Source: an uncultured Chitinophagales bacterium (lineage in GTDB: Bacteria > Bacteroidota > Rhodothermia > Balneolales > HLUCCA01). Taken from it: 64,000 nt of DNA. Below are positions 1 through 64,000 of the stretch, piece after piece. Position numbers and translations under genes: made by a program. How positions within the stretch are numbered: the stretch's first letter is position 1; each line of letters starts with the position of its first letter. A model generated the notes under the pieces. That model had not been told where the DNA came from, made no database searches, and saw only the letters and a program-made list of their open reading frames with translations. The DNA is taken from positions 43,977 to 107,976 of the forward strand of contig CAYYPL010000005.1 of NCBI GenBank assembly GCA_964473555.1, read 5' to 3'.

Positions 1-222
1 ATCCAGTGTAATCAGAGCCAGATGGATGGCTGCGGTTCCCGAACTAAGTACCACAGCACCTTTAGTTCCGCAGTAGTCAGCCAGTTCACGCTCAAAGGCG
101 TCGACGTGCGGACCCAATGGGGCGATCCAGTTCGTGGCGAAGGCATCTGCTACCATTTCCATTTCGCGTCCGCTCATGTGCGGAGACGACATCCAGACGC
201 GTTCTTTTGTTTGGGTTTGCAT
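1..222 (-). CDS. DegT/DnrJ/EryC1/StrS-family PLP-dependent sugar aminotransferase, N-terminal fragment (gene continues past the left edge)
   Basis: Not in the ORF track because it is truncated. The reverse complement of 1..222 starts at ATG 220..222 and reads MQTQTKERVWMSSPHMSGREMEMVADAFATNWIAPLGPHVDAFERELADYCGTKGAVVLSSGTAAIHLALITLD. The pattern SSPxMxGxE...NWIAPxGPxVxxFE...SGTAAIHLAL is the conserved N-terminus of this family. Confidence 0.75.
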   Translation of the reverse strand, partial: MQTQTKERVWMSSPHMSGREMEMVADAFATNWIAPLGPHVDAFERELADYCGTKGAVVLSSGTAAIHLALITLD

Positions 223-240
223 ACGAAGAAAGATATGGTG

Positions 241-521
241 GAGCGGGCAAGCGGGCAAGCGGGTGAGCAGATTTTTGTGTACAAGGGTCAGATAGATCAC
301 AGAACAGAGTACAGAGTGCACAGTGCACAGAATACAGTACACAGAACACAGTGCACAGAACACCGAACAGAGTACACACAAAGAGTTGAACAGTTAGGTC
401 AGAGGGTAGATCAGGGGTCTCGGGTGTGTATAGTGTAATTTGGGTGTGGTAATAGGAAAGCCCTATGCGAGTTCACGGAGATTGATACCGCTAGTTTGCC
501 AGCCCGCTTGCCCGCTTATGG
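241..521. repeat. Modular simple-repeat element: GCGGGCAA arm, CACAG-heptad array, complementary CCCGCTTG arm
   Basis: 241..270 is GAGCGGGCAAGCGGGCAAGCGGGTGAGCAG. 297..380 is an array of about 12 CACAG-type heptads (ACAGAGT, GCACAGT, ACAGAAT and similar). 498..521 is GCCAGCCCGCTTGCCCGCTTATGG, the reverse-complement type of the first arm. The element lies in the divergent region between the aminotransferase start (222) and the capD-like start (849). Track ORFs 22..438(+) and 92..379(-) are read-through artefacts of it. Confidence 0.85.
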
Positions 522-848
522 CAGCTACGCTACCAGCTATTGACTAAAAACCCGTAATCCATTACTTTGGTTTGAAATGAACACGTAAACCGAGATAAAA
601 AATAATGGGCTCAATCTATTTCCATTGCAAACAAAACGGACCGATATAGTATGTCATCAAGAGAAATGGATTGCGATTTTATGCTCAGGCTTTTAATTAC
701 CACAACTAGAAAACCATTTTATTTGGATGTATCCACAGAACCAACACTAAGAAATTTTAATCTTTTTTGGACAGGTTATTCGGCGTATATTTCAAAGATG
801 TTAACGATGGATATTCAATGGCATCCAACTTACAGATAAAGCAATTAC

Positions 849-2714
849 ATGGGAATAAGACTGTTACAAAAAATTGCGATTGATAGCGTTATTTGGATCG
901 CCGCAACCTTTCTGGCTTTTATCCTCCGTCTGGATGGACTCTTCTTCGACCAGTTCGATCAAATAGCTCTTACGGCCGCTATTGTCGCGCCATTTAAAGT
1001 TGGTTTTATTTTGCTTTTCGCCCATCAAAAAGTCTCCTGGCGACACACGAGTGTGATGGATCTATTTACTCCTCTGAAGTCGGTTGGCGTATTTACGATT
1101 TTCTATCTTTCCGCGGCAATCACTTTTTCGAATCCCTCTGTCCTGCCTTATGGCATCCCCATCATTGACGGACTCATAGCCCTGGTACTCTTCGCAACTG
1201 TCCGCCTCATTGCCCGTCTGCTTCTCAAAGAACGTAAAATCATACCCTACTACAGCTCCCCGTCCAATGAGAATATGAAGCGTGTGCTCATCGCTGGAGC
1301 AGGTGAATCGGGAACCATGATCGCCAACGAAATGCTTCGTCACCCTGAAATCGGACTGGTGCCAGTTGGATTCATGGATGATGCTCCTAATAAGCAAAAA
1401 CAGAAAATATTAGGGATTCCAGTACTTGGACGGGTCAATCAACTGCGTATGGTCCTGAACAAAGTTGACGTGGAGGAACTGATCATCGCGATGCCATCGG
1501 AGGACGGCGATGTTATCCGTCGGGTAGTAAATGAGGCACAAAAGGTCAAGCTTCCCAGCCGAACCATACCCGGGTTGTATGATCTGATTTCGGGCAAGGT
1601 TTCCATCAACCAGCTGCGAAATGTGGAAGTTGAGGATTTACTTCGCCGTAAACCGGTAATCCTCGACATGCATAAAATCCGTAGTTATATTGAAGGTCGT
1701 ACGGTCTTGGTTACTGGTGCCGGCGGATCAATCGGATCTGAAATCATTCGTCAGTTATGCCGATTCAAACCGGGACGTGTGATCATGGTTGGACGTGGAG
1801 AGAATTCCATCCACAGTATTTTTCGTGAATTTCAGCACAACTATAGCCACATTCCCTACGAAGTGCGTATTACAGACGTACGCGACATTGTATCCCTGGA
1901 AAAAGTATTTCGTGAGACCCGACCGGAGGTCATTTTCCATGCTGCTGCCCATAAACATGTGAGTCTGATGGAGATGAATCCGGCTCAGGCGGTGCTCAAC
2001 AACGTTGGCGGTACCCGGAATATGGTGAATCTGGCGCTGGAATACGGAGTGAAATGTTTCGTGAACATCTCCTCCGATAAATCCGTGAATCCAAGTTCGG
2101 TGATGGGTGCCAGTAAACGAATCGCAGAATACGTGGTAGATGGTGCTTCTCAACAAGCCAATTCGGACCAGCATTTTGTGTCTGTACGGTTTGGAAATGT
2201 GCTTGGAAGCCGTGGAAGCGTGGTTCCTATTTTTAAAGAGCAGATCCGCAATGGAGGCCCTATAACGATTACCCATCCCGAGATGGTTCGTTATTTTATG
2301 ACCATTCCGGAAGCTTCCCAGCTGGTATTGCAAGCCGGAGCACTGAACATCAATGGCGCTGTTTTTGTGCTGGATATGGGAGAACCGGTCAAAATTCTGG
2401 ATATGGCTCGTGATTTGATCCGATTGTCGGGTTTCGAGCCGGACAAAGACATCAAAATCGTGTATACCGGAGTCCAAAAAGGCGAGAAACTCTTTGAAGA
2501 GCTGCTTACGGCCGAAGAGGGTACCGACATGACTCAGCACGACAAGATTCTGATAGCACGTAAAAACGGAATGCCATCCAACTTCGTTAACCTGTTGGAT
2601 GAACTATTCGATTCAGCAAATGAGGGCGATGGGGAGAAGATAAGAGAGCAAATTCAGGCAATAATTCCTACCTATGCCGGATTCAAGAGCACGGAAAAGT
2701 ACAGCGAACTGTAA
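849..2714 (+). CDS. Polysaccharide biosynthesis protein, CapD/PglF/WbpM type (membrane-anchored nucleotide-sugar 4,6-dehydratase/epimerase)
   Basis: 621 aa with an N-terminal block of about 4 hydrophobic helices. Two Rossmann glycine motifs are present (VLIAGAGESGTMI and VLVTGAGGSIGSEI). The conserved FVNISSDKSVNPSSVMGASKR and RFGNVLGSRGSV segments are typical of Polysacc_synt_2 proteins. Confidence 0.9.
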   Translation: MGIRLLQKIAIDSVIWIAATFLAFILRLDGLFFDQFDQIALTAAIVAPFKVGFILLFAHQKVSWRHTSVMDLFTPLKSVGVFTIFYLSAAITFSNPSVLPYGIPIIDGLIALVLFATVRLIARLLLKERKIIPYYSSPSNENMKRVLIAGAGESGTMIANEMLRHPEIGLVPVGFMDDAPNKQKQKILGIPVLGRVNQLRMVLNKVDVEELIIAMPSEDGDVIRRVVNEAQKVKLPSRTIPGLYDLISGKVSINQLRNVEVEDLLRRKPVILDMHKIRSYIEGRTVLVTGAGGSIGSEIIRQLCRFKPGRVIMVGRGENSIHSIFREFQHNYSHIPYEVRITDVRDIVSLEKVFRETRPEVIFHAAAHKHVSLMEMNPAQAVLNNVGGTRNMVNLALEYGVKCFVNISSDKSVNPSSVMGASKRIAEYVVDGASQQANSDQHFVSVRFGNVLGSRGSVVPIFKEQIRNGGPITITHPEMVRYFMTIPEASQLVLQAGALNINGAVFVLDMGEPVKILDMARDLIRLSGFEPDKDIKIVYTGVQKGEKLFEELLTAEEGTDMTQHDKILIARKNGMPSNFVNLLDELFDSANEGDGEKIREQIQAIIPTYAGFKSTEKYSEL

Positions 2715-2738
2715 CATTCAACGAAAACTATTTGACGT

Positions 2739-4055
2739 ATGGTAAATGACTTGATCGCACGTATAGCGGAGCGTAAATACACTGTTGGTATTGTTGGGTT
2801 AGGTTATGTAGGTCTTCCTTTAATGTGGACCTTTCACAAACACAAGATGCCGGTCATCGGATTCGACATCGATCCATATAAGGTGGAATGTGTGAATACG
2901 GGCAAATCGTACATCAAACATCTCGGCGATGAAATGATGAAGACCCTGTCCAAGAGCGATATTTGCCAGGCAACGACCGATTTTTCACGTCTTACCGAAG
3001 CAGACGCAATTCTGTTGTGTGTTCCGACTCCTTTGGATCTGCACCGGGAGCCGGATATGAGTTATGTGGTTAACACCACCGAAACGGTCTCCCGATACGT
3101 TCGGAAGGGACACCTGGTGATTTTGGAGAGTACCACTTATCCTGGTACCACAGAAGAAGTCATGATTCCGATACTGGAAAAAAACTCAGGACTTAAAGCA
3201 GGCGTAGATTTCTTTGTAGCGTATAGCCCGGAGCGTGAAGATCCGGGTAATGTGAATTTCAACACCGAGAAGATCGCCAAAGTAGTGGGCGGACACGGGG
3301 AAGAGGCGCTTCGTCTGGCAAAGGCGATGTATGATGTAGCTATTGTAAAAACCGTGCCAGTTAGCGATTGCAAGACGGCAGAAGCGGTAAAACTGACTGA
3401 AAACATATTTAGATCGGTCAATATTGCTCTGGTGAATGAGTTGAAAGTGGTTTATGCAGCTATGGGCATCGATGTGCATGAAGTGCTGGATGCAGCGGCG
3501 ACCAAACCCTTTGGATTCATGAAATTCACTCCAGGTCCAGGACTTGGCGGGCATTGTATCCCCATTGATCCATTTTATCTGACCTGGAAGGCACGGGAAT
3601 TTGGGGTACACACCCGATTTATTGAACTCGCTGGTGAAGTGAACACGGCAATGCCTCAATATGTGGTCAACCAGACCGTGGCGGGACTCAATAAAGTCAA
3701 AAAGGCCGTAAATGGTAGTAGGATTTTGTTGGTAGGATTAGCCTACAAGCCAGACGTCGACGATATGCGTGAGAGTCCGACGTTCATATTGATGGAAATG
3801 TTTGAGCATATGGGAGCGGAAATCGAATTTTATGATCCGCATATCCCTGTCATCCAACCTACACGCGAGCACGCAAACTACAACGGACGTCAGTCTGTGA
3901 TCTGGAATCAGCAGGTCGTTGAAGGATTTGATGCGGTGGTCATTGTAACCGACCATAAATCGGTTAATTACGAGGAGTTGTATCAGTGGGCCGAACTGAT
4001 CGTAGACTCACGTAATGTGTACAAAGGTATCAATGGGAAAGTTGTAAAAGCGTAG
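2739..4055 (+). CDS. Nucleotide-sugar dehydrogenase (UDP-glucose/GDP-mannose dehydrogenase family; UDP-N-acetyl-hexosamine dehydrogenase type)
   Basis: 438 aa. It has the N-terminal NAD fold VGIVGLGYVGLPL and the catalytic-Cys segment PGPGLGGHCIPIDPFYL. The C-terminal LGLAYKPDVDDMRESP motif is characteristic of the family. Confidence 0.9.
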   Translation: MVNDLIARIAERKYTVGIVGLGYVGLPLMWTFHKHKMPVIGFDIDPYKVECVNTGKSYIKHLGDEMMKTLSKSDICQATTDFSRLTEADAILLCVPTPLDLHREPDMSYVVNTTETVSRYVRKGHLVILESTTYPGTTEEVMIPILEKNSGLKAGVDFFVAYSPEREDPGNVNFNTEKIAKVVGGHGEEALRLAKAMYDVAIVKTVPVSDCKTAEAVKLTENIFRSVNIALVNELKVVYAAMGIDVHEVLDAAATKPFGFMKFTPGPGLGGHCIPIDPFYLTWKAREFGVHTRFIELAGEVNTAMPQYVVNQTVAGLNKVKKAVNGSRILLVGLAYKPDVDDMRESPTFILMEMFEHMGAEIEFYDPHIPVIQPTREHANYNGRQSVIWNQQVVEGFDAVVIVTDHKSVNYEELYQWAELIVDSRNVYKGINGKVVKA

Positions 4056-4149
4056 GTCGTGGACGTTGGGTAGTGGACGTTTGGTGGTTCACAACCCAAT
4101 TTTTTGTATATTTGAGCCTGAAACAACCACTGTAAAAACAGGCCATTTT

Positions 4150-5694
4150 GTGCGTTCAATCGCGTTTTTTTTCGTAATCTGTTTCTGGGTCACTGCGTTG
4201 CAGGCACAGATCGCCGAGTCTGTGATCTTGAATGATGCTCGTGGTGCCAAATCTGATCTCGTAATGCGTGGAGCGTCGTTCCGCGCAGGTGCACCTGGCT
4301 TGTCTGTATTACCCATTCACAGTGGATATTATTACAATTCCCGATTTGCCTGGGGACCAAATATGGGTAATCTCTGGCTCGGACGTGGATTCACCCAGGG
4401 ATTGTCGGCTGGAATCCGGTATACAAACCGATTTTTGGATATTCAGTTCAACCCGGTTCTGCTAGCCTCCGAAAACCGTTATTTTACGCAACCCACCGAT
4501 GGAGATCGGTATCAAGGCCGTGATCTGGAGTATTATGAGTATGTGCAGGGCAATATCGATGCTCCGCTCAGGATTGATGACACCTCGTTTTCAAGAGTGT
4601 TACCGGGCGATTCCTGGGTAAAAATCCACCTTTGGAAGCTAGCTGGTGGTATAAGTAACGAAAATCTGTGGTGGGGTCCGGGGAAACGAAATTCTCTGCT
4701 GATGAGTAATCATGCTCCCGGTTTCTGGCATTTATCCGGACACACCACATCGCCTCTTGATTTGTATGCATTTGACATCGAGGGACAGGTAGCCGTTGGG
4801 CTGCTGGAACCGTCTTATGCCCTGGACGACTACCGTGCTGACTATCGGGTCATTTTCAATGGGCTTGTTCTAAGTTTGAGTCCGAGATTCGACAAAAACC
4901 TCAAGCTTGGAGTCATCCGGACATTTATTCTGAATCAAAATGATATTTTGAATCATGCGGGGTACTTCCCGCTATTTCAGCCTTTTTTGAAAAATAATCT
5001 GACATTACGTGACGACAACACGACCAATGATCCCGACGACCAGCGGGCTTCGGCATTTGTATCCTGGGCGTTTCCACGAGCAAATTTCCATGTCTATGGC
5101 GAGTACGCGAGAGATGACCATAGTGCTGATCTGAAGGATTTGTACTTGCAGCCGAATCACAACCGGGCTATTTTGTTCGGCCTCCAGAAACGATGGAATA
5201 CAACTCAGGGCCTCTGGTCATTTACCTCCGAGTTTGTTCAACTCGAAACCACCAATACTAAGGTTATTCGCTGGTTTGAAACATTTTACACACACACCAG
5301 GGTCGAACGAGGTTATACCAACCGCGGTCAACATCTGGGAAGTCATTATGGTCACGGGTCTAATGGATGGTATTCCAGCGTGTATCGCATGAACGATAAA
5401 TGGACAACAGGTTTCGTGTTTGAACGCGTAGCCAGAAACAAAGATCTGTATCAGTGGATCAAAGAGAACCGTAAGCCTGCGCAACCCGAGATCGAAACTA
5501 CGTTTGGTCTGGTGGGTTGGTATCGGACAAAAAACATGGATTTCGGCCTTGAGGTCTACCAAAACTTTGTTCAAGATCGATTTATGGTAGGTATCCGTCC
5601 GGCAGAGGGGGAGCAGCGGGTGTCTTATGATCCCGTGAATTTCAACATACAGTTTACGGTGACCTATCGGCCGGGATTGCGGTGGGGTAAATGA
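4150..5694 (+). CDS. Outer-membrane beta-barrel protein, capsule-assembly Wzi-like (tentative family call)
   Basis: The track ORF is 4066..5694. The likely start is GTG 4150, which gives the signal peptide (M)RSIAFFFVICFWVTALQAQ. It is an aromatic/Gly-rich beta-strand protein with the motif LWWGPGKRNSLLMSNHAPGF, which I recall from Wzi-family proteins. It is a paralogue of the next gene. Confidence 0.55.
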   Translation: MRSIAFFFVICFWVTALQAQIAESVILNDARGAKSDLVMRGASFRAGAPGLSVLPIHSGYYYNSRFAWGPNMGNLWLGRGFTQGLSAGIRYTNRFLDIQFNPVLLASENRYFTQPTDGDRYQGRDLEYYEYVQGNIDAPLRIDDTSFSRVLPGDSWVKIHLWKLAGGISNENLWWGPGKRNSLLMSNHAPGFWHLSGHTTSPLDLYAFDIEGQVAVGLLEPSYALDDYRADYRVIFNGLVLSLSPRFDKNLKLGVIRTFILNQNDILNHAGYFPLFQPFLKNNLTLRDDNTTNDPDDQRASAFVSWAFPRANFHVYGEYARDDHSADLKDLYLQPNHNRAILFGLQKRWNTTQGLWSFTSEFVQLETTNTKVIRWFETFYTHTRVERGYTNRGQHLGSHYGHGSNGWYSSVYRMNDKWTTGFVFERVARNKDLYQWIKENRKPAQPEIETTFGLVGWYRTKNMDFGLEVYQNFVQDRFMVGIRPAEGEQRVSYDPVNFNIQFTVTYRPGLRWGK

Positions 5695-7394
5695 TCGGTG
5701 CCGTGTTGATTTACCTGGCACTGGTACTTGGGTATCAGGTACAAGCAGGGGATTCCGTTAGAGCTTCTTCGGTGGCTATGGAGAGTGTTACGGATAGTGT
5801 ACAGATTCAGCAGGTTGCCATGCCAACGGACTGGCGCGGGGAAGTACGTGCGTTTCGGGACTCTCAGACGCTTGGATTGCTGCCATTAGAGCCTTCGCTG
5901 TTGTTTTGGACGGGCACATGGGCGGTTTCGGCCAGGCAAGTGACCCCGGATGATGCAAAAAAACTGCGCATTGAGTTACAGGATGTACGTGCTACTTTCG
6001 TAGCAAACACAGAATATGGATATGCACGAAACTATGGAGCTGTGTTTCCATCCAATGGCAGAACAGGGTTGTATACTTTTCATGCCAGTGCGCGATATGG
6101 GGGTCTGTCCATCAATCTGGCTCCTGAAATGGTTGTATCTGAGAACAAACCCTTTCAATTGTATCCCTCAAAATATCCCGATTGGTTGTGGGATTTATTA
6201 TACACCAATTATCTGAACCAGATTGATCAGCCTGAACGCTACCGCGAGTACTCGTATATGCAGTTATTGTCTGGTAATTCATCAATTGGCTATGCTACGC
6301 GAGGGATGGAAGTGGCGTTAACCACCCGGTCGATGTGGTGGGGGCCAGGGCGAAGGAATAGCCTGTTGATGAGTACCAATGCACCTGGATTTGCACATAT
6401 AAGCATCAATACCGTCCGTCCGGTCAAGCTTCCCTGGGGCGGAATTGAATTTCAGTGGTTTCTCGGCAGATTGGTAGATTCGGGCAGAGAGCCTTTACCA
6501 CCACGACTGTTCGAAAATTTTCAGCCAATGCCTTATGTCCCGAAACCAGATGACTGGCGACTCTTACAAGGATTACTGGCAATTTGGCATCCGAAATGGA
6601 GTCCGGGTCTGTATATTGGGGTGGGTCGAACGGTAATGGGATACTCTGAATCGATTACACGTGTGGATCATGCGTTTTCTGTATTCAGATCATTAACCAC
6701 AGAGCTTCTGGATACCGATGAGATCCAGAATCCGGATTTACGGGAGCGTTTTGATGATAAGATTGCCGCCTATGTGCGTTATGTGATGCCTGAAGATCGG
6801 TTGGAGTTCTATGCGGAGGTGGCTAGAAATATGCGACCAGGCTCATTGCGCGACTTTCTTGCTCGTCCCGAGCATACCCTGGCTTACACGATTGGCATCA
6901 GTAAATGGTATGAGTTAGGACAAAGTGATCGGTTCTTAGGTATAGAAGCTGAGTTTACGCAGATGGAGAAGCAGAATACCTGGCAAGAACGCTATTACCA
7001 GACGTGGTACACGAGTCTGATTGTGCCGCACGGTTATACGAATCGTGGACAGATCATGGGCGCTTCAATTGGTCCCGGAAGTAATAGCCAGTATCTTGGT
7101 TTTAACTATCGTTGGAGGCAAAATAGAGTCGGTACTTTTGTTGAACGGGTGATATACAATAATGATCTGTACTACATTTTGTTCACAACGAGCATCTACA
7201 GGTTGTGGTCGGATGTAAATTTTGGGTTGTCTGGAGAATATCGTTATGGCAAGTTCGATGTGTTCTATGATGCTACCGTGATGAGGACGTTTAATTACAA
7301 ATATATTGAAACGACCACTCGTCCGGGATTTAAGTATGAGGGTAAAGACGTGTGGAATTTGAATCTCGGGCTAGGTGTCAGATACACCTTTTAG
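5691..7394 (+). CDS. Outer-membrane beta-barrel protein, Wzi-like paralogue
   Basis: 567 aa. The start overlaps the upstream stop (ATGA at 5691..5694). It shares the motifs MWWGPGRRNSLLMSTNAPGF and GYTNRGQIMGASIGPGSNS with the upstream gene. It ends ...GLGVRYTF, and a terminal aromatic residue is typical of OM barrels. Confidence 0.55.
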   Translation: MIGAVLIYLALVLGYQVQAGDSVRASSVAMESVTDSVQIQQVAMPTDWRGEVRAFRDSQTLGLLPLEPSLLFWTGTWAVSARQVTPDDAKKLRIELQDVRATFVANTEYGYARNYGAVFPSNGRTGLYTFHASARYGGLSINLAPEMVVSENKPFQLYPSKYPDWLWDLLYTNYLNQIDQPERYREYSYMQLLSGNSSIGYATRGMEVALTTRSMWWGPGRRNSLLMSTNAPGFAHISINTVRPVKLPWGGIEFQWFLGRLVDSGREPLPPRLFENFQPMPYVPKPDDWRLLQGLLAIWHPKWSPGLYIGVGRTVMGYSESITRVDHAFSVFRSLTTELLDTDEIQNPDLRERFDDKIAAYVRYVMPEDRLEFYAEVARNMRPGSLRDFLARPEHTLAYTIGISKWYELGQSDRFLGIEAEFTQMEKQNTWQERYYQTWYTSLIVPHGYTNRGQIMGASIGPGSNSQYLGFNYRWRQNRVGTFVERVIYNNDLYYILFTTSIYRLWSDVNFGLSGEYRYGKFDVFYDATVMRTFNYKYIETTTRPGFKYEGKDVWNLNLGLGVRYTF

Positions 7395-7475
7395 TCGCTT
7401 GGGTTTCGGGATGTATTGTGTTCGTTGAGTATTCCTTCGCAAAAACAGACGTCCAGCTTTAAATGCCACCACGTT

Positions 7476-7634
7476 CCCTCATCCCTCATCCCTCATCCCT
7501 CATCCCTCATCGCTCATCCCTCATCGCTCATCGCTCATCGCTCATCCCTCATCGCTCCTCCCTCGTCAAAAATCTTAGCCCTGTGTACTGCAAACTGCAT
7601 CCTGCGAACTTGTGCTCTGCATACTGTGCTCTGT
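7476..7634. repeat. Modular simple-repeat element (C-rich orientation): 13 CCCTCAT/CGCTCAT heptads plus a CTGTG/CTGCG array
   Basis: 7476..7566 is 13 consecutive 7-nt units (CCCTCAT x4, then CGCTCAT/CCCTCAT mixed, ending CGCTCCT CCCTCGT). 7579..7634 is GCCCTGTGTACTGCAAACTGCATCCTGCGAACTTGTGCTCTGCATACTGTGCTCTG. The reverse complement gives the same module order (CACAG array, then GACGAGGGA + GGGATGA heptads) seen in the intragenic blocks at 15-16.7 kb. Track ORF 7416..7661 is an artefact of this element. Confidence 0.85.
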
Positions 7635-7830
7635 AATCATTGTACTGATTACTCCGAATGAAATGAGGATTCGTTGTGAAATCTGAGCACTTTCTGCAAG
7701 GATTATCATTTTCATCACTCATATATATGATCGAGGGTTTGTCGGGTGATGAAGTGTGCCACTGAGCGAACTTGTCCCCCTCCCACCTCCCTTGATCTTC
7801 ACATTCATTTAACGATCAAGAGGTTTAACC

Positions 7831-9981
7831 ATGAAAACAATGATTCTACTGATTTTTATTCTGATCACTTCAACCGGAGTGATTTTTGGCGCCTTTCAGA
7901 GTGAAGATCCTCCACCCCGAACATTTCAGGTGCAAGTTCAGGAATTTTATAGCGAAGGGGACGTGATTGCAATCACGTTTGAGACCCCAGACACACTGAA
8001 TATTTATGCACTGGAGGCCGATGTTCTGTTCGACCCTAAATGGTTGACCTACCAGGGTGGGACTACGGTGAGTCCACATGAAGACGCAATGTTTATTGCT
8101 GAAGCACGTGGTCCCAATCATATCGGTGTTGGATTTACACGAACTTCCAGAACAGACTCATCCTGGACCGGATCTATTTTTACGCTTACTTTTCTGGCGA
8201 AAGAAGTGCTCGATTCTACGCTAACTTCCATTAGATTTTTAAACATCCTGGGATATGACAATCTGGGTAATTCACTGGCTGTCAATGCGATGAATCCCGT
8301 TTCGTTTACGATTATTAATGCATCTACCGGGGATGGGGATGATAGTGGTTCGGGTGACGGGGGTAGTGATGATGACGGAAATGACACGGGAGGAAGTGGT
8401 GGATTTGATCCGAATACCGATCCTGAAATTTTGGTAGATGCTTCCTATTTGTGGCAGGTTGTCGTGCAGTACACGTTTAAATTTGAAAACACGACTCCTG
8501 TAAGATCAAATTTTGCAAACCGGCACAGACTCTTTTCTTTGGAAAAAGGAGATTTTACGTACGTGGATGGAACCTATGGAGTGAAACTGCTTCGAAGTAC
8601 CGGTTGGAATGGGGCTTCGGATAAGTCAAAATTTTGGCATACGAGTGTGAATACCCAACATCAGGATAGTGTTCGTCTGCGATGGCAGCAGTATGGATCA
8701 TTGTCTGGTCCTCGCGATTTTTATGTAGAGTACAGACTCGATGAGGTAAACTGGATCAAAGTTCCGAATAGCGACTACTCCATCAACGATTCCAGTACCC
8801 CTGCCAATTCAACATATATTCTGAATTTACCCTCTGAATTAGCCCAAAAAGAGCAGGTTGATTTTCGATGGGTAATGGCATCAGAAGTTAGAATCGATTC
8901 TTCCGGAGCTGCTATTGCATCACAAGGAACGAATATCATGGGAGGGATTTCCATTCAAGGTATCGCAGAAGATAATACGTTCTATGTGCAACGACTCGGT
9001 GATACGAACAATGACGGAAAAACGGATCACACGGATATTTTACCTATCGGTATGTTCTGGAGGTCTGCGGGTACGTTTATGAAGAATCCCCCTCCATCTG
9101 GTTGGATACGTGTCAGCAGGCAACGGTGGTTCCCCCAGGAAGCGATGTATGCCGATACCGATGGCGATGGGTTAGTCAGTCAGTCTGACCTGGCCAGAGT
9201 GGGTCGGTACTACGGCTATACCACCTTGTCAGAACGGGCAGGACCCGATTCGTTCACCCTGATGAAATCAGATGGACTCTCATCCAAACAGAAGTTTCGC
9301 GTATCACTGGCAAAACCTACCTTAATCACGGGACTTTCCGGGCAAATCACTGTTCCGGGTATGGATCCGGATACCTATCGCCTACGTGTAACCAGTCCGG
9401 TACCGGACCTTTTAACCCAGGAAGCGGGTGATCTTGAGGTACTCGATGGTGTACGCCTGTTGGACTGGAGTAAAAAAACGGATGATGGATATGCCTTTGC
9501 ATGGGTTGACCGTTCCATATTTTCAATGAATCGAAAAACCGTAGTGAGTCATCTTCTTGACATTGAAATCGAGCGACTGGATGGTCAACCTATCGAAAAT
9601 ACCCTTGAACTATCTGGCATTTCGATTGTTGAGGCGGGTATTCATCTTAAAACGAATGCACCAATCAAGGTTGAGCAGTTACATCAACGCGGTAACGATG
9701 ATGGAACCCAGTTACCCGGTGAGTTCGACCTGTTACCGGCCTACCCGAATCCGTTTAATCCCTCAACAACGGTTACCTGGACACTTCCCGAAAGCATGAG
9801 CGTTAGATTATCGCTGGTAGACATGCTTGGTCGGGAGGTAATGGTCTTGGCGCAAGGAGAACAACAAGCAGGATATCATCGGATGCAACTCGATGCAAGC
9901 AGACTTGCCAGTGGATTCTATCTGCTTCGATTGCAGGGAGCTGGCATGCAGCGTATCCAAAAAATTGCCCTGGTGAAATAA
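7831..9981 (+). CDS. Secreted T9SS cargo protein with cohesin-like N-terminal domain, two dockerin-like EF-hand repeats and a C-terminal T9SS sorting domain
   Basis: It has a signal peptide (MKTMILLIFILITSTGVIFGA) and a G/D/S-rich linker (STGDGDDSGSGDGGSDDDGNDTGGSGG). Two Ca-binding dockerin-type loops are present (GDTNNDGKTDHTDI and ADTDGDGLVSQSDL). The C-terminus LPAYPNPFNPSTTVTWTL...GFYLLRLQGAG..QKIALVK matches the type A Por secretion tail. Confidence 0.8.
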   Translation: MKTMILLIFILITSTGVIFGAFQSEDPPPRTFQVQVQEFYSEGDVIAITFETPDTLNIYALEADVLFDPKWLTYQGGTTVSPHEDAMFIAEARGPNHIGVGFTRTSRTDSSWTGSIFTLTFLAKEVLDSTLTSIRFLNILGYDNLGNSLAVNAMNPVSFTIINASTGDGDDSGSGDGGSDDDGNDTGGSGGFDPNTDPEILVDASYLWQVVVQYTFKFENTTPVRSNFANRHRLFSLEKGDFTYVDGTYGVKLLRSTGWNGASDKSKFWHTSVNTQHQDSVRLRWQQYGSLSGPRDFYVEYRLDEVNWIKVPNSDYSINDSSTPANSTYILNLPSELAQKEQVDFRWVMASEVRIDSSGAAIASQGTNIMGGISIQGIAEDNTFYVQRLGDTNNDGKTDHTDILPIGMFWRSAGTFMKNPPPSGWIRVSRQRWFPQEAMYADTDGDGLVSQSDLARVGRYYGYTTLSERAGPDSFTLMKSDGLSSKQKFRVSLAKPTLITGLSGQITVPGMDPDTYRLRVTSPVPDLLTQEAGDLEVLDGVRLLDWSKKTDDGYAFAWVDRSIFSMNRKTVVSHLLDIEIERLDGQPIENTLELSGISIVEAGIHLKTNAPIKVEQLHQRGNDDGTQLPGEFDLLPAYPNPFNPSTTVTWTLPESMSVRLSLVDMLGREVMVLAQGEQQAGYHRMQLDASRLASGFYLLRLQGAGMQRIQKIALVK

Positions 9982-10079
9982 GGTAATACCGGGAGGCGGG
10001 CTTTTGCTCGCCTCTCAATATTTGTCTATTTTGAGCCGTTATCATGCTACAGTTTTCGAGGCTCTAAATAGTTTTTCCT

Positions 10080-13000
10080 ATGTGTTTATTTCGTTTGAAT
10101 CCGCTCTGGTTGGGAATCTTATTGGTATTCGGTGCCTGTTCCACATCAAGCAACTTGGTCTTATTTGAGGATCCCGCAACTGGTGAAGCAGTTGAATTGA
10201 CCCAGTGGGATTCGCCCTATAATTATGAAGGTATGAATGACGCTGAGGTATTGACCCACGTTGCAGTAGAGCGCTATGTACACGATCTGTCAAGCGGTGA
10301 ACTCAAAGGCAATGAAACCTTCAACGCTCAAATGCGCATCGATTCGATCCGAGTCCATGAGGGAGATTCACTGATTGTGGTCAGTTTTGATCCCCGTTTT
10401 GCAGAAAACCCGATCCGTCCGGAGACCATTTCCGTCGCCGATTCTGTGATCAGAATGTACCTGCCGGAGTCCTTCAAAGACTTCAGGATCCAGTTATACT
10501 CGATGGGCTATAAACTTGAGGAGTTGGTACCGGTCTATTACACCCGGGGAACCGAGTTAGAGGGAAAATTCAATGAAATCAATCCTATTGCTCCACAACA
10601 AGGTAACAGAGGTACCTCCCAGTCACCCAGTTTTGAGCGAGGAACGGTCTCATCAGATTCCACGGGTCCGGCAATTTTAAGCAGACTGCCAAAAGCCGAT
10701 CCCGCAAGTGACTTTACCTGGATACGCCCATTGGATCGTCCGTGGTCTGCTCCCCAAGGTCTCGACTCACGCCATATCTCTATCTGGCACAGTCATGGAT
10801 GGTACTATAACGCAGTGCTGGACCGTTGGGAATGGCAACGACCACGATTATTCGGTACTGTAGAGGATATGCTCCCTATGGCATTTGTAATTCCCTACAT
10901 CATGCCGATGTTGGAGAATGCAGGTGCGTATGTGTGGAATCCCCGCGAGCGGGACACTCAGCCCCAGGAAGTTGTGGTAGATAACGACCGCGATTTACAA
11001 TCTTTCAATGAAACGGATATACCGGTTAAGGGAAGCGTTTACACCGAAGTATCGTTGTCGGCAGACCACAGCTGGAAGCCTGGTTCTGGTATGGGATTCA
11101 ATCCTCCGGTGGGGCCGATCAACGGACAACGTAATCCATTCCGAGAGGGAACCTATCGTATAGTGACCAGCGATACCGTTGAAACAACGGTTGCACGTTG
11201 GGTGCCTGAGATTCCGGAAACCGGAGATTATGCCGTTTATATCAGTTACTCATCCACCGATAGTAGTGTCACCGATGCCCATTACCGGATATTCCATGCC
11301 GGTGGTCAGACCAACTTCCTGGTGAACCAGCGCATCGCAGGTGGAACCTGGATTTATCTGGGACACTTTAGGTTCGAAGCGGGACGCGAGAATAGAGTGG
11401 AGCTCTCGAATCGAAGTGAGACTGCCGGCCTGGTAGTGTCGGCCGATGGAGTAAGGTTCGGTGGCGGGATGGGAATTGTGGAACGTGGCGGCAGAACGTC
11501 TAACCGGCCCAGGTTTCTGGAGGGGGCACGCTACAATCTTCAGTATTCGGGGATGCCCGATTCCCTGGTCTGGAAACTCAACGAAGCGAACGATTACAAC
11601 GATGATTTTCAGGGAAGAGGGGAGTGGGTGAATTTCCTGCGTGGCGCACCCTATGGACCGAATGTGAATCGTAACTATGGACTCGGGGTGCCCGTCGAGG
11701 TTTCCGTGGCGTTTCATACCGATGCCGGGGTTACCCTCGATGACCGCATCGTCGGGACGCTCGGTATCTACTCGGTTCCAGATATGAATTTCAGCACGGG
11801 GTATCCAGATGGTCGGTCGAGATTGGCAAACCGCGATCTGACCGATCTGATGCAGACCCAGATCGTCCAGGATATTCACGCCCTATACGACACCACCTGG
11901 GTGCGCCGCCGGTTGTGGAACAGTCGCTACAGCGAAGCCGCCCGTCCAAATGTTCCGGCTGTGTTACTGGAACTGCTATCGCACCAGAACATGCGCGATA
12001 TGGAATATGCGATGGATCCGCGTTTCCGATTTGATGTGAGCCGCTCGATATATAAGTCTATAGTCCGATTTGTGGCTTCACAGCACGGACTCGACTATCA
12101 GATTCAGCCTTTACCGGTACATCAACTACGGGCCCATCTCGAAGGGAACTCCGTCCGACTGCAATGGGCGGCGGTCAACGATCCTCTGGAACCAACCGCA
12201 AATCCAGACCGCTTTGTAGTCTATACTCGTATCGAAGACGCTGGCTTCGATAACGGGATGATGGTAACCGATTCTATGGTCGTAATAAACGATCTGGAAC
12301 CAGGTGTCATGTACAGTTTTATGGTCCGTGCAGCCAACGATGGTGGAGTAAGTATGCCCTCAGAGGTCATCACAGTGTTATACCAGGGTAGTGCGTTGAA
12401 TGCAATGGTAGTCAACGGATTTACCCGGATTGGTCCACCGCAGATCATCAAAAAAGGTGATTTCCGTGGCTTTGCCAGCTTCATAGATGCGGGGGTTCCA
12501 GACCGTTACGACATCGGTCACGTGGGTGAGCAGGTAAATTTCAACCTGCACGATGAATGGATCGAAAACGACAATCCTGGTCACGGTATGAGCCTGGGTA
12601 ATATGGAAACAGAGATTTTCGCGGGCAATACCTTCGATTTTGCCCGGATTCATGTCGATGCATTGCGTCAGTCTGGTATGAATGTGGTCACGGTAAGTCA
12701 TTCAGCCGTTGAAGCCGGATTGGTGAGCCCTGCAGGCTATGCTCTCATCGATCTGATCTTAGGCAAACAACGCCAACTACCCAATCAGTCAGGTAGAATG
12801 GATGAAGTGAAAGGCCATGAATTTGAGATTTACGGTCCTGGAATGCAAACTTTACTAACATTGGCGGCCAGAAACTGTGCTGCACTGCTCGTGAGCGGAG
12901 CCCACGTGGGAACCGACCTGATCCATCGACCACAGCCAGACTCGGCAACTCACGCCTTCGCAAAAAATATCCTTCGGTATGATTTTACTGCGAACCATGC

Positions 13001-13328
13001 CTCCCGATCCGGTGTGGTGAGTATCACAGATGGGTCCCAAAATCTGACTCCCGGTGCGCTGCAACCCATTATTCGATTCAACACCCAGTTCAGTCGGGAT
13101 ATGTACCGGGTTGATGCTCCGGACGCTATCAAACCAGTGGGTAATACGGCCAAAACCTGGCTCCGGTACACCGAAAACGAATTCAGTGCAGGAGTCTATT
13201 CCGAGGCCAATAACTACAAAAGTGTGGTTCTTGGATTTCCCTTCGAGACGGTTCTTGGACAACAGGAAAGACATACTTTCATGAATGAGATTCTCACGAA
13301 GCTGGGGATCATGATCAAACAGGACTAA
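10080..13328 (+). CDS. Large surface lipoprotein: golvesin/Xly-type carbohydrate-binding-like domain, MurNAc-LAA (amidase_3)-like domain, FN3 domain
   Basis: 1082 aa with a probable lipobox (LLVFGAC). The segment ETGDYAVYISYSS..AHYRIFHAGGQTNFLVNQRIAGGTWIYLGHFRFEAG matches the golvesin C-terminal-like pattern. VSVAFHTDAG ... PAVLLELLSHQNMRDMEY resembles zinc amidase_3 ligand regions. An FN3-like segment follows (LRAHLEGNSVRLQWAAV...YSFMVRAANDGG). Confidence 0.65.
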   Translation: MCLFRLNPLWLGILLVFGACSTSSNLVLFEDPATGEAVELTQWDSPYNYEGMNDAEVLTHVAVERYVHDLSSGELKGNETFNAQMRIDSIRVHEGDSLIVVSFDPRFAENPIRPETISVADSVIRMYLPESFKDFRIQLYSMGYKLEELVPVYYTRGTELEGKFNEINPIAPQQGNRGTSQSPSFERGTVSSDSTGPAILSRLPKADPASDFTWIRPLDRPWSAPQGLDSRHISIWHSHGWYYNAVLDRWEWQRPRLFGTVEDMLPMAFVIPYIMPMLENAGAYVWNPRERDTQPQEVVVDNDRDLQSFNETDIPVKGSVYTEVSLSADHSWKPGSGMGFNPPVGPINGQRNPFREGTYRIVTSDTVETTVARWVPEIPETGDYAVYISYSSTDSSVTDAHYRIFHAGGQTNFLVNQRIAGGTWIYLGHFRFEAGRENRVELSNRSETAGLVVSADGVRFGGGMGIVERGGRTSNRPRFLEGARYNLQYSGMPDSLVWKLNEANDYNDDFQGRGEWVNFLRGAPYGPNVNRNYGLGVPVEVSVAFHTDAGVTLDDRIVGTLGIYSVPDMNFSTGYPDGRSRLANRDLTDLMQTQIVQDIHALYDTTWVRRRLWNSRYSEAARPNVPAVLLELLSHQNMRDMEYAMDPRFRFDVSRSIYKSIVRFVASQHGLDYQIQPLPVHQLRAHLEGNSVRLQWAAVNDPLEPTANPDRFVVYTRIEDAGFDNGMMVTDSMVVINDLEPGVMYSFMVRAANDGGVSMPSEVITVLYQGSALNAMVVNGFTRIGPPQIIKKGDFRGFASFIDAGVPDRYDIGHVGEQVNFNLHDEWIENDNPGHGMSLGNMETEIFAGNTFDFARIHVDALRQSGMNVVTVSHSAVEAGLVSPAGYALIDLILGKQRQLPNQSGRMDEVKGHEFEIYGPGMQTLLTLAARNCAALLVSGAHVGTDLIHRPQPDSATHAFAKNILRYDFTANHASRSGVVSITDGSQNLTPGALQPIIRFNTQFSRDMYRVDAPDAIKPVGNTAKTWLRYTENEFSAGVYSEANNYKSVVLGFPFETVLGQQERHTFMNEILTKLGIMIKQD

Positions 13329-13494
13329 ACGGATCCCTGTCGGTGGGATCACGCTTCAAAAGGTTGAGTCATCAGGGACCCGCTCAACGTGATTTGGATC
13401 CTTTTTGGTAAAAAACACTCGATAATCGTTCTCTTATCGGACGAACTTCTTATATTTTTCAGGAATCTGGAACTTAATTAAATAGACTGTATTT

Positions 13495-14508
13495 ATGAAA
13501 ATTTTGGTCACTGGAGGCCTTGGATACATCGGATCACACACCGTGGCTGAACTGTATCGAAATGGTCACGAAGCTGTAATCATCGACGATCTGTCCAACT
13601 CGACTCTGGACGTCTTGCCTGCGATCGAGAAATTGACAGGGACAAAAATTCCCTTTTATCAGATCGACATACTCCATGAATCGGGGCTGGAGCGCATCTT
13701 TGAACAGGAATTTCCGATCGATGGAATCATCCATTTTGCCGCGAAGAAATCCGTTTCAGAGTCTCTGGACGAGCCGTTGATCTACTATGAAAACAATATC
13801 AAAGGACTCCTGAATATCATGCGATTAGTAGAGGATTTCAACGTACCCTACCTCGTATTTTCCAGTAGTTGTACAGTCTATGGACAGCCTGAAAGCGTGC
13901 CGGTATCTGAGTCTACGCCAACAACCCGTTCTGTTACACCCTACGGTAACTCCAAGCTCATCGCTGAAATGATGCTGGAAGAGTACACCAGGCTTCGAAA
14001 AAATCTTGGTACCGTAATGCTCAGGTATTTCAATCCGGTAGGCGCCCATGAGTCGGCTTTGATCGGGGAGCTTCCACGCGGAGTCCCGGCCAACCTGATG
14101 CCGTTTATTACCCAAACAGCAGCGGGAGTCAGAGATACCCTGAAAGTTTTCGGATCCGATTACGATACCCGTGACGGTACCGCCATCCGTGACTACATCC
14201 ACGTGGTGGATTTGGCTGATGCCCATGTGAAAGCGATCGAATGGTTGCAAAAGCATCCCGGCGAGGTAGAATTTTTCAATATAGGCACAGGAAACGGACA
14301 GACAGTGCTTGAAGTCATTGATTCCTTTGAGCGCAGTACGGGTCAGAAGTTGAAATATGAACTGGTCGCGCGTCGTCAGGGTGACATTGAGCAGATTTGG
14401 GCCGACACCACCAAAGCTGACCAGGTTTTAGGCTGGAAAGCGAAGCGATCTCTCGACGAAATGACGAAAAGTGCATGGGAGTGGGAGAAAACGCTACGGG
14501 AAAAATAG
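13495..14508 (+). CDS. galE: UDP-glucose 4-epimerase
   Basis: 337 aa with MKILVTGGLGYIGSHT (GxxGxxG) and the YGNSK catalytic YxxxK. Full-length collinearity with GalE (..RYFNPVGAH.., ..DGTAIRDYIHVVDLA..). Confidence 0.95.
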   Translation: MKILVTGGLGYIGSHTVAELYRNGHEAVIIDDLSNSTLDVLPAIEKLTGTKIPFYQIDILHESGLERIFEQEFPIDGIIHFAAKKSVSESLDEPLIYYENNIKGLLNIMRLVEDFNVPYLVFSSSCTVYGQPESVPVSESTPTTRSVTPYGNSKLIAEMMLEEYTRLRKNLGTVMLRYFNPVGAHESALIGELPRGVPANLMPFITQTAAGVRDTLKVFGSDYDTRDGTAIRDYIHVVDLADAHVKAIEWLQKHPGEVEFFNIGTGNGQTVLEVIDSFERSTGQKLKYELVARRQGDIEQIWADTTKADQVLGWKAKRSLDEMTKSAWEWEKTLREK

Positions 14509-14532
14509 TGTCATAACTAGTTATTTTACTTA

Positions 14533-14590
14533 GCGTTTTCCGTTTTCCGTTCTCCGTTTTCCGTTCTCCGTTCTCAGTTCTCTGTTTTCC
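14533..14590. repeat. Heptanucleotide tandem array CCGTTTT/CCGTTCT (8 units)
   Basis: The sequence is GCGTTTT CCGTTTT CCGTTCT CCGTTTT CCGTTCT CCGTTCT CAGTTCT CTGTTTT. It starts 25 nt after the galE stop and ends 7 nt before the start of the GT-C gene. It is related to the CCGTTTTCTGT units at 17233..17289 on the other side of that gene. Confidence 0.85.
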
Positions 14591-14596
14591 ATATAT

Positions 14597-17005
14597 ATGA
14601 ACAAAGCATTTCCATATTTAGTAATCGGTTTTGTATGGTTGTTGATAGTAAATTTAATCGATCACACTGGTGAGTTTCCACTGATTGATGACTGGGCGTA
14701 TGCACATGGAGTGAAGGACTTTTTAGACGATGGGCTGCTGAAGATCTCCGATTGGGTAGCCATGACCCAGGTAGCTCACTTGTTCATGGGTGTAGCATGG
14801 GTGAAGGTGTTTGGATTCTCGCTGGAACATCTACGCGAGATGACCCTGTTGATCAGTTTTTTGGGATCCTTTGTATTCTACTGGCTAACCGGCTATTTCT
14901 CGACGCGTGTCACACACCGGCTTGTCGGGACCCTCATCATCACAGTGAATCCGATCTGGATGTATCTGAGTCATACGTTTATGACGGATGTGCCTTTTAC
15001 AACCTTATTCTTGGCTCTAATACTCATTTTAATCAAAATTGTATACCCTAAAAAAGAGTACTTAGCGCACAAAGCACAGGAAGTTCAGGAAGATCAGAGA
15101 GTACACAGCGCACAGGGCGCAGAACACAGTAAAGAGGTAGACGAGGGAAGAGGGATGAGGGATGAGAAAGAGCAGAGGCCAACGGGCGAGCGGGCAAGCG
15201 GGCAAGCAGAAGGGCTGTTTACTGGTTACCGTTTACCGTTTACAGATAACCGCTCACCGCTACTTCCCACTTCCTACTTCCTTCTACCATTGATTCTGGT
15301 ATTGAGCTCCATACTTGTTCTAATCCGCCAGACCGGACTGGGACTCGGATTTTCCTTCCTGCTGTGGGTCTTGTTGATGGACAGAGATCGGAGAGGCAGG
15401 TTTTGGGGTTTGGCGTTGGCGCTGGTGGGGGTTCAGGTGTCAACTTTGATTGGATACGAGTGGTTTATGGCCTCGATTGACGCCTTGTCGACCCGGTATC
15501 ACGGTGCCTCGAGTCTGAGCTGGATCCTGGGTCGGCCATGGTGGGTGGTCCGGGCTGCATATTACGTGCTGATCCAGTTGCAGTATCTGGGTATGTTCCT
15601 GCTTCCGTTATTACCGTTTGTGTGGATGAAGTGGAGGTCGGTGGGGGCAGGGAACTATTCCCGCTGGGCGTATATGGCGGCAGGTGTGGTGGTGTTGGGT
15701 ATGGGCGTTGCTGTGGGAGGGGATATACTGATGAATCCACGCTACACTCATTTGATGCAATACGATACCGTTGGACATGTCATGACGATCGACTTCACTT
15801 ATGAAAGGCTGGAGTTTAGTCGGAATTTGTATCCACTTTGGGTGGTTTTGCATGGGTTGGGACTGGTGAATGTGTTTATGATAGTGGTAGTGGGGAGTAG
15901 GAAGTGGGGAGTAGTAGCACGCAGTTCACCGTTCACAGTACACAGTGAAGGAATAGACGAGGGACGAGGGATGAGGGATGAGGGAGATAAGAGGCTAGCG
16001 GGCAAGCAGGCTAGTGGGCTAGCAGAAAGACAGAAAACAGTAAACAGTAAACGGATAACAGAAGGCCATTTTAGTGCAGAAGGGTCAGAAAGTACAGATC
16101 GTGCAGGGGGCAGAGATGGGGGATTCATGGGCCGTTTACCCTTTTCTGTTTACCGTTTACTGAAAACACAACGTGCGTTTGATCATCCCGTAACCTGGAT
16201 TATCCTTATTCTGGCTGGTTACACCGTTTTTATTTCCATCGGACAGTTCGTTTTTGACCGATATCTGATACTGCATTTACCTTTGTTCGTTCTACTGGTT
16301 TTGCATCTTGTACAAAGTTCACAAGTTCACTTCACGAAAACAGTAAACAGTAAACGGACAACGGAAGGTGAGCAAGCAGGCAAGCGGGAAAGCGGGATAA
16401 CGATAGTGTACAGTTCACTGGGCACAGATCGCAGTAGGGATGCTGACGAGGGACGAGGGACGAGGGATGAGCGGGTGAGGGGGCAAGCAGAGTTGGCGCA
16501 CAAAGATCAGGAAGATCAGGAAGATCAGGAAGTGCAGGAGACAGAAGAGAGTGCAGGGGCAAGGGATCAGAGTGCAGGGGCAAGGGAGCAGAGGTTAGAG
16601 AATGAAGTAGATGGGCCGTTTACCGTTTACCGTTTGCCGTTTACTCATTCTCTTATCCCTAATCCCTTATCCCTTATCTTTCTAACGCTATCACTCCTAT
16701 TCTCAATCACTGGCGTGCACGACAGCTTCAAATGGAATCGGGTTCGGTTCGGGGCTATCGAACAACTTGAGGCCCAAGGAATCAGTCCGCATCAAATAGA
16801 CGGTGGAGCGGAATACAATTCGTGGCAACGCACCGGTCCGATTCAACCCTTACGCCTGAATGAGAAAAGCTGGTGGTATGTAGATGGGGACGATTATGCT
16901 ATTGCACACGAAGAGATCCCTGGATACAAACGCATCGCAGCGTTTCCGTTTACAAGATATTATGGGCTGGAGAGTGACACACTTTACATCGTTCAAAGAA
17001 AGTAG
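14597..17005 (+). CDS. GT-C-fold polytopic membrane glycosyltransferase (ArnT/PMT_2-like) carrying three in-frame repeat-derived insertions
   Basis: An uninterrupted 802-aa ORF with many hydrophobic helices. An acidic DD motif sits in the first loop (FPLIDDWAYAHG), as in GT-C enzymes, and there is a soluble C-terminal domain (about aa 700-802). Three charged low-complexity loops are encoded by repeat blocks at 15065..15288, 15884..16160 and 16337..16678. The family call is by pattern only. Confidence 0.65.
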   Translation: MNKAFPYLVIGFVWLLIVNLIDHTGEFPLIDDWAYAHGVKDFLDDGLLKISDWVAMTQVAHLFMGVAWVKVFGFSLEHLREMTLLISFLGSFVFYWLTGYFSTRVTHRLVGTLIITVNPIWMYLSHTFMTDVPFTTLFLALILILIKIVYPKKEYLAHKAQEVQEDQRVHSAQGAEHSKEVDEGRGMRDEKEQRPTGERASGQAEGLFTGYRLPFTDNRSPLLPTSYFLLPLILVLSSILVLIRQTGLGLGFSFLLWVLLMDRDRRGRFWGLALALVGVQVSTLIGYEWFMASIDALSTRYHGASSLSWILGRPWWVVRAAYYVLIQLQYLGMFLLPLLPFVWMKWRSVGAGNYSRWAYMAAGVVVLGMGVAVGGDILMNPRYTHLMQYDTVGHVMTIDFTYERLEFSRNLYPLWVVLHGLGLVNVFMIVVVGSRKWGVVARSSPFTVHSEGIDEGRGMRDEGDKRLAGKQASGLAERQKTVNSKRITEGHFSAEGSESTDRAGGRDGGFMGRLPFSVYRLLKTQRAFDHPVTWIILILAGYTVFISIGQFVFDRYLILHLPLFVLLVLHLVQSSQVHFTKTVNSKRTTEGEQAGKRESGITIVYSSLGTDRSRDADEGRGTRDERVRGQAELAHKDQEDQEDQEVQETEESAGARDQSAGAREQRLENEVDGPFTVYRLPFTHSLIPNPLSLIFLTLSLLFSITGVHDSFKWNRVRFGAIEQLEAQGISPHQIDGGAEYNSWQRTGPIQPLRLNEKSWWYVDGDDYAIAHEEIPGYKRIAAFPFTRYYGLESDTLYIVQRK
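15065..15288. repeat. Intragenic repeat block 1 (CACAG / GACGAGGGA-GGGATGA / GCGGGCAA / CCGTTTA / CTACTTCC modules)
   Basis: 15065..15130 holds CACAG-type units. 15137..15166 is GTAGACGAGGGAAGAGGGATGAGGGATGAG. 15185..15209 is GGCGAGCGGGCAAGCGGGCAAGCAG. 15215..15243 is CTGTTTACTGGTTACCGTTTACCGTTTAC. 15260..15288 is CTACTTCCCACTTCCTACTTCCTTCTACC. The block translates in frame as ..AHKAQEVQEDQRVHSAQGAEHSKEVDEGRGMRDEKEQRPTGERASGQAEGLFTGYRLPFTDNRSPLLPTSYFLLP. Confidence 0.85.
15884..16160. repeat. Intragenic repeat block 2 (GGGAGT-GGAAGT / CACAG / GACGAGGGA-GGGATGA / GCGGGCAA / GTAAACA ... CCGTTTA modules)
   Basis: 15884..15917 is GTGGTAGTGGGGAGTAGGAAGTGGGGAGTAGTAG. 15917..15947 holds CACAG-type units. 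15953..15985 is ATAGACGAGGGACGAGGGATGAGGGATGAGGGA. 15992..16024 is GGCTAGCGGGCAAGCAGGCTAGTGGGCTAGCAG. 16034..16054 is AAAACAGTAAACAGTAAACGG. 16132..16160 is CCGTTTACCCTTTTCTGTTTACCGTTTAC. The block translates in frame as ..GSRKWGVVARSSPFTVHSEGIDEGRGMRDEGDKRLAGKQASGLAERQKTVNSKRITEG...GRLPFSVYRLL. Confidence 0.85.
16337..16678. repeat. Intragenic repeat block 3 (GTAAACA / GCAAGCGGG / CACAG / GACGAGGGA / 9-mer x3 / 21-mer x2 / CCGTTTA / CTTATCCC modules)
   Basis: 16337..16357 is AAAACAGTAAACAGTAAACGG. 16367..16396 is the GCAAGC/GCGGG arm. 16442..16490 is GCTGACGAGGGACGAGGGACGAGGGATGAGCGGGTGAGGGGGCAAGCAG. 16505..16533 is GATCAGGAA x3, encoding DQEDQEDQE. 16548..16589 is a 21-nt unit AGAGTGCAGGGGCAAGGGAKC x2. 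16616..16644 is CCGTTTACCGTTTACCGTTTGCCGTTTAC. 16644..16678 is CTCATTCTCTTATCCCTAATCCCTTATCCCTTATC. The frame stays open throughout. Confidence 0.85.
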
Positions 17006-17008
17006 TAA

Positions 17009-17289
17009 GTGCACAGTGCACAGTACGCAGAGCACAGTGCCACAGAACGCAGTGCACAGTGCACAGTACGCAGAACGCAGAGCACAGTGCACAGTACGCA
17101 GAGCACAGTGCACAGTACGCAGAGCACAGTGCCACAGAACGCAGTGCACAGAGCACAGTACGCAGTACGCAGAGCACAGTACGCAGTACGCAGAGCACAG
17201 TACGCAGTACGCAGAGCACAGAGCACAGACCACCGTTTTCTGTATACCGTTTTCTGTATACCGTTTTCCGTTTACCGTTTTCTGTTTAC
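17009..17289. repeat. Long CACAG-type heptad array (about 30 units) followed by CCGTTTTCTGT units
   Basis: 17009..17228 is tandem GCACAGT / ACGCAGA / GCACAGA / ACGCAGT units (consensus RCRCAGW), starting 4 nt after the stop of the GT-C gene. 17233..17289 is CCGTTTTCTGTATA x2, then CCGTTTTCCGTTTACCGTTTTCTGTTTAC. The stop codon of the convergent GT2 gene (17286..17288) lies in the last unit. Six track ORFs, one per frame, run through it. Confidence 0.9.
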
Positions 17290-18023
17290 TTCAGTATGAA
17301 ATACTTCAGAATCCCCCATTTGTGGAGACGGAAGCGAAGGGAAGTATGGAGCACTCCGAATCCGTAGGTGACCGACCGACGAAAACTGATGGAGGAGGCT
17401 TCTTCAAAGTAGCGCGTCGGACAACTGATCTCCCCAAATCGTGCTCCTTTATGGTGCAACTGGATCAATATCTGATTATCAAATACAAAATCATCGCTGT
17501 TTACCATCCATTTCCTGTCTTCCAGGATCTCGCGGCTGAACGCACGGTAACCCGTATGATACTCACTGAGTTTTTGTCCAATAAGGATGTTCTGCAGTAA
17601 AGTGAGTATCCGATTCGCCACATACTTGTATCTTGGCATGCCCCCTTTCAGGGCGCCCATCCCCAGAATTCGGGATCCCAATACCACATCATATACGCCG
17701 GATGTGATCATCGCAGCCATCGCTGTGGTGAGTTTCGGATCATACTGGTAGTCGGGATGTAACATGATGATGACATCGGCACCCGTGTCAAGCGCTACCT
17801 GGTAACAGGTTTTCTGATTGCCTCCATAACCCTGATTGGACTCGTGACGGACACAAATGAGTCCGAGTTTATTGGCCAATTCAAAGGTGTTGTCTTTGCT
17901 GAAATCATCAACCAGGATAATCTCATCTACGAAGCCGGAAGGAATGTCGGCTATGGTGCGTTCCAGAGTTTTTCCTGCATTATAGGCCGGAAGTACAATT
18001 GCGATTTTTTTGTTGTTTAACAT
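17286..18023 (-). CDS. Family 2 glycosyltransferase (polyprenyl-phosphate sugar synthase type, DPM1/ArnC-like)
   Basis: 245 aa. The N-terminus is KIAIVLPAYNAGKTLERTI...VDDFSKDNT (GT-A fold with DxD-type acidic motif). It also has ..DVIIMLHPDYQYDP.. and a size typical of the DPM1/ArnC subgroup. Confidence 0.85.
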   Translation of the reverse strand: MLNNKKIAIVLPAYNAGKTLERTIADIPSGFVDEIILVDDFSKDNTFELANKLGLICVRHESNQGYGGNQKTCYQVALDTGADVIIMLHPDYQYDPKLTTAMAAMITSGVYDVVLGSRILGMGALKGGMPRYKYVANRILTLLQNILIGQKLSEYHTGYRAFSREILEDRKWMVNSDDFVFDNQILIQLHHKGARFGEISCPTRYFEEASSISFRRSVTYGFGVLHTSLRFRLHKWGILKYFILK

Positions 18024-18058
18024 GACCGTAGATTCGGAATTCCTGACGATGATTAAGC

Positions 18059-18763
18059 TTATTGAGCAGATTTTGGGTGGGATTGAACACCATTGCCTTC
18101 AAATGGGGACATCGTTACATGACCATCCTGGCTGATTCCGTCTCGCCTGACAACTTTCGATACGGTCCTGAATAGAATGCCTGCATCCATCCAGAAACTG
18201 AGATTTTTGACATAATATACATCGAGTTCAAATCGGGTCGGCCAGTCAATCGAATTTCGTCCGCTAACTTGCGACAGCCCGGTAATGCCCGGACGAACGC
18301 CATGTCTGAGTCGCTGAAAATCGTTGTACAACGGCACGTATTCCATGAGCAAAGGACGCGGTCCGATCAGGCTCATTTCACCTCGAAGTACGTTCAAAAG
18401 CTGTGGGATTTCATCCAGGGAAAGACCTCGAATCAGGGCCCCAACACGGGTCAGACGAGCCTCGTCCGGAAGATATCTACCCTGTTCATCCTTAGCATCG
18501 TTCATGGTTTTGAACTTGATCAGCGAGAATGGTTTTTCGTGAAGTCCCGGACGTTTTTGCACAAAAAAAGGAGTTCCGCGGTTATTTAATGCTAAAATCA
18601 CTGCCAGAACTACGAAAACTGGCAAAAGTACCACGAATCCGATGAGTGCAAGTACAAAATCGATACCATGCTTGACCTTTGGATATACCCCTGATGGAGC
18701 CTGAGAGCGATAAAACTCACTGTTTCTGGTTGTTGATGTATGATTTTGTCCGGACAATGACAT
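18059..18763 (-). CDS. Polyprenyl-phosphate sugar-phosphate transferase (bacterial sugar transferase family, WbaP/PglC-like initiating enzyme)
   Basis: 234 aa with one N-terminal reentrant/TM helix (FVLALIGFVVLLPVFVVLAVILAL). Conserved motifs are PFFVQKRPGLHEKPFSLIKFKTM and SLIGPRPLL...RPGITGLSQVSGRN. Confidence 0.9.
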   Translation of the reverse strand: MSLSGQNHTSTTRNSEFYRSQAPSGVYPKVKHGIDFVLALIGFVVLLPVFVVLAVILALNNRGTPFFVQKRPGLHEKPFSLIKFKTMNDAKDEQGRYLPDEARLTRVGALIRGLSLDEIPQLLNVLRGEMSLIGPRPLLMEYVPLYNDFQRLRHGVRPGITGLSQVSGRNSIDWPTRFELDVYYVKNLSFWMDAGILFRTVSKVVRRDGISQDGHVTMSPFEGNGVQSHPKSAQ

Positions 18764-18804
18764 TTCTTATGAACTGTAGATCAAATATCTGTTAACTTTA
18801 TCAC

Positions 18805-20289
18805 ATGGTTGATTTGATGTACAAATATAAGCATTTACTGTTTACAATTATCTTGTTACGGTTTTTGGCAACTTGGTATGTGTTTCCCCATACCGATCGC
18901 CTTTATAACGGTGACTCACTGCTGTACGAACAGTATGCCATCTCAATGCTGGAAACAGGTGAGTACCTGTCGCCGGGCTATGGTAAATGGGAACATCTGT
19001 CCGATGAAAACGCCGGAACCATATCGTATGATCCGTTTGCCGATATGATTCGTCCGCCCGGCCTGCCCATGGTTTTGTGGATGGTGTACGGACTGGCAGG
19101 TCCAGACTGGGGACCTTGGGTGTTTTCGGTTTTGAATGGACTCTTAAGCGTACCTGTTTTGATCATTATCCTTGCTTTTTTTCGCCTTTTCGGGCTGGAA
19201 AAGTATGCACCGGTGTGCTGGCTTTTTGTTCTTGATCCTGGGTGGATCTTATATTCGAAGGAGATTCTGACCGAACCGATTTTTGTGCTGATACTGCTAT
19301 CTGCCTTGTACTTCGGAATTCTGGGTCTCACCCGTCTGTTCTCAGAGCATCTTCCAGGGGACTCATCGTTCACGAAACTGGAACACGTGCCTCCTGCACA
19401 CCTACTTGGTTACTCCGGATTGCTATTCGGCCTCGCGACCCTGTTTAAGCCCATCACATTGTATGTTGGCCTTGCCGGAGCCCTGCTTTTTATCCTATTG
19501 ATTGGTATTCATCGTGCAGACTTCCGGGTTTCAGGACGCTGGGACATCGCCCTGCTCAGATACGTAGTGTCGGTGATGCTGCTGTTCAGTGTTTCCGTTC
19601 AAACCGTTCATTTCAGCTGGCAAATGAGGAATTTTATGCGTCACGGGACATTCGCATTCACCTCCATCCAGGCCGAAAATCTGCTGACTGGTCATGCCGC
19701 TTTTGTCGTATCGTCTGCCGAAGGCATTACTCACCTCGAAGCCCAACAACGCATTCTTGATGACTTCAACCGGCAGCATCCAAATCATGGGGTGTACCCC
19801 TTCGAGCGGTTGTCGAAGGCAAAATCCGACATGGCACGTGCCTACATCAGGGAGCATCCGGGACATTATATTGCAGGTATTTTCAGGGGTATGGCCGTTA
19901 CTATGATGGATCCCGGCAGACTGGTCTTGAGCCGGACCCTGGGTCAACAAGAGATCTCGTCTATTGGATTAACGAATCAACTTGCCAGAGACGGTATCCT
20001 GGGTACGCTACAAACATTGTTCAGGGAGTATCCCGCATACTCCATCTTCATGACGCTACACCTGATGTGGCTGGGTTTCATTCTGATGCTCGCTGGTTGG
20101 GGATTTTGGTCCTTTTTACGCCGGTTCCCAGTCGCAGCCCTCACAATGGGACTACTCTTTTTGTATCTCTGGGGTCTCGGCGGACCATCCGGCTACGCCC
20201 GATTCAGGCTCTATTTGTTGCCTATGATGGTCATTTTTGCAGCATTTAGCCCGATTGTGGATCGCTTTACCAACCGTCGCGCCCAATAA
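18805..20289 (+). CDS. Polytopic membrane protein, probable second GT-C-type glycosyltransferase (PMT_2/ArnT-like)
   Basis: 494 aa with more than 10 hydrophobic helices. The first-loop acidic/aromatic segment is RLYNGDSLLYEQYA. It is divergent from the GT2/phosphotransferase pair. The family call is tentative. Confidence 0.55.
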   Translation: MVDLMYKYKHLLFTIILLRFLATWYVFPHTDRLYNGDSLLYEQYAISMLETGEYLSPGYGKWEHLSDENAGTISYDPFADMIRPPGLPMVLWMVYGLAGPDWGPWVFSVLNGLLSVPVLIIILAFFRLFGLEKYAPVCWLFVLDPGWILYSKEILTEPIFVLILLSALYFGILGLTRLFSEHLPGDSSFTKLEHVPPAHLLGYSGLLFGLATLFKPITLYVGLAGALLFILLIGIHRADFRVSGRWDIALLRYVVSVMLLFSVSVQTVHFSWQMRNFMRHGTFAFTSIQAENLLTGHAAFVVSSAEGITHLEAQQRILDDFNRQHPNHGVYPFERLSKAKSDMARAYIREHPGHYIAGIFRGMAVTMMDPGRLVLSRTLGQQEISSIGLTNQLARDGILGTLQTLFREYPAYSIFMTLHLMWLGFILMLAGWGFWSFLRRFPVAALTMGLLFLYLWGLGGPSGYARFRLYLLPMMVIFAAFSPIVDRFTNRRAQ

Positions 20290-20908
20290 GTGGTACAAAC
20301 TTGAATCCACCAAAAACCTGTTCGTCGTATGCTGTATCACTGACCCGAATAATTAGATGCATCTGCTGGCTGACAGAATCGCCAACTGGAATTACCAGTC
20401 GGCCTCCAATTTTGAGCTGTCGTATCAGCTCCTGCGGAATCACAGGTGCACCCGCTGTGACTACAATCCCATCGAACGGTGCGTACGCGTTCCATCCAAG
20501 TGTACCATCATCACATTTTAGCGTTGGACGATAGCCTAGCTCGCGCAGGTGGTCCCGGGAACGTTGATATAACTCGTCGTGACGCTCAATGCTGTACACT
20601 TCTGCGCCGAGTTCACATAAAATCGCGCACTGATAACCCGATCCGGTACCAATCTCCAGGATTTTTTGTCCACGCTTCACATCAAGGAGTTCAGTTTGTC
20701 TGGCAACGGTATAGGGTTGTGAAATGGTCTGCTGAAGCCCGATCGGCAAGGCAATGTCTTCGTAGGCGCGGATCCATAATGCCGAATCAACGAACGTATG
20801 CCGCGGAACAGTCCGAATAGCCCGAAGAATATTTTCGTCCTTTATCCCTTTACCAGACAATACGCTGGCCAGTTCTTCGCGTTGTTTTAAATAACGACCT
20901 GTATTCAT
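20267..20908 (-). CDS. pcm: Protein-L-isoaspartate O-methyltransferase
   Basis: The track ORF is 20267..20968. The likely start is ATG 20908 (MNTGRYLKQREELA...), giving about 213 aa. SAM motif ILEIGTGSGYQCAILCELG, plus VPRHTFVD and TISQPYTVA, which are typical of Pcm. The 3' end overlaps the convergent gene by 23 nt. Confidence 0.9.
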   Translation of the reverse strand: MNTGRYLKQREELASVLSGKGIKDENILRAIRTVPRHTFVDSALWIRAYEDIALPIGLQQTISQPYTVARQTELLDVKRGQKILEIGTGSGYQCAILCELGAEVYSIERHDELYQRSRDHLRELGYRPTLKCDDGTLGWNAYAPFDGIVVTAGAPVIPQELIRQLKIGGRLVIPVGDSVSQQMHLIIRVSDTAYDEQVFGGFKFVPLIGRDGW

Positions 20909-21042
20909 AGAGACCAAGTTACAGAATTTCATCCCATAATCTGAAATTTCTCGTTTATAAGTCGACATAAATTGTTATGTTTTACACGGCTGATTGACCT
21001 ATTTTTGATTCAGAACGTACTCTTACTTAATTCACAGGTATT

Positions 21043-22005
21043 ATGTTAAAACTCAACAGAATTTTAGTCGCCACCGATTTCTCACCCGCATCACAGAACT
21101 CCTATCCCTTTGCTGTAGCACTGAGCAGGAAATACGGTGGTCACATCGATATGCTGCACGCCATTCCGATGTTCAAGTACCTCAACGAAAGCGTGAATCG
21201 TCTGGGTCTGCCCTTTGATATGGATAAGGACGTATATCCACACCTGATCACCGAGTCAGAGTCTCGCTTGAAGTCGGAAATGACCACGAATATCCCCGAG
21301 GAGATGCGAGGTGAAACCGTTGCCCGGGTGGAACTCAAGCCCTCTGAGTGCATCATTGCCGAGGCTGCCAAGCGAAAAGTAGATCTGATCGTGATGGGTT
21401 CTACGGGTGCCAGCGGCCGCGATATCCTATGGGGATCAACTACTGAAAAAGTCGTACGAGGATCCAAAATTCCGGTTTTGTCAATCCCGCTGGGCTTCGA
21501 ACCCAAAGAAATCAATCGCATTCTGGTGCCTACCGACTATTCCGAACTATCATTTAATTCCCTCCGGGGAGCTGCATCTCTGGCTGACTCATTGTCAGCT
21601 GAAATCACGTTATTCCACGTTGTCGAATTGCACGGATCCCTGTCGGAAAATGAACCCCACGAGGCCGGTAAAGGTGAAATAGAGTCAATCAAAGAAAAAC
21701 TGGTCAAACGCGTCGATAGCTGGATGCAGAAGTTTCCTGAGTTCCAGTTGTCTCTAAAACGAACCGACGATAGACTCTTCCTCGGATCCAAGCGATTTGG
21801 AACAGAAAAAACGGTCAAAATGAATGTGGTGGTCACTAAAGGAATCTCGGCTCACTACGAAATCGCCGATTACGCCAGCGATAACGCTGACATGATCGTC
21901 TTGACCACTCATGGTCGTTCCGGACTAAGTCATCTGTTCCTTGGTTCCACCACCGAAAAAGTTGTCCAGGCTACCAATAAACCCACATTGACCTGGAGAC
22001 CATAA
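21043..22005 (+). CDS. Universal stress protein, tandem UspA domains
   Basis: 320 aa with two Usp repeats. Each begins ILV(A/P)TD(F/Y)S and ends with the ATP-binding-type G-(S/R)-x-G...GS(T)TEKVV motif (MGSTGASGRD..GSTTEKVVRGS and THGRSGLSHLFLGSTTEKVVQ). Confidence 0.85.
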   Translation: MLKLNRILVATDFSPASQNSYPFAVALSRKYGGHIDMLHAIPMFKYLNESVNRLGLPFDMDKDVYPHLITESESRLKSEMTTNIPEEMRGETVARVELKPSECIIAEAAKRKVDLIVMGSTGASGRDILWGSTTEKVVRGSKIPVLSIPLGFEPKEINRILVPTDYSELSFNSLRGAASLADSLSAEITLFHVVELHGSLSENEPHEAGKGEIESIKEKLVKRVDSWMQKFPEFQLSLKRTDDRLFLGSKRFGTEKTVKMNVVVTKGISAHYEIADYASDNADMIVLTTHGRSGLSHLFLGSTTEKVVQATNKPTLTWRP

Positions 22006-22010
22006 CCCGT

Positions 22011-23168
22011 ATGTCGATGATAGCTAACGAGCAGAACGATACCACCACACCCTCTGAAATTCCGTCTCTGTTCGCTAAAGGATTCCTGATGGGCTCTGCC
22101 GATGTGGTCCCTGGGGTGAGTGGTGGGACTATGGCGCTGATCACAGGAATCTATGAGCGCCTGATTAACGCCATAAAAAGTGCCGATTTGAACGTGATCG
22201 GAGCTCTGCTACGATTCAGGTTTACTGAAGTATTCAGCAGAGTTCACTGGTTTTTCTTGTTAGTGCTGCTTACGGGTGTATTATCAGCAATTTTATTTGT
22301 CACACGGGTCATAAAGCTGCCCGAACTGATGTTCACCCATCCAGAGCCAGTATATGGACTGTTCTTTGGGCTTATCGTAGGATCGGTTTGGTATGTTTTA
22401 CGTGGAATCGATACACATCACTGGTCCAGTGTTCTTTGGGTTGCCCTGGGAACTGCAATTGGTTTCTGGGTGGTCACTCTGGTACCCACAGACACCCCTG
22501 AAGATATCTGGTTTATCTTTTTCAGCGGAGCAATAGCCATAACCGCCATGATATTGCCCGGTATTTCCGGCTCATTTATCCTGCTTATTCTGCGCAAATA
22601 CGATTACATTCTGGGACAGTTTGGCAAACTGGGCGGTCCCGAAACCGTGGATGCGCTGTGGGTATTGGTTCCTTTCGCATTTGGACTCGTCGTCGGCATC
22701 ATGCTCTTTTCCAGGGTATTGTCGTGGCTGTTGAGTCGGTATTACAAAGCCACGTTGTACGTTCTGGTTGGATTCATGATTGGATCTCTGTATGTAATCT
22801 GGCCTTTTCAGCACAGAACCTACGCTGAATCAGTACGCACGGAAATGGTACCGGCTCAGGATCCGTTAATTGGCCAGCTCACATCGAAACCCGAATCTGA
22901 TCGTTTGCCCGAATATCGCCGGATTGGTTCTTCATCTGCGGATGGTTCCCTGGTTGAAATGGTAACCATCAAGCAAAAACTCATTGGCAGTGAACCATTT
23001 CTGCCGCGGTTATCCATAGCAGACACCGATAGTCGGCTACACGATGGCCGTCAGTCTATCTGGTACGCTGTTGGAATGATGTTCGTGGGACTTGCGTTGA
23101 TTTATCTGATCCATTTTATGGAGCAGCGTAAATTAAAACAACGATTTTCTCACGACATAACAACATGA
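22011..23168 (+). CDS. DUF368-family membrane protein (family recently assigned as undecaprenyl-phosphate translocase)
   Basis: 385 aa and polytopic. The N-terminal signature is GFLMGSADVVPGVSGGTMALITGIYERLI, and the second repeat is ILPGISGSFILLILRKY. It has an extra C-terminal extension of about 80 aa compared with what I recall as the typical length. Confidence 0.8.
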   Translation: MSMIANEQNDTTTPSEIPSLFAKGFLMGSADVVPGVSGGTMALITGIYERLINAIKSADLNVIGALLRFRFTEVFSRVHWFFLLVLLTGVLSAILFVTRVIKLPELMFTHPEPVYGLFFGLIVGSVWYVLRGIDTHHWSSVLWVALGTAIGFWVVTLVPTDTPEDIWFIFFSGAIAITAMILPGISGSFILLILRKYDYILGQFGKLGGPETVDALWVLVPFAFGLVVGIMLFSRVLSWLLSRYYKATLYVLVGFMIGSLYVIWPFQHRTYAESVRTEMVPAQDPLIGQLTSKPESDRLPEYRRIGSSSADGSLVEMVTIKQKLIGSEPFLPRLSIADTDSRLHDGRQSIWYAVGMMFVGLALIYLIHFMEQRKLKQRFSHDITT

Positions 23169-23926
23169 TAGCTAGACGGTTAGTATGCTCGATTGGCCTC
23201 CTGCTTTTTTCTGTGAACCTGTTGATTGCACAGAGGGATAAAGCCCGTGAAACCTTTGAAGAGTTCGATGCACGCAGGTCTGCAATCACCTTCGAAACTG
23301 CTACCCTACAGATGAGAATTGTGGATCCACGTGGTCGAGTGAGAGAGCGAGAATTACAATCCTGGTCGCATCAGAAAGGGGATGACAGCAAGTCCCTGGT
23401 TCGATTTCTGGCTCCTGCTGATGTGCGTGGTACCGGATTTCTGACCATTCGGGAAGCCGGAAAAGAAGTTCAGCGATTGTATTTGCCAGCACTGAACCGA
23501 ATCCAGACAATCGCATCCGCTCAGCGCGGAGACCGCTTTATGGGAAGCGATTTCACCTATGAAGACATGGGGGATCAGAGTCCGGATGACTTTACTTTCA
23601 GTACACTGGAAGAAAACACCTCAGCAGGCACCATACTCATCAAGGCTGACAGGAAAGAGTCCACCACCTACGCCTATGCGCACTTCCTGATCGACACCAA
23701 ACGCTACGTTCTACTTGAGGCGGAGTATTTTTCTAAGTCAGATCAACTACTGAGGAAACTGGAATCTGAAGATTTGGTTGAGATACGCCAGGGGATCTGG
23801 AGAGCCAACAAACTCACGATGCGTGATGTCAAAGCCAACCGGTTCACTGAGCTCATCTGGAAGTCACGGACGTTAGATGAACCGATACAAGCTAGTATGT
23901 TTACTGAGCGAAGCCTAAGACAGTAG
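23165..23926 (+). CDS. Outer-membrane lipoprotein-sorting protein (LolA-like family)
   Basis: 253 aa with a signal peptide. The start overlaps the DUF368 stop (ATGA). The conserved core is SLVRFLAPADVRGTGFLTI...QRLYLPALNRIQTIASAQRGDRFMGSDFTYEDM. Confidence 0.7.
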   Translation: MIARRLVCSIGLLLFSVNLLIAQRDKARETFEEFDARRSAITFETATLQMRIVDPRGRVRERELQSWSHQKGDDSKSLVRFLAPADVRGTGFLTIREAGKEVQRLYLPALNRIQTIASAQRGDRFMGSDFTYEDMGDQSPDDFTFSTLEENTSAGTILIKADRKESTTYAYAHFLIDTKRYVLLEAEYFSKSDQLLRKLESEDLVEIRQGIWRANKLTMRDVKANRFTELIWKSRTLDEPIQASMFTERSLRQ

Positions 23927-24049
23927 CGCACGAAGCACACATACCTTTGCACACAAGGTGCACTAAGAGCCCAAAGTTCAGATAAATCAGTTAATACAGG
24001 AAGCATAAAACTGCACTTCTCCTGCACTTTCTCACTCTGTGCGCTTCTG
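23926..24049. repeat. Degenerate CACAG-type element (both orientations)
   Basis: 23926..23963 is AGCGCACGAAGCACACATACCTTTGCACACAAGGTGCAC. 24011..24049 is CTGCACTTCTCCTGCACTTTCTCACTCTGTGCGCTTCTG. The ends AGCGCAC and GTGCGCT are complementary. It is much less regular than the other copies. Confidence 0.35.
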
Positions 24050-24077
24050 AAATCCCTAATCTATTATCATCTAAACT

Positions 24078-24106
24078 AAAAAAGGCGCCTTTCAGCGCCT
24101 TTTTTA
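24078..24106. terminator. Bidirectional rho-independent terminator
   Basis: The sequence is AAAAAAGGCGCCTTTCAGCGCCTTTTTT. It forms a GC stem (AAAGGCGC / GCGCCTTT) with a 6-nt loop, flanked by an A-run and a T-run. It lies between the convergent genes 23165..23926(+) and 24109..26328(-). Confidence 0.8.
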
Positions 24107-24108
24107 GT

Positions 24109-26340
<2,232 letters not shown>

Positions 26341-26433
26341 TTAGAAAGTGAATATAAATGCAAGAACGTCGAACGAGATCGTATGAAATTGAATGGGTAA
26401 AATAGTTTTTTTTCGGGATTGACACTAATAAAA

Positions 26434-26540
26434 GAGGGAGTGGGTAGTAGGTAATAGGAAATGAAAAGTGTGAATCAACACAAGCGCCCTGGGGCGAAGT
26501 CTTTGTTCTTAGATCGTGAGCGAAATGGGGAGTGGGAAAT
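26434..26540. repeat. Degenerate GGGAGTG/GGTAGTA-type fragments
   Basis: 26434..26463 is GAGGGAGTGGGTAGTAGGTAATAGGAAATG and 26527..26540 is GGGGAGTGGGAAAT. These are short relatives of the 59035..59093 array, located in the icd / nucleotidyltransferase divergent region. Confidence 0.35.
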
Positions 26541-26670
26541 TATGCTTTTGAAACTTAGTTGCATTTAGTATATTTGGACACCTTGTTCCGGAACGGTGTC
26601 ATTAAACAACATGGTACACGCATTGGTTGGCATCCGGCTCAAAAATGATAATCGATCTAAGAGTTTTGCC

Positions 26671-27423
26671 ATGGGCAACAATACATTACAGACTGCCGTT
26701 ATTTTAGCTGCCGGACTTGGAACCAGGCTGCTTCCACTCACCAGCGACCGTCCAAAATGTTTGGTAGAAGTGGATGGAAAACCCATGCTACAGCGGATGC
26801 TTGAAGAAGTGATTCGGGTTGGATTTACCAAAGTTATATTGGTAACCGGGTACCGCTCAGATAAGCTGAAGCAGTGGCTGGATGCTAATCCCCAGCCCAT
26901 ATCCATAGAATTCATCCACAACGAGGTATTTGATACCACAAACAATATCTATTCTGTCTACAAATTGATTCCAGTATTAAAGGAAGGATTTGTTCTGATC
27001 GAGGCTGATTTACTGCTTCAAAACGATGCATTGGAAGCATTCAGGACTTCAGACCGGATTGCTCTTGCGGCATTCAATCCCAACATCCACTCGGGTACAA
27101 CGGCAGATATAGATGTTCAAGGTAATGTAGCCTCTTTGTATGTGAAAGCCCAAACTGACTATACGGGCGCGTACAAAACCGTTAACATCACCTCCTTTTC
27201 CAGCACATCCTGGAACAAACTGGGAATGCATATAACCTCACTTGTTGAAAGTGGCAGAGACCACATTTTCTATGAACAAGCCATGCAGGACTTGATAGGA
27301 CGGGGTGAATTGTGCTTTGAATGTATCGATTTTACCCGGATTTGGTGGGACGAAGTCGATTCTGTTGAGGATTTGGATCGTGTCACCTCCAGTTTGCGTC
27401 AACTGGATGCCGTAGAGTCGTGA
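26671..27423 (+). CDS. Nucleotidyltransferase (MobA-like NTP_transf_3 / LicC-type cytidylyltransferase-like)
   Basis: The track ORF is 26596..27423. The likely start is ATG 26671 (MGNNTLQTAVILAAGLGTRLLPLTSDRPKCLVEVDGKPMLQR), which is the canonical N-terminal nucleotide-binding loop. Confidence 0.75.
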   Translation: MGNNTLQTAVILAAGLGTRLLPLTSDRPKCLVEVDGKPMLQRMLEEVIRVGFTKVILVTGYRSDKLKQWLDANPQPISIEFIHNEVFDTTNNIYSVYKLIPVLKEGFVLIEADLLLQNDALEAFRTSDRIALAAFNPNIHSGTTADIDVQGNVASLYVKAQTDYTGAYKTVNITSFSSTSWNKLGMHITSLVESGRDHIFYEQAMQDLIGRGELCFECIDFTRIWWDEVDSVEDLDRVTSSLRQLDAVES

Positions 27424-27430
27424 GTAAGGG

Positions 27431-28639
27431 ATGGGCACTCTTCGTAATCCCAAATGGACGTATCCCGGGCAGTGGATATTCTGGCCATTGTCCTGGTTGA
27501 TGGCTAAATGCGTAGCACAGGATCCCGACCTGGTTGTTCTCACGTCATTTCATGGGGATGGATACAGGGGAAATACACGACGCTTGTTCGAATGGCTTCA
27601 CGCCAGAAAATGCGAAGGTGACTGTTCCGGGAAAAGAGTAGTCTGGTTGTCCAGAAACAAGCGCGTCGTAGCCGAATTACAGTCCAGGTTCGGTTCCGAT
27701 TGCGCAGTATATCTTCACAGCCTGCACGGAGCGCTGTTGTTGGTGAAAAGTAAAGTGGCTTTACTTACCCATGGAACGTCCGATTATCCGTTTATGTACA
27801 TTCCGGCCCGGACTCATGTCATCCAGACCTACCACGGATTTCCAACCAAACGGGGAGAGTTTATGCGTCTTGAGGGAGAAGATGCCCCTGGTCCGGTTGA
27901 GTCCTTTTACCTGAACCGAAGATTTCAGCCCATTGATACGTTTTTGTCCACTTCAGACTTTGTCACACAGATATTCTCACAGCGATTCGGACTACCCATA
28001 GAGCGATTTCTCAAGATAGGCTTTCCAGTTAATGATGAGCTCTTGGAGCGAAGTCCGGACCCGGAATGGATCAAACAGATATATCCGCACGCCGATGCCA
28101 AGACAAAGTTGATTCTATATGCACCCACGTTCAGATATAAGTCTGCCACACAACTTTTCCCCTTTAAAGACTTCGACCCTGGTGATTTGTTGCGGTTTCT
28201 GGAGCTTAATAATCTTGTTTTGGCCGTAAGGATCCATCCCAACGATTCGGTCCGGTTACCCTGGTGGGTTGAGGGGATCGATCGTATGGTACGTGCATCC
28301 GACAAGGAAATCGAGCAAGTAAACGAGCTGATTGTCAATGCTGCTGTAATACTAACAGATTACAGTAGTATCTATATCGAAGGATTAGTGCGGGATATCC
28401 CACCTGTATTTATACCCTATGATTTGCACGAATATGAACGAGGGTTTCCCTTTGAATACGCACAGGTAACTCCGGGTCCACAGGTAGACAGCTACGCGAA
28501 TTTGAAGGTGTCAATTCTTGATGCAATAGCAGGTGCGCAAGGGTTCAAGAAACGTCGACAGGAAGTCATGGCCTTGTTTTATGGGCAGGTCGATGCCCAC
28601 TCAACTTTTCGGCTTTGGCAGTATATCTCCCGTATTTGA
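27431..28639 (+). CDS. CDP-glycerol (or CDP-alditol) glycerophosphotransferase family protein (TagB/TagF-like)
   Basis: 402 aa. It has the hallmark KLILYAPTFR motif, followed by ..HPN.. and ..LITDYSSIYIE.. segments collinear with the Glyphos_transf family. Confidence 0.8.
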   Translation: MGTLRNPKWTYPGQWIFWPLSWLMAKCVAQDPDLVVLTSFHGDGYRGNTRRLFEWLHARKCEGDCSGKRVVWLSRNKRVVAELQSRFGSDCAVYLHSLHGALLLVKSKVALLTHGTSDYPFMYIPARTHVIQTYHGFPTKRGEFMRLEGEDAPGPVESFYLNRRFQPIDTFLSTSDFVTQIFSQRFGLPIERFLKIGFPVNDELLERSPDPEWIKQIYPHADAKTKLILYAPTFRYKSATQLFPFKDFDPGDLLRFLELNNLVLAVRIHPNDSVRLPWWVEGIDRMVRASDKEIEQVNELIVNAAVILTDYSSIYIEGLVRDIPPVFIPYDLHEYERGFPFEYAQVTPGPQVDSYANLKVSILDAIAGAQGFKKRRQEVMALFYGQVDAHSTFRLWQYISRI

Positions 28640-29602
28640 TCTTGTGAGCGTCAGGTAAATCAACAGATTGGCTACTCTAGACATCGCACTCGACACGATG
28701 AACATCCCCGCGAGTCCGGCAGTAGCAACGTCTAAAGATCCGGATAACTGAATTCCGATCCATACGAAAACAAGGTCTTTGGCAGGCAGGAACGGAATTC
28801 GATTCAGAACAATACTTGTAGACAAATAGATCAACCACACATAAATCGGGGTCTCGGGTAAAACCACTGCCCACTGAACCACTAACAAGGCATTTTGCAG
28901 CAAAAATCGAAGCAAATAAGTCCAAAAAATATGAAATGCGGTGTTGAAGGGAAGAGAGAAGATATGTCGACGAAACTGTACAGCCAGAGAAATGATCACA
29001 ATCACCGTAAAGATCCCTAAAGCCACGTACAGTAAATTTGCCTGTACCAAAAGTTGCTCAACTGGAATAAATCCAAAGATAATGAGGATCACTACAAGGG
29101 TAATGGCAACTACATTTGAAACAATAGCTGAGATAATGTTTGTATCGCGTACATCCCTCATCAGTTCAAGTTCAGGTTTCTTGGTTACCTTTCTCATTTT
29201 CGAGAACAGATAGAATTCACCCGAGTACCCTAAAATCTCTTCGTTATAGACCCTTTTTATCAAAAACGTACGAAATAATGTACGTTTCTTCACGCTCCAT
29301 AACCTCGTGTATATCAGTAGTTCGGTTGTAGGAAGCATCACATATAAAACGGCAGCAATGAGATAAAACCAAGGGGTAGAAGGAAGGTTTTCTAACACCT
29401 CGCTCCAGCCAATATTCCAGACCTGCCAAACAATCAGAGCAGATACCAGTAAAATCAACATCCTGCGCACAACATCTGGTGCCCATTGTGGAATCTTGGA
29501 TCGAATTACGGTAAATAGTTGGCGAAAGTCGCTGAATTGCATGGAAAAAAATCTACAAAATGGAAGAATCAAAGATAGAAAATAACTCAGAGTTGTGTTC
29601 AC
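28601..29602 (-). CDS. Polytopic membrane protein, flippase-like / LPG-synthase-TM (UPF0104)-like
   Basis: 333 aa with about 8 helices. The N-terminal region LLVSALIVWQVWNIGWSEVLENLPSTPWFYLIAAVLYVM resembles the UPF0104 family. It is convergent with the TagF-like gene and overlaps it by 39 nt. Tentative call. Confidence 0.45.
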   Translation of the reverse strand: MNTTLSYFLSLILPFCRFFSMQFSDFRQLFTVIRSKIPQWAPDVVRRMLILLVSALIVWQVWNIGWSEVLENLPSTPWFYLIAAVLYVMLPTTELLIYTRLWSVKKRTLFRTFLIKRVYNEEILGYSGEFYLFSKMRKVTKKPELELMRDVRDTNIISAIVSNVVAITLVVILIIFGFIPVEQLLVQANLLYVALGIFTVIVIISLAVQFRRHIFSLPFNTAFHIFWTYLLRFLLQNALLVVQWAVVLPETPIYVWLIYLSTSIVLNRIPFLPAKDLVFVWIGIQLSGSLDVATAGLAGMFIVSSAMSRVANLLIYLTLTRSNTGDILPKPKS

Positions 29603-29680
29603 CCTAATAATGGGATCATTCAGATAAGGGAAATCTTAGATTCAGTATGAAACTCTCGACATGTTCTGTAATTTGTGTCT

Positions 29681-30763
29681 ATGTTACAACCCACTATCTA
29701 TACCCTGACGCGTCCTTTTTTGGTGCTGATTCTTCTGAGTCTTCTGAAGACTACCGGCACATTCGCCCAGACCTTTAATCCGTACGGTCCGATGCAACAC
29801 GCGTCCCCTGGATCGATTTTGCCACAATCTGTCGGAGAAAAAGGCTTCAATGAGTTCTGGAACTACCATGTCTATCTGGAACAGGATATCAGAATCCACA
29901 TCACCTTTTCTGCCGTTGATTTTGGATCGATAAAGGCACCTATCGTTGGACTTCGCATGTCCATACAAAACTTCGATGGCAAAACCTGGCACGTATCCCG
30001 GGAATATCCCATTGAGCTTCTTACGGTTCACAAGGACCAGTACAAAGTGATGATGCATCCGGAACGGGAATTGTACTTTGCGGGAAGATTGCCTGACCAG
30101 CACAACGTCGTAGTTTATCTCATCAAAGACGAAATTGAATATCGGGTTGAGCTCAATTTTTCTCAGATGGAACCCTCACTGGTCTGGGGTGACGGGAAAT
30201 ATGGGATAAAAGACACGGGAATCCATGTGATCACACACATTCCCTATGCACGGGTACGTGGATTTATTGAAATCAATGGAAAACGGCAGAATGTATCCGG
30301 TACTGCCTACATGGACCATAGCTGGCAATACGAATCCAGTGTGAAGCTCATACATAGTGCATATAAGTTTGTATCCCACAAAGACCGCAATAACTGGGAA
30401 ATCATCTATATGGTATTACCTCAGGCAAAAGGAGATTATCAGACTATTGGACACCGCATTTCGAGCCACGACGGGAGTATCCGGCATCATGGAATCAACC
30501 GGATAGACTCGCACGAGAACGGAACCATTGAGGGAAATCGCGTATTCAAATTACTCAAACTTAACCTGGGATCTGAAACAGTAACTCTGCATCGAACATC
30601 CGATCGTGAAATCCACACCACATTCGGGGAGTTGAACTGGATTTCACGTAGAAGCGTCCGGACACTTTTGGGTGGAGAGATCATAGATTACAGGGGTCGG
30701 GGTGAGCTGCGGGTTAATGGCAGCGTACATCAAGGCGAATATTCGTTTTTGGTGATCGATTGA
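29681..30763 (+). CDS. Secreted hypothetical protein (weak AttH/CrtC lipocalin-like resemblance)
   Basis: The track ORF starts at GTG 29675, and ATG 29681 is more likely. Signal peptide MLQPTIYTLTRPFLVLILLSLLKTTGTFAQ. It is beta-rich. The GTAYMDHSWQY segment is reminiscent of the DHxWG motif of AttH/CrtC-type proteins. Function unknown. Confidence 0.5.
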   Translation: MLQPTIYTLTRPFLVLILLSLLKTTGTFAQTFNPYGPMQHASPGSILPQSVGEKGFNEFWNYHVYLEQDIRIHITFSAVDFGSIKAPIVGLRMSIQNFDGKTWHVSREYPIELLTVHKDQYKVMMHPERELYFAGRLPDQHNVVVYLIKDEIEYRVELNFSQMEPSLVWGDGKYGIKDTGIHVITHIPYARVRGFIEINGKRQNVSGTAYMDHSWQYESSVKLIHSAYKFVSHKDRNNWEIIYMVLPQAKGDYQTIGHRISSHDGSIRHHGINRIDSHENGTIEGNRVFKLLKLNLGSETVTLHRTSDREIHTTFGELNWISRRSVRTLLGGEIIDYRGRGELRVNGSVHQGEYSFLVID

Positions 30764-30788
30764 TTTGCAGCGGGGCCGCAAATCAATC
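30758..30788 (+). terminator. Perfect 11-bp hairpin overlapping the stop codon
   Basis: GATTGATTTGC (30758..30768) pairs with GCAAATCAATC (30778..30788), with a 9-nt GC-rich loop. The TGA stop at 30761..30763 lies inside the left arm. There is no T-run, so its function as a terminator is uncertain. Confidence 0.45.
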
Positions 30789-30797
30789 TACAGAAAA

Positions 30798-31089
30798 GGG
30801 ATAACAGAAAAGGGAAATGAGTATGGCGAGCGGTTAGGCAGTGGGGAATTGAGGGATTTGAATTTTGGACTCCTATTTTTTTCGAAGAAAAAAACTCATC
30901 AGACAATATATTTCACAAAACGAAGAAAAGATTAAATTGGTGAGCTGAAAGCGGCGAGAAGTGGAGCAGGCTAGCGGTCAGGAAATGGGGAATGAGAAGT
31001 TCACTTACGAGCAACGTTCTCAAACTTCATTCTAGACCCTTATATATGATTTCCGCTTGCAATTCGAACCCTCAACCCAACTCCCATTT
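30798..31089. repeat. Degenerate modular element (G-rich left arms, complementary C-rich right arm)
   Basis: 30798..30860 is GGGATAACAGAAAAGGGAAATGAGTATGGCGAGCGGTTAGGCAGTGGGGAATTGAGGGATTTG. 30951..31000 is GCGGCGAGAAGTGGAGCAGGCTAGCGGTCAGGAAATGGGGAATGAGAAGT. 31051..31089 is TTCCGCTTGCAATTCGAACCCTCAACCCAACTCCCATTT, which is complementary in type to the left arm. Confidence 0.4.
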
Positions 31090-31113
31090 GAAATCTTAAA
31101 CCTATAATCACAG

Positions 31114-32343
31114 ATGATGAATAAGCTTACCCAGCTGCTTAAGTCATCTTTCCTGGAGGTCCTGAAGGACTCAGATCCTGCTAAACGTGTGTTTTCAACA
31201 TTCAAGCTTGAAAACAACGCTCTATTATTCAAGGACTATCGGGTACCTCTCGATGAGTTTCACAACATCTATGTTTTTGGTGCCGGTAAGGCTGCCGGAC
31301 AGGTAGCATTGGGTCTGCAAGACCTTCTGGGAGATAAAATTACCAGAGGATGTGTCATCACTTCGGTGGAAAAACCCGATGTATATGGAAACATTGTGAT
31401 CTTACCCGGAGACCATCCATTACCTGCACTGAGGAGTCATAGTAGTTCGACAGTGCTGGTCAATGAACTTCAACAAGTCACTTCAAATGATCTGGTACTC
31501 TTCATTACCACTGGTGGAGCATCGTCAATGTTTTGTGTCCCTGAGGACGGACTCGATTGGCAGGATTTACGAACTCGTACGGCTGAATTGCTTCGTTCCG
31601 GGAAAAATATCGATCAGATGAACCGGATCCGATCCAATTGGGATAAAGTAAAAGCAGGAAAAACATTGCGTTATGCAAAACCAAAAAGCTGGATTAATCT
31701 GCTGATCTCTGATGTGCCCGGAGATGATCCATCCGTTATTGGAAGCGGTCCGGCCATAGCAACCAAATCAACACCTAAATCCTGGCTGCCGGAAAAATAC
31801 GCTGTGGTTTTTCTGGACAGGCCGTATGAGTTTGCGTTTTCGTTGGGAGCACATCTCAACGTGCGCTCCCCGGACCTGGAATTGATCGTGGAAGAGCATG
31901 CATACAACCAGGATGTAAATCAAGTAGCGCAGGTAATGGTAAAAAACGCCATTTTTGCACATATAAGTTTGAATAAAGGTCAAGGACTCATGGTTGTGTA
32001 TCATGGCGAGAGTACGGTTAAGGTGACCGGTGATGGAAACGGTGGCCGAAACCATCATCTCGGATTGCTGGTTATGTCGCAAATGGATGCATTACTGCCT
32101 AATAGCGCACAATTTTTTATGTTAAGTGCCGGCACGGATGGGATGGACGGGACAACCAATGCCTCAGGAATCGTCTGCGACAGGAAGGCATTCCAGGAAT
32201 TGGTCAGATCAAAGGGCGACCCGCAAGCGTATATCTCAACGTTCGATTCCGGATCGTTCTTCGAGGGATCGGAATGCGTCATTAATACCGGTCCCACCGG
32301 CACGAATTTGATGGATGTTCAGGTTATTGTCATTCAAGCATAG
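31114..32343 (+). CDS. Glycerate 2-kinase / hydroxypyruvate reductase-like protein (DUF4147 + MOFRL family)
   Basis: 409 aa. The N-terminal domain has IYVFGAGKAAGQVALGL. The C-terminal MOFRL domain has FMLSAGTDGMDGTTNASG and INTGPTGTNLMD. Confidence 0.8.
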   Translation: MMNKLTQLLKSSFLEVLKDSDPAKRVFSTFKLENNALLFKDYRVPLDEFHNIYVFGAGKAAGQVALGLQDLLGDKITRGCVITSVEKPDVYGNIVILPGDHPLPALRSHSSSTVLVNELQQVTSNDLVLFITTGGASSMFCVPEDGLDWQDLRTRTAELLRSGKNIDQMNRIRSNWDKVKAGKTLRYAKPKSWINLLISDVPGDDPSVIGSGPAIATKSTPKSWLPEKYAVVFLDRPYEFAFSLGAHLNVRSPDLELIVEEHAYNQDVNQVAQVMVKNAIFAHISLNKGQGLMVVYHGESTVKVTGDGNGGRNHHLGLLVMSQMDALLPNSAQFFMLSAGTDGMDGTTNASGIVCDRKAFQELVRSKGDPQAYISTFDSGSFFEGSECVINTGPTGTNLMDVQVIVIQA

Positions 32344-32534
32344 CTCGAAGTACAAAAGTAGTCAACAGACAGTGATGCAACCGACTAGACACATACCACC
32401 TAAATAAAGACAGAATAGTCTTAATCGTTATTTTTAATGAATCTGTGCCAACTTTTAATCACTTTTAATAACTGGGGATCGAGTTTGTTGCGATTTTTAG
32501 GCCGTTCGTTATACGTAGTAACACCTTGAAAACC

Positions 32535-34727
32535 ATGAGAATTCTTCTACTGTCAGGTTTGTTTCTTTTCGGCGCTTCAGTTCATACCCTTGCTCAGGAT
32601 AATCCCTCTGAATATCATTTAAAGGCACATCGGATTCCATTAGGTACCCAAATCGAGCTCAACGGGGTTCTGGATGAGTCTATTTGGATCCAGTCTGAAG
32701 GGATATCAAATTTTAGACAACAGGTTCCGGTAGAAGGTGGGGAACCAAGTGAACGTACTGTAGTCAAGGTGCTCTATGATGACGAATATCTATACATTGG
32801 TGCATGGTTATATGATAGTGATCCATCTGGCATAATGGCATTTCAGAAGCGATGGGACCAAGGACTTAGAGCCGATGACCGATTCATGTGGATTCTGGAT
32901 ACGTTCAATGACCAGCGTAGTGCGTACTTTTTTGAGATTAATCCAGCTGGACTCATGGGCGATGGCCTGCTTACCGTAGGTCAAGAACGAAACGTGAACA
33001 AAGCCTGGAATGGAATTTGGTTATCGAAAGTAAGTAAGTCCGAGGAAGGTTGGTTTGCTGAAATCCGGATTCCATTTAAAACATTGGACTTTGACACCGA
33101 TGCCTCCGTGTGGGGAATCAACTTTCAGAGAACAGTACGGCGTAAAAGTGAAGAGATTTTATGGTCCGGTTGGAGATTGAACCAGGGATTATTTCGGCCA
33201 CAAGATGCGGGTACTCTTAGTGGTCTAGAGGGATTGAGTCAAGGACTGGGACTAGAGGTCAAGCCGTATGCCATGACGAAATTCACAAGAAGCTGGCCAT
33301 CAGGTGTAAGCAGGAAAGATAGCTACGACGGTGATGCTGGATTTGATGTATCCTATAGTTTAACACCTGGAATTCGTACTTCACTATCTGTAAACACGGA
33401 TTTTGCGGAAGCGGAAGTTGATGAAAGGCGAGTTAATCTTACCCGATTTTCGTTAGTTTTTCCGGAGCAACGTTCTTTTTTTATCGAAGGGTCTTCGGTT
33501 TTTAACTTTGCTCCATCTAGTGGAGTAAATCCCTTTTTCAGTCGAAGAATTGGCCTTGTTGACGGTGCTCCTGTTCCAATTCTGTTCGGCGCCAGGGCAA
33601 TCGGAAGAGCTGGCAACACAAACTTTGGATTTTATCAGATTCGTACAGCCAAAAGCGATGTTAATGAAGAGGATTTTACGGTTGCCAGAGTCACGCAAAA
33701 TATATTCGCTGAAAGTAAACTTGGAATAATCTACACGCGAAGAGCAACCCTGGAGACCGATAGTATTCCTACCAGAGAGACCTTAGGGGCGGATTTAGAG
33801 CTTGGTACGTCACGGTTTTTGGGTGATAAAAACCTCCAGTTCCAGCTGTTTTTTGTGACTCACTCTAAAAATCAACTAGGAGAGTCTACTGATCTATTCG
33901 ATCGTTCAACCCGTGGATTCCGACTGTCGTTTCCCAATTTCCCGTTCTTTTGGCACGCATCGTATCGTGAATTCGGCACGGATTTTAATCCAGCGGTTGG
34001 TATTGCTCCGCGTGTCGGATTCAGAAGGTTTCAACCATCTGCTGGATATACCAAGATTTTATCATCAAATAAGTTTTTGAGATCCTTTACATCAGAAGTT
34101 CGCTATGAGCACTTGATGGATATGGATTGGAAGCTTGAGACAATGGAATTGATCTTACAACCCATGGAGCTGGTCTTTGAATCCGGTGACGGGGTTGAAT
34201 TCCAGACAGGAACCTATTATGAACGTCTGGTTGAAGACTTTGACATCAGAAGAAATGGGACAATCATGATTCCAGCCGGATCGTATCAGCACGAGTTCAT
34301 TCGGGTAGCGTTTGAAACCGCAAGTTTCAGACGTCTTGTGGGTGAGTTAGCGGTAATTTATGAAGGGTTTTGGACAGGAACCCGCACCGCGGTTGAGTCC
34401 CAGGTGGTTTTTCGTGCTTATCCCGGTATCAATCTGATTTCGGAATGGAACCGGGAAGATGTGAAGTTATCTGAAGGCGCCTTCCACGCAGATGTATTCC
34501 GATTCAGGGGTAATTTCGACATTACTCCGCTGCTGGCATTGACATCCATTGTGCAGTACGACAATCTGAGTCGATTGATGGGATACTATCAGCGGCTACA
34601 CTGGATCGTCACCCCTGGAACTGATCTGTACCTGGTCTACACGTGGAATTGGAGGAATGTTGAAAATCGTTTTTCTCCACTTGAAAATAACGGGTCGATC
34701 AAATTCAGTATAACCAAACGGTTTTAA
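32535..34727 (+). CDS. DUF5916-family outer-membrane protein with N-terminal CBM9-like domain
   Basis: The track ORF starts at TTG 32526, and ATG 32535 gives the signal peptide MRILLLSGLFLFGASVHTLAQ. The N-terminal LNGVLDESIWIQSEGISNFRQQVP...DRFMWILDTFNDQRSAYFFEINPAGL pattern is what I recall for CBM9-like/DUF5916 proteins. The rest is beta-barrel-like. Confidence 0.7.
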   Translation: MRILLLSGLFLFGASVHTLAQDNPSEYHLKAHRIPLGTQIELNGVLDESIWIQSEGISNFRQQVPVEGGEPSERTVVKVLYDDEYLYIGAWLYDSDPSGIMAFQKRWDQGLRADDRFMWILDTFNDQRSAYFFEINPAGLMGDGLLTVGQERNVNKAWNGIWLSKVSKSEEGWFAEIRIPFKTLDFDTDASVWGINFQRTVRRKSEEILWSGWRLNQGLFRPQDAGTLSGLEGLSQGLGLEVKPYAMTKFTRSWPSGVSRKDSYDGDAGFDVSYSLTPGIRTSLSVNTDFAEAEVDERRVNLTRFSLVFPEQRSFFIEGSSVFNFAPSSGVNPFFSRRIGLVDGAPVPILFGARAIGRAGNTNFGFYQIRTAKSDVNEEDFTVARVTQNIFAESKLGIIYTRRATLETDSIPTRETLGADLELGTSRFLGDKNLQFQLFFVTHSKNQLGESTDLFDRSTRGFRLSFPNFPFFWHASYREFGTDFNPAVGIAPRVGFRRFQPSAGYTKILSSNKFLRSFTSEVRYEHLMDMDWKLETMELILQPMELVFESGDGVEFQTGTYYERLVEDFDIRRNGTIMIPAGSYQHEFIRVAFETASFRRLVGELAVIYEGFWTGTRTAVESQVVFRAYPGINLISEWNREDVKLSEGAFHADVFRFRGNFDITPLLALTSIVQYDNLSRLMGYYQRLHWIVTPGTDLYLVYTWNWRNVENRFSPLENNGSIKFSITKRF

Positions 34728-34730
34728 ACG

Positions 34731-34765
34731 AAAAAAGCCACTCAGCGTTAACTGAGAGGCTTTTT
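34731..34765. terminator. Bidirectional rho-independent terminator (copy 1 of a duplicated hairpin)
   Basis: The sequence is AAAAAAGCCACTCAGCGTTAACTGAGAGGCTTTTT. It forms a 9-bp stem with one mismatch, flanked by an A-run and a T-run, between the convergent genes 32535..34727(+) and 34810..35310(-). Confidence 0.8.
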
Positions 34766-34809
34766 AAAGTACTAGATGTTAATGAGATTTACTGAATATT
34801 AGCGAGCTC

Positions 34810-35310
34810 TCACGCTTTGGTTTCTGCCACTACAACTGGTTCAGTGCTTGCTGGCTTTACAGGATTACCTTTGACATCATCTAATTTCATTTCACAGGTA
34901 CCGGAAAGTTTGGCGCCATCTTCAACATTCAGAATGGCAGTGGTAACTTTTCCGATGACACGTGCTGTTTCACGCAAAACGAGTTTGTTACTGACTTTGA
35001 TTTCTCCACTGACCTGACCGGAAATATCCGCATCAACAGCCTTCACATCTCCCTCAACTTCAGCAGTTGATGCGATCACACATTTTCCATTTGATCGAAC
35101 CGTGCCCTTAACTTTACCCGAAATACGGATCCCATGGTCTGAGATGATATCACCGACTACAGTTGTTCCTTCACTGATCAGATAGACCGGTGAGGAATCC
35201 TTACCACCTTCGTTTTTATCTTTGATATGTGCTTTAAGGTCATCAAGGTTAGGTAGTGCAGACGCCATAGTTCCTTTTTGTTGAGGTGAATTGTTTTTGT
35301 TGTTGAACAT
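34810..35310 (-). CDS. Bactofilin (polymer-forming cytoskeletal protein)
   Basis: The track ORF is 34810..35334, and ATG 35310 (MFNNKNNSPQQ) is more likely. The core is a typical beta-helical bactofilin repeat: GTTVVGDIISDHGIRISGKVKGTVRSNGKCVIASTAEVEGDVKAVDADISGQVSGEIKVSNKLVLRETARVIGKVTTAILNVEDGAKLSG. Confidence 0.9.
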   Translation of the reverse strand: MFNNKNNSPQQKGTMASALPNLDDLKAHIKDKNEGGKDSSPVYLISEGTTVVGDIISDHGIRISGKVKGTVRSNGKCVIASTAEVEGDVKAVDADISGQVSGEIKVSNKLVLRETARVIGKVTTAILNVEDGAKLSGTCEMKLDDVKGNPVKPASTEPVVVAETKA

Positions 35311-35359
35311 GGATGAAACTCCTGTGTAAGGCAATTAGTTTTGATTTTTTAGAATCAAA

Positions 35360-35998
35360 TCAATTGGGTAGATGAAATTCGATTCTAAATGGAATGACTA
35401 AAGCTGACTGCTTGGAAACTAAAGCCTCGTTCCGTGTTAACTTCTCTGGCATCAATGAAGCCACAGCTTTAGGTTCAGTTTCAGAAACACGACTTTCTGA
35501 TGCATATAATAATAAATTATCTTCAGTAAAGAAATCGGTTGCTACAAAAGAATCAGTGAATTCTTCGTTATCATACTCGGAGCTGTTAGCGAGGTAGTCG
35601 GATTGATCGGCCGGAGCGTTCTTGTTTGAGGTACGCAGAGCCAGTTTGAACTGTTCAAGCTGGTAGTTGCTCGAACTCAGTGAGTCACTGAGAACCTGAA
35701 CCCTTTGTGCCACAAGAGTGAAATCATCTTCGAGTGGGTGCTTCTGGTGGCTTAATAGGGCATAGCCAATCGGTGTTACCTGAATGATAAGCATCGTGAA
35801 CATGACCAGAAGACTGCCGGCCAAACCCCCAATCACAAATATCATACTGGGTGAAAAGGTGAACTCACCGATTTTTCTGGCCTCATTGAAAGAGTACGTC
35901 TCAAAAATCAGGAAATCTTTTTTATGTTTGACTGAAACTATTAACAGCTGGAAAACACTTTTCAACTGTTGGGTAAATAGTCTTATAGTGTTGATCAT
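35360..35998 (-). CDS. Single-pass membrane protein with coiled-coil segment, co-oriented directly upstream of bactofilin
   Basis: 212 aa with one TM helix (IFVIGGLAGSLLVMFTMLIIQV). This is followed by a predicted helical/coiled segment (VAQRVQVLSDSLSSSNYQLEQFKLALR) and an acidic tail. I recognise no catalytic domain. Confidence 0.5.
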   Translation of the reverse strand: MINTIRLFTQQLKSVFQLLIVSVKHKKDFLIFETYSFNEARKIGEFTFSPSMIFVIGGLAGSLLVMFTMLIIQVTPIGYALLSHQKHPLEDDFTLVAQRVQVLSDSLSSSNYQLEQFKLALRTSNKNAPADQSDYLANSSEYDNEEFTDSFVATDFFTEDNLLLYASESRVSETEPKAVASLMPEKLTRNEALVSKQSALVIPFRIEFHLPN

Positions 35999-36221
35999 GG
36001 TACCTCGATATGTTCAAAAAAGCGTCACACAAATCTGCCTACAACTTCGTTATAATCAGAGTATTTGTTTCTGCACCTACGTTACGATTCAAGAATAAAC
36101 TAAATATGTACAATATAGACACTTAATCATTAATTACGAATTAAGTGATACTAAATATAAAAGAATTTTAATAATTAAACCTCAAACTATCATTTTAAAT
36201 ATAGTAATCCGACTATTTCAC

Positions 36222-36252
36222 AAAAAAAGCCCCCCAGCGTTAACTGAGAGGC
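36222..36252 (-). terminator. Rho-independent terminator of the tRNA gene (copy 2 of the duplicated hairpin)
   Basis: The minus strand reads GCCTCTCAGTTAACGCTGGGGGGCTTTTTTT. The 9-bp stem includes two G-U pairs and is followed by 7 T. It begins 14 nt downstream of the tRNA 3' end. Confidence 0.75.
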
Positions 36253-36265
36253 TTTATTACTCAAG

Positions 36266-36338
36266 TGGGCCCAGAGGGATTTGAACCCCCGACCAATCGA
36301 TTATGAGTCGACTGCTCTAACCGCTGAGCTATGGGCCC
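36266..36338 (-). tRNA. tRNA with CAT anticodon (elongator Met, or Ile2 if lysidine-modified)
   Basis: The reverse complement is GGGCCCA TA GCTC AGCGGTTA GAGC A GTCGA CTCATAA TCGAT TGGTC GGGGG TTCAAAT CCCTC TGGGCCC A. This is a 73-nt cloverleaf with a 7-bp acceptor stem and a TTCAAAT T-loop. It has a G1-C72 pair and lacks the three G-C anticodon-stem pairs, so it is not an initiator. CCA is not encoded. Confidence 0.93.
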
Positions 36339-36511
36339 GCAATATTAAATACAGACCCCAAAATAAGACTATTTAACTCCGATGACAACTAAAAATCATT
36401 ACCTAACCCGCATTACAATCATGGTCATGTCGACAGAAGTCAACCTTTCTCCAATGAAAGACCGGACGTCGTTATTGATGGCTGACTTCAGCGGTCATAA
36501 TCTTCTATTCC

Positions 36512-36736
36512 TTAACCAATTTTTCTGTGAAAAGCATTGGTGAGTTTTGTAATCTCAGTGTCACTAATACGCGTGTTTAGCTCAGTTTGATTTCGTGTGA
36601 GAGGAGTAAGAGCAATGATCAGTAAAAACGAAAAAAGAGCCTCAACAACGAGAAGTATGTCTTGTCGTGTGAAGAAACGCTTTAGTGCGTCTTTTACCGA
36701 TAACCACTGAGTGCTTTCGTCCATAGTGAGGCACAA
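36512..36736 (-). CDS. Small hypothetical membrane protein
   Basis: 74-aa ORF with one hydrophobic helix (LLVVEALFSFLLIIALTPL). It lies between the RND-operon terminator and the tRNA promoter region. No recognisable family, and it could be non-coding. Confidence 0.3.
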   Translation of the reverse strand: MCLTMDESTQWLSVKDALKRFFTRQDILLVVEALFSFLLIIALTPLTRNQTELNTRISDTEITKLTNAFHRKIG

Positions 36737-36786
36737 GATACGAAAGACAGATTAAGTGTTGCCCCATTCGATAAGCATATAACAAT

Positions 36787-36815
36787 AAAGGGGAAACGAA
36801 ATTTGCTTCCCCTTT
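36787..36815 (-). terminator. Rho-independent terminator of the RND efflux operon
   Basis: AAAGGGGAA (36787..36795) pairs perfectly with TTCCCCTTT (36807..36815). On the minus strand the hairpin is followed by TTATTGTT. It lies 28 nt downstream of the RND permease stop. Confidence 0.6.
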
Positions 36816-36842
36816 GAGTTGAATATTATGATTGGAACCAGA

Positions 36843-39800
36843 TTATTCGCTTGTTACAAGTGCGGGGGCTTCTTCTGATTCGGTTTTGAACTTGGACACC
36901 CAAACTTTGATGCGTTCCATGGCTATATTGGCACTTACATAGACCACGGGGATGAACACGAGAGTGACTAAGGTAGATGCCGTTAGTCCACCGATTACCA
37001 CCCGGGCTAATGAGGCCTGGATTTCCCCTCCGGATCCCATTCCGAAGCTCATGGGTAGTAGTCCCAGTACCGTGGTAGACGTGGTAAGCAAAATCGGACG
37101 AAGACGCAGTTTTCCGGCTTCAATCACCGATTGTCTGAGATCATACCCTTGTTCGCGTCGCATCATGTTGATGTAGTCTACCAAAAGAATCGCATTATTG
37201 ACCACAATACCAATCAACATCACGACTCCCATCAAGCTTTGAAGGTTCAGTGTGGTTCCGGTCAACAACATAACGGGCATCACTCCAATCAAAGCAAGCG
37301 GAACCGAAAACATCACAATCAATGGATCCAGGAATCGCTCGAACTGTGCGGCCATTACCATATAAATCAGGATCAAGGCCATTAAAATCGCCATATTGAA
37401 ATCGCGAGCAGCCTTTTGTTGCTCTTCATACTCGCCCCCGAAATAGATTGAATATCCTTCGGGTAAAGGAAATCCGGCAAGCTCTTCGCTGATACGTTCA
37501 ACAGCTTGTCCAAGCGGAACACCTTGCTCGAGGTTTGCTGTGATGCTGGTCACTCGTTGTCCGTTTTCTCTACGGATGCTGTTAGGTCCACGCTCTGCGT
37601 TCAGTGTTACAAGAGCCGATACCGGAACGATGGTACCATCTGCCGCCCTGACACTGATATTGTCGATATCCAGTGAGCTCAGGCGATCTTCAGGACGAAG
37701 TCGGACCATGATCGGAATTTCTTCTCCATCACGGCGAAAGTATCCGGCTCTTGAGCCCCCTACATTAGTCTGTATGGCAGATGCAACATCCCGGGTGCTG
37801 ATACCCAGTTGCGAGATTCTATCACGATCGATGCGGACACGCTGCTCCGGACGACCCTCGCGCTCGGGTACCCGTACATCTACGATGCCCGGAAGCTCCC
37901 TGATACGGGTAGCGATATCCTGAGCTATATTGGCTGCAATGTCGAGGTTATAGCCCCGGATTTGAATGTCGAGCGCGGTGTTTTGGTCACCACTTCCGAA
38001 AATTCGACGCAGAATCCACAACCCGGACTGTGCACTTACATCGATACTCGCACCAGGAACCGAACCCTGAAGTTTTTGACGAAGCTCATCAGCCAGATCA
38101 TCTGTTTTGATGTTACGTTGATCCGGTGGAGTCAATGCCAGTTCAATCTCGCCTCGTCCGTTCTGTGCTTCACGGGTGTAGAAAAGAATATCGTTCTGTG
38201 GGATAACCTGTTTGGCGATGGCATCCAGTTGATCCATATATTGATCGACAATCGCAATGTTGGTTCCCGAGTCCATACGTAGATTGATATCAATCTGATC
38301 TGACTCAGTTGCAGGTGTCAACTCCATCGGAATATCCTGTATTCCCCAGTATGAAAACGCCAAAAGCGAAACCGTGATGGTGGCTACGATGATTTTTTTA
38401 CCAAGTACATACTCAATTACACGTGCATATCTGTTTTCTAATCTGTAAAAGAAACGCTCGTGGCTTTTCTGTTTGGTGATATCGTCACTCATTCTTTTGA
38501 CGGTCAAAAAGCGGCTTGAGAGCATCGGAACGATGGTCAGAGCTACCAATAGCGAACATAACAGTGAGAAAACGATAACCAGTGCCATTTGCTGGAACAT
38601 CACACCGGTGATGGTGTTCATAAATACCACGGGCAAAAATATAACGGAAGTCGTTAGCGTGGAAGCAATTACCGCTCCCGTGACTTCCCTGGTACCCGCA
38701 TTCGCCGCTTCTTTGGCCTCTACGCCGCGTTGGCGCTTTCGTACTATATTTTCCAGTACCACAATCGCATTATCAACGATCATACCAACCCCCAGCGCCA
38801 GACCTCCGAAACTCATCTGGTTGAGTGTCAGTCCGTTGAAATAAAGTAGCGCGAACGTTGCGATGATCGAAATCGGAATCGCAATTCCGATGATCATGGT
38901 TGTGGATCCGTTTCGCAGAAATGCAAATAACACGATAATGGCCAGAATTCCACCCCAGACGGCCGAGTTTCGCACATTATCGATTGAGTCCTGGATAAAC
39001 TGACTCTGATCGCGCATGACCAGAAGATCTACATCGTCTCGGATTCCGTTCAATCGCTCCACTTCCTTACGGATGTCGGCAGCAACCTGAACTGTATTGG
39101 CTCCGGATTGTTTTCTTATTCCAAAACGCAACATGGGCAGTCCGTCCACCTCGATGTAACGGTCGAGGTCTTCGTAGTCGAAAGTAACCGTCGCAACGTC
39201 TTTGACACGGATTGGTGCCCCGTTTTCGATTCGAATGATCGTATTACCGATTTGTTCGACATCGGTGTACTCACCCATGGTCCGGACGTAAAGATCACTT
39301 AACCCATCTTTGACATTACCACCTGGCAGGTTTGCATTCTCACTGTTTATAGCCGATATCACATCCTGGGCGGTAATGTTACTGGATGCCATGCGGTCTC
39401 GGAGCAAATCTATGCGGATTTCCCGGTATACTCCACCCCAGATATCGATCGATCCCACACCGGGAATCTGTTCGAAATACTTGGACAGGTCGTTTTCAAT
39501 GGTTCGGGTTACCTCTGCCATATCCCGACGGGATCTAACGCCGATGGTTACGATTGGAGCATCGTTCGGATCAAACTTCCAGATACCAGGCGGATCGACT
39601 TCCTCTGGCAGGGAGCGTCTGAGCCGGTCGATGGCAGCTCTGAGATCATTGCTGGCTTCATCCAGGTTGGTACCCTGGGCAAAATTGAGTGTGACCCGAG
39701 TGCTTCCTTCACTCGAGTTTGAAGTGATCCGTTCGATGTTTGGAACCGTTGCGATGGCATTTTCGACCTGCTCGGTAACAATTTTCTCCATTTCTTCCGG

Positions 39801-39965
39801 TCCGACATTGTCGTAGTTGACATATACGGTGAGCTGCGGGAACTCAATGGGAGGCAGAAGATCAACGGGCAGGTACCTGAATCCGATCGTGCCCAACGTA
39901 ATGATGATCAAAAAGACCATGGTTGTAGCGATCGGGCGTTTTATGGATGTACTTGTAAGTGACAC
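36843..39965 (-). CDS. RND efflux transporter permease (AcrB/HAE1-type)
   Basis: 1040 aa. The N-terminus SIKRPIATTMVFLIIITLGTIGFRYLPVDLLP is typical of ACR_tran. It has a 12-TM architecture with two large periplasmic loops. Confidence 0.95.
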   Translation of the reverse strand: MSLTSTSIKRPIATTMVFLIIITLGTIGFRYLPVDLLPPIEFPQLTVYVNYDNVGPEEMEKIVTEQVENAIATVPNIERITSNSSEGSTRVTLNFAQGTNLDEASNDLRAAIDRLRRSLPEEVDPPGIWKFDPNDAPIVTIGVRSRRDMAEVTRTIENDLSKYFEQIPGVGSIDIWGGVYREIRIDLLRDRMASSNITAQDVISAINSENANLPGGNVKDGLSDLYVRTMGEYTDVEQIGNTIIRIENGAPIRVKDVATVTFDYEDLDRYIEVDGLPMLRFGIRKQSGANTVQVAADIRKEVERLNGIRDDVDLLVMRDQSQFIQDSIDNVRNSAVWGGILAIIVLFAFLRNGSTTMIIGIAIPISIIATFALLYFNGLTLNQMSFGGLALGVGMIVDNAIVVLENIVRKRQRGVEAKEAANAGTREVTGAVIASTLTTSVIFLPVVFMNTITGVMFQQMALVIVFSLLCSLLVALTIVPMLSSRFLTVKRMSDDITKQKSHERFFYRLENRYARVIEYVLGKKIIVATITVSLLAFSYWGIQDIPMELTPATESDQIDINLRMDSGTNIAIVDQYMDQLDAIAKQVIPQNDILFYTREAQNGRGEIELALTPPDQRNIKTDDLADELRQKLQGSVPGASIDVSAQSGLWILRRIFGSGDQNTALDIQIRGYNLDIAANIAQDIATRIRELPGIVDVRVPEREGRPEQRVRIDRDRISQLGISTRDVASAIQTNVGGSRAGYFRRDGEEIPIMVRLRPEDRLSSLDIDNISVRAADGTIVPVSALVTLNAERGPNSIRRENGQRVTSITANLEQGVPLGQAVERISEELAGFPLPEGYSIYFGGEYEEQQKAARDFNMAILMALILIYMVMAAQFERFLDPLIVMFSVPLALIGVMPVMLLTGTTLNLQSLMGVVMLIGIVVNNAILLVDYINMMRREQGYDLRQSVIEAGKLRLRPILLTTSTTVLGLLPMSFGMGSGGEIQASLARVVIGGLTASTLVTLVFIPVVYVSANIAMERIKVWVSKFKTESEEAPALVTSE

Positions 39966-40015
39966 GGTGGTATTGTTTTGATTGATCCTGGATTTTCCTG
40001 GCTGACTTCGAAAAG

Positions 40016-41311
40016 TTATAGTCCACTCGTATTTAATGGACTATTCACTCCGGTGCGTTCCTGTATCAATTTGATAAGATCCCGGCTTTGCATCTGCTGA
40101 AGATTCAGAATGTGGCTCCAGTCCATGGTCTTGACCCTGGTTCCAGCGGTTCCCTCTATCAATAAACTATGTCCCAGGGTAACGACATGGGTTTGTGGGT
40201 CAATCCCCCGGACTGCAGTAACTTCACGTCCTCGGGCAACGATTTCAACTCTGCGAAACTCGTAGGGTACCGGACCAACGATCTGTGGGGTTTTGTTGTC
40301 ATCATTGTCTTCGGAGCTAAAATTCAACTCTTGAGAGAGCGAGGGAGTGATGAAGATGCCTTCAAAACCCTGCTGGGGATGGCGATAGATTGCATTGTTA
40401 GGTACCAATGTGGCCTGCTGGCTGTCTCCGTAAAAAATATCTACTGCGATGAACATCCCAGGGCGAAGTATTCCGCCCGGATTGTCCACCTCGATGTCGG
40501 CGACTGCAGTTTGGGATGTTGGATTCAGGAATGGAGAAATTCGATTGACCGAAGCCAAAATGACAGTGTCCGGAGCAGCGGGTGTACTCAACTGGACTCG
40601 CATCCCTTCACGGATTCGTGCCAGCATACCCTCAGTGAGCGCAACCTCAACCTTCATTCGTTGCATATTTCCGATCGTAAATAAGCGTGTGTTGGTGGTT
40701 ACATATTGGCCCAATTCCACATTTCTGTCACCCACAACCCCTTGAATCGGGGCTTTGATGACAAACTTATTCAGTTCATTGCGTCTTTCCTGAACACCAG
40801 ACTGTGCCGATGATTGCTGGGCGACACTCAGATTCAATGCTGCCCGCGCACTGATCACCTGTGCCTGAAGCTCTTCAAACTCGGCCTCGCTCGATAAGTT
40901 CCTGTCCCGAAGTGCGATCGCCCGGTTCAACTGATTCTCCAGTCGGGTCAGATTTGCCTGCGCCTGTTCAACCTGGGCTGTGGCAACACGTAAACTGGCT
41001 TCTGCCTGTGCTAATTGCTCGGAGGCTTCGGTATCGCGAAGTCGCATCAAACGTTGTCCGGCCGATACTCGTTCACCGTTGTTCACAAAAATCTCAACCA
41101 CAGGTGAAGATACTTCCGGATAAATCTCAGTCTGGTTGAACGCCCTGACGGAACCACTCAAACGCTCCTCCAGGGGTAATGAACCGAACTGCGCCACAAC
41201 GGCTTCTACCGTTGGTATTCCGCGGTCTCGTCTGCCTTGTTGTCCTTTGTCTTCATTCGAGCAGGACATAAACATGAACAGGATAGATACAGTTAAAAGA
41301 AGGTTACGCAC
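40016..41311 (-). CDS. RND efflux periplasmic adaptor (membrane fusion protein)
   Basis: 431 aa with a lipobox (LFMFMSCS). It has a coiled-coil hairpin (EASLRVATAQVEQAQANLTRLENQLNRA...) flanked by lipoyl/beta-barrel segments. It lies directly upstream of the RND permease. Confidence 0.9.
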   Translation of the reverse strand: MRNLLLTVSILFMFMSCSNEDKGQQGRRDRGIPTVEAVVAQFGSLPLEERLSGSVRAFNQTEIYPEVSSPVVEIFVNNGERVSAGQRLMRLRDTEASEQLAQAEASLRVATAQVEQAQANLTRLENQLNRAIALRDRNLSSEAEFEELQAQVISARAALNLSVAQQSSAQSGVQERRNELNKFVIKAPIQGVVGDRNVELGQYVTTNTRLFTIGNMQRMKVEVALTEGMLARIREGMRVQLSTPAAPDTVILASVNRISPFLNPTSQTAVADIEVDNPGGILRPGMFIAVDIFYGDSQQATLVPNNAIYRHPQQGFEGIFITPSLSQELNFSSEDNDDNKTPQIVGPVPYEFRRVEIVARGREVTAVRGIDPQTHVVTLGHSLLIEGTAGTRVKTMDWSHILNLQQMQSRDLIKLIQERTGVNSPLNTSGL

Positions 41312-41606
41312 GATATTTCCTGAGATTTAGTGTTGTCACAAACTAATCATTAAACGAGTGAAATCGTTTCCTGGGGGTGTAAAAAGCAGTTAAAACTAGC
41401 TAAATACGGCTATTTTCATCCAATTCCTGGAATCTGATGTTTACGCAACTACGTGAAATGAAATGAGGTCTGCCTGGTCTGAATCGCGTACTTTTACCTT
41501 AGCTGGGTCTCTGGAATACAGATTCCCTGGAATAAAATTGATAAGCGGGAAAAACGATTCGCGTTGTTTCTACCAGATTTGATTAGCGGTAGTGGTTAAT
41601 GAAAGG

Positions 41607-42902
41607 TCACTTCACTGGCCGACCGTCTCTGACCCTGAACAGATACTTCAGCATCATCTTATAAGACTCGGTCAATTCAATTCCACGACGTGCCATCACT
41701 ACACGGGCCGTATCTACTGCTTTATCGTAGTCGAACACATCCGTACCCGTATCTGTAACCCAGGCATAGGATGGAATGTACTTTGGAGGGAAGTTATTTG
41801 TTAAGACCGAACTACTTACTCCACAAACCGTTCCGGAATTCAACATGGAGTTAATGGCTGTTTTGGAATGATCAGCCATGAAAAGTCCACAGAACTGTAG
41901 TCCGGAGTCTTTCAGTTCGCCGGTTTCCCAGTCGTACACTTTGACCGATGAATAGTTGTTTTTCAGGTTAGAGTTATTGGTATCCGCTCCAATGTTGACC
42001 CATTCACCGATGAGTGAATTCCCAATATACCCATCGTGAGCTTTGTTCGAAAAACTCTGGAAAATTGCGGTACTGACTTCGCCACCCAGCTTACAGTGCG
42101 GACCAGCAGTTGTTCCGGAATAGATTTTAGCCCCCATCCGTACGGTCGAATACTCGCATATCGCAACCGGGCCTTTGATCAGTGCCCCGGCCATGATGTG
42201 AGCACCTTCTCCAATAAAAATTGGACCCTCGCTAGCATCCAGCACGATACCTGGATCGAGTCGAGCTCCTGACCCCACATAGACATCATCTGCATTGACA
42301 TAAAAGAAATTCTTATTCGGCCAGTGGTTCAATGTACGTGATGGTCTGATCAGCCGGATGTCAGCTTCAATCTGGGATGCATTGTGATGAAATATGTCCC
42401 AAGGATGATCCAGCAACAGACCCCGTTCGGTGTTTTCGTAGGTAACCTCATCGAACCTGATGGTCTGCATTGGATAAGCCGCTCCGTCGTTCGCCAGATG
42501 TTCTTCAAACCCAAGAACCCGTTCCTGCATTTTCTCAAATTCCCGGATCGTCTGATCGCCACGCAGACGTACCACAACCGGAACATCACAGCACGACAAC
42601 CCCTGACCAGGTTTCAGTGCAGCGACATCTGCAGCAAGTTTCAGATGGGGAACAAAACGGGAGTTGATCCAGATGTAGTCTTCTCCAGGAAGCGGTTTAT
42701 CGGAATCGAACAGCCCGTTCAGCCAGGGCCGAAGTGTCCGCGTGGAATGATGAATATCCAGGATGTATTCCCATTTTTCGGCCAGTGTCAGGATGCCCAT
42801 ACGCATCTGGTCTAGCGGACGTGTTAATGCAAGCGGATAAAAACGGACCACTTTGGGATCCTCAAAGAAACATAAATGTACACCCATGTAATAATAACGC
42901 AA
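41607..42902 (-). CDS. Putative sugar nucleotidyltransferase with left-handed beta-helix C-terminus (GlmU-family protein)
   Basis: 431 aa. The N-terminus is FFEDPKVVRFYPLALTRPLDQMRMGILTLAEKWEY (NTP_transf_4-like). The C-terminal half has hexapeptide-repeat character (IGEGAHIMAGALIKGPVAICEYSTVRMGAKIYSGTTAGPHCKLGGEV). Confidence 0.7.
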   Translation of the reverse strand: MRYYYMGVHLCFFEDPKVVRFYPLALTRPLDQMRMGILTLAEKWEYILDIHHSTRTLRPWLNGLFDSDKPLPGEDYIWINSRFVPHLKLAADVAALKPGQGLSCCDVPVVVRLRGDQTIREFEKMQERVLGFEEHLANDGAAYPMQTIRFDEVTYENTERGLLLDHPWDIFHHNASQIEADIRLIRPSRTLNHWPNKNFFYVNADDVYVGSGARLDPGIVLDASEGPIFIGEGAHIMAGALIKGPVAICEYSTVRMGAKIYSGTTAGPHCKLGGEVSTAIFQSFSNKAHDGYIGNSLIGEWVNIGADTNNSNLKNNYSSVKVYDWETGELKDSGLQFCGLFMADHSKTAINSMLNSGTVCGVSSSVLTNNFPPKYIPSYAWVTDTGTDVFDYDKAVDTARVVMARRGIELTESYKMMLKYLFRVRDGRPVK

Positions 42903-43148
42903 TGATTAATCAGTAAACTCTCTCTGTGTCTCAAATGATAGCTTAATTTCAGCTTAGTATAATCAGTATAAATACGTAAAAATGTCTCATATCGTAGATT
43001 TTGTTGCTGTGTCATCCAAAAACACCTACTTTAAAACAACTTCTTTGTTGAGAAGTCCGGAATGGAGTGGTGAGAGACTCTCATTCCGCACGTTTTGATG
43101 ATGCAGGCAGCTGAAGCGTTATTTATGGATTAAAATTTACTTTAGACT

Positions 43149-44984
43149 ATGTGTGGAATAGTAGGATACATCGGGCAGCGTCCCGCGAGAGAGATTATTA
43201 TCAAAGGTCTGAAACGACTCGAATACCGCGGATATGATTCGGCCGGAATTGCTCAGATAAATGGTTCCCTGGACATCAAAAAGGCCAAGGGGAAAGTGAG
43301 TATACTCGAAAAACTGTTGGATATGGATCCGGTGGATTCCACTCTGGCCGTGGGACACACACGCTGGGCGACCCACGGTGAACCCAACGATGTAAATGCC
43401 CATCCCCATACCGGCGGAGATCGAAGATTTGCGCTGGTTCACAATGGGATCATCGAAAATTATGATGTGCTTCGAGCTGAACTCAGTAAAAAAGGACATG
43501 TGTTTACTGGAGAGACCGATACAGAGGTGCTGGCGCACCTTATCGAAGAAATCGATAAGGTCATAGAAGGGGACTTCGTAGATGCCGTCCAGCAGGCGCT
43601 TCAACAAGTCATTGGCACCTATGGGATTGTAATCGTGCATCGCGACTTCCCGGATCGACTTATTTGTGCCAGAAAAGGATCCCCTTTGCTTATTGGAGTC
43701 GGAGAGGGTGAGTATTTCGTTGCCTCCGATGCCTCACCAATCGTTGAATATACGCAGCAGGTTGTTTATCTGGATGATGATGAAATCGCTGTGATCCATC
43801 GAAGTGGCTATACCGTCATGACTACGCGAAATGTACCAATCCATAAGGATGTGCACGAAATCGCGTTGTCACTCGAGCAGATTGAAAAAGGTGGCTTTCC
43901 TCACTTTATGCTCAAGGAAATCTTTGAACAGCCACGCGCATTATCTGATTGTATGCGTGGCAGGCTTGTTCTGGATGAAAACAGGGTTGTTTTAGGTGGT
44001 TTGACCCCGGTGATGGATAAACTGCTGGCTGCCCGCAAAATTATCATTGCAGCTTGTGGAACCAGCTGGCATTCGGGTCTGGTAGGACAATACCTGATCG
44101 AATCCCTGGCTCGTATCCCCGTTGAGGTTGAATACGCTTCTGAGTTTCGATATGCAGACCCTTTGATCGATGACCAGGATGTGCTGATCGTGATTTCACA
44201 AAGCGGGGAAACGGCCGACACGCTTGCTGCGCTTCGGGAAGCCAAGTCCCGTGGTGCGACAGTTATAGGGATCTGTAACGTGGTGGGATCTACCATCGCC
44301 CGGGAAACCGATGCAGGCGTTTACAGCCATGCCGGACCAGAAATAGGAGTGGCATCTACCAAAGCATTTACAGCGCAGGTAACGGTACTCACTATGATCG
44401 CCATTCACCTGGCGCAATACCGTAAGACCATACCTGACGCCGAAATCGCCCGACTCATTCACGAGTTGCACCAGATACCGAAGAAAATTGCGGAGATTCT
44501 CAGGCAAGACGATACCATCAGAGAAATTGCAAAGATCTTTACCTACGCTCCCAATTTCTTGTATCTGGGAAGGAGTTTCAATTTTCCCGTTGCCCTGGAA
44601 GGTGCTCTCAAGCTAAAGGAAATCAGTTATATACATGCAGAAGGGTATCCCGCAGCTGAAATGAAGCACGGTCCAATTGCCCTGATAGACCAACATATGC
44701 CGGTTGTTGTTCTGGCTACCTCCGATCATACCAATGAAAAGATGATCAGTAATATCGAGGAAGTCAGGGCCAGAAAAGGGCGAATAATTTCAGTAACCAC
44801 CGAGAGCAACACCTCTGTAGCGGGATTAAGCGAGTATGTGATCACGATTCCTGATACCATCGACTGCCTGACTCCCTTGTTGACAGTCATCCCGTTGCAG
44901 CTATTGTCGTATCATATCGCCATCAATCGTAAATGTGACGTCGATCAACCCAGGAATCTGGCCAAAAGTGTAACCGTCGAATAA
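43149..44984 (+). CDS. glmS: Glutamine--fructose-6-phosphate aminotransferase (isomerizing)
   Basis: 611 aa. It has MCGIVGYIG (N-terminal catalytic Cys2), two SIS domains and the C-terminal ...DQPRNLAKSVTVE. Confidence 0.97.
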   Translation: MCGIVGYIGQRPAREIIIKGLKRLEYRGYDSAGIAQINGSLDIKKAKGKVSILEKLLDMDPVDSTLAVGHTRWATHGEPNDVNAHPHTGGDRRFALVHNGIIENYDVLRAELSKKGHVFTGETDTEVLAHLIEEIDKVIEGDFVDAVQQALQQVIGTYGIVIVHRDFPDRLICARKGSPLLIGVGEGEYFVASDASPIVEYTQQVVYLDDDEIAVIHRSGYTVMTTRNVPIHKDVHEIALSLEQIEKGGFPHFMLKEIFEQPRALSDCMRGRLVLDENRVVLGGLTPVMDKLLAARKIIIAACGTSWHSGLVGQYLIESLARIPVEVEYASEFRYADPLIDDQDVLIVISQSGETADTLAALREAKSRGATVIGICNVVGSTIARETDAGVYSHAGPEIGVASTKAFTAQVTVLTMIAIHLAQYRKTIPDAEIARLIHELHQIPKKIAEILRQDDTIREIAKIFTYAPNFLYLGRSFNFPVALEGALKLKEISYIHAEGYPAAEMKHGPIALIDQHMPVVVLATSDHTNEKMISNIEEVRARKGRIISVTTESNTSVAGLSEYVITIPDTIDCLTPLLTVIPLQLLSYHIAINRKCDVDQPRNLAKSVTVE

Positions 44985-45204
44985 GAAATATTGTGAATAT
45001 TAAAATATTCTAATAAATAAATCCAGCTTCAAAGTGTAGTCGGATTTTAGTAAAAACAACTTAGTGTATTGAGTAGCAATAAGTTAATCATTTGCTCCTA
45101 ACTAATTAAAAAATAGTAATAAAAGCGCTTCCATTGGAACTGCAGGTTATATTGGTGTGGTTAGTTAACCTAGCCTTGATAAACCATAACACAATTCTAG
45201 CAAT

Positions 45205-45915
45205 ATGATGTATTCACTTATTCTACTTGCGTCAACGATTCAGCCAGGTGACGTTGTCGGGTTTACTTTTTTCATCGGTACAATGGCCATGTTGGCAGCT
45301 ACCGTATTTTTCTTTCTGGAGAGAAATTCGGTGTCTGAAAAATGGAGATTATCGCTGACCGTTTCTGGATTGATCACAGGTATTGCCGCTGTGCATTACT
45401 ACTACATGCGTGATTACTACCTGACGATGGGTTCTAGTCCGACAGAACTTCGTTACATCGACTGGACACTTACAGTTCCGCTGATGTGTATTGAGTTCTA
45501 CTTACTTACCCGACCATACGGTGCTAAGGCTCAGACTCTTTTCGCATTGATCCTTGCGTCTGTAGGTATGTTGGTAACAGGTTACATCGGAGAAGCGATA
45601 CAGCCAGATCAGACGATTCTTTGGGGAACAGTATCTACTGCGTTCTATCTGTACATCGTTTATGAAGTATTCTTCGGTAGCGTTGCCAAACTTTCTGAAG
45701 GCTCAGACAATCCAGCGCTCAAGCATGCCATGTTCCTCATGAAGATTTTCATCACGCTGGGCTGGTCTATTTATCCAATCGGATACATGACGATGCCTGG
45801 AAACCTGCTTGATGGAATGGGTAACATCGATGTGTTCTACAACATCGCTGATGCGATCAACAAGATCGGATTCGGACTTGTTGTGTATTCTGTAGCGGTT
45901 TCTTCTTCTAAGTAA
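45205..45915 (+). CDS. Proteorhodopsin-family light-driven proton pump (DTE motif)
   Basis: 236 aa with 7 TM helices. Helix C is RYIDWTLTVPLMCIEF, giving D86/T90/E97, equivalent to D97/T101/E108 of green proteorhodopsin. Met94 sits at the spectral-tuning position (105). His64 corresponds to H75. Helix G is FYNIADAINKIGFGL, with counter-ion D216 and Schiff-base K220. Confidence 0.93.
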   Translation: MMYSLILLASTIQPGDVVGFTFFIGTMAMLAATVFFFLERNSVSEKWRLSLTVSGLITGIAAVHYYYMRDYYLTMGSSPTELRYIDWTLTVPLMCIEFYLLTRPYGAKAQTLFALILASVGMLVTGYIGEAIQPDQTILWGTVSTAFYLYIVYEVFFGSVAKLSEGSDNPALKHAMFLMKIFITLGWSIYPIGYMTMPGNLLDGMGNIDVFYNIADAINKIGFGLVVYSVAVSSSK

Positions 45916-45975
45916 TTAGTCCGAAGTACTACACTTTGATTTTAGGGGCGTCTCTGCAAAGAGAAGCCCCTTTTT

Positions 45976-46902
45976 TTATTTGCGGTAGGTGGTGTAAAGT
46001 TTCTGAACAACATACATGTGTGGCAATGTGAGCACACTGATAGCAGCAAATAGAAGCGACACCAGATACTTTTCCTGCCCAAAGGCATTCGTCATATTAT
46101 ACACCAGCAGAATTCCCAGATAGGATAACAGGGAGTAGATAAAGGATTCCCTGTAGAACCACCCGAAATTCAACCGGGTTGTTTCATCACTGAGATAGGA
46201 AAGCATGACTCGTACATGGTTGAAGGAATGCCAGAGTCCGAAGTAGATTGAAAATGCCCAGACAGGGTCGGCGAACATAAACAGGACTGAAACACTGACA
46301 GCATCCAGGAAAAAAACGATAACATGTTTCCATCCAAAAGAATGAAACGAAGCAATTCCTAGAAACACGATCGGATAAAAAGCCGCGATTCCCCAGGTGA
46401 TCCACTCTGGATTTATCCGCTGGATCGTAAAATCCAGGAGTGAAAATCCAGTAATAGACTCAATTACGGCAGACGAATAGGCCAAATCTCCGTAAGCGAT
46501 AAGTCCAACAACGGTAAACCCACGGGAAAAATGGATGAGATGCTTCTTCCAGCCCGACAACTCAAATCGTTCTGCATCCGCTTGTCCAAAATGATACCAG
46601 GTTATCACCATAAAAAAAGCGAACGAGAACAGCGGATACCAGACCCACATCAAGGAATACATGCCCACCAACCCAAGGTACCAGCTATAAAACCAAACTT
46701 TCTTGCGTAGATCACCCTGCCATTGATCCATCTTTTCCGAAATGATGTGATCTATCGCTCCGTGAGGCATGCCAACTAGGAGAATGACCAGGGCGAGTAG
46801 GTAATACCGGCTGTTATAGGTGAAATCCGGTGCAAACAAGCTGATTAAAACGACCAGTAGACCGACTGCGGATTGTAATAAAAGACGAGAGTAAAGTGCC
46901 AT
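45976..46902 (-). CDS. blh: Brp/Blh-family beta-carotene 15,15'-dioxygenase (retinal synthesis)
   Basis: 308 aa, polytopic. It has conserved His-containing motifs (LVGMPHGAIDH, WYHFGQAD, GLWHSFNH, LTLPHM). It is convergent with and adjacent to the rhodopsin gene. Confidence 0.85.
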   Translation of the reverse strand: MALYSRLLLQSAVGLLVVLISLFAPDFTYNSRYYLLALVILLVGMPHGAIDHIISEKMDQWQGDLRKKVWFYSWYLGLVGMYSLMWVWYPLFSFAFFMVITWYHFGQADAERFELSGWKKHLIHFSRGFTVVGLIAYGDLAYSSAVIESITGFSLLDFTIQRINPEWITWGIAAFYPIVFLGIASFHSFGWKHVIVFFLDAVSVSVLFMFADPVWAFSIYFGLWHSFNHVRVMLSYLSDETTRLNFGWFYRESFIYSLLSYLGILLVYNMTNAFGQEKYLVSLLFAAISVLTLPHMYVVQKLYTTYRK

Positions 46903-47027
46903 AGGTGCCTAAATTGTGGATGAGTAACTGCCACAATTACGGCATAATTCATCAAAAAAAAAACACATTAGTGATGGTCTGTTCTTTCGGTATCCCAATG
47001 ATACCGTTGCGGGTATATCGGGCCGCT

Positions 47028-47636
47028 TCAGACAAAGGATTCAGTGCGAATCACTCTCGCTGGATTCCCCACAACTACAGCTCCATCGGGAACATCTTCT
47101 ATCACTACGGCTCCAGCTCCCACCGTGCACCACTTCCCGAGTGTGATGCCTTGAATGACCACGGCTCCTGCACCGATATAGGCCCCTTCGCCAACAGTAA
47201 CGTTTCCACACAACGTAGCGTTGGGAGCCACGTGGACGAAATCGCCCAGGTGACACTCATGATCTACGCAGGCTCCCGTATTTACAATGACATGTTGTCC
47301 AGCTATTGAGCCTATATTCACAACAGCTCCGGGCATGACCACGGTTCCGGGTCCCAGATGGGCTTTCTTCGACACCACACTCTGTGGATGCGTGGCGGTC
47401 AGATAATCCACCACCCACGCCGCAGACACACGTTTCCTGTTTTTGTTTACCCCGATCCCAATAATCATCTGATCGCCCGGTTTTGGATCAAAATCGCGTG
47501 AATGCATCACCCAAATGCCATGTTGAGTAGCTTCCTGTGGATGATCATCCACATAGGCATCCAGCTGGATGTTGTTGCATTCCAGAATGTCGTGAATGAC
47601 CAGTCCGTGTCCCGAGGCTCCGAATACATAAATCAT
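47028..47636 (-). CDS. Sugar O-acyl/N-acetyltransferase, NeuD/PglD family (left-handed beta-helix)
   Basis: 202 aa. The N-terminal Rossmann-like MIYVFGASGHGLVIHDILE is followed by hexapeptide repeats (IGSIAGQHVIVNTGACVDHECHLGDFVHVAPNATLCGNVTVGEGAYIGAGAVV). Confidence 0.85.
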   Translation of the reverse strand: MIYVFGASGHGLVIHDILECNNIQLDAYVDDHPQEATQHGIWVMHSRDFDPKPGDQMIIGIGVNKNRKRVSAAWVVDYLTATHPQSVVSKKAHLGPGTVVMPGAVVNIGSIAGQHVIVNTGACVDHECHLGDFVHVAPNATLCGNVTVGEGAYIGAGAVVIQGITLGKWCTVGAGAVVIEDVPDGAVVVGNPARVIRTESFV

Positions 47637-47825
47637 AGCGAGAAGTTTTGGGTGCGATTTACCGGATTAGGTTGTTTCTGTGTGCCGGCTCCATCAAGAT
47701 AGTGAAGAGTTTACTATTTGAGAAAAATCAGGATGGTCCAGTTTGGGTCGATTCGCGGAAGTCCGAAATTCTTCTGCGACAATTTGTGTCAAAAGTATGC
47801 TTTTCTACTTGCCACTGTCCCGAAA

Positions 47826-47861
47826 TTTACACAGATTATATATGTACAAAATATGTGTAAA
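47826..47861. promoter_or_regulatory. Inverted repeat TTTACACA-N20-TGTGTAAA immediately upstream of the polymerase start (candidate operator)
   Basis: 47826..47833 is TTTACACA and 47854..47861 is TGTGTAAA, a perfect 8-bp inverted repeat. The AT-rich spacer contains the TGTACA palindrome. The repeat ends 5 nt before ATG 47866. The cognate regulator is unknown. Confidence 0.3.
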
Positions 47862-47865
47862 TACT

Positions 47866-49182
47866 ATGACTCTTGCCTATGATCTTAGCCGAAATGTACA
47901 TCGAATTACGTTGTACAACACCATTGCTGCTGACCAGCAGCACACCAGCGTGCGTCCGCGTTTGTACCTGCATCTGGACATGAACTGTTTTTATGCGCAG
48001 GTTGAGCAGGTTTCGTATGGACTTTTTGGCCTTCCGGTGATTGTGGGAGGATGGCGCAAGGAAGACGGTACGGCGCGGGGTATTGTGGCCACGTCCAGCT
48101 ATGAAGCCCGGAAACTGGGTATCAAAACCGCGATGAGTGCCTTCGAAGCCACCCAGATTTGTCCGTATATCGTGTTTATGCAGGTCCATTACGAGAAGTA
48201 TCAGGCCATATCGAAGGAAATCCGGGCTATACTCGACCGGTATTCTCCGGATGTGGAAAGTTACTCGATGGATGAGTTTTTTATGGACATCACCTTCATG
48301 CTGAAACGTCCCAGGGCCGAGATCGAAGCCATGGCCATGCGCCTGAAAAACGAGGTGTATGCGGGCACGGGACTCCTGTGCTCGGTTGGGGTGTCGTATT
48401 CGAAAACCTATGCCAAGTTGTGTTCAGATCTGCAGAAACCCAACGGCCTCACCTGTGTGTTCGACCAGGACATGGCCCGTGAGCGGTTGTATCCGTTACC
48501 GCTCAAAGAAGTATGGGGCATTGGAAGTCGGCGCTACGTAAAGTTGCAGTCCCGTGGGTTGCATACCATTGGTGACGCCATCCAACGGGGGCGTGGTGCG
48601 TTCAGGGAGTTGTTCGGAGACTATTTTGGCAAAATGCTGTTCGAGACAGTCACCGGACAAGATCGTGCCAAAGTTACGGACACCACGCTGCACACCCCCA
48701 GGGAAGTCAGTTATATGCACACGTTTTCGGACTGGAGTGATGATCCGCTGGCCATAGAAGGAGAGATTTCCAAGGCGGTGAGTCAGTTATGTTACCGCAT
48801 GCGTGGATACCGGCGCAAGGCGGTCAAGTATGCGGGATATATCCGGTTTCAGGACGTAGACTGGAAAGGGATTTCGTTCGTGTTCAACACCCCGGGCGAG
48901 ACCAACCTCGACGACTACGTGCTGGAAGCATGTCTGCAAACAGCCATGCCGTTGCTGCATAAGTTTTTGCGTGAGGGACACAAGATCCGGGGTATTGGTC
49001 TGCACACCATTGCTCTGACCGAAGGCAACCAGATGGATCTGTTCTTCCGTGAAGACGAGAAAATATCCGGCCTCTATCAGGCCATCGATCACTTAAACAA
49101 CCGCTTCGGGCTGGACACCGTTTTGCCCGCGGCCAAACAACACGACGTAAAAGGGAAAACGCACTTTCTTGAACGCAACTGA
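47866..49182 (+). CDS. dinB: Y-family DNA polymerase (DNA polymerase IV-like)
   Basis: The track ORF is 47743..49182, and ATG 47866 (MTLAYDL...) is more likely. Conserved motifs are LHLDMNCFYAQVEQ, VATSSYEARKLGIKTAM and SMDEFFMDIT (catalytic acidic residues). Little-finger region: VGVSYSKTYAKLCSDLQKPNG. Confidence 0.88.
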   Translation: MTLAYDLSRNVHRITLYNTIAADQQHTSVRPRLYLHLDMNCFYAQVEQVSYGLFGLPVIVGGWRKEDGTARGIVATSSYEARKLGIKTAMSAFEATQICPYIVFMQVHYEKYQAISKEIRAILDRYSPDVESYSMDEFFMDITFMLKRPRAEIEAMAMRLKNEVYAGTGLLCSVGVSYSKTYAKLCSDLQKPNGLTCVFDQDMARERLYPLPLKEVWGIGSRRYVKLQSRGLHTIGDAIQRGRGAFRELFGDYFGKMLFETVTGQDRAKVTDTTLHTPREVSYMHTFSDWSDDPLAIEGEISKAVSQLCYRMRGYRRKAVKYAGYIRFQDVDWKGISFVFNTPGETNLDDYVLEACLQTAMPLLHKFLREGHKIRGIGLHTIALTEGNQMDLFFREDEKISGLYQAIDHLNNRFGLDTVLPAAKQHDVKGKTHFLERN

Positions 49183-49224
49183 CCGACGCGACGCTTGCGT
49201 CTCGCATCAGTTGCGTTCAAGAAA
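49165..49224. other. Long perfect hairpin (18-bp stem plus inner stem) spanning the polymerase stop codon
   Basis: TTTCTTGAACGCAACTGA (49165..49182, including the TGA stop at 49180..49182) is the exact reverse complement of TCAGTTGCGTTCAAGAAA (49207..49224). The 24-nt loop CCGACGCGACGCTTGCGTCTCGCA can itself pair (GCGACGC / GCGTCTCGC). No T-run follows. Confidence 0.8.
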
Positions 49225-49345
49225 AGTAAACAGAAACCGGTAAACAGTAAACAGCCCATCGGGGTGGTGAGTGAATGTACCGCTCGCTGCTTGCCGCTCA
49301 CAGCTTACTGCATGGTCGTTTACTGTTTACTGTTTACTGTTTACG
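49225..49345. repeat. Modular element: GTAAACA arm / core with CTTGCCGC fragment / CTGTTTA arm
   Basis: 49225..49255 is AAGTAAACAGAAACCGGTAAACAGTAAACAG. 49280..49300 is CCGCTCGCTGCTTGCCGCTCAC. 49316..49345 is GTCGTTTACTGTTTACTGTTTACTGTTTACG. The two outer arms are complementary heptad arrays about 60 nt apart. Confidence 0.85.
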
Positions 49346-49363
49346 CTCGCGGAGCGAGCTCAT

Positions 49364-49624
49364 ATGCAACCAGAAAAAATTAATGTCATAGCCTCTTTTG
49401 CCGGATTCACCACGCCCAAGCAGAAGAACCGAATCGTGCCGCACCGGTTTCTGACCCGGAAAGGGGATACGCATGTCATTGCCACGGTGCGACGCACCTA
49501 CACCGAGCGGGTGGGAGACAGTCAGCACGTGCATTTCGTGGTCCAGACCCGCGAGGGACGCCTCTTCGACATCGTCTACGACAGTAAACAGATCTGCTGG
49601 TTGATGGTTTTGGAGTTGGAATGA
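49364..49624 (+). CDS. Small hypothetical protein downstream of the Y-family polymerase
   Basis: 86 aa from ATG 49364: MQPEKINVIASFAGFTTPKQKNRIVPHRFLTRKGDTHVIATVRRTYTERVGDSQHVHFVVQTREGRLFDIVYDSKQICWLMVLELE. The track ORF 49271..49624 begins inside the repeat. It is beta-rich and bracketed by repeat elements. It vaguely recalls small proteins or domains found next to Y-family polymerases, but this is an unverified recollection. Confidence 0.4.
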   Translation: MQPEKINVIASFAGFTTPKQKNRIVPHRFLTRKGDTHVIATVRRTYTERVGDSQHVHFVVQTREGRLFDIVYDSKQICWLMVLELE

Positions 49625-49627
49625 ACC

Positions 49628-49758
49628 GTGAGCGGCGAGCAGGTAGCAAACAAGCGGGCTAGCAGGTGAGCCGTAAATACTTGTGCACGGAGGTCAGAAA
49701 GAACAGAAAGTGCAGATGTGTAGGGGGCAGGGTACCGCTTGCCTGCTTGCCCGCTTGC
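49628..49758. repeat. Modular element: GCGRGCAAG-type arm / CACAG-like core / CTTGCCCGC arm
   Basis: 49628..49671 is GTGAGCGGCGAGCAGGTAGCAAACAAGCGGGCTAGCAGGTGAGC. The core is GTGCACGGAGGTCAGAAAGAACAGAAAGTGCAGATGTG. 49735..49758 is CCGCTTGCCTGCTTGCCCGCTTGC, the complementary type. The element starts 4 nt after the small-ORF stop and lies upstream of tRNA-Leu. Confidence 0.85.
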
Positions 49759-49832
49759 AAAGACATAGATAGGTATTAACGCAGATCAGATATTGCGAGC
49801 GTTGAGTATTTATCCGTATATTTTAGCTCTAC

Positions 49833-49916
49833 GCCGAAGTGGTGGAATTGGTAGACGCGCACGTTTCAGGGGCGTGTGAGGGCAACCTCCTGTGGGTTCG
49901 AGTCCCACCTTCGGCA
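49833..49916 (+). tRNA. tRNA-Leu (CAG)
   Basis: The sequence is GCCGAAG TG GTGGAATTGGTAGACGCG CACGT TTCAGGG GCGTG TGAGGGCAACCTCCTGT GTGGG TTCGAGT CCCAC CTTCGGC A. It is an 84-nt class II tRNA with a long variable arm (GAGG-GCAA-CCTC) and anticodon CAG. Confidence 0.93.
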
Positions 49917-49924
49917 CTTGAAAG

Positions 49925-49961
49925 AAGTCCTTGTAGTATAATAGCTTACGAGGACTTTTTT
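49925..49961. terminator. Rho-independent terminator after tRNA-Leu (also abuts the convergent kinase gene)
   Basis: The sequence is AAGTCCTTGTAG-TATAATAG-CTTACGAGGACTTTTTT. The stem includes G-U pairs and is followed by a T-run. The stop of the minus-strand kinase gene (49960..49962) overlaps the T-run. Confidence 0.7.
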
Positions 49962-52044
49962 ATTTATATACGTGTTCGCCCGACCGACTAACTATCGACT
50001 TGACTAACGTCAACAGATCCTCGGGGATGAACGGTTTACTGATATAGTGGTCAAACAGTCCTTTACCACCATCCTCATCAATCTGGTCAAGTGAATATGC
50101 CGTTATCGCAACGAGCCTGGCCGACTCGTACTTCGGATGCTCCCGGAGTATCCGGGCAAACTCGATGCCATTCATGCCAGTTCCCAGGTTAATATCGATC
50201 AAAAACAGTCCAACGTCATTGGTATCAAGAAATTTCAACGCATTTTCCGCATTCGGAACACAAACTAAATCATAGTGTCCAAGTATGGATGTTGCTAATT
50301 TTCTAAGAACCGGATTGTCTTCTACATATAGAATGGTCGATATTTCAGGTGTTCGAATCGATGGCATGGCAACACTGTTACCTGATTCCTTTGCGAGCAG
50401 TCTGGGAATGCTGACCGTGAATACACTGCCACGATGTGCACTGGAATCAATATGAATGGTACCATTGAGGTTTTCAACCAGTCTTTTGACGATGGGTAAT
50501 CCTAGTCCCGAACCCTCAAATCCCCGTCCAACTCCACCACTACCCTGTACAAATGGTTCAAATAAGTAGGAATGCTGATCATCTGAAATCCCGATCCCTG
50601 TATCCGTTACCGTCATGACGAAGGAGTTTTCGTTGACCCTAAACTCGAATGTTACACGGCCTTTTTCAGTAAATTTCAATGCATTGTTGAGTAGTTGCCG
50701 GGCAATGGTTTTTAAATAGCGTTCATCGCAAAAAACTACATCATCACCAATGAAATCGTAGCTGAATTCAAGTAGTTTGTCATTGGCGTGTTCTCTGGTT
50801 TCTTCTAAAACTGCGCGCAAAGCAGCACTCAATACAATGTGCTTGGGACGATATTCAATGGCATTACTGTCCAGATACGAATATTCAAGTAACGATTCCA
50901 GGGTATGATGGAGCCTGTTCGCACTTTGACCAATAGAGCGGGCCGCATCCAGAATGTTTGGATCCTCAGACTGATCCGATATCAGATTCGCAAATCCCAT
51001 GATACCGGTTATAGGCGTGCGAAACTCATGGCCAATGTTTGCTATGATACTGGACTTGAGTTTACTCACGTCTTCTGCGATTTTTTTTGCTTTCTTGACT
51101 TGCTGTTCTTGCAGGATCAAGCTGGTGATGTCGCGAAAAATGACAAACACTCCCAGTAGTTTTCCGTTGGTTTTGTCCACATCGGGAATGGAAATAATTG
51201 AAATCCACCGGTAATCATGATGATGATCATCAAAAATACCCATGGTTACACCCGTCACAGGTTCACCCGTCCGTAAGGTTATCATGGCCGGATGTTCTTC
51301 TCCGCCAAAGTCACTCCCATCTTCACGGATGGCACGCCAGCGTTTATCCAATGACGTCTTTCCCAATAATTGATCGGGTGTCATTCCAAGTATCGTACAG
51401 GCTGCCTGATTAAAATGAACAATTTCTCCGCTTGATGCATGATACACCACACCATCAGACATTCTTGCAAACAGTTCCGTATATTTGAGCTCATCAGAGA
51501 CGATTTTCTTTTCCTGTCGTCGCCGTAATAACATAGTCCCGATAAGTACAGACGATTCGATCAACAATTCAACCTCATCATCCCGCCATTCCCGCTTGCT
51601 GGTGGTCGAGTCAAATCCCATAAATCCCACCAGATTATTTTCCACTTTTACTGGAATCACGAGTATCGTTAATATACCCTGAGAGGATAGGATTTCTTTT
51701 TCAAACTCCGGGAATAAAGATATGTCGCCACTGATCCAGGAATTGGTATTGAAATGTTCCATCCAACGCGTAAAACCGGGTTCCATTTCAAAATCAATCA
51801 ATTCTGGATTGTCGATCTGAGGTTCCACTCCAGTTGCACAGTATTCGAAAACCTGGCGCCCTACATAACCCCGTTTTTCTTCCTGCCATAGTTCAAAAAT
51901 ATAGACACGATCTACCTTGGTCGCTCCTTGAAGTACTTCAAGTGATCGGTTGACTCCCTTGTCTATGTCGTTCTCGCTCAATAAAATGCGGGTAATATGT
52001 CGAATCGTTTCGTGAATCGGTATACTACCGTTGGCAGATTCCAT
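49960..52044 (-). CDS. Hybrid sensor histidine kinase/response regulator (GAF-PAS-HisKA-HATPase-REC)
   Basis: 694 aa. It has the H-box IGHEFRTPITGIMGF and an ATPase N/G boxes region (LLNNALKFT..., DTGIGI..., GSGLGLPIV). The C-terminal receiver is ILYVEDNPV...LFLIDINLG.. with a conserved Asp. The N-terminal half has GAF-like and PAS-like segments. Confidence 0.9.
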   Translation of the reverse strand: MESANGSIPIHETIRHITRILLSENDIDKGVNRSLEVLQGATKVDRVYIFELWQEEKRGYVGRQVFEYCATGVEPQIDNPELIDFEMEPGFTRWMEHFNTNSWISGDISLFPEFEKEILSSQGILTILVIPVKVENNLVGFMGFDSTTSKREWRDDEVELLIESSVLIGTMLLRRRQEKKIVSDELKYTELFARMSDGVVYHASSGEIVHFNQAACTILGMTPDQLLGKTSLDKRWRAIREDGSDFGGEEHPAMITLRTGEPVTGVTMGIFDDHHHDYRWISIISIPDVDKTNGKLLGVFVIFRDITSLILQEQQVKKAKKIAEDVSKLKSSIIANIGHEFRTPITGIMGFANLISDQSEDPNILDAARSIGQSANRLHHTLESLLEYSYLDSNAIEYRPKHIVLSAALRAVLEETREHANDKLLEFSYDFIGDDVVFCDERYLKTIARQLLNNALKFTEKGRVTFEFRVNENSFVMTVTDTGIGISDDQHSYLFEPFVQGSGGVGRGFEGSGLGLPIVKRLVENLNGTIHIDSSAHRGSVFTVSIPRLLAKESGNSVAMPSIRTPEISTILYVEDNPVLRKLATSILGHYDLVCVPNAENALKFLDTNDVGLFLIDINLGTGMNGIEFARILREHPKYESARLVAITAYSLDQIDEDGGKGLFDHYISKPFIPEDLLTLVKSIVSRSGEHVYK

Positions 52045-52255
52045 GTACAGCCGCGATGATTAGTAGAACAGAATGTCTTTGATTTGATAGGAATGTAACA
52101 GGATTTCCATCAAACGACAACCCAACTTTGTTTTCAGTTCAGGGATGCAGCGCACATCAGATTGATTTGTGCATCATTCGTGATGGAGAAGTATATTGAT
52201 GCACTCGCAGTTTCATCCCTATTTTTCAGCTATCCATGTTAACCAATCTATTATC

Positions 52256-52714
52256 ATGAAAGTATACTTCTTTATCGTCTTTTCTGCCTTGTTGTTGTTG
52301 TCTGAATCAAAACCGGTATGTGCACAGGAGTCTAATGATGAACAGCTACTTACCGAACTGCTTCATTGGTTTATGGATGGAGCTTCACGCAACGACAGGC
52401 AGGTCCACGACCGGTTCTGGGCCGATGATCTGATCTATACCAGCTCAGCCGGACTCCGTTTCGGAAAAGACCAAATTATGTCCGGATTCGAGGTGTCCCA
52501 ACAACTTCAGGAGGTTGCCCCTGCCATCACCTACACCGCCCATGATATCCAGATCAACGTGTACCATGATGTCGCCGTTGTGGCATTTCAAATGAAGGGA
52601 GAAACATTGAATACGGAAGGCACTTCCGTTGCCTGGTATCTGAATAGCGGCACCTTTTTGAAGCGAAACAACGAATGGCGCGTCGTCAACTGGCAAGCGA
52701 CCAGGGTTCCTTAA
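52256..52714 (+). CDS. Secreted SnoaL-like / DUF4440 (NTF2-fold) protein
   Basis: The track ORF starts at TTG 52196, and ATG 52256 gives the signal peptide MKVYFFIVFSALLLLSESKPVCAQ. The pattern ..FWADDLIYTSSAG.........WRVVNWQAT is typical of NTF2-like DUF4440 proteins. Confidence 0.65.
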   Translation: MKVYFFIVFSALLLLSESKPVCAQESNDEQLLTELLHWFMDGASRNDRQVHDRFWADDLIYTSSAGLRFGKDQIMSGFEVSQQLQEVAPAITYTAHDIQINVYHDVAVVAFQMKGETLNTEGTSVAWYLNSGTFLKRNNEWRVVNWQATRVP

Positions 52715-52786
52715 AAAAAGCACTTCGGAGGTTGGGTGAGTCCCTGGTCCGAAGTGCTTTAAATACGAAGCTATATTGATTATGGA

Positions 52787-55700
52787 CTACTCTTCGAGAT
52801 TGTCAATAGCGACTTGTACAGCGCGCTCCAGCTGCTCATCATGTCCCGAATCAATCACGCCCGGCATGTTTTTGACCCTTACATCCGGATCAGTCTGATT
52901 GTTTTCCATCCATTTATTGTGGTAGTTGCGGGCACTGACGGGGACAACACCCCAGCGGGTTCCATCAGGCAGACCTTCCCAGCCAGCGTAGCTACAGGTT
53001 CCGGGAACCGGCATACCGATAGAAGTTCCGAGTTTCAGTTCATTGTAGGCCGCCGCGTAACAATGTCCATCAGAGTACATACTTTCGTTGAACAAGGTAA
53101 CGGTCGGTTTTGTCCAACGTGCGGTTGGTTCACCACCCACATCTTTGGCAGCTGTTGCGTAAGTGCTGAATTTTCTCCCGGTGAAGAACATGGCAAGGTC
53201 GGCCACAAGGTCGCCACCACCGTTGAATCGCACATCAACCACCATCGATTCACGGTCGTAATATTTACCCAGCATCGCATCGATCACGGTACGATAAGGA
53301 CCGTCGCCCATGCCTGGAATATGGACATAACCCAGGCGCCCGTTACTGAGTCGGTTGACTTCTTCCTCATTGATGCGGATGAAACGTTGATACAATAATG
53401 CACGCTCGGCACCCAGTGAAACAGGCTTCACGGTTACCTGTCGTCGATTTTTGCCATCGGCACTCACTACTTCCAGCAGGACAAAGTTACCCGTCTTGCG
53501 GTTCAGGTAGCTGGCTATGTCACGGTCTGTTGTAATGATCTCACCATCAATGTTCTCAATTACCATTCCAGCAGTGATGTTCATCCCGGCTTTGTCCAAC
53601 GGACCACCTTGGATTACTTCAGTAATCTTAATTCCATTGCCACGGTACCCGTAATCGAAGAAAATGCCAAGCGAGGCAGTGGCGTCAGCATTCTCGATGC
53701 TGGAGCTGTATCGGGCTCCCGAGTGTGATACATTCAACTCACCGAGCAACTCGGATAACAGTTCAGCAAATTCGTACGAGTTGCCCAGATGCGGCAGAAA
53801 TTTGCGGTACTCCCGAGCCATGAAATCCCAGTCAATTCCATGGAACGTAGGTTCATAGAAGATGTTTTTGGTTCGGATATACACGTGTTCGAACATTTCA
53901 GCGCGTTCTTTACCAGCATCATAGGTCATTTCACCCGCAATTCGTATCCCCGATGAGCTTCCGGCTGACACATTGAGCTTGGATATCGTACCTCTACTTA
54001 GCAAATACAGATTTTCCATGTCCTTGTCCCAAACAAGGCTTCCACCTCCCGTATTAAGGCGGATCACCTGCTTGGTATCACGAGTACGCAGATTGGTTTC
54101 CCAAAGATTGTAATTTCCTTCAAAACTGGTAAGGTAGTACAGCTTTTCTCCATCTTTTGATAAGGTCGCATCGCTCAGAGAACTTGAATGGATGGTAAGG
54201 CGTGCTTTACGATCCCTGACTCCGTCCAGATCAAATTGAAGTGGTGGAATCACCTTGGAATCTTCTTTTTTTGCATCGTCTTTTTTGTCCTTTTCCTTAA
54301 GTTTATCGAGTTCTTTCTTGAGTTTGAATTCGTCTTCACTCAGGTTAAAGGTGTCCCAGCCTTCCTGGGTAAAAAACATGCTGTACACATCCCGTTCGGT
54401 TTGACCACTGGTTGCATAGCTACGTAGTCCGTCGCGATTGGAGAACCAGAGCATTTGCTTGCCTCCCATAACCCACTTCGGACGCATTTCCTCAAAGCCG
54501 CTTTCAGTCAGGTTGATCCGTTGGGATCCATCTGCAGCCAGTAACAATACGTCACTGTTCGTCAGTCTGGAACTGAAATCGTGCAATAACCAACGACTAT
54601 CAGGACTCCACGAGAAGTACTTGTCACCATCACTCATGTGGAACAGATCTTCGGGTGTGAGCAGATCTACGGTGTTGCCTGTAGCCAGATCTAAAACACG
54701 AAGCGTGCGTCGGCCGGCGATATAAGCAAGTTTCCTGCCATCGGGACTGTACTCGGGAAGGTAATTGTCTTCGCGATTTTGAACCACAATGGATTCCTTC
54801 AACAAGGTTGAAGCATAGAAAAACGGCTCTTCAGCACGAACTTTCTCAGTCTTGAAAATACTCCATCTTCCATCACGCTCACTGGCGTAGACTACCCCTT
54901 TTCCGTCCGGAGTAAACATCACAAAACGCTCGCGTTCAGGGGTGTTTGTAATGCGCTTGGTCATAGCTCCGTCTACTGAAGTCACAAAAACTTCACCACG
55001 GGCAATGAATGCGATTTCTTTTCCATCCGGGGATATGGCCATTTCCTGAACGCCACCATTGATCGTGATAAACTTGTCGGTATTCGCTTTGTCCTGAGTT
55101 CGGATGCGCACCTGTACTTTTCTCGGCTCCTGACCGTCGCGCAGGGTATACAGATCACCGTCATATCCGAATGCCAGCACGCCGTTACCCTGACTCAAGA
55201 ACCGAACCGGGTGGGTCCCGAATCGGGTGACCTGTGTACGCTCGGAAGGATTCGAAACAGGCATTTTGTGCACATTGAACGTGCCACTTTCTTCGCTCAG
55301 AAAATAAATGGTCTGCTCGTCCTGACTCAATACTGGCTGACGATCTTCTCCGAGCCAGTTAGTCAGCATCGTATGCGTGTTTGAATCCGCATCGTACATC
55401 CAGATATCTCTGGTGATATCAGAGCGATGGTGTTTTCGCCATTCATTTTCGCCCCCTTTTTTGTCGTGATAGATCAGTTTGGAGCCATCCCGGCTGGTTT
55501 GCACAAATTCGGCTGGAATGGTGAAAATCTGGGTCACTCGTCCACCAGAAACTGGAACGCTGTACAATTCAGGTTGAGAAGCAGTTGGGAACTGACGATG
55601 CTCGGCAGTATCCATACGCTGTGCGCCGAATAAAATCGAGTTACCATCAGCAGAAAAGGTGTACGGACTTTCGTCATTGGAATGGAACGTGACACGGGTA

Positions 55701-55999
55701 GCGGGTCCTCCCATTGCATCCATTACGTATACATCGAAGTTACCGTATCTGTCGGATGCGAATGCGATTTTAGACCCATCCGGACTCCAGACGGGCATAT
55801 AATCATGTGCTTCGTGGAAAGTCAGCTGTGTTGCATCGCCACCGCTGGCAGGAACGCGATATAAGTCACCCAGATAGGTGAAAACAATGTGATTTCCATC
55901 GGGAGAAATGGATGGATATCGAATCCATTGAGCATTGATCTGGGCAACGGCCGCAGAAGACAGCGCAGTCAGGATCAACGTGAGTAAAAGTTTTTTCAT
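52787..55999 (-). CDS. Tricorn-like S41 peptidase (TolB-type beta-propellers + PDZ + S41 core)
   Basis: 1070 aa with a signal peptide. It has repeated propeller motifs (ISPDGNHIVF, WSPDGSKIAF, ISPDGKEIAF, FTPDGKGVVY, YSPDGRKLAY, WSPDSRWLL) and a PDZ-like segment (GGPLDKAGMNITAGMVIENIDGE). The C-terminal S41 region is VVDVRFNGGGDL... Confidence 0.88.
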   Translation of the reverse strand: MKKLLLTLILTALSSAAVAQINAQWIRYPSISPDGNHIVFTYLGDLYRVPASGGDATQLTFHEAHDYMPVWSPDGSKIAFASDRYGNFDVYVMDAMGGPATRVTFHSNDESPYTFSADGNSILFGAQRMDTAEHRQFPTASQPELYSVPVSGGRVTQIFTIPAEFVQTSRDGSKLIYHDKKGGENEWRKHHRSDITRDIWMYDADSNTHTMLTNWLGEDRQPVLSQDEQTIYFLSEESGTFNVHKMPVSNPSERTQVTRFGTHPVRFLSQGNGVLAFGYDGDLYTLRDGQEPRKVQVRIRTQDKANTDKFITINGGVQEMAISPDGKEIAFIARGEVFVTSVDGAMTKRITNTPERERFVMFTPDGKGVVYASERDGRWSIFKTEKVRAEEPFFYASTLLKESIVVQNREDNYLPEYSPDGRKLAYIAGRRTLRVLDLATGNTVDLLTPEDLFHMSDGDKYFSWSPDSRWLLHDFSSRLTNSDVLLLAADGSQRINLTESGFEEMRPKWVMGGKQMLWFSNRDGLRSYATSGQTERDVYSMFFTQEGWDTFNLSEDEFKLKKELDKLKEKDKKDDAKKEDSKVIPPLQFDLDGVRDRKARLTIHSSSLSDATLSKDGEKLYYLTSFEGNYNLWETNLRTRDTKQVIRLNTGGGSLVWDKDMENLYLLSRGTISKLNVSAGSSSGIRIAGEMTYDAGKERAEMFEHVYIRTKNIFYEPTFHGIDWDFMAREYRKFLPHLGNSYEFAELLSELLGELNVSHSGARYSSSIENADATASLGIFFDYGYRGNGIKITEVIQGGPLDKAGMNITAGMVIENIDGEIITTDRDIASYLNRKTGNFVLLEVVSADGKNRRQVTVKPVSLGAERALLYQRFIRINEEEVNRLSNGRLGYVHIPGMGDGPYRTVIDAMLGKYYDRESMVVDVRFNGGGDLVADLAMFFTGRKFSTYATAAKDVGGEPTARWTKPTVTLFNESMYSDGHCYAAAYNELKLGTSIGMPVPGTCSYAGWEGLPDGTRWGVVPVSARNYHNKWMENNQTDPDVRVKNMPGVIDSGHDEQLERAVQVAIDNLEE

Positions 56000-56241
56000 G
56001 ATGTAGAAAAGTTTGATTGATATACCTGAAACTGATTATCAGGAAACGTTGAGCAAATAGCAGGAATCTAAGCTAAAAATCGCTTGAAAACAGGTGCTTA
56101 GTATTTTTTAACATTGAATAGGCTCAACATACGTGTGATAAACGTGTACGGATCGGCCAAGATGACTCTATTGCGGAAAGTAGGCAAGGTCTAATTCCAG
56201 GTTCTCGGAACTTATTCTCTCCAGCCTGTCGTTACACCACC

Positions 56242-57027
56242 ATGGAAAATGAAGAATTATATCGGGTAGACGGGTCCACTGCTGTGGTTACGGGCGCAGG
56301 ATCAGGCATTGGCCGGGCATGTGCCATCCAACTGGCTGAAGCAGGCGCGATGCGGCTCTTCCTCACCGGACGACGAAAAGAACTCCTGGACGAAACTGCA
56401 CTCATTATTTCATCTTTAGCTCCTCAAACGATGGTCGTGGTAGCATCGGGGGATGTAAATGATGCTAAATGGCGAAAAGAACTGGTTTCTGAAATCTTTG
56501 TGAATGGTCCGCTCGATATCCTGGTGAACAACGCAGGTGTGTACCACGCCACCCAGTTCGAAGACACCACCGATGCTGAGCTTACGTCGGTGATACAGAC
56601 GAATCTGGCGTCCGTATTTTCATTGACCCGAGATCTGCTACCCTTGCTGGAAAGAAGTACCTATCCGTCGGTGATCAATATCGGGAGCACACTGAGTATT
56701 CGTCCCATCGCGCAGGGAGCCAGCTATAACATGTCCAAAGCAGCTATCGATCACCTGACCCGAAGCTTGGCGCTGGAGTTGGGTCCGCGTAGAATCAGAG
56801 TGAACTGTGTGTCGCCTGGAATCGTGGAAACACCGATGTACCGTGGACGATTCTCATCTGAGAAAGCCTATCGTGATGCCATCGACCAAGCCACATTGTG
56901 GCATCCCTTAGGCCGTGTTGGTGCGCCGGAAGATATTGCAAGATCGGTGTTATTTTTGGCAAGCAGGGCATCATCTTGGATCACCGGAGTGGTGTTACCT
57001 GTAGATGGTGGATTACTCACGACCTGA
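56242..57027 (+). CDS. SDR-family oxidoreductase
   Basis: 261 aa with TGAGSGIGRA (TGxxxGxG), NNAG and the catalytic YNMSKAA (YxxxK). Substrate unknown. Confidence 0.9.
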   Translation: MENEELYRVDGSTAVVTGAGSGIGRACAIQLAEAGAMRLFLTGRRKELLDETALIISSLAPQTMVVVASGDVNDAKWRKELVSEIFVNGPLDILVNNAGVYHATQFEDTTDAELTSVIQTNLASVFSLTRDLLPLLERSTYPSVINIGSTLSIRPIAQGASYNMSKAAIDHLTRSLALELGPRRIRVNCVSPGIVETPMYRGRFSSEKAYRDAIDQATLWHPLGRVGAPEDIARSVLFLASRASSWITGVVLPVDGGLLTT

Positions 57028-57051
57028 CCAACCTCAAATTGAGTTCTTATT

Positions 57052-57681
57052 ATGATGATTAATGTGATGGCATCGTCGGTGGATGGATTTGTGGCTGCGT
57101 ACAGTGGTCAGACAGACGCCGAGCGCCACGAACGGGGATTTTCGTCCGATGCCGACTGGCAGCGACTCAAGGAACGGTTGAAAGGTGCAGATGCTGTGGT
57201 TCTGGGCGCAAAGACGATGTCGACGGCCAATGGAGCTGTCGATCAGCCGCGAGAGGATGGTACGTATCCGGTTTGGTTTACGTTTACTAACTCCGGAATT
57301 CCAGCTGATAACGCTTTTTGGAGGCAGTCTCATATTCCGCGGGTCGTTGTGTCGAAAGCTAAGTTGACAATGCACGACGATTTGGTCGAGAATCTGGTGT
57401 ACGGGGATGAAGACCCGGTAGCGTTTGTGGTCAGGATCCTGAGGGAGCGGGGTATGGAGCAGGTGTTGTTGTTTGGGGGAGGGACGATGAACAGGATGTT
57501 TTATGAGGCGGGTATGGTCGATGAGCTGCATGTTACGATCTGTCCGTTGTTGGTTGGGAGTGCGGAAGGAGTACCGCTGATTGAGCCTGGATTATCTAAA
57601 GTTACCAAGTTGACGCTGAAGTCGGTTGAGCCGCATGGAGATCTGCTGTTTGTCCGGTATCTTGTGAGTAAAATAGAGTAG
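57052..57681 (+). CDS. RibD C-terminal domain / dihydrofolate-reductase-like family protein
   Basis: 209 aa with NVMASSVDGFVA..., GADAVVLGAKT and VLLFGGGTMNRMFYEAGMVDELHVTICPLLVG. These are typical of the RibD_C (DHFR-fold) family. Confidence 0.8.
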   Translation: MMINVMASSVDGFVAAYSGQTDAERHERGFSSDADWQRLKERLKGADAVVLGAKTMSTANGAVDQPREDGTYPVWFTFTNSGIPADNAFWRQSHIPRVVVSKAKLTMHDDLVENLVYGDEDPVAFVVRILRERGMEQVLLFGGGTMNRMFYEAGMVDELHVTICPLLVGSAEGVPLIEPGLSKVTKLTLKSVEPHGDLLFVRYLVSKIE

Positions 57682-57705
57682 TTGAACGTACATAGATTGT
57701 AGATT

Positions 57706-58266
57706 ATGCCTGAAGCCATGTCATCTGAAGCGAAGTTTAAAGAGTTCGAGCACAAGTACCTGCTCGATGGATCAGAGTCGGTGGGATCGATTTTTAAGGC
57801 GCTTCGGGGTGTCAGTGGGGGGGAGGAAAAAGCCCTTGAGGTGACGGATATCTATTTTTATGAAGGAGCTGCACCGAAGTTCGTGTACCGCCATCGCCGG
57901 GACCGCGAAATCCAGCAACTTACAGTTAAATCGTTGGGTACCGACGCCAGAGACCGCACCGAGATCAATCTGCTTCTCTTAAACGAAGAAGATCAGTTTG
58001 AGGCGGTTGACCGATTCATGGCAACGCTTGGTGATTTCAGGAAACGCATCATTCGAAAATCCATTCAGGTTATTGATTTTCCCGATTGTGAGTGTGTGTA
58101 CTATGAAGCCACTAACGGTACTAAAACCGTTCAGTGCTTCGAGTTTGAGGCATTGGGAGCAGAAAACCTAGAGCAGGCGTTACGCATCATTTCAAAATAC
58201 GAGACATTGGCGGGATTCATACCAGAGACCCGCTGTCATCAGAGTTTATTTGAACTATTGAGCTGA
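57706..58266 (+). CDS. CYTH-domain (triphosphate tunnel metalloenzyme) protein
   Basis: 186 aa. The N-terminal EFEHKYLL gives the ExExK signature of CYTH domains. Alternating charged beta-strand segments follow (YRHRRDREIQQLTVK, DRTEINL). Moderate confidence. Confidence 0.6.
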   Translation: MPEAMSSEAKFKEFEHKYLLDGSESVGSIFKALRGVSGGEEKALEVTDIYFYEGAAPKFVYRHRRDREIQQLTVKSLGTDARDRTEINLLLLNEEDQFEAVDRFMATLGDFRKRIIRKSIQVIDFPDCECVYYEATNGTKTVQCFEFEALGAENLEQALRIISKYETLAGFIPETRCHQSLFELLS

Positions 58267-58269
58267 GTT

Positions 58270-59013
58270 ATGAAACAGGACATCATTCGCATCCAGCAAA
58301 TGCACGTTCAGTGCTACATCGGCATCCACCGACACGAGCGTCACGAGCGTCAAACGTTGCTTGTTGATGTGGAAATGTTTCTGGATCCGATTGCTGTATC
58401 TGAAAAGATCACATTGTCCAGCTCGGTCGATTATTCAAAGATTTATGGAGAGCTGAAATTTCTACTCGAGGCATCCCAATTCCGATTACTCGAAACAGCT
58501 GCTCAGGCACTGTGTGCTTATTTATTGGCACCATCAGTTTCCGATCGCCCACAGGCTACCATCAATGCGGTCAAACTAACGTTGAGCAAACCCAGTGCGT
58601 TGAAGTCTGAAGCGGTTCCCAGTCTCACGGTCTATCGTGAAGCCAGTGATTTCAAGCCCGGGCATGAAGTCAATCATTTTGGCGAGGTCGATATCATTCA
58701 TGAGAGTAATGATTGCGGAGTATATCGGCTTAGGATTCCGGCTGGGGGAGCCATTCCAGCGCACTATCACGACGTGATGTCGGAGGGGGAGATGGCGATG
58801 AGCGACGGACTTTTACTTCAAAACAAGCCTCTATCTGCCGGATTAGCCCACTATTGGCCTCAAAAGTTCGTGCATGAGTACAACAATCCAACTGAAATTA
58901 CCCGAACGGTGCTATGCGTTAATCGTCCCGCGTTTATTCCATCGGATGAGATTTTAAGTCCCGAAGCGCCATTGCATGATCCACCGCCGGGCTCTATGGT
59001 CAGGTATTATTGA
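58270..59013 (+). CDS. Dihydroneopterin-aldolase (FolB)-like domain fused to a cupin domain
   Basis: 247 aa. Residues 1 to about 125 (IRIQQMHVQCYIGIHRHERHERQTLLVDVEM...VDYSKIYGELKFLL...FRLLETAAQALCAYLL...VKLTLSKPSA) are collinear with FolB-family proteins. Residues from about 135 to 235 look like a cupin (YRLRIPAGGAIPAHYHDVMSEGEMAMSDGLLL...HEYNNP). Confidence 0.65.
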   Translation: MKQDIIRIQQMHVQCYIGIHRHERHERQTLLVDVEMFLDPIAVSEKITLSSSVDYSKIYGELKFLLEASQFRLLETAAQALCAYLLAPSVSDRPQATINAVKLTLSKPSALKSEAVPSLTVYREASDFKPGHEVNHFGEVDIIHESNDCGVYRLRIPAGGAIPAHYHDVMSEGEMAMSDGLLLQNKPLSAGLAHYWPQKFVHEYNNPTEITRTVLCVNRPAFIPSDEILSPEAPLHDPPPGSMVRYY

Positions 59014-59034
59014 GAAGCGGGGAGCAGTATTTTA

Positions 59035-59206
59035 GGGAGTGGGAAGTAGGGAGTGGGAAGTAGGAAGTAGGGAGTGGGGAGTGGGGAGTCGGAATGATTT
59101 TCTACTTCACTGAATTTTACAGATATTAAGACAATGTGGTTGGTTATTTCTATCGTATGGGATTATTGTCATAAATCTACTACCCATTTCCTACTTCCAA
59201 CTACCC
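59035..59206. repeat. Modular element: GGGAGTG/GGAAGTA heptad arm (8 units) / AT-rich core / complementary CTACTTCC arm
   Basis: 59035..59093 is GGGAGTG GGAAGTA GGGAGTG GGAAGTA GGAAGTA GGGAGTG GGGAGTG GGGAGTC GG. 59177..59206 is CTACTACCCATTTCCTACTTCCAACTACCC. It contains TTCCTACTTCC, the exact complement of GGAAGTAGGAA in the left arm. The element starts 22 nt after the FolB-cupin stop and ends 42 nt before the peptidase ATG. Confidence 0.88.
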
Positions 59207-59247
59207 AAAGTTTAATTGACTTAACCCAAAATCTAAACGTATCTACT

Positions 59248-61281
59248 ATGAATCTATTCCAAAAATCATTGCGGAGTCTGTTACCCTTACTGGTGCTCAT
59301 AACGCTGGTTGTGTTCCCGGCTTTCGCCCAGCGCCCAATGACGGCCGATGATATCGCGGCAGTCAAAAACGTTGGATTCACTCAGATCTCGCCCGACGGA
59401 CAATACGTGGCTTACACCTTGGTGGTTCCGGCAGATCCAAAGGTTGAGAATCGATCCGCTTCCAGTCACTTGTATGTGTATAATGTGGCATCAGGTCAGA
59501 GTACAGCCCTACTCACTTCGGGAGCTATTGGAAACATCCAGTTCAGACCAGAAAAAGGTACCCTATCATTTATATCACGTCGTGATGGGGATCAAACTAC
59601 ATCACTTTACGAAATGCCTGTAACCGGAGGTGATCCTGTAAAACTGTACTCCCATGAAACCAACATTCTGATGTACAGCTGGGCTGCGGACGGGAATCAT
59701 ATTCTGTATACCGCCAATGAGATTGTTGAAAAACCAAAAACCGGGTTACCGTATGAACCCGAAATCTATGAAGAGTTCATCCCAAATCGGAGGTTGTTCA
59801 TCACCAATGTGAACATGGAAGACCATCCCCCTCATCGCGTAGACTTACCGGGGACCGTTTACCTGGCCGAATTCAGCCCTGACAAAAGTAAGATCGCAGT
59901 ATCTGTAGCGCCAACACCACACGTTGACGATCAGTATATGGCGCAGCGTATCCATGTGCTCGATTATAAGACTCGTGAAGTCATTGCAACGATCGACAAT
60001 GCCGGAAAACTTGGTGAGATTCACTGGAGTCCGGATGGTACTCAGCTGGCTCTTCGTGCAGCGAATGATTTGAATGATCCTACAGACGGGCGGTTGATGG
60101 TGGTTTCTGCAAGCGGAGGTACACCATTAAATATTGCTCCGGCATTCAAAGGGAAATTTGAGCAACTTCGCTGGAGTGATGCCAATACCATTCATTTCAT
60201 TGCCAGTGAGGGAGTTCATAGCACTTTTGGGACTATTCGTCCGGACGGTAGCGCATTCACAAGAGTCATCGAGCCGGGCGGACCGATATTGACCCGATTT
60301 ACGGTCTCAAAAAACGGACTGATCGCCTTTACGGCAAATACCCCAACACACCCGGCAGAACTATATCTGTATCGTGAAGTCAGGCGGAACATCAGGGAAT
60401 TGGTTCGTGCTACCGATTCGAATCCTGAATTGAAATCCATCCGTATGGCTCGGATTGAAGTGATTCGCTACGCAGCCCGTGACAACGAATATGAAATCGA
60501 GGGCATGCTGTATTATCCGTTGAACTACACAGAAGGTCAACGTTATCCCCTGATCACCGTGGTTCATGGTGGACCAGAAGCGCATTATAGCAATGGATGG
60601 TTAACCGGATACTCGACCGCCGGACACCAGGGAGCTGGTGAGGGATACTTCGTATTTTATCCGAACTATCGTGGTAGCACGGGGCGTGGTATCGATTTTG
60701 CTTACTCCAGCCAAGCCGATATGGCAGGCAAGGAGTTTGATGATATCGTAGATGGGGTAGATTACCTGATTGCACGAGGGCTCGTTGACCGTGACAAAGT
60801 TGGAGTAACCGGTGGATCGTATGGTGGATATGCTACTGCATGGATGAGTACCTATTATTCCGATCGTTTTGCTGCTGGAGTCATGTTCGTTGGGATCAGC
60901 AACAATGTGTCTAAATGGGGAACCAGTGACATTCCCGAGGAATTGTACCATGTCCATGCCCGTAAGCGTATTTGGGATGATTGGGAGGGTAAACTGAAAT
61001 CTTCTCCAATTTATTATGTAGACCGTGCACAGACTCCATTGTTAATTATGCACGGTAAAGAAGACACCCGTGTGCATCCAGCTCAGTCCATGGAATTGTA
61101 CCGCCACATTAAAGTTCGTAAGCCGGATCTGCCACTTCGTTTGGTGTATTATCCAGGTGAAGGTCATGGAAATACCCGAAGCACTTCCCGTTACGACTAC
61201 AATCTTCGTGCAATGGAATGGTTCAACAGACATCTCAAAGGGGAAGAAATCCAGCGTCAACGAGATTTGGAAGGCCAGTGA
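59248..61281 (+). CDS. S9-family serine peptidase (prolyl oligopeptidase / acylaminoacyl-peptidase type)
   Basis: The track ORF starts at 59134, inside the repeat. ATG 59248 gives the signal peptide MNLFQKSLRSLLPLLVLITLVVFPAFAQ. It has N-terminal beta-propeller SPDG repeats, the catalytic GxSxGG (VTGGSYGGY), an Asp (HGKEDTRV) and a His (YPGEGHG). Confidence 0.9.
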   Translation: MNLFQKSLRSLLPLLVLITLVVFPAFAQRPMTADDIAAVKNVGFTQISPDGQYVAYTLVVPADPKVENRSASSHLYVYNVASGQSTALLTSGAIGNIQFRPEKGTLSFISRRDGDQTTSLYEMPVTGGDPVKLYSHETNILMYSWAADGNHILYTANEIVEKPKTGLPYEPEIYEEFIPNRRLFITNVNMEDHPPHRVDLPGTVYLAEFSPDKSKIAVSVAPTPHVDDQYMAQRIHVLDYKTREVIATIDNAGKLGEIHWSPDGTQLALRAANDLNDPTDGRLMVVSASGGTPLNIAPAFKGKFEQLRWSDANTIHFIASEGVHSTFGTIRPDGSAFTRVIEPGGPILTRFTVSKNGLIAFTANTPTHPAELYLYREVRRNIRELVRATDSNPELKSIRMARIEVIRYAARDNEYEIEGMLYYPLNYTEGQRYPLITVVHGGPEAHYSNGWLTGYSTAGHQGAGEGYFVFYPNYRGSTGRGIDFAYSSQADMAGKEFDDIVDGVDYLIARGLVDRDKVGVTGGSYGGYATAWMSTYYSDRFAAGVMFVGISNNVSKWGTSDIPEELYHVHARKRIWDDWEGKLKSSPIYYVDRAQTPLLIMHGKEDTRVHPAQSMELYRHIKVRKPDLPLRLVYYPGEGHGNTRSTSRYDYNLRAMEWFNRHLKGEEIQRQRDLEGQ

Positions 61282-61310
61282 TCTACCTTCTTTCTGAATA
61301 CCAAGCGCAT

Positions 61311-61346
61311 AAAAAAAGGCCGACTCCTAACGGAGCCGGCCTTTTT
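61311..61346. terminator. Bidirectional rho-independent terminator
   Basis: The sequence is AAAAAAAGGCCGACTCCTAACGGAGCCGGCCTTTTT. It forms a 10-bp GC-rich stem with one mismatch, flanked by an A-run and a T-run, between the convergent peptidase and SusD-like genes. Confidence 0.8.
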
Positions 61347-61365
61347 AGTTTTAGCGGAACAACGA

Positions 61366-62760
61366 TTAGCTTCCGTAACCTGGATTTTGGGTCAGGTTAG
61401 TATTCACTTTCATTTCACGATCGGGGATCGGGAATACCAGTGCATTATCGTTCCATGGGATGGATTGACGAGTCAATGATTGTGTAGAGCCCTGCAGACG
61501 TTTCAGGTCAGTGAGTAGCAAGCCTTCGAACATCATTTCGTTACGGCGTTCTTTAAGAACATCAGCAAGTGTGACACTTTCCAATGGAGCCAATCCAGCA
61601 CGTGCTCTGATTGCGTTGATTTCTGCGACCGGGGCAACACCTCCAACGTTAGAACCTGTGCGGACACTGGCTTCTGCACGAATGAGGTGCATTTCAGCCA
61701 GACGGATCAGGGTGATATTTCTGCGTCGTGGGTCAACGGATGGGTCGCTTGAAGCATACTTCATCGACATACGACCGCGGCCGGTGGTGGTAAACAACGT
61801 GGCACGGGCATCGCCAACCTCGTAGTTGCTCAGATGTGCATCCAGTACCTGAATATCGGCACGTCCATAAGGAGTTGGGGCATAGAATACCGCCATATCG
61901 TTACTGAACGTAGTTGCTGTGTTTTGTACAGCAAAGATGGTTTCAGCACCGTTAACTGAACGGACGTAGTTGTCACGGATATTGCTGAACAGAGCATATC
62001 TGCCGGAGGAAATAACGCGATCTGCTTCTGCCCCTGCTGCTGCGTAGTTACCCATGACCAGGTGGACACGAGCCAGCATGGCGCTTGCAACATAGGTATT
62101 AGCGAAGAAACTGTTATTGGCAGGGAGCCCTGCTTTTGCATCCTGAAGGTCAGCAATGATCTGGGCAAATACTGCCGCTACAGAGCTTCTTTGTACCTGA
62201 AGACTCTCATCCACAACACGGGTAGGAGTGAGAATCAGAGGTACACCTGGATTACTGGATGGATTTCCATCGTTATAGGCTTTTCCGAAAACGGTGACCA
62301 GGTTAAAGTAAGCAGCCGCACGAAGGAACTTCGCTTCTGCTTCAGCTTTGGCCGCACCACTTGCGTCATTACCGAATACTCCCAAAGCATCAAGCACGTT
62401 ATTTGCGCGGTTGATTACGTTGTAGGAAGAACTCCAGTAGCCTGTAATAAAGCTGTTAGTAGTTAAGATAGCTTTGTCATTGACTTCACGTGGCTGGATG
62501 AAGGTACCGTTGAAGTACACTTCGTTCACGGGAACCGCGTAGATGTCTGTCAGGTACACGTAGCTACCTGCCCATGTATTCGCTCCTGTAAGAGCTGCAT
62601 ATCCACCCACGATCGCCGTTTGAATGTTTGCCGGGGAGGACAATGCCACGACATCGGAGATCGATGCCTGTGGCTCAAGTTCCAAGAGGTCGTCACAACC
62701 AGTAGCCATAACGCCTATCAGAAGAGCCATGAAAATTTTGTTCAATGTTTTCATATTCAT
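61366..62760 (-). CDS. RagB/SusD-family nutrient-uptake outer-membrane lipoprotein
   Basis: 464 aa with a lipoprotein signal (LLIGVMATGCDD). It has TPR-like helical segments typical of SusD (NRANNVLDAL, FLRAAAYFNLVTVFG, IRAEA). It lies immediately downstream of the SusC-like gene. Confidence 0.9.
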   Translation of the reverse strand: MNMKTLNKIFMALLIGVMATGCDDLLELEPQASISDVVALSSPANIQTAIVGGYAALTGANTWAGSYVYLTDIYAVPVNEVYFNGTFIQPREVNDKAILTTNSFITGYWSSSYNVINRANNVLDALGVFGNDASGAAKAEAEAKFLRAAAYFNLVTVFGKAYNDGNPSSNPGVPLILTPTRVVDESLQVQRSSVAAVFAQIIADLQDAKAGLPANNSFFANTYVASAMLARVHLVMGNYAAAGAEADRVISSGRYALFSNIRDNYVRSVNGAETIFAVQNTATTFSNDMAVFYAPTPYGRADIQVLDAHLSNYEVGDARATLFTTTGRGRMSMKYASSDPSVDPRRRNITLIRLAEMHLIRAEASVRTGSNVGGVAPVAEINAIRARAGLAPLESVTLADVLKERRNEMMFEGLLLTDLKRLQGSTQSLTRQSIPWNDNALVFPIPDREMKVNTNLTQNPGYGS

Positions 62761-62793
62761 GTGTTAATTCCTTGTTTACGATTGAGCTCTGGT

Positions 62794-64000
62794 TTAGAAA
62801 CCGATGTCAAAACCAAATGTGATGGTTCTGGACTGCGGAGCTGTATAGAACTCTGTACCCAGACCGATGTTACCGGCAAGGAAGTCAGTGTTCATTTCAG
62901 GATCATACCCTTCAAAGTTGGTCCATGTAAACAAGTTGACTCCTGTTACATAGATGCGCATTTTGGTAAGACCAACTGCATTCAGACGTGCAGAAGGAAC
63001 TGAATAACCGAAGGTTACATTTTTCAGTCGAACATATGATGCGTCCGTGATGTAACGGCTTGAATGCTGGTTACCATTGGTAATCAAATAACGTGCTTCA
63101 GGAACTCGTGTATTTGGATTTTGTGGGGTCCATGAATTCAATTGATCAGTGAAAGAGTTGTCTTCGAATACACCATTACCACGGCTCCATCGACCACTAC
63201 CACCGATATAGGCATCGTTACCCTCAACGAACTGGAACAATACGTTCAGTTCGAATCCTTTGTAGGTTAGGGTGTTACCGAAACCACCAATGAACTCGGG
63301 ATTTGGATTACCGATTACGCATTGAGTTGCAGCGTTGTAACTTGTGGTAGTTTGTTTAAACTCAGTACAAGCATCATCGTTATAGACATTGAACAAGGCA
63401 TTTCCGTTAGCTGGATCTACACCGGCGAATTCAGGAGCAAAGAATACCCCAATTGGTTGACCTTCGATGGCGCGGTTGACCTGACCACCAGTAAGGACCT
63501 GACCATCCAGGTTGGTTACTTTGTTCTGGTTTCTGGAAATGTTGAAGTTTGAAGTCCAGCGCAGATCACCGTTGAAGTTAATGGTATTCAATCCAAGCTC
63601 CCAACCTTTATTTTCCATATTACCTACGTTACGCAAAGAAGTGGTGAATCCGGAAGTAGCAGGAATCTGAACGCTTAACAACAGATCTTCGGTGTCTTTG
63701 ATATAGTAATCGAACTCACCAGTGATTCGGTTATTAAGTAAACCGAAATCAAATCCGATGTCGGTTTGAGCGGTTGTTTCCCAGGTAAGATTCGGGTTTG
63801 GAATCTGTGAAGGTGCAATACCTGATTGTCCACCGTAGGAGGTACCACCCCAAAGACCAAGTGATCCAAAGTTTCCGATACCCGCGTTACCGGTGATCCC
63901 GTAGCTGGCACGAAGTTTGAAGTAGGGCAGATACTCGTTCAGACCTGACATGAAACTTTCTTCGGTCAGAATCCATCCAACAGAAGCTGCCGGGAAGAAT
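62794..64000 (-). CDS. SusC/RagA-family TonB-dependent outer-membrane transporter, C-terminal part (gene continues past the right edge)
   Basis: The reading frame is open from the window edge. The track lists 62794..63951 from an internal Met. It is a beta-barrel sequence with NLFTWTNFEGYDPE and the terminal ...TITFGFDIGF (C-terminal Phe), paired with the SusD-like gene. Confidence 0.9.
   Translation of the reverse strand, partial: FFPAASVGWILTEESFMSGLNEYLPYFKLRASYGITGNAGIGNFGSLGLWGGTSYGGQSGIAPSQIPNPNLTWETTAQTDIGFDFGLLNNRITGEFDYYIKDTEDLLLSVQIPATSGFTTSLRNVGNMENKGWELGLNTINFNGDLRWTSNFNISRNQNKVTNLDGQVLTGGQVNRAIEGQPIGVFFAPEFAGVDPANGNALFNVYNDDACTEFKQTTTSYNAATQCVIGNPNPEFIGGFGNTLTYKGFELNVLFQFVEGNDAYIGGSGRWSRGNGVFEDNSFTDQLNSWTPQNPNTRVPEARYLITNGNQHSSRYITDASYVRLKNVTFGYSVPSARLNAVGLTKMRIYVTGVNLFTWTNFEGYDPEMNTDFLAGNIGLGTEFYTAPQSRTITFGFDIGF

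Follow-up and report, generated by a model that had tools for sequence, protein, structure and literature searches.

The window, the stretch of 64,000 nt that was analysed, comes from an uncultured Balneolales bacterium which carries a fast-evolving family of elements made of tandem units of 7–9 bases. Every element combines short tandem arrays, with units of 7, 8 or 9 nt, into a mosaic. The elements probably form a family of composite simple sequences that is specific to the lineage and belongs to the heptameric long-SSR class. In cyanobacteria this class is represented by STRR, the short tandemly repeated repetitive sequences of heterocystous species. The window elements are best read as selfish or neutral satellite-like DNA that is filtered by selection within genes, and they may have side effects on the expression of adjacent surface-polysaccharide genes. 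A Bacteroidota/Balneolota host had been proposed from the sequence alone. This agrees with the best named GlmS relatives, which are from Balneolales/Cyclonatronaceae (70–75% identity), and with the presence of SusD, TonB-dependent receptor and T9SS genes in the window.

Tandem Repeats Finder (TRF) detects 7–8 nt arrays at all ten loci that had been described as clear, with boundaries essentially as first given (Table 1). Arrays of period 7–9 add up to 1188 nt of the window; 30 shuffles that preserve dinucleotides give a mean of 60 nt and a maximum of 121 nt. The ten loci are real. They are not assembly artefacts, because relatives that were assembled independently have elements of this kind at matching sites. 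Three loci proposed as degenerate copies (23926–24049, 26434–26540 and 30798–31089) have no TRF array and show scattered unit-like words only. A mini direct repeat of 14 nt at 4055–4085 is genuine but unrelated in sequence to the heptamer family.

Seven of the ten loci are in the first 17.3 kb of the window, and three are inside one gene. Seven are within a capsule/polysaccharide gene cluster; elements also adjoin housekeeping genes and a tRNA. Most loci had been said to begin 4–25 nt past a stop codon. Only four do so (17009, 49628, 59035 and 14533), and the contexts include a divergent promoter region, a site just upstream of a start codon, a convergent-gene spacer, a tRNA-adjacent position and the interior of a CDS. 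Across 240 loci of other organisms, period-7 arrays mostly avoid long ORFs and have a shorter length where they do fall inside one, in agreement with published surveys (PMC4679880, PMC4692102).

Table 1. Repeat loci and the insert-bearing gene. Positions are those of the window; x gives the number of unit copies.
Feature	Position	Strand	Composition	Basis
Hairpin element	241..521	+	left arm (AGCGGGCA)x2.8 at 242-263; CACAG-type array x11.6 at 298-378	TRF
Hairpin element, remainder	241..521	+	unique segment, then right arm (GCCCGCTT)x2 at 502-517	TRF
Reverse arrays	7475..7634	-	(TCCCTCA/TCGCTCA)x12.9 at 7475-7564, reverse complement of YGAGGGA; then degenerate reverse CACAG-type array at 7580-7634	TRF
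Start-proximal array	14533..14590	+	(CGTTYTC)x8 (x8.1 at 14534-14590), a GTTTAC-type arm variant; ends 6 nt ahead of glycosyltransferase ATG	TRF
Host gene	14597..17005	+	802 aa; membrane glycosyltransferase of GT-C fold (ArnT/PMT_2-like)	ORF, orthologue alignment
Insert 1	15065..15289	+	75 codons, residues 157-231; CAGGAAGAT 9-mers, CACAG array, YGAGGGA array, GCGGGCAA x3, GTTTACC x3.9, CCGCTCACCGCT, CTACTTC x3.3	
Insert 2	15884..16162	+	93 codons, residues 430-522; GGGAGTR array, CACAG array, YGAGGGA x4.3, GCGGGCAA-type x3.9, GTAAACA x2, unique segment, CCGTTTA x4.1	
Insert 3	16337..16678	+	114 codons, residues 581-694; GTAAACA x2.6, GCGGGAAA x3, CACAG-like, GACGAGG x3.9, AAGATCAGG x3.3, 21-mer x2.2, CCGTTTA x4.1, CTTATCC x3.9	
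Direct arrays	17008..17289	+	direct arrays only, filling the entire convergent-gene spacer: CACAG-type x31 (17008-17228), then (ACCGTTTTCTGTAT)x4.1	TRF
Hairpin	49225..49345	+	GTAAACAG-type left arm 49225-49254; GCGGG-like core; (GTTTACT)x3.9 right arm 49318-49344	TRF
Hairpin	49628..49758	+	GCGGGC-type left arm; unique core (GGTCAGAAAGAACAGAAAGTGCAG...); (CCGCTTGC)x3 right arm 49735-49758	
Hairpin	59033..59206	+	(GGGAGTR)x8.1 left arm 59033-59089; unique core; CTACTTCC-type right arm ~59180-59206	TRF

The composite, partly palindromic build that had been proposed is confirmed. Complementary arrays often occupy the two sides of an element, so that long hairpins form at four intergenic loci, and the purine-rich arm is 5' in all seven hairpins scored. 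Locus 241..521 folds as RNA with -98.2 kcal/mol (z = -4.7) and paired arms. It sits between divergent starts (a minus-strand DegT-like gene at 177–222 and a plus-strand gene at 849). Locus 49225..49345 (z = -4.7) is located between a Y-family polymerase gene (stop at 49182) and an 86-aa ORF (start at 49364). Locus 49628..49758 (z = -2.5) begins 4 nt past a stop codon and has a tRNA-Leu gene 75 nt beyond its end. The structure at 59033..59206 (z = -6.3) has a G-quadruplex motif and is 20 nt past a FolB-like stop (59013); the true start of the S9 peptidase gene downstream of it is likely at 59248, which gives a signal-peptide-like N-terminus. The largest locus, 17009–17289, has no hairpin (z = -0.5). 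It displays a 92-nt higher-order period (17011–17229, x2.4, 93% match), and relative L001 has an 84-nt period (x3) and (AACTGTG)x17 at 99% match. Such higher-order periods are typical of satellite evolution. Locus 7475..7634, between a Wzi-like gene (stop at 7394) and a gene for a T9SS-secreted protein (start at 7831), has a G-quadruplex motif on the minus strand. There are four such motifs in the window, all within YGAGGGA or GGGAGTR arrays.

The array inventory bears out the reuse of unit types across loci. CACAG-type arrays are found at six loci (241, 7476, the three intragenic loci and 17009), YGAGGGA arrays at four, GCGGGCAA arrays at five (241, the three intragenic loci and 49628), GTAAAC/GTTTAC at about six (8 arrays or arms) and GGGAGTR at three (59035 and two intragenic loci). 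The vocabulary is larger than the five unit types first listed; it has at least eight, with a 9-mer (CAGGAAGAT) and a 21-mer among them. Conversely, GACGAGGGA and GGGATGA, which were listed as separate units, represent one heptamer array, (YGAGGGA)n, in two registers. A recurring module order holds in part: a CACAG array is joined to a YGAGGGA array at five window loci (inserts 1–3, 241 and 7476, the last reversed), but the modules at 16337–16678 run D-C-A-B-F-G-d-h. The same junction is found in L001 upstream of the glycosyltransferase gene, in reverse orientation. Conserved non-array junctions, ATGGSCCGTTTAC and TACCGCT, stand before right arms. A composite block of ~90 nt (CACAG array, YGAGGGA array, GCGGGCAA array) is common to several loci, which shows that blocks of several arrays were copied from one locus to another nearby and did not just grow in place. 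Inserts 1 and 2 have 92 nt in common across these three arrays with 81.5% identity. This is the best paralogous match in the window, where near-identical full-length copies were not found.

The loci at 15065–15288, 15884–16160 and 16337–16678 are not intergenic; all three are within one intact ORF of 802 codons. They contribute 282 of the 802 residues, in frame. Distant homologues of this glycosyltransferase carry PF13231, and its AlphaFold model (pTM 0.71) has ArnT, AglB and Pmt as best fold matches. An alignment shows that orthologues of 537–575 aa are without the insert segments. The inserts are predicted to be disordered loops, with pLDDT <50 at residues 185–223, 440–523 and 594–684 of inserts 1, 2 and 3, respectively. 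No insert has a stop in the frame of the gene, while each of the five other frames has 1–9 stops (2–4 in insert 1). Pure, well-matched heptamer arrays inside the gene have at most 5.7 copies, compared with 8–31 copies in intergenic heptamer arrays, and longer expansions inside the gene have periods divisible by 3 (9, 21, 30, 39 and 42). Inside the gene, only frame-keeping, stop-free versions survive, and these become disordered loops.

Comparison with L001 gives identities by codon position of 73/67/66.5% for the inserts and 81/91.5/57% for the flanking CDS, a pattern that indicates an absence of protein-level constraint on the inserts. There are two exceptional blocks. The left block of insert 2 (15884–15990) shows 92/97/91% identity by codon position; the third-position value of 91% compares with 53–69% in adjacent CDS, and the block holds the longest exact run of the gene against L001 (53 nt). 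A block of insert 3 (80 nt at 95%) behaves in the same way. This third-position conservation argues against pure neutral turnover, which predicts no such pattern. It points to a putative constraint at the nucleic acid level, to recent exchange between lineages, or to a maintenance process of another kind.

The same sites differ in content among relatives. L122, L124 and L126 have perfect synteny and short spacers, and heptamer arrays are wholly absent; in L126 the convergent gene pair that flanks 17008..17289 overlaps by 12 nt. Relatives with the same gene cluster do without any arrays. L123 has octamer arrays with a vocabulary different from that of the window. Between the window, L001 and L248, the arrays differ at the same five sites, and L001 has a full 330-nt element at the site that matches 14533..14590. 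The flanks in L247 are ~90% identical to those of the window but the elements are non-homologous: the counterpart of 49225..49345 is an unrelated hairpin with purine and pyrimidine arms, and that of 49628..49758 has been replaced. Array content and copy number turn over rapidly beside conserved flanking genes.

The elements could be non-autonomous mobile elements (MITE or REPIN-like), whose hairpin-array units are moved, also into genes, by an enzyme acting in trans from another genomic locus, e.g., an IS200/RAYT-type HUH transposase that recognizes hairpins. The composite blocks and junction motifs common to loci, the four long hairpins with their uniform polarity, and the block conservation at the nucleotide level, as recognition sequences would show, are consistent with this, and array-rich genomes beside array-free close relatives resemble bursts of activity. 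No convincing target-site duplication is seen in the flanks of the four hairpin elements, which is compatible with an HUH transposase, because HUH-type transposition leaves none. However, mobility is unlikely: no large ORF of the window has a transposase domain, the best paralogous match is as divergent as described above, the ends of the elements are undefined, and the differing content at the same sites in relatives suggests turnover in place. The phage and plasmid collections contain no match to the elements. A role as REP/BIME-like functional RNA, in which 3' UTR hairpins end transcription or shield mRNA from 3' exonucleases, had been suggested from the four post-stop loci. Four loci fold far better than shuffles, and an inner hairpin at 59078–59108 fits a terminator pattern. 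This role is nevertheless very improbable. Three loci are within a CDS, one is between divergent starts and one abuts a start codon; the biggest post-stop locus is without a hairpin, no T-run follows the stems, and the hairpins are not conserved at orthologous sites. A single weak terminator-like site overlaps an element, such sites are not commoner than in shuffles, and ordinary intrinsic terminators are used elsewhere (e.g., 9991–10016 and 24080–24110). Rfam has no match to an element at E <= 1.

Heptamer slippage beside or inside surface-polysaccharide genes might also switch or tune expression, as in the phase variation of contingency loci. Known cases are the 7-bp repeats in the hmw1A promoter of Haemophilus influenzae and LPS glycosyltransferase genes that contain tetranucleotide repeats. 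The seven loci in the capsule or polysaccharide cluster fit this model, as does the GTTTAC-type array 6 nt before the glycosyltransferase start, which is present in three genomes with unequal copy numbers, and a change of one heptamer within a gene is a frameshift. However, arrays in the gene stay short and imperfect, and those that have expanded did so with frame-neutral periods, which looks like selection against switching. Elements are also beside housekeeping genes and a tRNA, and array-free relatives have the same gene cluster, so that contingency loci are quite unlikely. The intragenic copies, finally, might be adaptive protein segments, i.e., selected hydrophilic linkers or interaction loops in which the repeats are incidental. 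Their enrichment in E, R, G and D, their retention in frame in the window and L001 (insert 1 also in a partial L248 gene) and the independent expansion of the same loops in other lineages favor this. Yet the sequences of these loops are unrelated between lineages, divergence has no codon-position pattern, the loops are predicted to be disordered, and the same DNA modules are also non-coding, in both orientations. An adaptive origin is thus extremely doubtful.

The reading as satellite-like composite simple-sequence elements would involve the following processes. Replication slippage and unequal exchange would account for the birth, growth and shrinkage of arrays. Ectopic recombination or template switching, with shared arrays as homology, would spread blocks, mostly over short range, and a dedicated transposase would be unnecessary. 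Strand-switch events would create the inverted arms and keep them matched. The elements would be mainly selfish or neutral DNA. Against this, the uniform hairpin polarity and the start-codon-proximal array kept in three genomes could both reflect function.

The likeness to STRR that was noted from the sequence is well founded: the units in the window are heptamers in tandem, dispersed over mostly intergenic sites, several heptamers stand side by side, and lineage specificity is strong in both. The differences are that the STRR units CCCCAGT, TTGGTCA and CAACAGT are all absent here, the host is from Balneolales and not a cyanobacterium, the arrays also use octamer, nonamer and 21-mer units and are arranged into composite blocks that recur and into nested inverted arms, and three copies are translated within one gene. 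Among bacterial SSRs, heptamers are in excess, for which slippage of the polymerase is a proposed cause (PMC4692102). The family belongs to this known class of heptamer repeats, and a claim of novelty was overstated, because earlier descriptions from Bacteroidetes, cyanobacteria, Beggiatoaceae, Xanthomonas and Geobacter already include arrays of mixed heptamers, pairs of inverted arrays and heptamer repeats within genes (PMC4679880, PMC4692102, PMC2700814).

TAACTGA direct repeats of Beggiatoaceae, cyanobacteria and five Bacteroidetes (MacGregor 2015, PMC4679880) are similar in that heptamer arrays are intergenic, often just upstream of start codons, are mixed with other heptamers (in Gramella, Aequorivita and Microcystis), are lacking in close relatives with the same gene neighbourhood, are occasionally in ORFs in the stop-free orientation only, and have no evident mobility mechanism. 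They differ by one dominant unit in place of at least eight, by in-ORF copies mostly at protein termini and not in three mid-protein loops of ~75–114 codons each, and by the hairpin architecture that is prominent in the window family. The G-rich heptamers GGGAATC of Xanthomonas and GGGGAYT of Nostoc (Rehm et al. 2015, PMC4692102) likewise have G3 tracts with G-quadruplex capacity and inverted array pairs, and related species share intergenic sites with extensive variation in length and sequence. However, only some units of the window are of G-tract type (CACAG and GTAAAC are not), and composite multi-unit blocks and in-frame inserts are not reported for those repeats.

Rickettsia palindromic elements are selfish DNA found in frame within protein-coding genes (PMC10969869, PMC1779305). 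There, too, palindromic repeats are tolerated in frame and add surface or loop segments without destruction of the protein, but they are unit-length (about 100–150 bp) with a family consensus, not mosaics of 7–8 nt arrays, and their host clade is unrelated to Balneolales. REP/BIME and REPIN sequences of Enterobacteria and Pseudomonas (REPINs: PMC3116915) are also intergenic, palindromic or hairpin-forming mosaics of a small motif set. REP units, in contrast, are imperfect palindromes of about 20–35 nt in place of heptamers in tandem, REPINs depend on a RAYT gene, none of which is seen in the window, BIMEs are not known from coding sequences, and a 3'-end role is unsupported for the window elements. 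Geobacter metallireducens has 49 copies of an element with four heptanucleotide repeats (GGACCGG family). These differ in their fixed four-unit length and single unit type and are proposed regulatory RNA elements, for which composite or hairpin architecture is not reported (PMC2700814).

All ten repeat loci described as clear in the sequence-only reading are real. They contain arrays with periods of 7 or 8 nt and multiples of these, as determined by Tandem Repeats Finder (TRF) and in agreement with reading of the sequence. TRF returns 19 rows of period 7 and 7 rows of period 8 for the window, plus rows at the multiples 14, 21 and 28. Arrays of period 7-9 cover 1188 nt of the window, compared with a mean of 60 nt and a maximum of 121 nt in 30 dinucleotide-preserving shuffles of it. 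This excess is about 20-fold and is statistically solid. Seven of the ten loci in the 64 kb are intergenic; those starting at 15065, 15884 and 16337 lie within one open reading frame, a point overlooked in the sequence-only reading. A proposal that most loci begin within 4-25 nt of a stop codon holds for four of them (≤25 nt) and fails for the remaining loci.

Repeat loci of the window and unit types of their arrays (lower-case letters denote complementary units; fold z is relative to shuffles)
Feature	Positions	Unit sequence	Context	Hairpin arms	Fold z
Locus	241-521		between divergent gene starts	C...c	-4.7
Locus	7475-7634		between tandem genes		
Locus	14533-14590		ends 6 nt before start codon		
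Insert 1	15065-15288		within coding sequence		
Insert 2	15884-16160		within coding sequence		
Insert 3	16337-16678		within coding sequence		
Locus	17008-17289		fills spacer of convergent genes		-0.5
Locus	49225-49345		between tandem genes	D...d	-4.7
Locus	49628-49758		between stop codon and tRNA-Leu	C...c	-2.5
Locus	59033-59206		between tandem genes	E...e	-6.3
Unit type A		RYRCAGW ("CACAG" type)			
Unit type B		YGAGGGA			
Unit type C		GCGGGCAA (octamer)			
Unit type D/d		GTAAACR / complement YGTTTAC			
Unit type E/e		GGGAGTR / CTACTYCC			
Unit type F		CAGGAAGAT (9-mer)			
Unit type G		GCAGGGGCAAGGGATCAGAGT (21-mer)			
Unit type h		CTTATCC			

Each unit type is present at two to six loci of the window, and this sharing is far above expectation for independent microsatellites. 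GACGAGGGA and GGGATGA are two registers of one array, that of unit B. It is the tandem arrays that carry the signal; counts of single-unit words are weakly enriched in the window. All four G-quadruplex motifs of the window are in B or E arrays. Three further loci that had been classed as degenerate (23926-24049, 26434-26540 and 30798-31089) show scattered unit-like words and no array, and their membership of the family is unconfirmed. The direct repeat at 4055-4085, earlier counted with the family, is real but unrelated to it in sequence. It is a 14-nt repeat (GGTAGTGGACGTTG x2.2) at the junction between the stop of a UDP-glucose dehydrogenase gene (4055) and the start of a Wzi-like gene (4066). 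An assembly artefact is ruled out because independent JGI metagenome assemblies hold elements at the same sites.

RNA folding compared with shuffles reveals that four intergenic loci are long hairpins whose stems consist of complementary arrays. The largest locus, 17008-17289, has direct arrays only and no hairpin fold. D...d pairs are nested in inserts 2 and 3 and in the upstream element of L001, a syntenic contig from a relative, and the purine-rich arm is 5' in all seven hairpins scored. Inserts 1 and 2 share a composite A-B-C block of 92 nt with 81.5% identity. The A-to-B junction is common to inserts 1-3 and, in reverse, to locus 7475-7634 and the L001 element upstream of the gene that holds the inserts. 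At several loci, and in three genomes, a non-array motif stands ahead of the right arm: ATGGSCCGTTTAC for d arms and TACCGCT for c arms. These shared blocks and junction motifs imply that the loci are related copies and not independent de novo repeats. Reading of the flanks of the four hairpin loci gives no convincing target-site duplications; the one candidate is a 4-nt ATGG that is present on either side of 241-521.

Inserts 1, 2 and 3 are within one uninterrupted 802-codon ORF (14597-17005), which encodes a relative of the ArnT/PMT_2-like GT-C glycosyltransferases. PF13231 is found in distant homologues, and the AlphaFold model (pTM 0.71) has ArnT, AglB and Pmt as its top structural matches. 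Among 19 aligned homologues, those of 537-575 aa are without any of the three insert segments, and in other lineages the corresponding loops hold unrelated sequence. With 75, 93 and 114 codons, the inserts account for 35% of the residues. E, R, G and D are abundant in them, and the remainder of the protein is hydrophobic; the model's low-confidence stretches (residues 185-223, 440-523 and 594-684) all lie inside the inserts. Read in the gene's frame the inserts are free of stop codons, and each of the five alternative frames contains 1-9 stops. Both the window and L001 have an intact ORF; a second syntenic contig, L248, covers the 5' part of the gene alone.

Well-matched pure heptamer arrays in the gene have at most 5.7 copies, compared with 8-31 in intergenic arrays. 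Longer expansions in the gene have periods divisible by three (9, 21, 30, 39 and 42), and the units that create a stop at three copies (GTAAACA, GGGATGA and GGGAGTA) are kept to 2-3 copies in the sense orientation. A comparison of the window with L001 gives identities of 81, 91.5 and 57% at codon positions 1, 2 and 3 of the flanking coding sequence; the inserts show 73, 67 and 66.5%, with the coding signature absent. The pattern of arrays, frame and stops, together with divergence that lacks a coding signature, fits satellite-like turnover under frame and stop-codon filtering. The inserts are a clear example of coding sequence that originates from selfish or neutral repeats, here as frame-filtered and predicted disordered loops that form over one third of a membrane enzyme that is itself conserved; the loops evolve free of protein-level constraint.

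The leftmost 107 nt of insert 2, an E-A-B block (positions 15884-15990; L001 6880-6990), has 92, 97 and 91% identity by codon position and contains a 53-nt exact run, the longest of the whole gene relative to L001. Third positions of the adjoining coding sequence have 53-69% identity; the highly similar stretch begins at the edge of the element. A similar block in insert 3 has 80 nt at 95% identity with L001. Homogenisation within the genome is rejected because the window paralogues are less alike (about 81%) than the orthologous copies. A broader recombination tract is also rejected, as the rise in identity coincides exactly with the edge of the element and coding third positions next to it are 69% identical. 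Antisense ORFs over the block (window 15799-16128, L001 6555-7034) mirror the conserved DNA; their starts and lengths differ between the genomes, which argues against an antisense gene. The remaining options are a nucleic-acid-level constraint, recent inter-lineage exchange, or some maintenance process.

Six syntenic contigs were obtained via orthologues of the glycosyltransferase or GlmS. L001 has approximately 75% nucleotide identity to the window and has elements at all five sites around and in the glycosyltransferase gene; L248 has them at both sites that it covers. At shared sites the arrays of both differ from those of the window. Upstream of the gene L001 has (AACTGTG)x17 where the window has a d-type array alone, and downstream the 31 CACAG heptamers of the window are matched in position by an 84-nt higher-order repeat in L001. 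Contig L247 (GCA_964550435.1) encodes a GlmS 94% identical to that of the window. At its two tRNA-Leu-side sites the flanks are about 90% identical to the window and the element sequences are non-homologous; TRF finds no heptamer arrays in its 21.8 kb. L122, L124 and L126 have the same gene order, short spacers and no heptamer arrays, and the convergent genes of L126 overlap by 12 nt. Purine-rich octamers form arrays in L123, both in the first glycosyltransferase loop and downstream of the gene; it looks as if another vocabulary had colonised these positions independently. L123 is a more distant relative, with arrays of GAGGGGAA, GAAGGAGA and ATCAGAAG at 10451-10610 and 12057-12084. The presence or absence of arrays and their differences among relatives show that array abundance and vocabulary are properties of narrow lineages. 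This Balneolales lineage represents a compact comparative series, with composite-array-packed, different-vocabulary and array-free genomes in one syntenic cluster, and provides material for seeking the genetic determinant of heptamer repeats.

L248 tracks the glycosyltransferase gene as far as the left border of insert 2, beyond which its sequence is unrelated (about 1340-1856). The cause is probably chimeric assembly or a break at the repeat, which suggests that the elements probably break short-read assemblies. Some GlmS proteins related to Balneolales have low-complexity or tandem-repeat inserts of 120-240 residues after about residue 60 (P0067, 732 aa; P0071-P0073, 848-858 aa). The insert of P0067, for instance, has a repeat of 14 aa (42 nt), GAAGSTHDDNNN.... 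The window GlmS (43149-44984) is of normal length, 611 aa. Housekeeping enzymes of this clade may commonly carry repeat-derived inserts.

Matches to (GTTTACY)x3 are found at at least 120 loci in many phyla, and GACGAGG-type arrays on at least 120 metagenome contigs of 36-74% GC. Most of the matched loci in these diverse organisms have several heptamer types, sometimes as inverted pairs. In the viral collection the real unit has 31 matches vs 33 and 27 for two composition-matched scrambled heptamers. This parity, on viral contigs, leads us to reject a universal cross-phylum vocabulary and implies that the wide distribution represents a general abundance of heptamer arrays and not one universal family. 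At 240 loci from other organisms, period-7 arrays are mostly outside long ORFs (416 vs 29 and 255 vs 69) and are shorter inside. Inverted pairs of arrays with heptamer or octamer units are present in unrelated phyla, namely in Fibrella, Gemmatimonadales, Pyrinomonadaceae and Chloroflexota (loci L021, L002, L018 and L037), e.g., TTCAAGT x6 ... ACTTGAA x4.6 and GGACAGCG x3.8 ... GCTGTCCC x3.9. The Fibrella pair has the pyrimidine-rich arm first, a polarity opposite to that of the window hairpins. No similar DNA is found in annotated phage and plasmid collections.

The elements share several properties with heptameric repeats of the LSSR/STRR type: tandem head-to-tail arrays of a 7-nt unit (range about 5-11), an excess over chance, many dispersed and mostly non-coding loci (7/10 in the 64-kb window), and site-matched variation in copy number and sequence (window compared with L001, L248 and L247). 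The likeness to STRRs drawn in the sequence-only reading is thus borne out. The STRR units of heterocystous cyanobacteria (Calothrix/Anabaena) are CCCCAGT, TTGGTCA and CAACAGT. None matches the window units (RYRCAGW, YGAGGGA, GCGGGCAA, GTAAACR, GGGAGTR, etc.), and the host, an uncultured Balneolales bacterium, differs as well. Among the long SSRs of bacteria, heptamers are the class most over-represented, for which polymerase slippage is a suggested cause (PMC4692102, citing a 2007 survey). The STRRs of Calothrix and Anabaena are one published case. GGGAATC and GGGGAYT repeats form inverted pairs and vary between species at conserved sites (PMC4692102). TAACTGA repeats of Beggiatoaceae, cyanobacteria and five Bacteroidetes mix with other heptamers, are absent from close relatives, and are occasionally in ORFs in the stop-free orientation (PMC4679880). 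Heptanucleotide elements of Geobacter are found within and between genes (PMC2700814). The window elements are a lineage-specific variant of this known heptameric SSR (STRR-type) class. Their distinguishing features are the composite nested-hairpin build, multi-array blocks that have been copied, a single GT-C glycosyltransferase with three frame-filtered inserts, and blocks conserved at the nucleotide level.

Other known classes are more distant. REP/BIME units are imperfect palindromes of about 35 nt, arranged in mosaics of alternating orientation at extragenic positions, typically 3' UTRs or the gaps between operon genes. The window units, however, are direct tandem repeats of 7-9 nt with palindromy between whole arrays alone; three loci are in an ORF, one is between divergent starts and one abuts a start codon. 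The suggested REP/BIME-like role as 3' terminators or stabilizers finds no support, as loci are present in every context; terminator function is unsupported, given the missing hairpin at 17008-17289 and terminator-like sites no commoner than in shuffles. MITEs have terminal inverted repeats, target-site duplications and near-identical copies. The window elements differ in that their closest paralogous match is 81.5% identical over 92 nt and the ends are arrays of variable length. The nearest analogy for the in-frame inserts is provided by the Rickettsia palindromic elements, which likewise insert in frame and leave the ORF intact (PMC10969869). This analogy is functional alone, and the tandem-unit build of the window elements makes homology implausible.

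The higher-order periods (92, 84 and 42 nt) and the near-perfect long arrays indicate expansion in place. In the most likely mechanism, which we consider moderately probable, slippage and unequal exchange would drive array growth, and recombination would copy blocks locally as selfish or neutral DNA. A transposase-driven mechanism, or a regulatory or functional RNA role, may apply instead but is less probable. REPIN repeats flank a RAYT gene, which encodes a Y1 HUH transposase. A Pfam search of 40 ORFs, nearly all the large non-overlapping ones of the window, shows no Y1_Tnp or other transposase domain, and the four remaining large ORFs map to syntenic L001 genes with non-transposase Pfam families. 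A known RNA family is rejected, as Rfam 15 gives nothing at E ≤ 1 over 1-18000 and 49000-59400 besides two tRNAs at gathering score. It seems unlikely that the elements are an unrecognised self-propagating class of composite hairpin arrays, in which a putative trans-acting factor (an enzyme or an RNA/DNA-binding protein) would recognise near-identical multi-array blocks and copy them into new sites, including coding loops. Such a factor would account for near-identity in the face of saturated synonymous sites, e.g., GGGAGTR-CACAG-YGAGGGA of insert 2 with 91% at third positions. If true, new protein segments would arise time and again from non-coding repeats, and array-rich and array-free genomes in perfect synteny would let the determinant of heptamer-repeat proliferation be identified, to our knowledge a question standing since STRRs were described in 1990.

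On the practical side, the elements inflate ORF lists and mislead start-codon calls (59134 for 59248 and 49271 for 49364). For the S9 peptidase gene, the longest ORF begins (59134) within a repeat element; ATG 59248 is likely the true start, as the N-terminus from there (MNLFQKSLRSLLPLLVLITL) resembles a signal peptide. The 86-aa ORF at 49364-49624 (+) is conserved (L247 17665-17925), follows a Y-family (IMS) polymerase gene (47743-49182), has no Pfam match, and is flanked on both sides by hairpin elements in the window. Its mechanical start at 49271, within the upstream element, is probably wrong. At the 3' end of the polymerase gene, a long hairpin (TTCTTGAACGCAACTGA...TCAGTTGCGTTCAAGAA, positions 49160-49222) spans the stop codon at 49182. 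L247 retains the stem ends with a different interior, and a repeat element begins directly after the hairpin in both the window and L247.

The gene content of the window includes a capsule or polysaccharide cluster, SusD, a TonB-dependent receptor, T9SS cargo and a rhodopsin/Blh pair. The minus-strand isocitrate dehydrogenase gene has a clean bidirectional intrinsic terminator (AAAAAAGGCGCCTTTCAGCGCCTTTTTT, positions 24080-24110) at its 3' end, which shows that the organism uses ordinary terminators. Rhodopsin and Blh genes are a usual pair for retinal supply; here the microbial rhodopsin gene (45205-45915, +) adjoins the beta-carotene 15,15'-dioxygenase (Blh) gene (45976-46902, -), and the pair is kept in L247.

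What the first reader, a model, noticed from the sequence alone, without database searches (positions are those of the whole stretch)
7476..7567. Canonical G-quadruplex motifs embedded in the repeat modules
The minus strand of 7476..7566 reads (GGGATGA/GCGATGA)n. It includes four consecutive GGG tracts with 4-nt loops (GGGATGAGGGATGAGGGATGAGGG), which satisfies the G3+N1-7 x4 consensus. The plus strand of 59035..59093 has at least 7 GGG/GGGG tracts, mostly with 3-5 nt loops. Block 2 (15961..15985, GGGACGAGGGATGAGGGATGAGGG) and block 3 (16450..16485) also meet the consensus inside a coding region. The GCGGGCAA arms supply three tracts each. These elements could therefore form G4 structures in DNA or RNA rather than, or as well as, hairpins. 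That would have consequences for transcription, translation or replication at polysaccharide genes.
Basis: partly seen in the sequence, partly recalled or inferred. Interest (0 to 1): 0.5.

Follow-up and report, generated by a model that had tools for sequence, protein, structure and literature searches.

The report
G4-capable heptamer repeats, by-product not device
The G-quadruplex motifs are really in the sequence, but they arise automatically from purine-rich 7-base tandem repeats scattered at hundreds of sites in this uncultured Bacteroidota genome, and nothing in the genome suggests they are kept for quadruplex formation.

Summary
The minus strand of 7476-7506 has five GGG tracts with 4-nt loops. 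The other three loci (15961, 16450, 59035) also meet the G3N1-7 rule, with G4Hunter 1.5-1.9. The GCGGGCAA arms have only three tracts.

The genome holds 132 such motifs against 9-34 in Markov simulations. 61 of them lie in period-7 arrays that cover 0.49% of the DNA.

These arrays belong to a genome-wide class: 361 arrays, 109 different units, 78% purine on one strand. GGG-bearing units behave like the others:
- No sense/antisense bias (28:33 in spacers between same-direction genes, 13:20 inside genes).
- G-tract positions are no better kept than loop positions (8.2% against 6.4% mismatches).
- No clear peak at four units.
- The array is not conserved at the orthologous site in a same-genus genome.

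The leading-strand excess fits GC skew.

The layout matches the G4-forming heptamer repeats of Xanthomonas and Nostoc (Rehm 2015): purine arm after stop codons, and convergent inverted pairs. In context, hairpins outcompete G4 at 59035 and 16450.

This scan reached the same verdict on other genomes.

The parts
7476..7506 (-). Canonical G4 motif: five GGG tracts separated by ATGA loops
   Evidence: Regex scan. G4Hunter 1.58, and ViennaRNA with G4 energies gives -8.4 kcal/mol against 0 without.
7475..7567 (-). Tandem heptamer array of 13 units (8 ATGAGGG-type, 5 ATGAGCG-type). It reads as TCCCTCA/TCGCTCA on the + strand and is a lone arm with no complementary partner within 400 bp.
   Evidence: TRF: period 7, 12.9 copies, 91% matches. 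Unit list. Best complementary match nearby is 10 of 14.
7570..7650 (-). Adjoining degenerate heptamer array. It is CACAG-type on the minus strand and CTGTGYA-type on +, the same word as at 298-378 and 17011-17228.
   Evidence: Read directly from the sequence. The word family ACACAGT has 16 arrays genome-wide.
5691..7394 (+). Upstream gene, a Wzi-like outer-membrane protein. Its stop codon lies 82 nt before the array.
   Evidence: Pfam PF14052, E 5e-17.
7653..7830 (+). Block upstream of the next gene that is conserved in a same-genus genome (probable promoter/leader). The arrays lie outside it.
   Evidence: The match to G002 starts at query position 746, about window 7645. Sequences read.
7831..9981 (+). 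Downstream gene: a secreted protein with a T9SS C-terminal sorting domain.
   Evidence: Pfam PF18962, E 2.5e-9.
59033..59093 (+). [quoted passage not shown] The canonical motif is 59035-59057.
59170..59206 (+). Pyrimidine-rich partner arm (CTACTTCC-type) that pairs with 59033-59093.
   Evidence: 12 of 14 complementary. The spacer RNA folds as one long hairpin at -77 kcal/mol with no G4 in the minimum-energy fold.
15961..15984 (+). Canonical G4 motif on the sense strand inside the open frame 14597-17005 (repeat block 2).
   Evidence: A G4 is present in the minimum-energy fold of the block (-76.5 against -67.1).
16450..16483 (+). Canonical G4 motif on the sense strand inside the same frame (repeat block 3). 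It is predicted to pair with the pyrimidine arm at 16652-16678.
242..263 (+). GCGGGCAA octamer arm with three G tracts only, so it is below the four-tract rule.
   Evidence: TRF. G4Hunter 1.1 and no G4 in the fold.

Best explanation
The stretch 7475-7567 is one array of a genome-wide class of fast-evolving, strongly purine/pyrimidine-asymmetric 7-base tandem repeats, in an uncultured Bacteroidota genome whose nearest records are labelled Chitinophagales.

Units that contain GGG are about a third of the vocabulary. Any run of four or more such units satisfies the G4 rule, so the motif is a by-product of the repeat class.

The arrays most likely grow and shrink by replication slippage and are replaced quickly; this step is inferred, not shown. 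Typically they come as a purine-rich arm followed by a pyrimidine-rich arm, which together form a long hairpin. The array at 7476 is a lone arm in the less common orientation.

The G-rich single strand can very probably fold into a G4 in vitro, by analogy with measured G3N4 heptamers. I found no sign that quadruplex formation is selected or used in the cell.
For: Concentration in heptamer arrays:
- There are 361 period-7 arrays with 109 different units, and 130 of them have a GGG unit.
- 61 of the 132 motifs lie in period-7n arrays that cover 15.3 kb, 0.49% of the genome.
- By G4Hunter the whole genome is not G4-rich: 0.39 regions per kb, against a mean of 0.585 for Bacteroidetes/Chlorobi in PMC6539912.

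GGG follows from composition:
- Units are 38% G and 39% A on one strand.
- Permuting the letters within units predicts 102 GGG arrays against 130 seen.
- Counted by distinct unit, the figures are 23.4 expected against 29 seen, z about 1.7.

No selection on the G tracts:
- G-tract positions mismatch more often than loop positions (8.2% against 6.4%); in 64 arrays the tract rate is higher and in 32 lower.
- Only 53 of 130 GGG arrays hold a canonical motif.
- Runs of GGG at period 7 number 74 (n=3), 19 (n=4), 20 (n=5), 4 and 4. Control trinucleotides decay in a similar way.

No transcription-strand bias.

GGG and non-GGG arrays obey the same layout rule: the purine strand is on + in the left half of a spacer and on - in the right half. 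For GGG arrays the counts are 39:17 against 8:27; for the others 41:18 against 21:49.

Turnover:
- At the orthologous site a same-genus genome (G002) has other words (CTGTTTAC-type), and G003 has no array at all.
- Units differ from lineage to lineage across the order: GGGATCG, GGGACTA, GGGAATC, GGGCATT and others.
Against: - GGG units are somewhat commoner than composition alone predicts when arrays are counted singly (130 against 102).
- GGG arrays are slightly longer than the others (median 4.4 against 3.9 copies, p = 0.003), with a mode at 3-5 copies. This is a weak echo of the four-unit preference reported for Xanthomonas.
- G-rich heptamers recur in unrelated phyla, which could mean that G3N4 units are favoured for some reason.
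- My gene calls are home-made (codon log-odds on ORFs), so some sense/antisense assignments are wrong.
Slippage and transcription are therefore inferred.
Confidence: 0.7

Rival explanations
1. The array is a working DNA G-quadruplex element. The G-rich template strand folds when the duplex opens, and it slows or blocks RNA polymerase coming from the Wzi-like gene, or the replisome. This would insulate or tune the downstream T9SS-cargo gene.
For: - Five perfect G3 tracts with 4-nt loops, G4Hunter 1.58.
- No competing complementary arm within 400 bp.
- A G4 is in the minimum-energy fold of the G-rich strand of the whole spacer (-122.0 against -111.2).
- G3N4 heptamers fold in vitro (PMC4692102).
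- GGG arrays are slightly longer than other arrays.
Against: - No strand bias genome-wide.
- G tracts are not preferentially kept, and 5 of the 13 units here already carry GCG.
- The array is replaced by a non-G array in G002 while the block 7653-7830 is kept.
- Non-G arrays have the same placement rules.
- On this contig the G-rich strand is the leading-strand template, which is less exposed as single strand (skew).
Confidence: 0.1
2. For this particular locus the strand that matters is the C-rich sense RNA. (UCCCUCA)n after the Wzi-like gene's stop codon would act as a Rho loading (rut) site that ends the upstream transcript before the next gene's promoter block.
For: - The sense strand of 7476-7567 is 53% C and 7% G, has 43 YC dinucleotides in 92 nt, and is predicted to be essentially unpaired.
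- No intrinsic-terminator-like site in 7300-7900.
- The genome encodes Rho (PF07497, 108.6 bits).
- That Rho prefers long, C-rich, G-poor, unstructured RNA is established knowledge, not tested here.
Against: - Genome-wide the usual arrangement is the opposite. Within 50 nt of a stop codon the purine-rich strand is the sense strand (27:5 and 44:6), so rut function cannot explain the class.
- The array is not conserved in G002, and there is no transcript data.
Confidence: 0.1
3. The array is a leftover arm of a hairpin cassette of the kind that encloses small PF05635 ('23S rRNA intervening-sequence protein') genes. On this reading the heptamer arrays in general are arms of such cassettes, or of their empty derivatives, rather than plain microsatellites.
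For: - In this genome 3 of the 5 PF05635 genes examined (of 6 matches) lie between a purine-rich left array and a pyrimidine-rich right array, whatever the gene's strand. A fourth has the right arm only.
- Only 18 of 2576 called genes have arrays within 150 bp on both sides (Fisher p = 3e-6).
- The same layout occurs in relatives: G025 C21 gene 4764-5081 lies between G-rich arrays at 4648-4685 (+) and 5199-5236 (-).
- When a motif has a partner arm, the G arm is 5' of the C arm in 25 of 30 cases.
Against: - 7476 has no partner arm and no small gene.
- Relatives with many PF05635 copies have no period-7 G3 motifs (G036: 19 copies and none; G021: 13 copies and none). The link, if real, is therefore to heptamer arms in general and not to G4.
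- No mechanism is known.
Confidence: 0.1

Closest known systems
G-rich heptameric simple sequence repeats of Xanthomonas (GGGAATC) and Nostoc PCC 7120 (GGGGAYT), Rehm et al. 2015, PLoS One, PMC4692102
   Same: - Tandem 7-nt units with one G3-4 tract, hundreds of copies, mostly intergenic.
- No leading/lagging or plus/minus preference.
- G strand on the coding strand within 50 bp after a stop codon, and on the non-coding strand within 50 bp before a start codon. Here the counts are 27:5 and 21:1.
- Frequent convergent inverted pairs that could form stem-loops. Here 25 of 30.
- Length and sequence differ between close relatives.
- Only about 40-55% of arrays have four or more intact tracts. Here 41%.
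   Different: - Another phylum (Bacteroidota).
- Many different units rather than one dominant unit (GGGATGA, GGGGAGT, GGGAGTG, AAGTGGG and others), mixed with equally common non-G units (AAAACAG, ACACAGT).
- No clear preference for exactly four units.
- Arrays are stacked into composite modules, and some are translated inside a gene.
- No biophysical data here.
Long simple sequence repeats with 5-11-nt units (heptamers over-represented) in free-living bacteria, Mrazek, Guo and Shah 2007, as cited in PMC4692102 reference 33; cyanobacterial STRR heptamers
   Same: - Genome-wide excess of period-7 arrays over other periods. TRF gives 361 arrays of period 7 against 76 of period 6 and 122 of period 8.
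- Intergenic bias.
- Slippage is the proposed origin.
   Different: I could not fetch the 2007 paper, so I know it only through the citing text and from memory. The strong purine asymmetry and the fixed arm polarity seen here are not, to my knowledge, part of that description.
23S rRNA intervening sequences carrying an S23p/PF05635 ORF inside an RNase III-cut stem (Coxiella burnetii, Warrier et al. 2016, PMC4990558)
   Same: A small PF05635 gene is enclosed by two complementary arms. In this genome three such genes sit between heptamer arrays.
   Different: - These cassettes lie between protein genes, not in rRNA.
- Their arms are tandem heptamers.
- The array at 7476 has neither a gene nor a partner arm.
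- Processing by RNase III is not tested.
Experimentally supported bacterial regulatory G4s, for example the nas promoter G4 of Paracoccus denitrificans (PMC5123632) and the rG4s mapped in E. coli (PMC6974567)
   Same: A G3+ four-tract motif near a gene boundary.
   Different: Those cases rest on ligand or structure-probing evidence at a defined promoter or mRNA site. Here there is none, and the comparative signals (conservation, strand bias) that would suggest such a role are absent. I saw those two papers only as titles and abstracts.

Membership tests
G4-capable G-rich heptameric SSRs (Rehm et al. 2015 class) | Tandem repeat of a 7-nt unit containing a G3 or G4 tract | tested here: met
   7475-7567: period 7, 12.9 copies. 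There are 130 such arrays genome-wide.
G4-capable G-rich heptameric SSRs (Rehm et al. 2015 class) | Dispersed over the genome with excess in non-coding DNA | tested here: met
   265 of 361 arrays are intergenic, although about 88% of the genome is called coding.
G4-capable G-rich heptameric SSRs (Rehm et al. 2015 class) | G strand is sense just after stop codons and antisense just before start codons | tested here: met
   27:5 and 21:1 within 50 nt. The array at 7476 itself is in the minority class: 82 nt after a stop codon, antisense.
G4-capable G-rich heptameric SSRs (Rehm et al. 2015 class) | Frequent convergent inverted pairs | tested here: met
   30 of 132 motifs have a partner with at least 12 of 14 bases complementary within 400 bp, against 5 of 132 random sites. 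The G arm is 5' in 25 of the 30.
G4-capable G-rich heptameric SSRs (Rehm et al. 2015 class) | Preference for four units | tested here: inconclusive
   Runs of GGG at period 7: n=3 74, n=4 19, n=5 20. TRF copy mode is 3-5, and GGG arrays are slightly longer than non-G arrays. There is no sharp peak at four.
G4-capable G-rich heptameric SSRs (Rehm et al. 2015 class) | Oligonucleotides fold into K+-dependent G4 in vitro | not testable with these tools
   Prediction only: G4Hunter 1.5-1.9 and ViennaRNA G4 energy -8.4 kcal/mol. The analogy is to (GGGAATC)3GGG, melting temperature 50.4 C.
Selected regulatory G-quadruplex | G tracts conserved more than loops or flanks, and the element kept at the orthologous site | tested here: not met
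   Tract positions show 8.2% mismatches against 6.4% for loops. The array is replaced in G002 and absent in G003.
Selected regulatory G-quadruplex | Strand bias relative to transcription | tested here: not met
   28:33, 13:20, 20:17 and 28:25.
Heptamer-armed hairpin cassette with PF05635 gene (IVS-like) | Two complementary arms enclosing a small four-helix-bundle gene | tested here: not met
   Not met for 7476: no partner arm and no gene called in the spacer. Met elsewhere in the genome for 3 of 5 PF05635 genes.
Rho utilisation (rut) site | About 80 nt of C-rich, G-poor, unstructured RNA downstream of a gene | tested here: met
   53% C, 7% G, unpaired in the predicted fold. Composition only; Rho dependence cannot be tested here.

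The most novel reading that the evidence does not exclude
The heptamer arrays, G-rich ones included, are not plain microsatellites. They would be arms, or orphaned arms, of a widespread hairpin cassette system associated with PF05635 four-helix-bundle genes.

Its fixed polarity (the purine- or G-rich arm always 5' on both strands, the same polarity as the 3'-ended G strand of telomeres) would reflect a strand-specific way of making or processing them. G4 folding of the purine arm could then be part of that mechanism, competing with the hairpin.

A reverse-transcriptase route is already unlikely. No RVT_1 gene was found in this 98.9%-complete genome or in the array-rich relatives.
Probability: 0.12. 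Interest if true: 0.65.

Novelty: new member of a known kind. Interest (0 to 1): 0.22.

Why it matters
G4 motif counts are often read as evidence of regulation in bacteria. Here nearly half of all canonical motifs in a genome come from one repeat class covering 0.5% of the DNA. Internal controls (non-G heptamers with the same placement) show that the motif alone carries no functional signal.

What remains puzzling is the repeat class itself. It has a strong purine asymmetry and a fixed arm polarity in every gene-orientation class. It also recurs around PF05635 genes. These features now appear in Bacteroidota as well as in Xanthomonas and cyanobacteria, and they have no accepted explanation.

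Tried and rejected
- **Population variation by another route:** The look-up of encoding contigs with the Wzi-like protein gave two Logan contigs. One has an identical array, and the other ends inside the array. No variation was seen, but with only two contigs this says little.
- **Reverse transcriptase or telomerase-like origin of the polarity:** no PF00078 match in G000 or in the array-rich relatives, while the genomes that do have it are array-poor. Rejected.
- **Rfam scan of the window:** only two tRNAs. No known RNA family covers the spacer.
- **Intrinsic terminator in 7300-7900:** none found.
- **Conservation near galE:** the three closest public loci (70-84% protein identity) have no heptamer arrays or G4 motifs within 3 kb.
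- **Taxonomy:** The nearest records I found are labelled uncultured Chitinophagales or Bacteroidetes, and a T9SS sorting domain is present. I use 'uncultured Bacteroidota'.

Full report
**What is there**

On the + strand, 7475-7567 reads TCCCTCA/TCGCTCA thirteen times (TRF period 7, 12.9 copies, 91% matches). On the minus strand the units are ATGAGGG (8, counting two variant end units) and ATGAGCG (5). The five units at 7476-7506 are consecutive GGG units.

- 7476-7506 (minus)
- 15961-15984
- 16450-16483
- 59035-59057

G4Hunter means are 1.52-1.58 and the best 25-nt windows reach 1.92. The GCGGGCAA arms have three tracts and score about 0.8-1.1, so they fall short on their own.

**More than chance, and why**

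The window lies in a 3.14-Mb assembly of 155 contigs with 46.8% GC. Several genes carry T9SS or Wzi domains. The nearest public loci are labelled uncultured Chitinophagales or Bacteroidetes.

The genome has 132 canonical motifs. Markov simulations of order 1, 3 and 5 give 28-34, 9-20 and 13-16.

The excess has one source. 61 of the 132 motifs lie in period-7n tandem arrays that cover 15.3 kb, which is 0.49% of the genome. By G4Hunter the genome as a whole is not G4-rich: 0.39 regions per kb, below the 0.585 mean reported for Bacteroidetes/Chlorobi in PMC6539912.

**The repeat class**

TRF finds 361 period-7 arrays, against 76 of period 6 and 122 of period 8. They use 109 different units. The commonest are AAAACAG (38 arrays), GGGGAGT (25), AGGGAGT (19), AGGGATG (19), AGTGGGT (16) and ACACAGT (16).

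Arrays are sharply purine-rich on one strand, and the purine fraction is bimodal. Unit composition is 38% G, 39% A, 10% C and 12.5% T.

130 arrays have a GGG unit. Random heptamers of genome composition would give 13.6%. Given the purine-rich composition of the units themselves, permutation predicts 102 arrays (130 seen). Counted by distinct unit, the figures are 23.4 expected against 29 seen, z about 1.7. So GGG mostly follows from 'purine-rich heptamer'.

**Tests for G4-specific selection**

1. Strand relative to transcription, using my own gene calls (2576 genes, 87.6% coding).
   - GGG arrays: 28 sense to 33 antisense between co-directional genes, and 13:20 inside genes.
   - Canonical motifs: 20:17 and 28:25.
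- There is no net bias.
2. Replication.
   - The G strand coincides with the G-skewed strand in 38 of 55 motifs and 47 of 85 arrays.
   - With a local skew near 0.05, twelve Gs predict a ratio of about 3.3 and three Gs about 1.35. The observed ratios are 2.2 and 1.24.
   - Composition therefore explains this excess (my arithmetic).
3. Conservation within arrays. G-tract positions deviate from the array consensus more often than loop positions, 8.2% against 6.4% (Fisher p = 0.017). The tract rate is higher in 64 arrays and lower in 32. At 7476 itself, 5 of 13 units carry GCG.
4. Unit number.
   - Runs of GGG at period 7 number 74, 19, 20, 4, 4 and 1 for n = 3 to 8. Control trinucleotides decay in a similar way.
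   - Only 53 of 130 GGG arrays contain a canonical motif.
   - GGG arrays are slightly longer than the others (median 4.4 against 3.9 copies, p = 0.003). I record this as weak evidence on the other side.
5. Orthologous sites.
   - In same-genus genome G002, homology to the window starts at about 7645. The space upstream holds CTGTTTAC-type and GGGGAGT-type arrays instead.
   - In G003 the Wzi-like gene is followed by a different gene and no array.
   - Across 40 relatives, period-7 G3 motifs are patchy (0 to about 100 overlapping hits), and each lineage has its own units.

**Layout rule shared with non-G arrays**

Within 50 nt after a stop codon, the purine strand is the sense strand: 27:5 for GGG arrays and 44:6 for the others. 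Within 50 nt before a start codon it is the antisense strand: 21:1 and 19:4.

Put geometrically, the purine strand is + in the left half of a spacer and - in the right half. This holds in all four gene-orientation classes and with equal strength for GGG and non-GGG arrays.

30 of 132 motifs have a complementary arm within 400 bp, against 5 of 132 random sites. The G arm is 5' in 25 of those 30.

This is the pattern described for GGGAATC in Xanthomonas and GGGGAYT in Nostoc by Rehm et al. 2015. That work also showed K+-dependent G4 folding of such oligos, with a melting temperature of 50.4 C for the G3N4 type. It could assign no function.

**Structure in context**

With G4 energies enabled in ViennaRNA:
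- The sense RNA of spacer 59014-59248 folds as one long hairpin (-77.0 kcal/mol) with no G4.
- The block-3 motif pairs with the pyrimidine arm at 16652-16678.
- Block 2 keeps a G4 (-76.5 against -67.1).
- The G-rich strand of spacer 7395-7830 keeps a G4 (-122.0 against -111.2).

At 7476, however, that strand is antisense to both flanking genes. The sense RNA is 53% C and 7% G and is predicted to be unpaired. That composition is what a Rho loading site looks like, and the genome encodes Rho. I keep this as a minor rival, because the class as a whole has the opposite orientation after stop codons.

**A lead from earlier notes, tested here**

PF05635 ('23S rRNA IVS protein') genes were said to sit inside heptamer hairpins. 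In this genome the picture is as follows:
- 3 of the 5 copies examined (of 6 matches) lie between a purine-rich left array and a pyrimidine-rich right array, whatever the gene's strand. A fourth has one arm.
- Only 18 of 2576 called genes have arrays on both sides (p = 3e-6).
- The number of PF05635 copies does not track G3 motifs across relatives.
- The 7476 array has no gene and no partner.

The link therefore concerns the repeat class, not G4. No reverse transcriptase was found that could explain the telomere-like polarity.

**Verdict**

The motifs are real and very probably able to fold in vitro. They are a by-product of a known kind of bacterial heptamer repeat, seen here in a new lineage.

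I could examine no reads or transcripts. The only other assemblies of the locus were uninformative.

Noticed in passing
G000 C8:27328-27744, C2:8462-8824, C6:9230-9595 (outside the window): Three PF05635 (23S rRNA IVS protein family) genes each sit between a purine-rich heptamer array on the left and a pyrimidine-rich one on the right, whatever the gene's strand. One pair is G-rich (TGGGAAG x22.6 / CTCCCCA x3.3).
   Followed up: partly
genome-wide; in the window e.g. 59033-59093 with 59170-59206, and 49225-49254 with 49318-49344: Fixed polarity of heptamer arrays: the purine-rich strand is + in the left half of a spacer and - in the right half, in all four gene-orientation classes, for G-rich and non-G units alike. 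There is no accepted explanation.
   Followed up: yes
window 7653-7830: A block upstream of the T9SS-cargo gene is conserved with a same-genus genome. It includes an inverted repeat (CTTGATCTT ... GATCAAG) ending about 10 nt before the ATG at 7831. It is a possible leader hairpin over the translation start region.
   Followed up: no
window 59134-59248: The longest ORF of the S9 peptidase starts at 59134, inside the repeat spacer. The ATG at 59249 is followed by a signal-peptide-like stretch and is the more likely start, so the whole module would be intergenic.
   Followed up: no
window 16548-16593: A 21-nt unit repeated 2.2 times, with GGGG/GGG tracts separated by an 11-nt loop. It falls outside the canonical rule, yet ViennaRNA places a G4 there in the block-3 fold.
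   Followed up: no
L002 (G002 C22), about 2540-2660 on the minus strand: A run of N sits inside a (GGGGAGT/AGGTAGT) array, and in L090 a Logan contig ends inside the TCCCTCA array. These arrays break short-read assemblies, so array counts in draft genomes are underestimates.
   Followed up: no
relatives G007 (C5, C9, C12): A same-family genome carries perfect GGGAATC arrays, the very unit described for Xanthomonas. One lies next to a PF05635 gene (G007 C5: gene 30358-30660, array 30833-30856).
   Followed up: no

What the first reader, a model, noticed from the sequence alone, without database searches (positions are those of the whole stretch)
15065..16678. Three in-frame, stop-free blocks of intergenic-type repeat modules inside a GT-C glycosyltransferase gene
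The 802-aa ORF 14597..17005 contains three blocks: 15065-15288, 15884-16160 and 16337-16678 (about 75, 92 and 114 codons). They are built from the same simple-repeat vocabulary that forms the intergenic elements elsewhere in this window. That vocabulary is CACAG heptads, GACGAGGGA+GGGATGA heptads, GCGGGCAA octads, GTAAACA/CCGTTTA heptads and GGAAGTA/CTACTTCC heptads. Each block begins right after a hydrophobic helix. Each translates to a charged low-complexity loop: ..VDEGRGMRDEKEQRPTGERASGQAEG.., ..IDEGRGMRDEGDKRLAGKQASGLAERQKTVNSKRITEG.., ..ADEGRGTRDERVRGQAELAHKDQEDQEDQEVQE... The same module is read in the same frame in all three blocks (DEGRGMRDE / DEGRGMRDE / DEGRGTRDE; YRLPFT / YRLL / YRLPFT). 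Some module edges encode parts of the adjacent helices (LLPTSYFLLP, SLIPNPLSLIF). The GGGATGA and GTAAACA units carry TGA/TAA in the other two frames, so an open frame through all three blocks is not trivial. Removing the blocks leaves about 520 aa, a normal size for an ArnT/PMT-type enzyme. The closest precedent I know is the in-frame insertion of Rickettsia palindromic elements into protein genes. I know of nothing equivalent for heptad-repeat elements or for this lineage.
Basis: partly seen in the sequence, partly recalled or inferred. Interest (0 to 1): 0.88.

Follow-up and report, generated by a model that had tools for sequence, protein, structure and literature searches.

The report
Repeat-built loops inside a membrane glycosyltransferase
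A bacterial membrane sugar-transferase gene carries three long, translated loops built from the same 7- and 8-base repeat elements that fill the spaces between genes in this lineage, showing how repeat DNA can be written into a working protein.

Summary
ORF 14597-17005 (802 aa) is a GT-C (PMT_2/ArnT-like) glycosyltransferase. Its insert-free orthologues are 537-575 aa. Three blocks (about 15047-15288, 15884-16171, 16311-16680) are insertions relative to those orthologues and to distant PF13231 homologues. All three fall in short loops that I infer to be cytoplasmic. The blocks use the heptad/octad modules found in seven intergenic regions of the window, including the same ordered composites with conserved non-repeat leaders. 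Only the gene's frame is open: it has 0 stops, while the other five frames have 1-9 stops per block. In-gene unit runs never exceed 4 copies, against 11-13 copies between genes. Five syntenic relatives carry blocks at the same sites with reshuffled modules. One relative has the same ~115-nt composite at two sites, 419 codons apart. Shared block segments are 86-96% identical between genomes whose synonymous sites are saturated (43-60% identity). Which relative shares each segment differs from segment to segment. Best reading: these are translated, tolerated insertions from a copy-and-paste repeat family, filtered by selection for an open frame. They resemble Rickettsia palindromic elements and Borg tandem repeats but differ in architecture. 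It is a new variant of a known kind. What conserves the shared segments is unresolved.

The parts
14597..17005 (+). Host gene: a 13-TM GT-C (PMT_2/ArnT-like) glycosyltransferase of 802 aa with the catalytic FPLIDDW loop after TM1.
   Evidence: ORF. hhalign against PF13231-bearing homologues gives E 8e-78 over 529 columns. The AF2 model of orthologue P0013 hits ArnT 5f15 at E 7e-6, and the top 29 hits are all GT-C enzymes. D31 and D32 are invariant.
15047..15288 (+). Block 1 (site 1, inferred cytoplasmic loop between TM4 and TM5). Module order: CAGGAAGNT, CACAG heptads, GACGAGG/GGGATGA, GCGGGCAA octads, GTTTACC heptads, CTACTTC heptads.
   Evidence: It is a gap in insert-free orthologues, repeats are detected by TRF, and pLDDT is below 50 at aa 185-224.
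15884..16171 (+). Block 2 (site 2, inferred cytoplasmic loop between TM10 and TM11). Module order: GGGAGTA/GGAAGTG, CACAG, GACGAGG/GGGATGA, GGCTAGCGGGCAAGC, CAGAAAA/GTAAACA, an 80-nt loop, CCGTTTA.
   Evidence: pLDDT is below 50 at aa 435-525. It is absent from L002 and shortened in L129.
16311..16680 (+). Block 3 (site 3, inferred cytoplasmic loop between TM12 and TM13). Module order: GTAAACA, GCAAGCGGG, CACAG, GACGAGG, a 9-nt array of 3.3 copies, a 21-nt array of 2.2 copies, CCGTTTA, CTTATCC.
   Evidence: pLDDT is below 50 at aa 594-686. The RNA fold z-score is -2.6.
15097..15166 (+). Copy 1 of the 70-nt composite (CACAG array, spacer, GACGAGGGA, GGGATGAG).
   Evidence: Repeat family D4 and alignment A3.
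15913..15982 (+). Copy 2 of the 70-nt composite, 816 nt (272 codons) after copy 1. It extends to 147 nt at 72% identity with block 1.
16402..16471 (+). Copy 3 of the 70-nt composite, 489 nt (163 codons) after copy 2.
15204..15243 (+). GTTTAC-array composite with the conserved leader GAAGGGCTGTTTAC. Further copies lie at 16121-16160 and 16605-16644.
   Evidence: Repeat family D6. The leader also occurs in intergenic copies and in relatives.
16045..16162 (+). Inverted arms inside block 2: 16045-16063 and 16144-16162, 89% complementary.
   Evidence: Inverted repeat I3.
16349..16645 (+). Inverted arms inside block 3: 16349-16364 and 16630-16645, 88% complementary.
   Evidence: Inverted repeat I6 and the fold.
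15260..15282 (+). CTACTTC heptad array that encodes the start of the next TM helix (..LLPTSYFLLP..).
16652..16678 (+). CTTATCC heptad array that encodes the start of the last TM helix (SLIPNPLSLIF). Relatives L131, L129 and L002 use a GCTTGCC array at this position instead.
16503..16593 (+). Frame-preserving sub-arrays: a 9-nt unit in 3.3 copies and a 21-nt unit (three heptads) in 2.2 copies.
   Evidence: L001 has the 21-nt unit in 7.2 copies.
14534..14590 (.). Intergenic CCGTTYT heptad array that ends 6 nt before the start codon.
17008..17289 (.). Intergenic arrays filling the gap between the convergent genes: CACAG-type heptads in about 31 copies, then CCGTTTT.
7475..7640 (-). Intergenic copy of the same ordered composite: a CACAG array, GACGAGGGA, then a 13-unit run of (G/C)GATGAG.
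242..517 (.). Intergenic element with GCGGGCAA octads, CACAG heptads, and the reverse-complement octads GCCCGCTT.
49225..49758 (.). Two intergenic array hairpins (GTAAACA...GTTTACT and GCGGGC-type...GCCCGC-type) bracketing an 86-aa ORF.
59033..59089 (.). Intergenic GGGAGTG/GGAAGTA heptad array.

Best explanation
The three blocks are real, translated insertions in three short loops of a 13-TM GT-C glycosyltransferase. I infer these loops to be cytoplasmic, on the face opposite the periplasmic active site. The inserted DNA belongs to a clade-wide family of composite repeat elements. Each element is a string of short heptad or octad arrays, and each array has a conserved non-repeat leader. Purine-rich arms are followed by their pyrimidine-rich complements. 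Elsewhere the same elements fill intergenic regions. Shown: composites of 70-150 nt have been copied between the loops, between loops and intergenic sites, and are shared among diverged lineages. Inferred: they move by recombination or gene conversion that uses the arrays as homology, and they grow and shrink by slippage. Selection on the host gene acts as a filter. Stop-bearing units such as GGGATGA and GTAAACA stay at two copies or fewer. Net lengths stay at multiples of three, and in-frame growth occurs in 9- or 21-nt steps. Purine-rich arms translate to charged, disordered linkers. Pyrimidine-rich arms translate to hydrophobic strings (YRLPFT, LLPTSYFLLP, SLIPNPLSLIF) that abut or form the start of the next helix. 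Because the elements are palindromic, either orientation gives this hydrophilic-then-hydrophobic product. I think the loops most likely have no catalytic role and persist because these positions tolerate them.
For: Evidence that these are insertions: orthologues of 537-575 aa have gaps at all three sites, and PF13231 homologues also lack the blocks. Evidence for one element family with the intergenic arrays: 11-mer sharing is about tenfold above background. The ordered composite CACAG, then GACGAGGGA, then GGGATGA occurs in the three blocks and in intergenic copies in the window, L001 and L002. The leader GAWGGGCNGTTTAC precedes GTTTAC arrays both in genes and between genes. Evidence for copying: in L131 a ~115-nt composite sits at site 1 and at site 3, 1257 nt (419 codons) apart, and the same composite is at site 1 in the window, L002 and L126. 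Evidence for translation and the frame filter: the gene frame has 0 stops against 1-9 in each other frame. Across six genomes, none of 102 in-gene unit runs closes all three frames and the longest is 4 copies, against 11-13 copies outside genes. In-gene sub-arrays have 9- and 21-nt periods. Evidence that they are not artefacts: blocks lie at the same sites in six independent assemblies. Evidence on location: hydropathy plus K/R counts give alternating loops with all three sites on the K/R-rich side and all conserved loops on the other side. The confident P0013 model places sites 1-3 at short turns (residues 155-159, 373-378, 424-428) in a 13-TM ArnT-like fold. Evidence for disorder: pLDDT is below 50 across the blocks. 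Evidence for generality: the same heptads lie in frame in DnaE, MiaA, a tricorn protease and a Memo protein in unrelated metagenome contigs.
Against: No transposase, terminal inverted repeat or target-site duplication was identified, so the copying mechanism is inferred and not shown. Some block segments are far better conserved between genomes than synonymous sites: identity is 0.86-0.96, with third positions at 22/25 to 32/33, against 0.43-0.60 in the core and flanking genes. That argues against purely neutral filler and is not explained by this model unless segments are exchanged between lineages. Only one of about 43 genes in the window carries blocks, and it carries three, which the model explains only by tolerance of these loops. 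Expression and topology are untested. Cytoplasmic placement rests on the positive-inside rule and on analogy with ArnT.
Confidence: 0.6

Rival explanations
1. The blocks are functional disordered domains. On this view the loops have been recruited as regulatory or interaction regions on the cytoplasmic face, for example to dock partner enzymes of the polysaccharide pathway, and they are kept by selection.
For: Shared segments are conserved well beyond synonymous expectation. Peptides such as ARSSPFTVHSEGIDEGRGxRDE and GLFTGYRLPFTDNRSP recur in several genomes. Blocks persist at all three sites in at least four diverged lineages, while the intergenic arrays flanking the gene are not conserved at all. 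Other lineages without heptad arrays also have inserts at these sites (L003, L127).
Against: L002 lacks blocks 2 and 3 and L004 lacks all three, yet both keep the enzyme core. Block interiors cannot be aligned between relatives. In the conserved segments all three codon positions are equally conserved, which is not the signature of selection on the protein. Composition follows the DNA repeat units.
Confidence: 0.18
2. The blocks grew in place by slippage alone. Each block would have arisen at its site by replication slippage of local seeds, and the shared vocabulary would reflect a genome-wide mutational bias rather than any copying between sites.
For: Heptanucleotide arrays are a widespread mutational product in bacteria. 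Copy numbers differ between relatives. L002 keeps short stubs at sites 2 and 3 that could be seeds.
Against: Composites of 70-147 nt with the same irregular order of variant units and the same non-repeat junctions recur at different sites and in intergenic DNA. In L131 a ~115-nt composite is present at both site 1 and site 3. Independent slippage would not reproduce these junctions.
Confidence: 0.07
3. The blocks are a phase-variation switch. Units of 7 or 8 nt inside the ORF would let slippage shift the frame and turn this surface-glycan transferase on and off.
For: The gene sits in a polysaccharide locus with an epimerase, a GT2 enzyme and an initiating Bac_transf enzyme. Units are not multiples of three. 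L002 has an assembly gap inside a long CTACTAC array, and a short-read assembly breaks at the upstream array.
Against: In-gene runs are only 2-4 copies and are imperfect, far shorter than typical contingency tracts. The same arrays fill ordinary intergenic DNA. All six assemblies are in the ON frame.
Confidence: 0.07
4. The blocks are true non-autonomous transposons, like MITEs or RPEs, moved by a transposase encoded elsewhere and inserted independently in each lineage.
For: Arms are palindromic. Identity is high between lineages whose synonymous sites are saturated, and the relative sharing each segment changes along the gene, as expected for horizontally moving elements. Copies occur both between genes and inside genes.
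Against: There is no fixed element length or consensus ends, and no target-site duplication could be defined. Blocks occupy the same three sites in all lineages, which fits inheritance plus segment replacement better than repeated independent insertion. No transposase is seen near any copy in the 64-kb window.
Confidence: 0.08

Closest known systems
Rickettsia palindromic elements (RPE) inserted in frame in protein genes (Ogata et al. 2000, from my own knowledge; reviewed in PMC10969869 and PMC2229807, seen)
   Same: Both are palindromic repeat DNA found between genes and inside genes. Both are inserted without breaking the reading frame, are translated as extra peptide segments away from the catalytic site, and have coding potential that does not depend on orientation.
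   Different: RPEs are discrete elements of 100-150 bp with a family consensus. Here the inserts are variable mosaics of 7- and 8-nt arrays, 200-370 nt long, which reshuffle between close relatives. The host lineage is Chitinophagales-like Bacteroidota rather than Rickettsia.
Tandem repeats in Borg elements that create disordered regions in proteins (PMC9879509)
   Same: In both cases repeats occur between genes and inside genes, evolve fast, keep ORFs open, yield disordered segments, and favour membrane or extracellular proteins.
   Different: Borg in-ORF units are perfect and always divisible by three. Here the units are 7 or 8 nt, imperfect, present in 2-4 copies, and strung together as different modules. 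Frame is kept by limiting copies and by compensation across modules.
Long simple sequence repeats of heptanucleotides in bacterial intergenic DNA. Examples are cyanobacterial STRR, TAACTGA repeats (PMC4679880) and G-rich GGGNATC quadruplex-forming repeats (PMC4692102).
   Same: The unit length is 7 nt, the arrays are abundant between genes, inverted tandem arrangements occur, and the units carry a GGG tract (GGGATGA, GGGACGA).
   Different: Those repeats are reported as under-represented in coding regions and as single-unit arrays. Here several different unit types form ordered composites with conserved leaders, and the composites are translated.
In-frame MITEs in other bacteria, such as the Coxiella MITEs (PMC5896051) and the enterobacterial small mobile sequences reviewed by Delihas (PMC2229807), both seen
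   Same: They are small non-autonomous repeats that can sit inside genes and add peptide segments.
   Different: MITEs have terminal inverted repeats and target-site duplications. Neither could be defined here.

Membership tests
GT-C glycosyltransferase, PMT_2 / ArnT-like (Pfam PF13231) | The protein itself matches the PF13231 model above the gathering score. | tested here: not met
   The window protein has no Pfam or NCBIfam hit. Only 2 of 19 orthologues reach E 0.004.
GT-C glycosyltransferase, PMT_2 / ArnT-like (Pfam PF13231) | The protein is homologous over its full length to proteins that do match PF13231. | tested here: met
   hhalign of A1 against A2 gives probability 100% and E 8e-78 over 529 columns. 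All 22 A2 members hit PMT_2, with a best E of 4e-13.
GT-C glycosyltransferase, PMT_2 / ArnT-like (Pfam PF13231) | The protein has the GT-C membrane fold. | tested here: met
   The AF2 model of the insert-free orthologue P0013 has pLDDT 89.9 and pTM 0.92. Foldseek hits ArnT 5f15 at E 7e-6, and the top 29 PDB hits are all GT-C enzymes with TM-scores of 0.32-0.52.
GT-C glycosyltransferase, PMT_2 / ArnT-like (Pfam PF13231) | There is an acidic catalytic motif in the first periplasmic loop after TM1. | tested here: met
   FPLIDDWAYAHG has D31 and D32 invariant in 19 orthologues, and the DD pair is invariant in the distant homologues. Catalysis itself was not tested.
RPE-type in-frame palindromic element | The insertion keeps the host ORF open and is absent from orthologues. 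| tested here: met
RPE-type in-frame palindromic element | The element is discrete, with a fixed length and a family consensus. | tested here: not met
   Blocks are 240-370 nt mosaics whose interiors differ between relatives. Only sub-composites of 70-150 nt recur.
RPE-type in-frame palindromic element | The sequence is palindromic and able to form a hairpin. | tested here: inconclusive
   Inverted arms exist in blocks 2 and 3. The RNA fold z-score is -2.6 for block 3 but only -1.2 and -1.3 for blocks 2 and 1.
MITE | The element has terminal inverted repeats and a target-site duplication. | tested here: inconclusive
   No flanking direct repeats were apparent in the alignments. Exact insert boundaries cannot be set, because insert-free orthologues are too diverged at the DNA level.
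Heptanucleotide long simple sequence repeats | There are head-to-tail arrays of a 5-11 nt unit, mainly between genes. | tested here: met
   Intergenic arrays have 8-31 copies. In-gene runs are limited to 2-4 copies.
Borg-type amino-acid tandem repeats | The in-ORF unit length is divisible by three and the repeats are perfect. | tested here: not met
   Most units are 7 or 8 nt and imperfect. Only two sub-arrays (9 nt in 3.3 copies, 21 nt in 2.2 copies) fit.
Phase-variable contingency locus | There is a long homogeneous tract in the ORF whose copy number varies within populations. | not testable with these tools
   No reads are available. Tracts are short. The only hints are an N gap in the CTACTAC array of L002 and a contig break at the upstream array in L128.

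The most novel reading that the evidence does not exclude
The heptad/octad composites would be a distinct class of self-propagating repeat DNA. On this reading they colonise coding sequence in frame and swap modules between loops, loci and even diverged lineages, which would explain segments that are 86-96% identical where synonymous sites are saturated. They would routinely build disordered protein loops and even the ends of transmembrane helices. Related heptad stubs in DnaE, MiaA and other housekeeping genes across phyla would be the same process.
Probability: 0.3. Interest if true: 0.8.

Novelty: new variant of a known kind. Interest (0 to 1): 0.62.

Why it matters
In-frame colonisation of genes by repeat DNA is a textbook curiosity known mainly from Rickettsia. 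More recently, Borg tandem repeats have been proposed as a source of new disordered regions. This case shows a third route, through short arrays of 7- and 8-nt units, which ought to break reading frames. These arrays are strung into composites that stay open only in one register. They sit in three loops of a conserved membrane enzyme in free-living Bacteroidota. The locus gives a natural series of at least six genomes with different module sets at fixed sites. That series allows study of how selection filters repeat DNA into protein, how tolerant GT-C cytoplasmic loops are, and whether repeat modules are exchanged between species. It is also a practical warning: short-read assemblies break or gap at these arrays, and domain searches fail on the full-length protein.

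Tried and rejected
- A protein search with the three block peptides concatenated returned nothing at E up to 1, not even the source protein, probably because of composition filtering. It therefore gave no census of proteins carrying these peptides.
- Rfam found only two tRNAs in the window and nothing at the arrays.
- The terminator and promoter scan found nothing inside the blocks.
- Whole-protein Pfam, NCBIfam and PDB sequence searches were empty.
- The first AF2 model, of the full 802-aa protein, was poor (pLDDT 57), and its fold hits were weak. It was replaced by a model of an insert-free orthologue.
- The exact look-up of the window protein found no contig. The only independent assembly of the same organism stops at the array upstream of the gene, so the blocks of this exact genome could not be re-verified.
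- The genome-collection scan gave only four loci and not the source genome, so the organism is known only as Chitinophagales-like.
- Homogenisation to a within-genome consensus was rejected as the cause of the conserved segments. Paralogous copies in the window are 72-81% alike, while positional copies in other genomes are 86-96% alike.
- An intron, intein or excised intervening sequence was rejected, because the frame is kept open and no such signatures are present.
- A viral-contig scan for (CCGTTTA)3 gave 3 hits that I did not follow.
- Literature searches found no description of translated heptad mosaics. The library is incomplete, so this is not proof of absence.

Full report
**Observation.** The window has an open 802-codon ORF at 14597-17005 on the + strand. 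Tandem Repeats Finder places short arrays with periods of 7, 8, 9 and 21 nt inside it, in three clusters: 15077-15282, 15922-16162 and 16315-16678. It finds longer arrays of the same unit types at 242-517, 7475-7564, 14534-14590, 17008-17289, 49225-49758 and 59033-59089. A simple gene map shows that all of those outside sites are intergenic. Each block shares 118-161 11-mers with the rest of the window, almost all of them in those intergenic arrays or in the other two blocks. Random 281-bp windows have a median of 13. The gene frame has no stop in any block, whereas each of the other five frames has 1-9 stops per block. With roughly 14 stops expected, an open frame by chance has a probability of about 1e-6 (my Poisson estimate).

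**The host protein.**
- The full protein has no Pfam or NCBIfam hit, because the inserts break it up.
- A database search found 18 orthologues of 518-826 aa and about 30 distant homologues carrying PF13231 (PMT_2).
- A profile of the orthologues aligns to a profile of the PF13231 proteins over 529 columns with E 8e-78.
- All 22 of those distant proteins match PMT_2.
- An AlphaFold model of the insert-free orthologue P0013 is confident (pLDDT 89.9, pTM 0.92). Its best PDB matches are ArnT (5f15, E 7e-6), AglB, STT3, AftB, Pmt4, ALG9/12, DPY19, PglB and Emb. These are GT-C enzymes only, through rank 29.
- The motif FPLIDDW after the first helix is invariant.
- The neighbours are an epimerase, a GT2 enzyme and a Bac_transf initiating transferase, so this is a surface-polysaccharide locus.

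**The blocks are insertions.**
- In the alignment of 19 orthologues, the three blocks are gaps in the 537-575-aa proteins.
- They are also insertions relative to the distant PF13231 profile.
- Measured between fixed anchors, the three sites hold 19, 20 and 26 residues in L004, against 87, 105 and 131 in the window.
- In the model of the full protein, the blocks are the low-confidence, coil regions at residues 185-224, 435-525 and 594-686.
- In the confident P0013 model, the three sites are tight turns at residues 155-159, 373-378 and 424-428.
- Hydropathy and K/R counts give a regular alternation. The three sites and the other K/R-rich loops fall on one side. The conserved loops (DDW, RQTG, STRYHGAS, NPRYTHLMQYD, FDRY) and the C-terminal domain fall on the other.
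- Taking the 13-TM topology of ArnT, with the N terminus in and the C-terminal domain out (established knowledge), all three blocks are in cytoplasmic loops, away from the periplasmic active site. This placement is an inference and has not been tested.

**The blocks belong to the same family as the intergenic elements.**
- The resemblance goes beyond shared units. A 70-nt composite of four or five CACAG-type heptads, a short spacer, GACGAGGGA and GGGATGAG occurs once in each block with 76-77% identity. Between blocks 1 and 2 it extends to 147 nt.
- The same order is found on the minus strand of the intergenic element at 7475-7640, and in intergenic elements of two relatives.
- GTTTAC arrays are almost always preceded by the leader GAWGGGCNGTTTAC, both in genes and between genes.
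- Intergenic elements are typically an array followed, after a loop, by its reverse complement. Blocks 2 and 3 have such arms. Only block 3 folds significantly better than shuffles, with z -2.6.
- Purine-rich arms translate to charged residues and pyrimidine-rich arms to hydrophobic ones. In every block the pyrimidine arm lies next to the following helix. The first residues of two helices are encoded by CTACTTC and CTTATCC arrays.

**Relatives.** Five syntenic loci from independent assemblies carry the gene.
- L001 is a JGI metagenome contig.
- L002 is a Chitinophagales MAG.
- L126 and L129 are JGI contigs.
- L131 is a Logan assembly.

All five have repeat blocks at site 1, and most have them at sites 2 and 3, so the blocks are not an assembly artefact of one genome. 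The module content differs.
- L002 has only short stubs at sites 2 and 3.
- L129 lacks the CACAG and GACGAGG part of block 2.
- L001 has a 21-nt unit (three heptads) in 7.2 copies.
- The start of the last helix is encoded by a CTTATCC array in the window and L001, but by a GCTTGCC array in L131, L129 and L002.
- In L131, a ~115-nt composite found at site 1 in four genomes is also present at site 3. The two copies lie 1257 nt (419 codons) apart, in the same frame. This is direct evidence that composites are copied between loops.
- Related lineages without heptad arrays either have no inserts (L004) or have non-repeat inserts at the same sites (L003, L127). The sites are therefore generally permissive.

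**Selection filter.** Three consecutive copies of a heptad are read in all three registers, so a unit containing a stop triplet cannot exceed two perfect copies in an ORF. That limit is what is seen. GGGATGA and GTAAACA occur at most twice in a row in the gene, but 13 and 4 times between genes. Across six genomes, none of 102 in-gene runs closes all three frames and none exceeds four copies, while runs outside genes reach 11-13 copies. The shared reading frame of DEGRGMRDE in the three blocks is thus forced and not a coincidence. In-gene expansion appears as 9-nt and 21-nt periods.

**An unexplained result.** Third-codon-position identity between the window and its relatives is 0.54-0.60 in the core of this gene and 0.43-0.59 in the two flanking genes. 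Synonymous sites are therefore near saturation. Yet several block segments are much more alike.
- The 5' part of block 1 is 0.96 identical to L002, with third positions at 32/33.
- The 3' part of block 1 is 0.93 identical to L131.
- The 5' part of block 2 is 0.92 identical to L001 and 0.88 to L131.
- The 5' part of block 3 is 0.96 identical to L131, with third positions at 17/17.
- The 3' part of block 3 is 0.86 identical to L001.

The six strongest comparisons have Fisher p from 1e-7 to 1e-3, and they survive correction for the 35 segment-by-genome comparisons. All three codon positions are equally conserved. The closest relative differs from segment to segment, and other parts of the blocks cannot be aligned. 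Copies at different sites within the window are only 72-81% alike, so this is not homogenisation to a within-genome consensus. Identity inside a pure array could arise by parallel expansion of the same unit. However, the conserved stretches include irregular unit orders and non-repeat junctions. Two explanations remain: block segments are exchanged between lineages, or they are constrained at the nucleotide level. I cannot separate these with the data at hand.

**Wider context.** Their GC content ranges from 39 to 73%. Most hits are intergenic arrays, and they are often paired with the reverse-complement array. Outside this clade only the array itself is shared, not the composites. In several contigs the array lies in frame in genes confirmed by Pfam.
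- MiaA, where the insertion splits the IPPT domain into two stretches.
- DnaE, inside the HHH_6 domain.
- A tricorn protease.
- A Memo-like protein.

Heptanucleotide arrays as a feature of bacterial intergenic DNA are described in PMC4679880 and PMC4692102, where they are reported as under-represented in coding regions. In-frame repeat elements are known from Rickettsia and from some MITEs. Tandem repeats that create disordered regions are described for Borg elements, where in-ORF units are always divisible by three (PMC9879509). I found no description of translated mosaics of 7- and 8-nt arrays, though the library is incomplete.

**Verdict.** The most likely account is that composite repeat elements of a clade-wide family have been copied into three permissive cytoplasmic loops of a GT-C enzyme. 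There they are translated and continually reshuffled, and selection on the host gene allows only stop-free, frame-preserving configurations. Shown: the insertions, the shared family, copying between sites, the frame filter, and recurrence across assemblies. Inferred: the cytoplasmic location, the recombinational mechanism, and the absence of function. The excess conservation and the changing closest relative of shared segments keep open a more interesting reading, in which these composites are mobile between lineages or are constrained as DNA or RNA. It is a new variant of a known kind, of moderate to high interest.

Noticed in passing
L006-L125 (metagenome contigs): GGGAYGA heptad arrays occur in at least 120 contigs with GC of 39-73%, which implies many phyla. 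They usually lie between genes and often sit as an array plus its reverse complement (for example L015, L040, L064, L087, L094, L095, L111, L120). Why the same unit recurs so widely is unexplained; GGG-tract quadruplex potential is one lead.
   Followed up: partly
L036:174-1250(-), L125:554-4141(+), L029:228-3761(+), L089:1-795(-): The same heptads lie in frame inside Pfam-confirmed housekeeping genes of unrelated organisms: MiaA, DnaE, a tricorn protease and a Memo-like protein. They add 10-50 residues.
   Followed up: partly
L029 about 2080-2110 and L036 about 560-590: Both contigs carry the palindrome TTTAGCCCCCCAATTTATTGGGG directly after the heptads. It is translated in different frames in the two genes (FVFSPPIYWG and LYLAPQFIGG). 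This looks like another in-frame palindromic element.
   Followed up: no
L131:6140-6260 and L131:7397-7515: One ~115-nt composite is present at two different loops of the same gene, 419 codons apart. The window has it only at site 1.
   Followed up: yes
window 49364-49624: An 86-aa ORF with no Pfam hit is bracketed by two array hairpins (49225-49344 and 49630-49758). It lies just upstream of a tRNA at 49833-49916.
   Followed up: partly
L128 (end of contig) and L002:4649-4748: A short-read assembly encoding an identical GalE protein ends 60 nt after galE, at the heptad array. The L002 MAG has a run of N inside the CTACTAC array of block 1. These arrays break or gap assemblies, and the copy numbers there are uncertain.
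   Followed up: partly
L129:7793-8149: A gene for a 23S rRNA intervening-sequence protein (PF05635) is inserted between the GT-C gene and the GT2 gene in this relative only.
   Followed up: no
window 17006-17285: The whole 280-nt gap between the convergent GT-C and GT2 genes consists of arrays: about 31 CACAG-type heptads, then CCGTTTT. In L001 and L002 the corresponding gaps hold quite different arrays, so the intergenic arrays turn over completely while parts of the in-gene blocks are conserved.
   Followed up: partly
window 18805-20289: A 494-aa membrane protein with no Pfam hit is conserved next to the locus in all syntenic relatives. It may be a further enzyme or polymerase of the glycan pathway.
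   Followed up: no
L132-L134 (IMG/VR contigs): Three viral-collection contigs contain (CCGTTTA)3. Their context was not examined.
   Followed up: no
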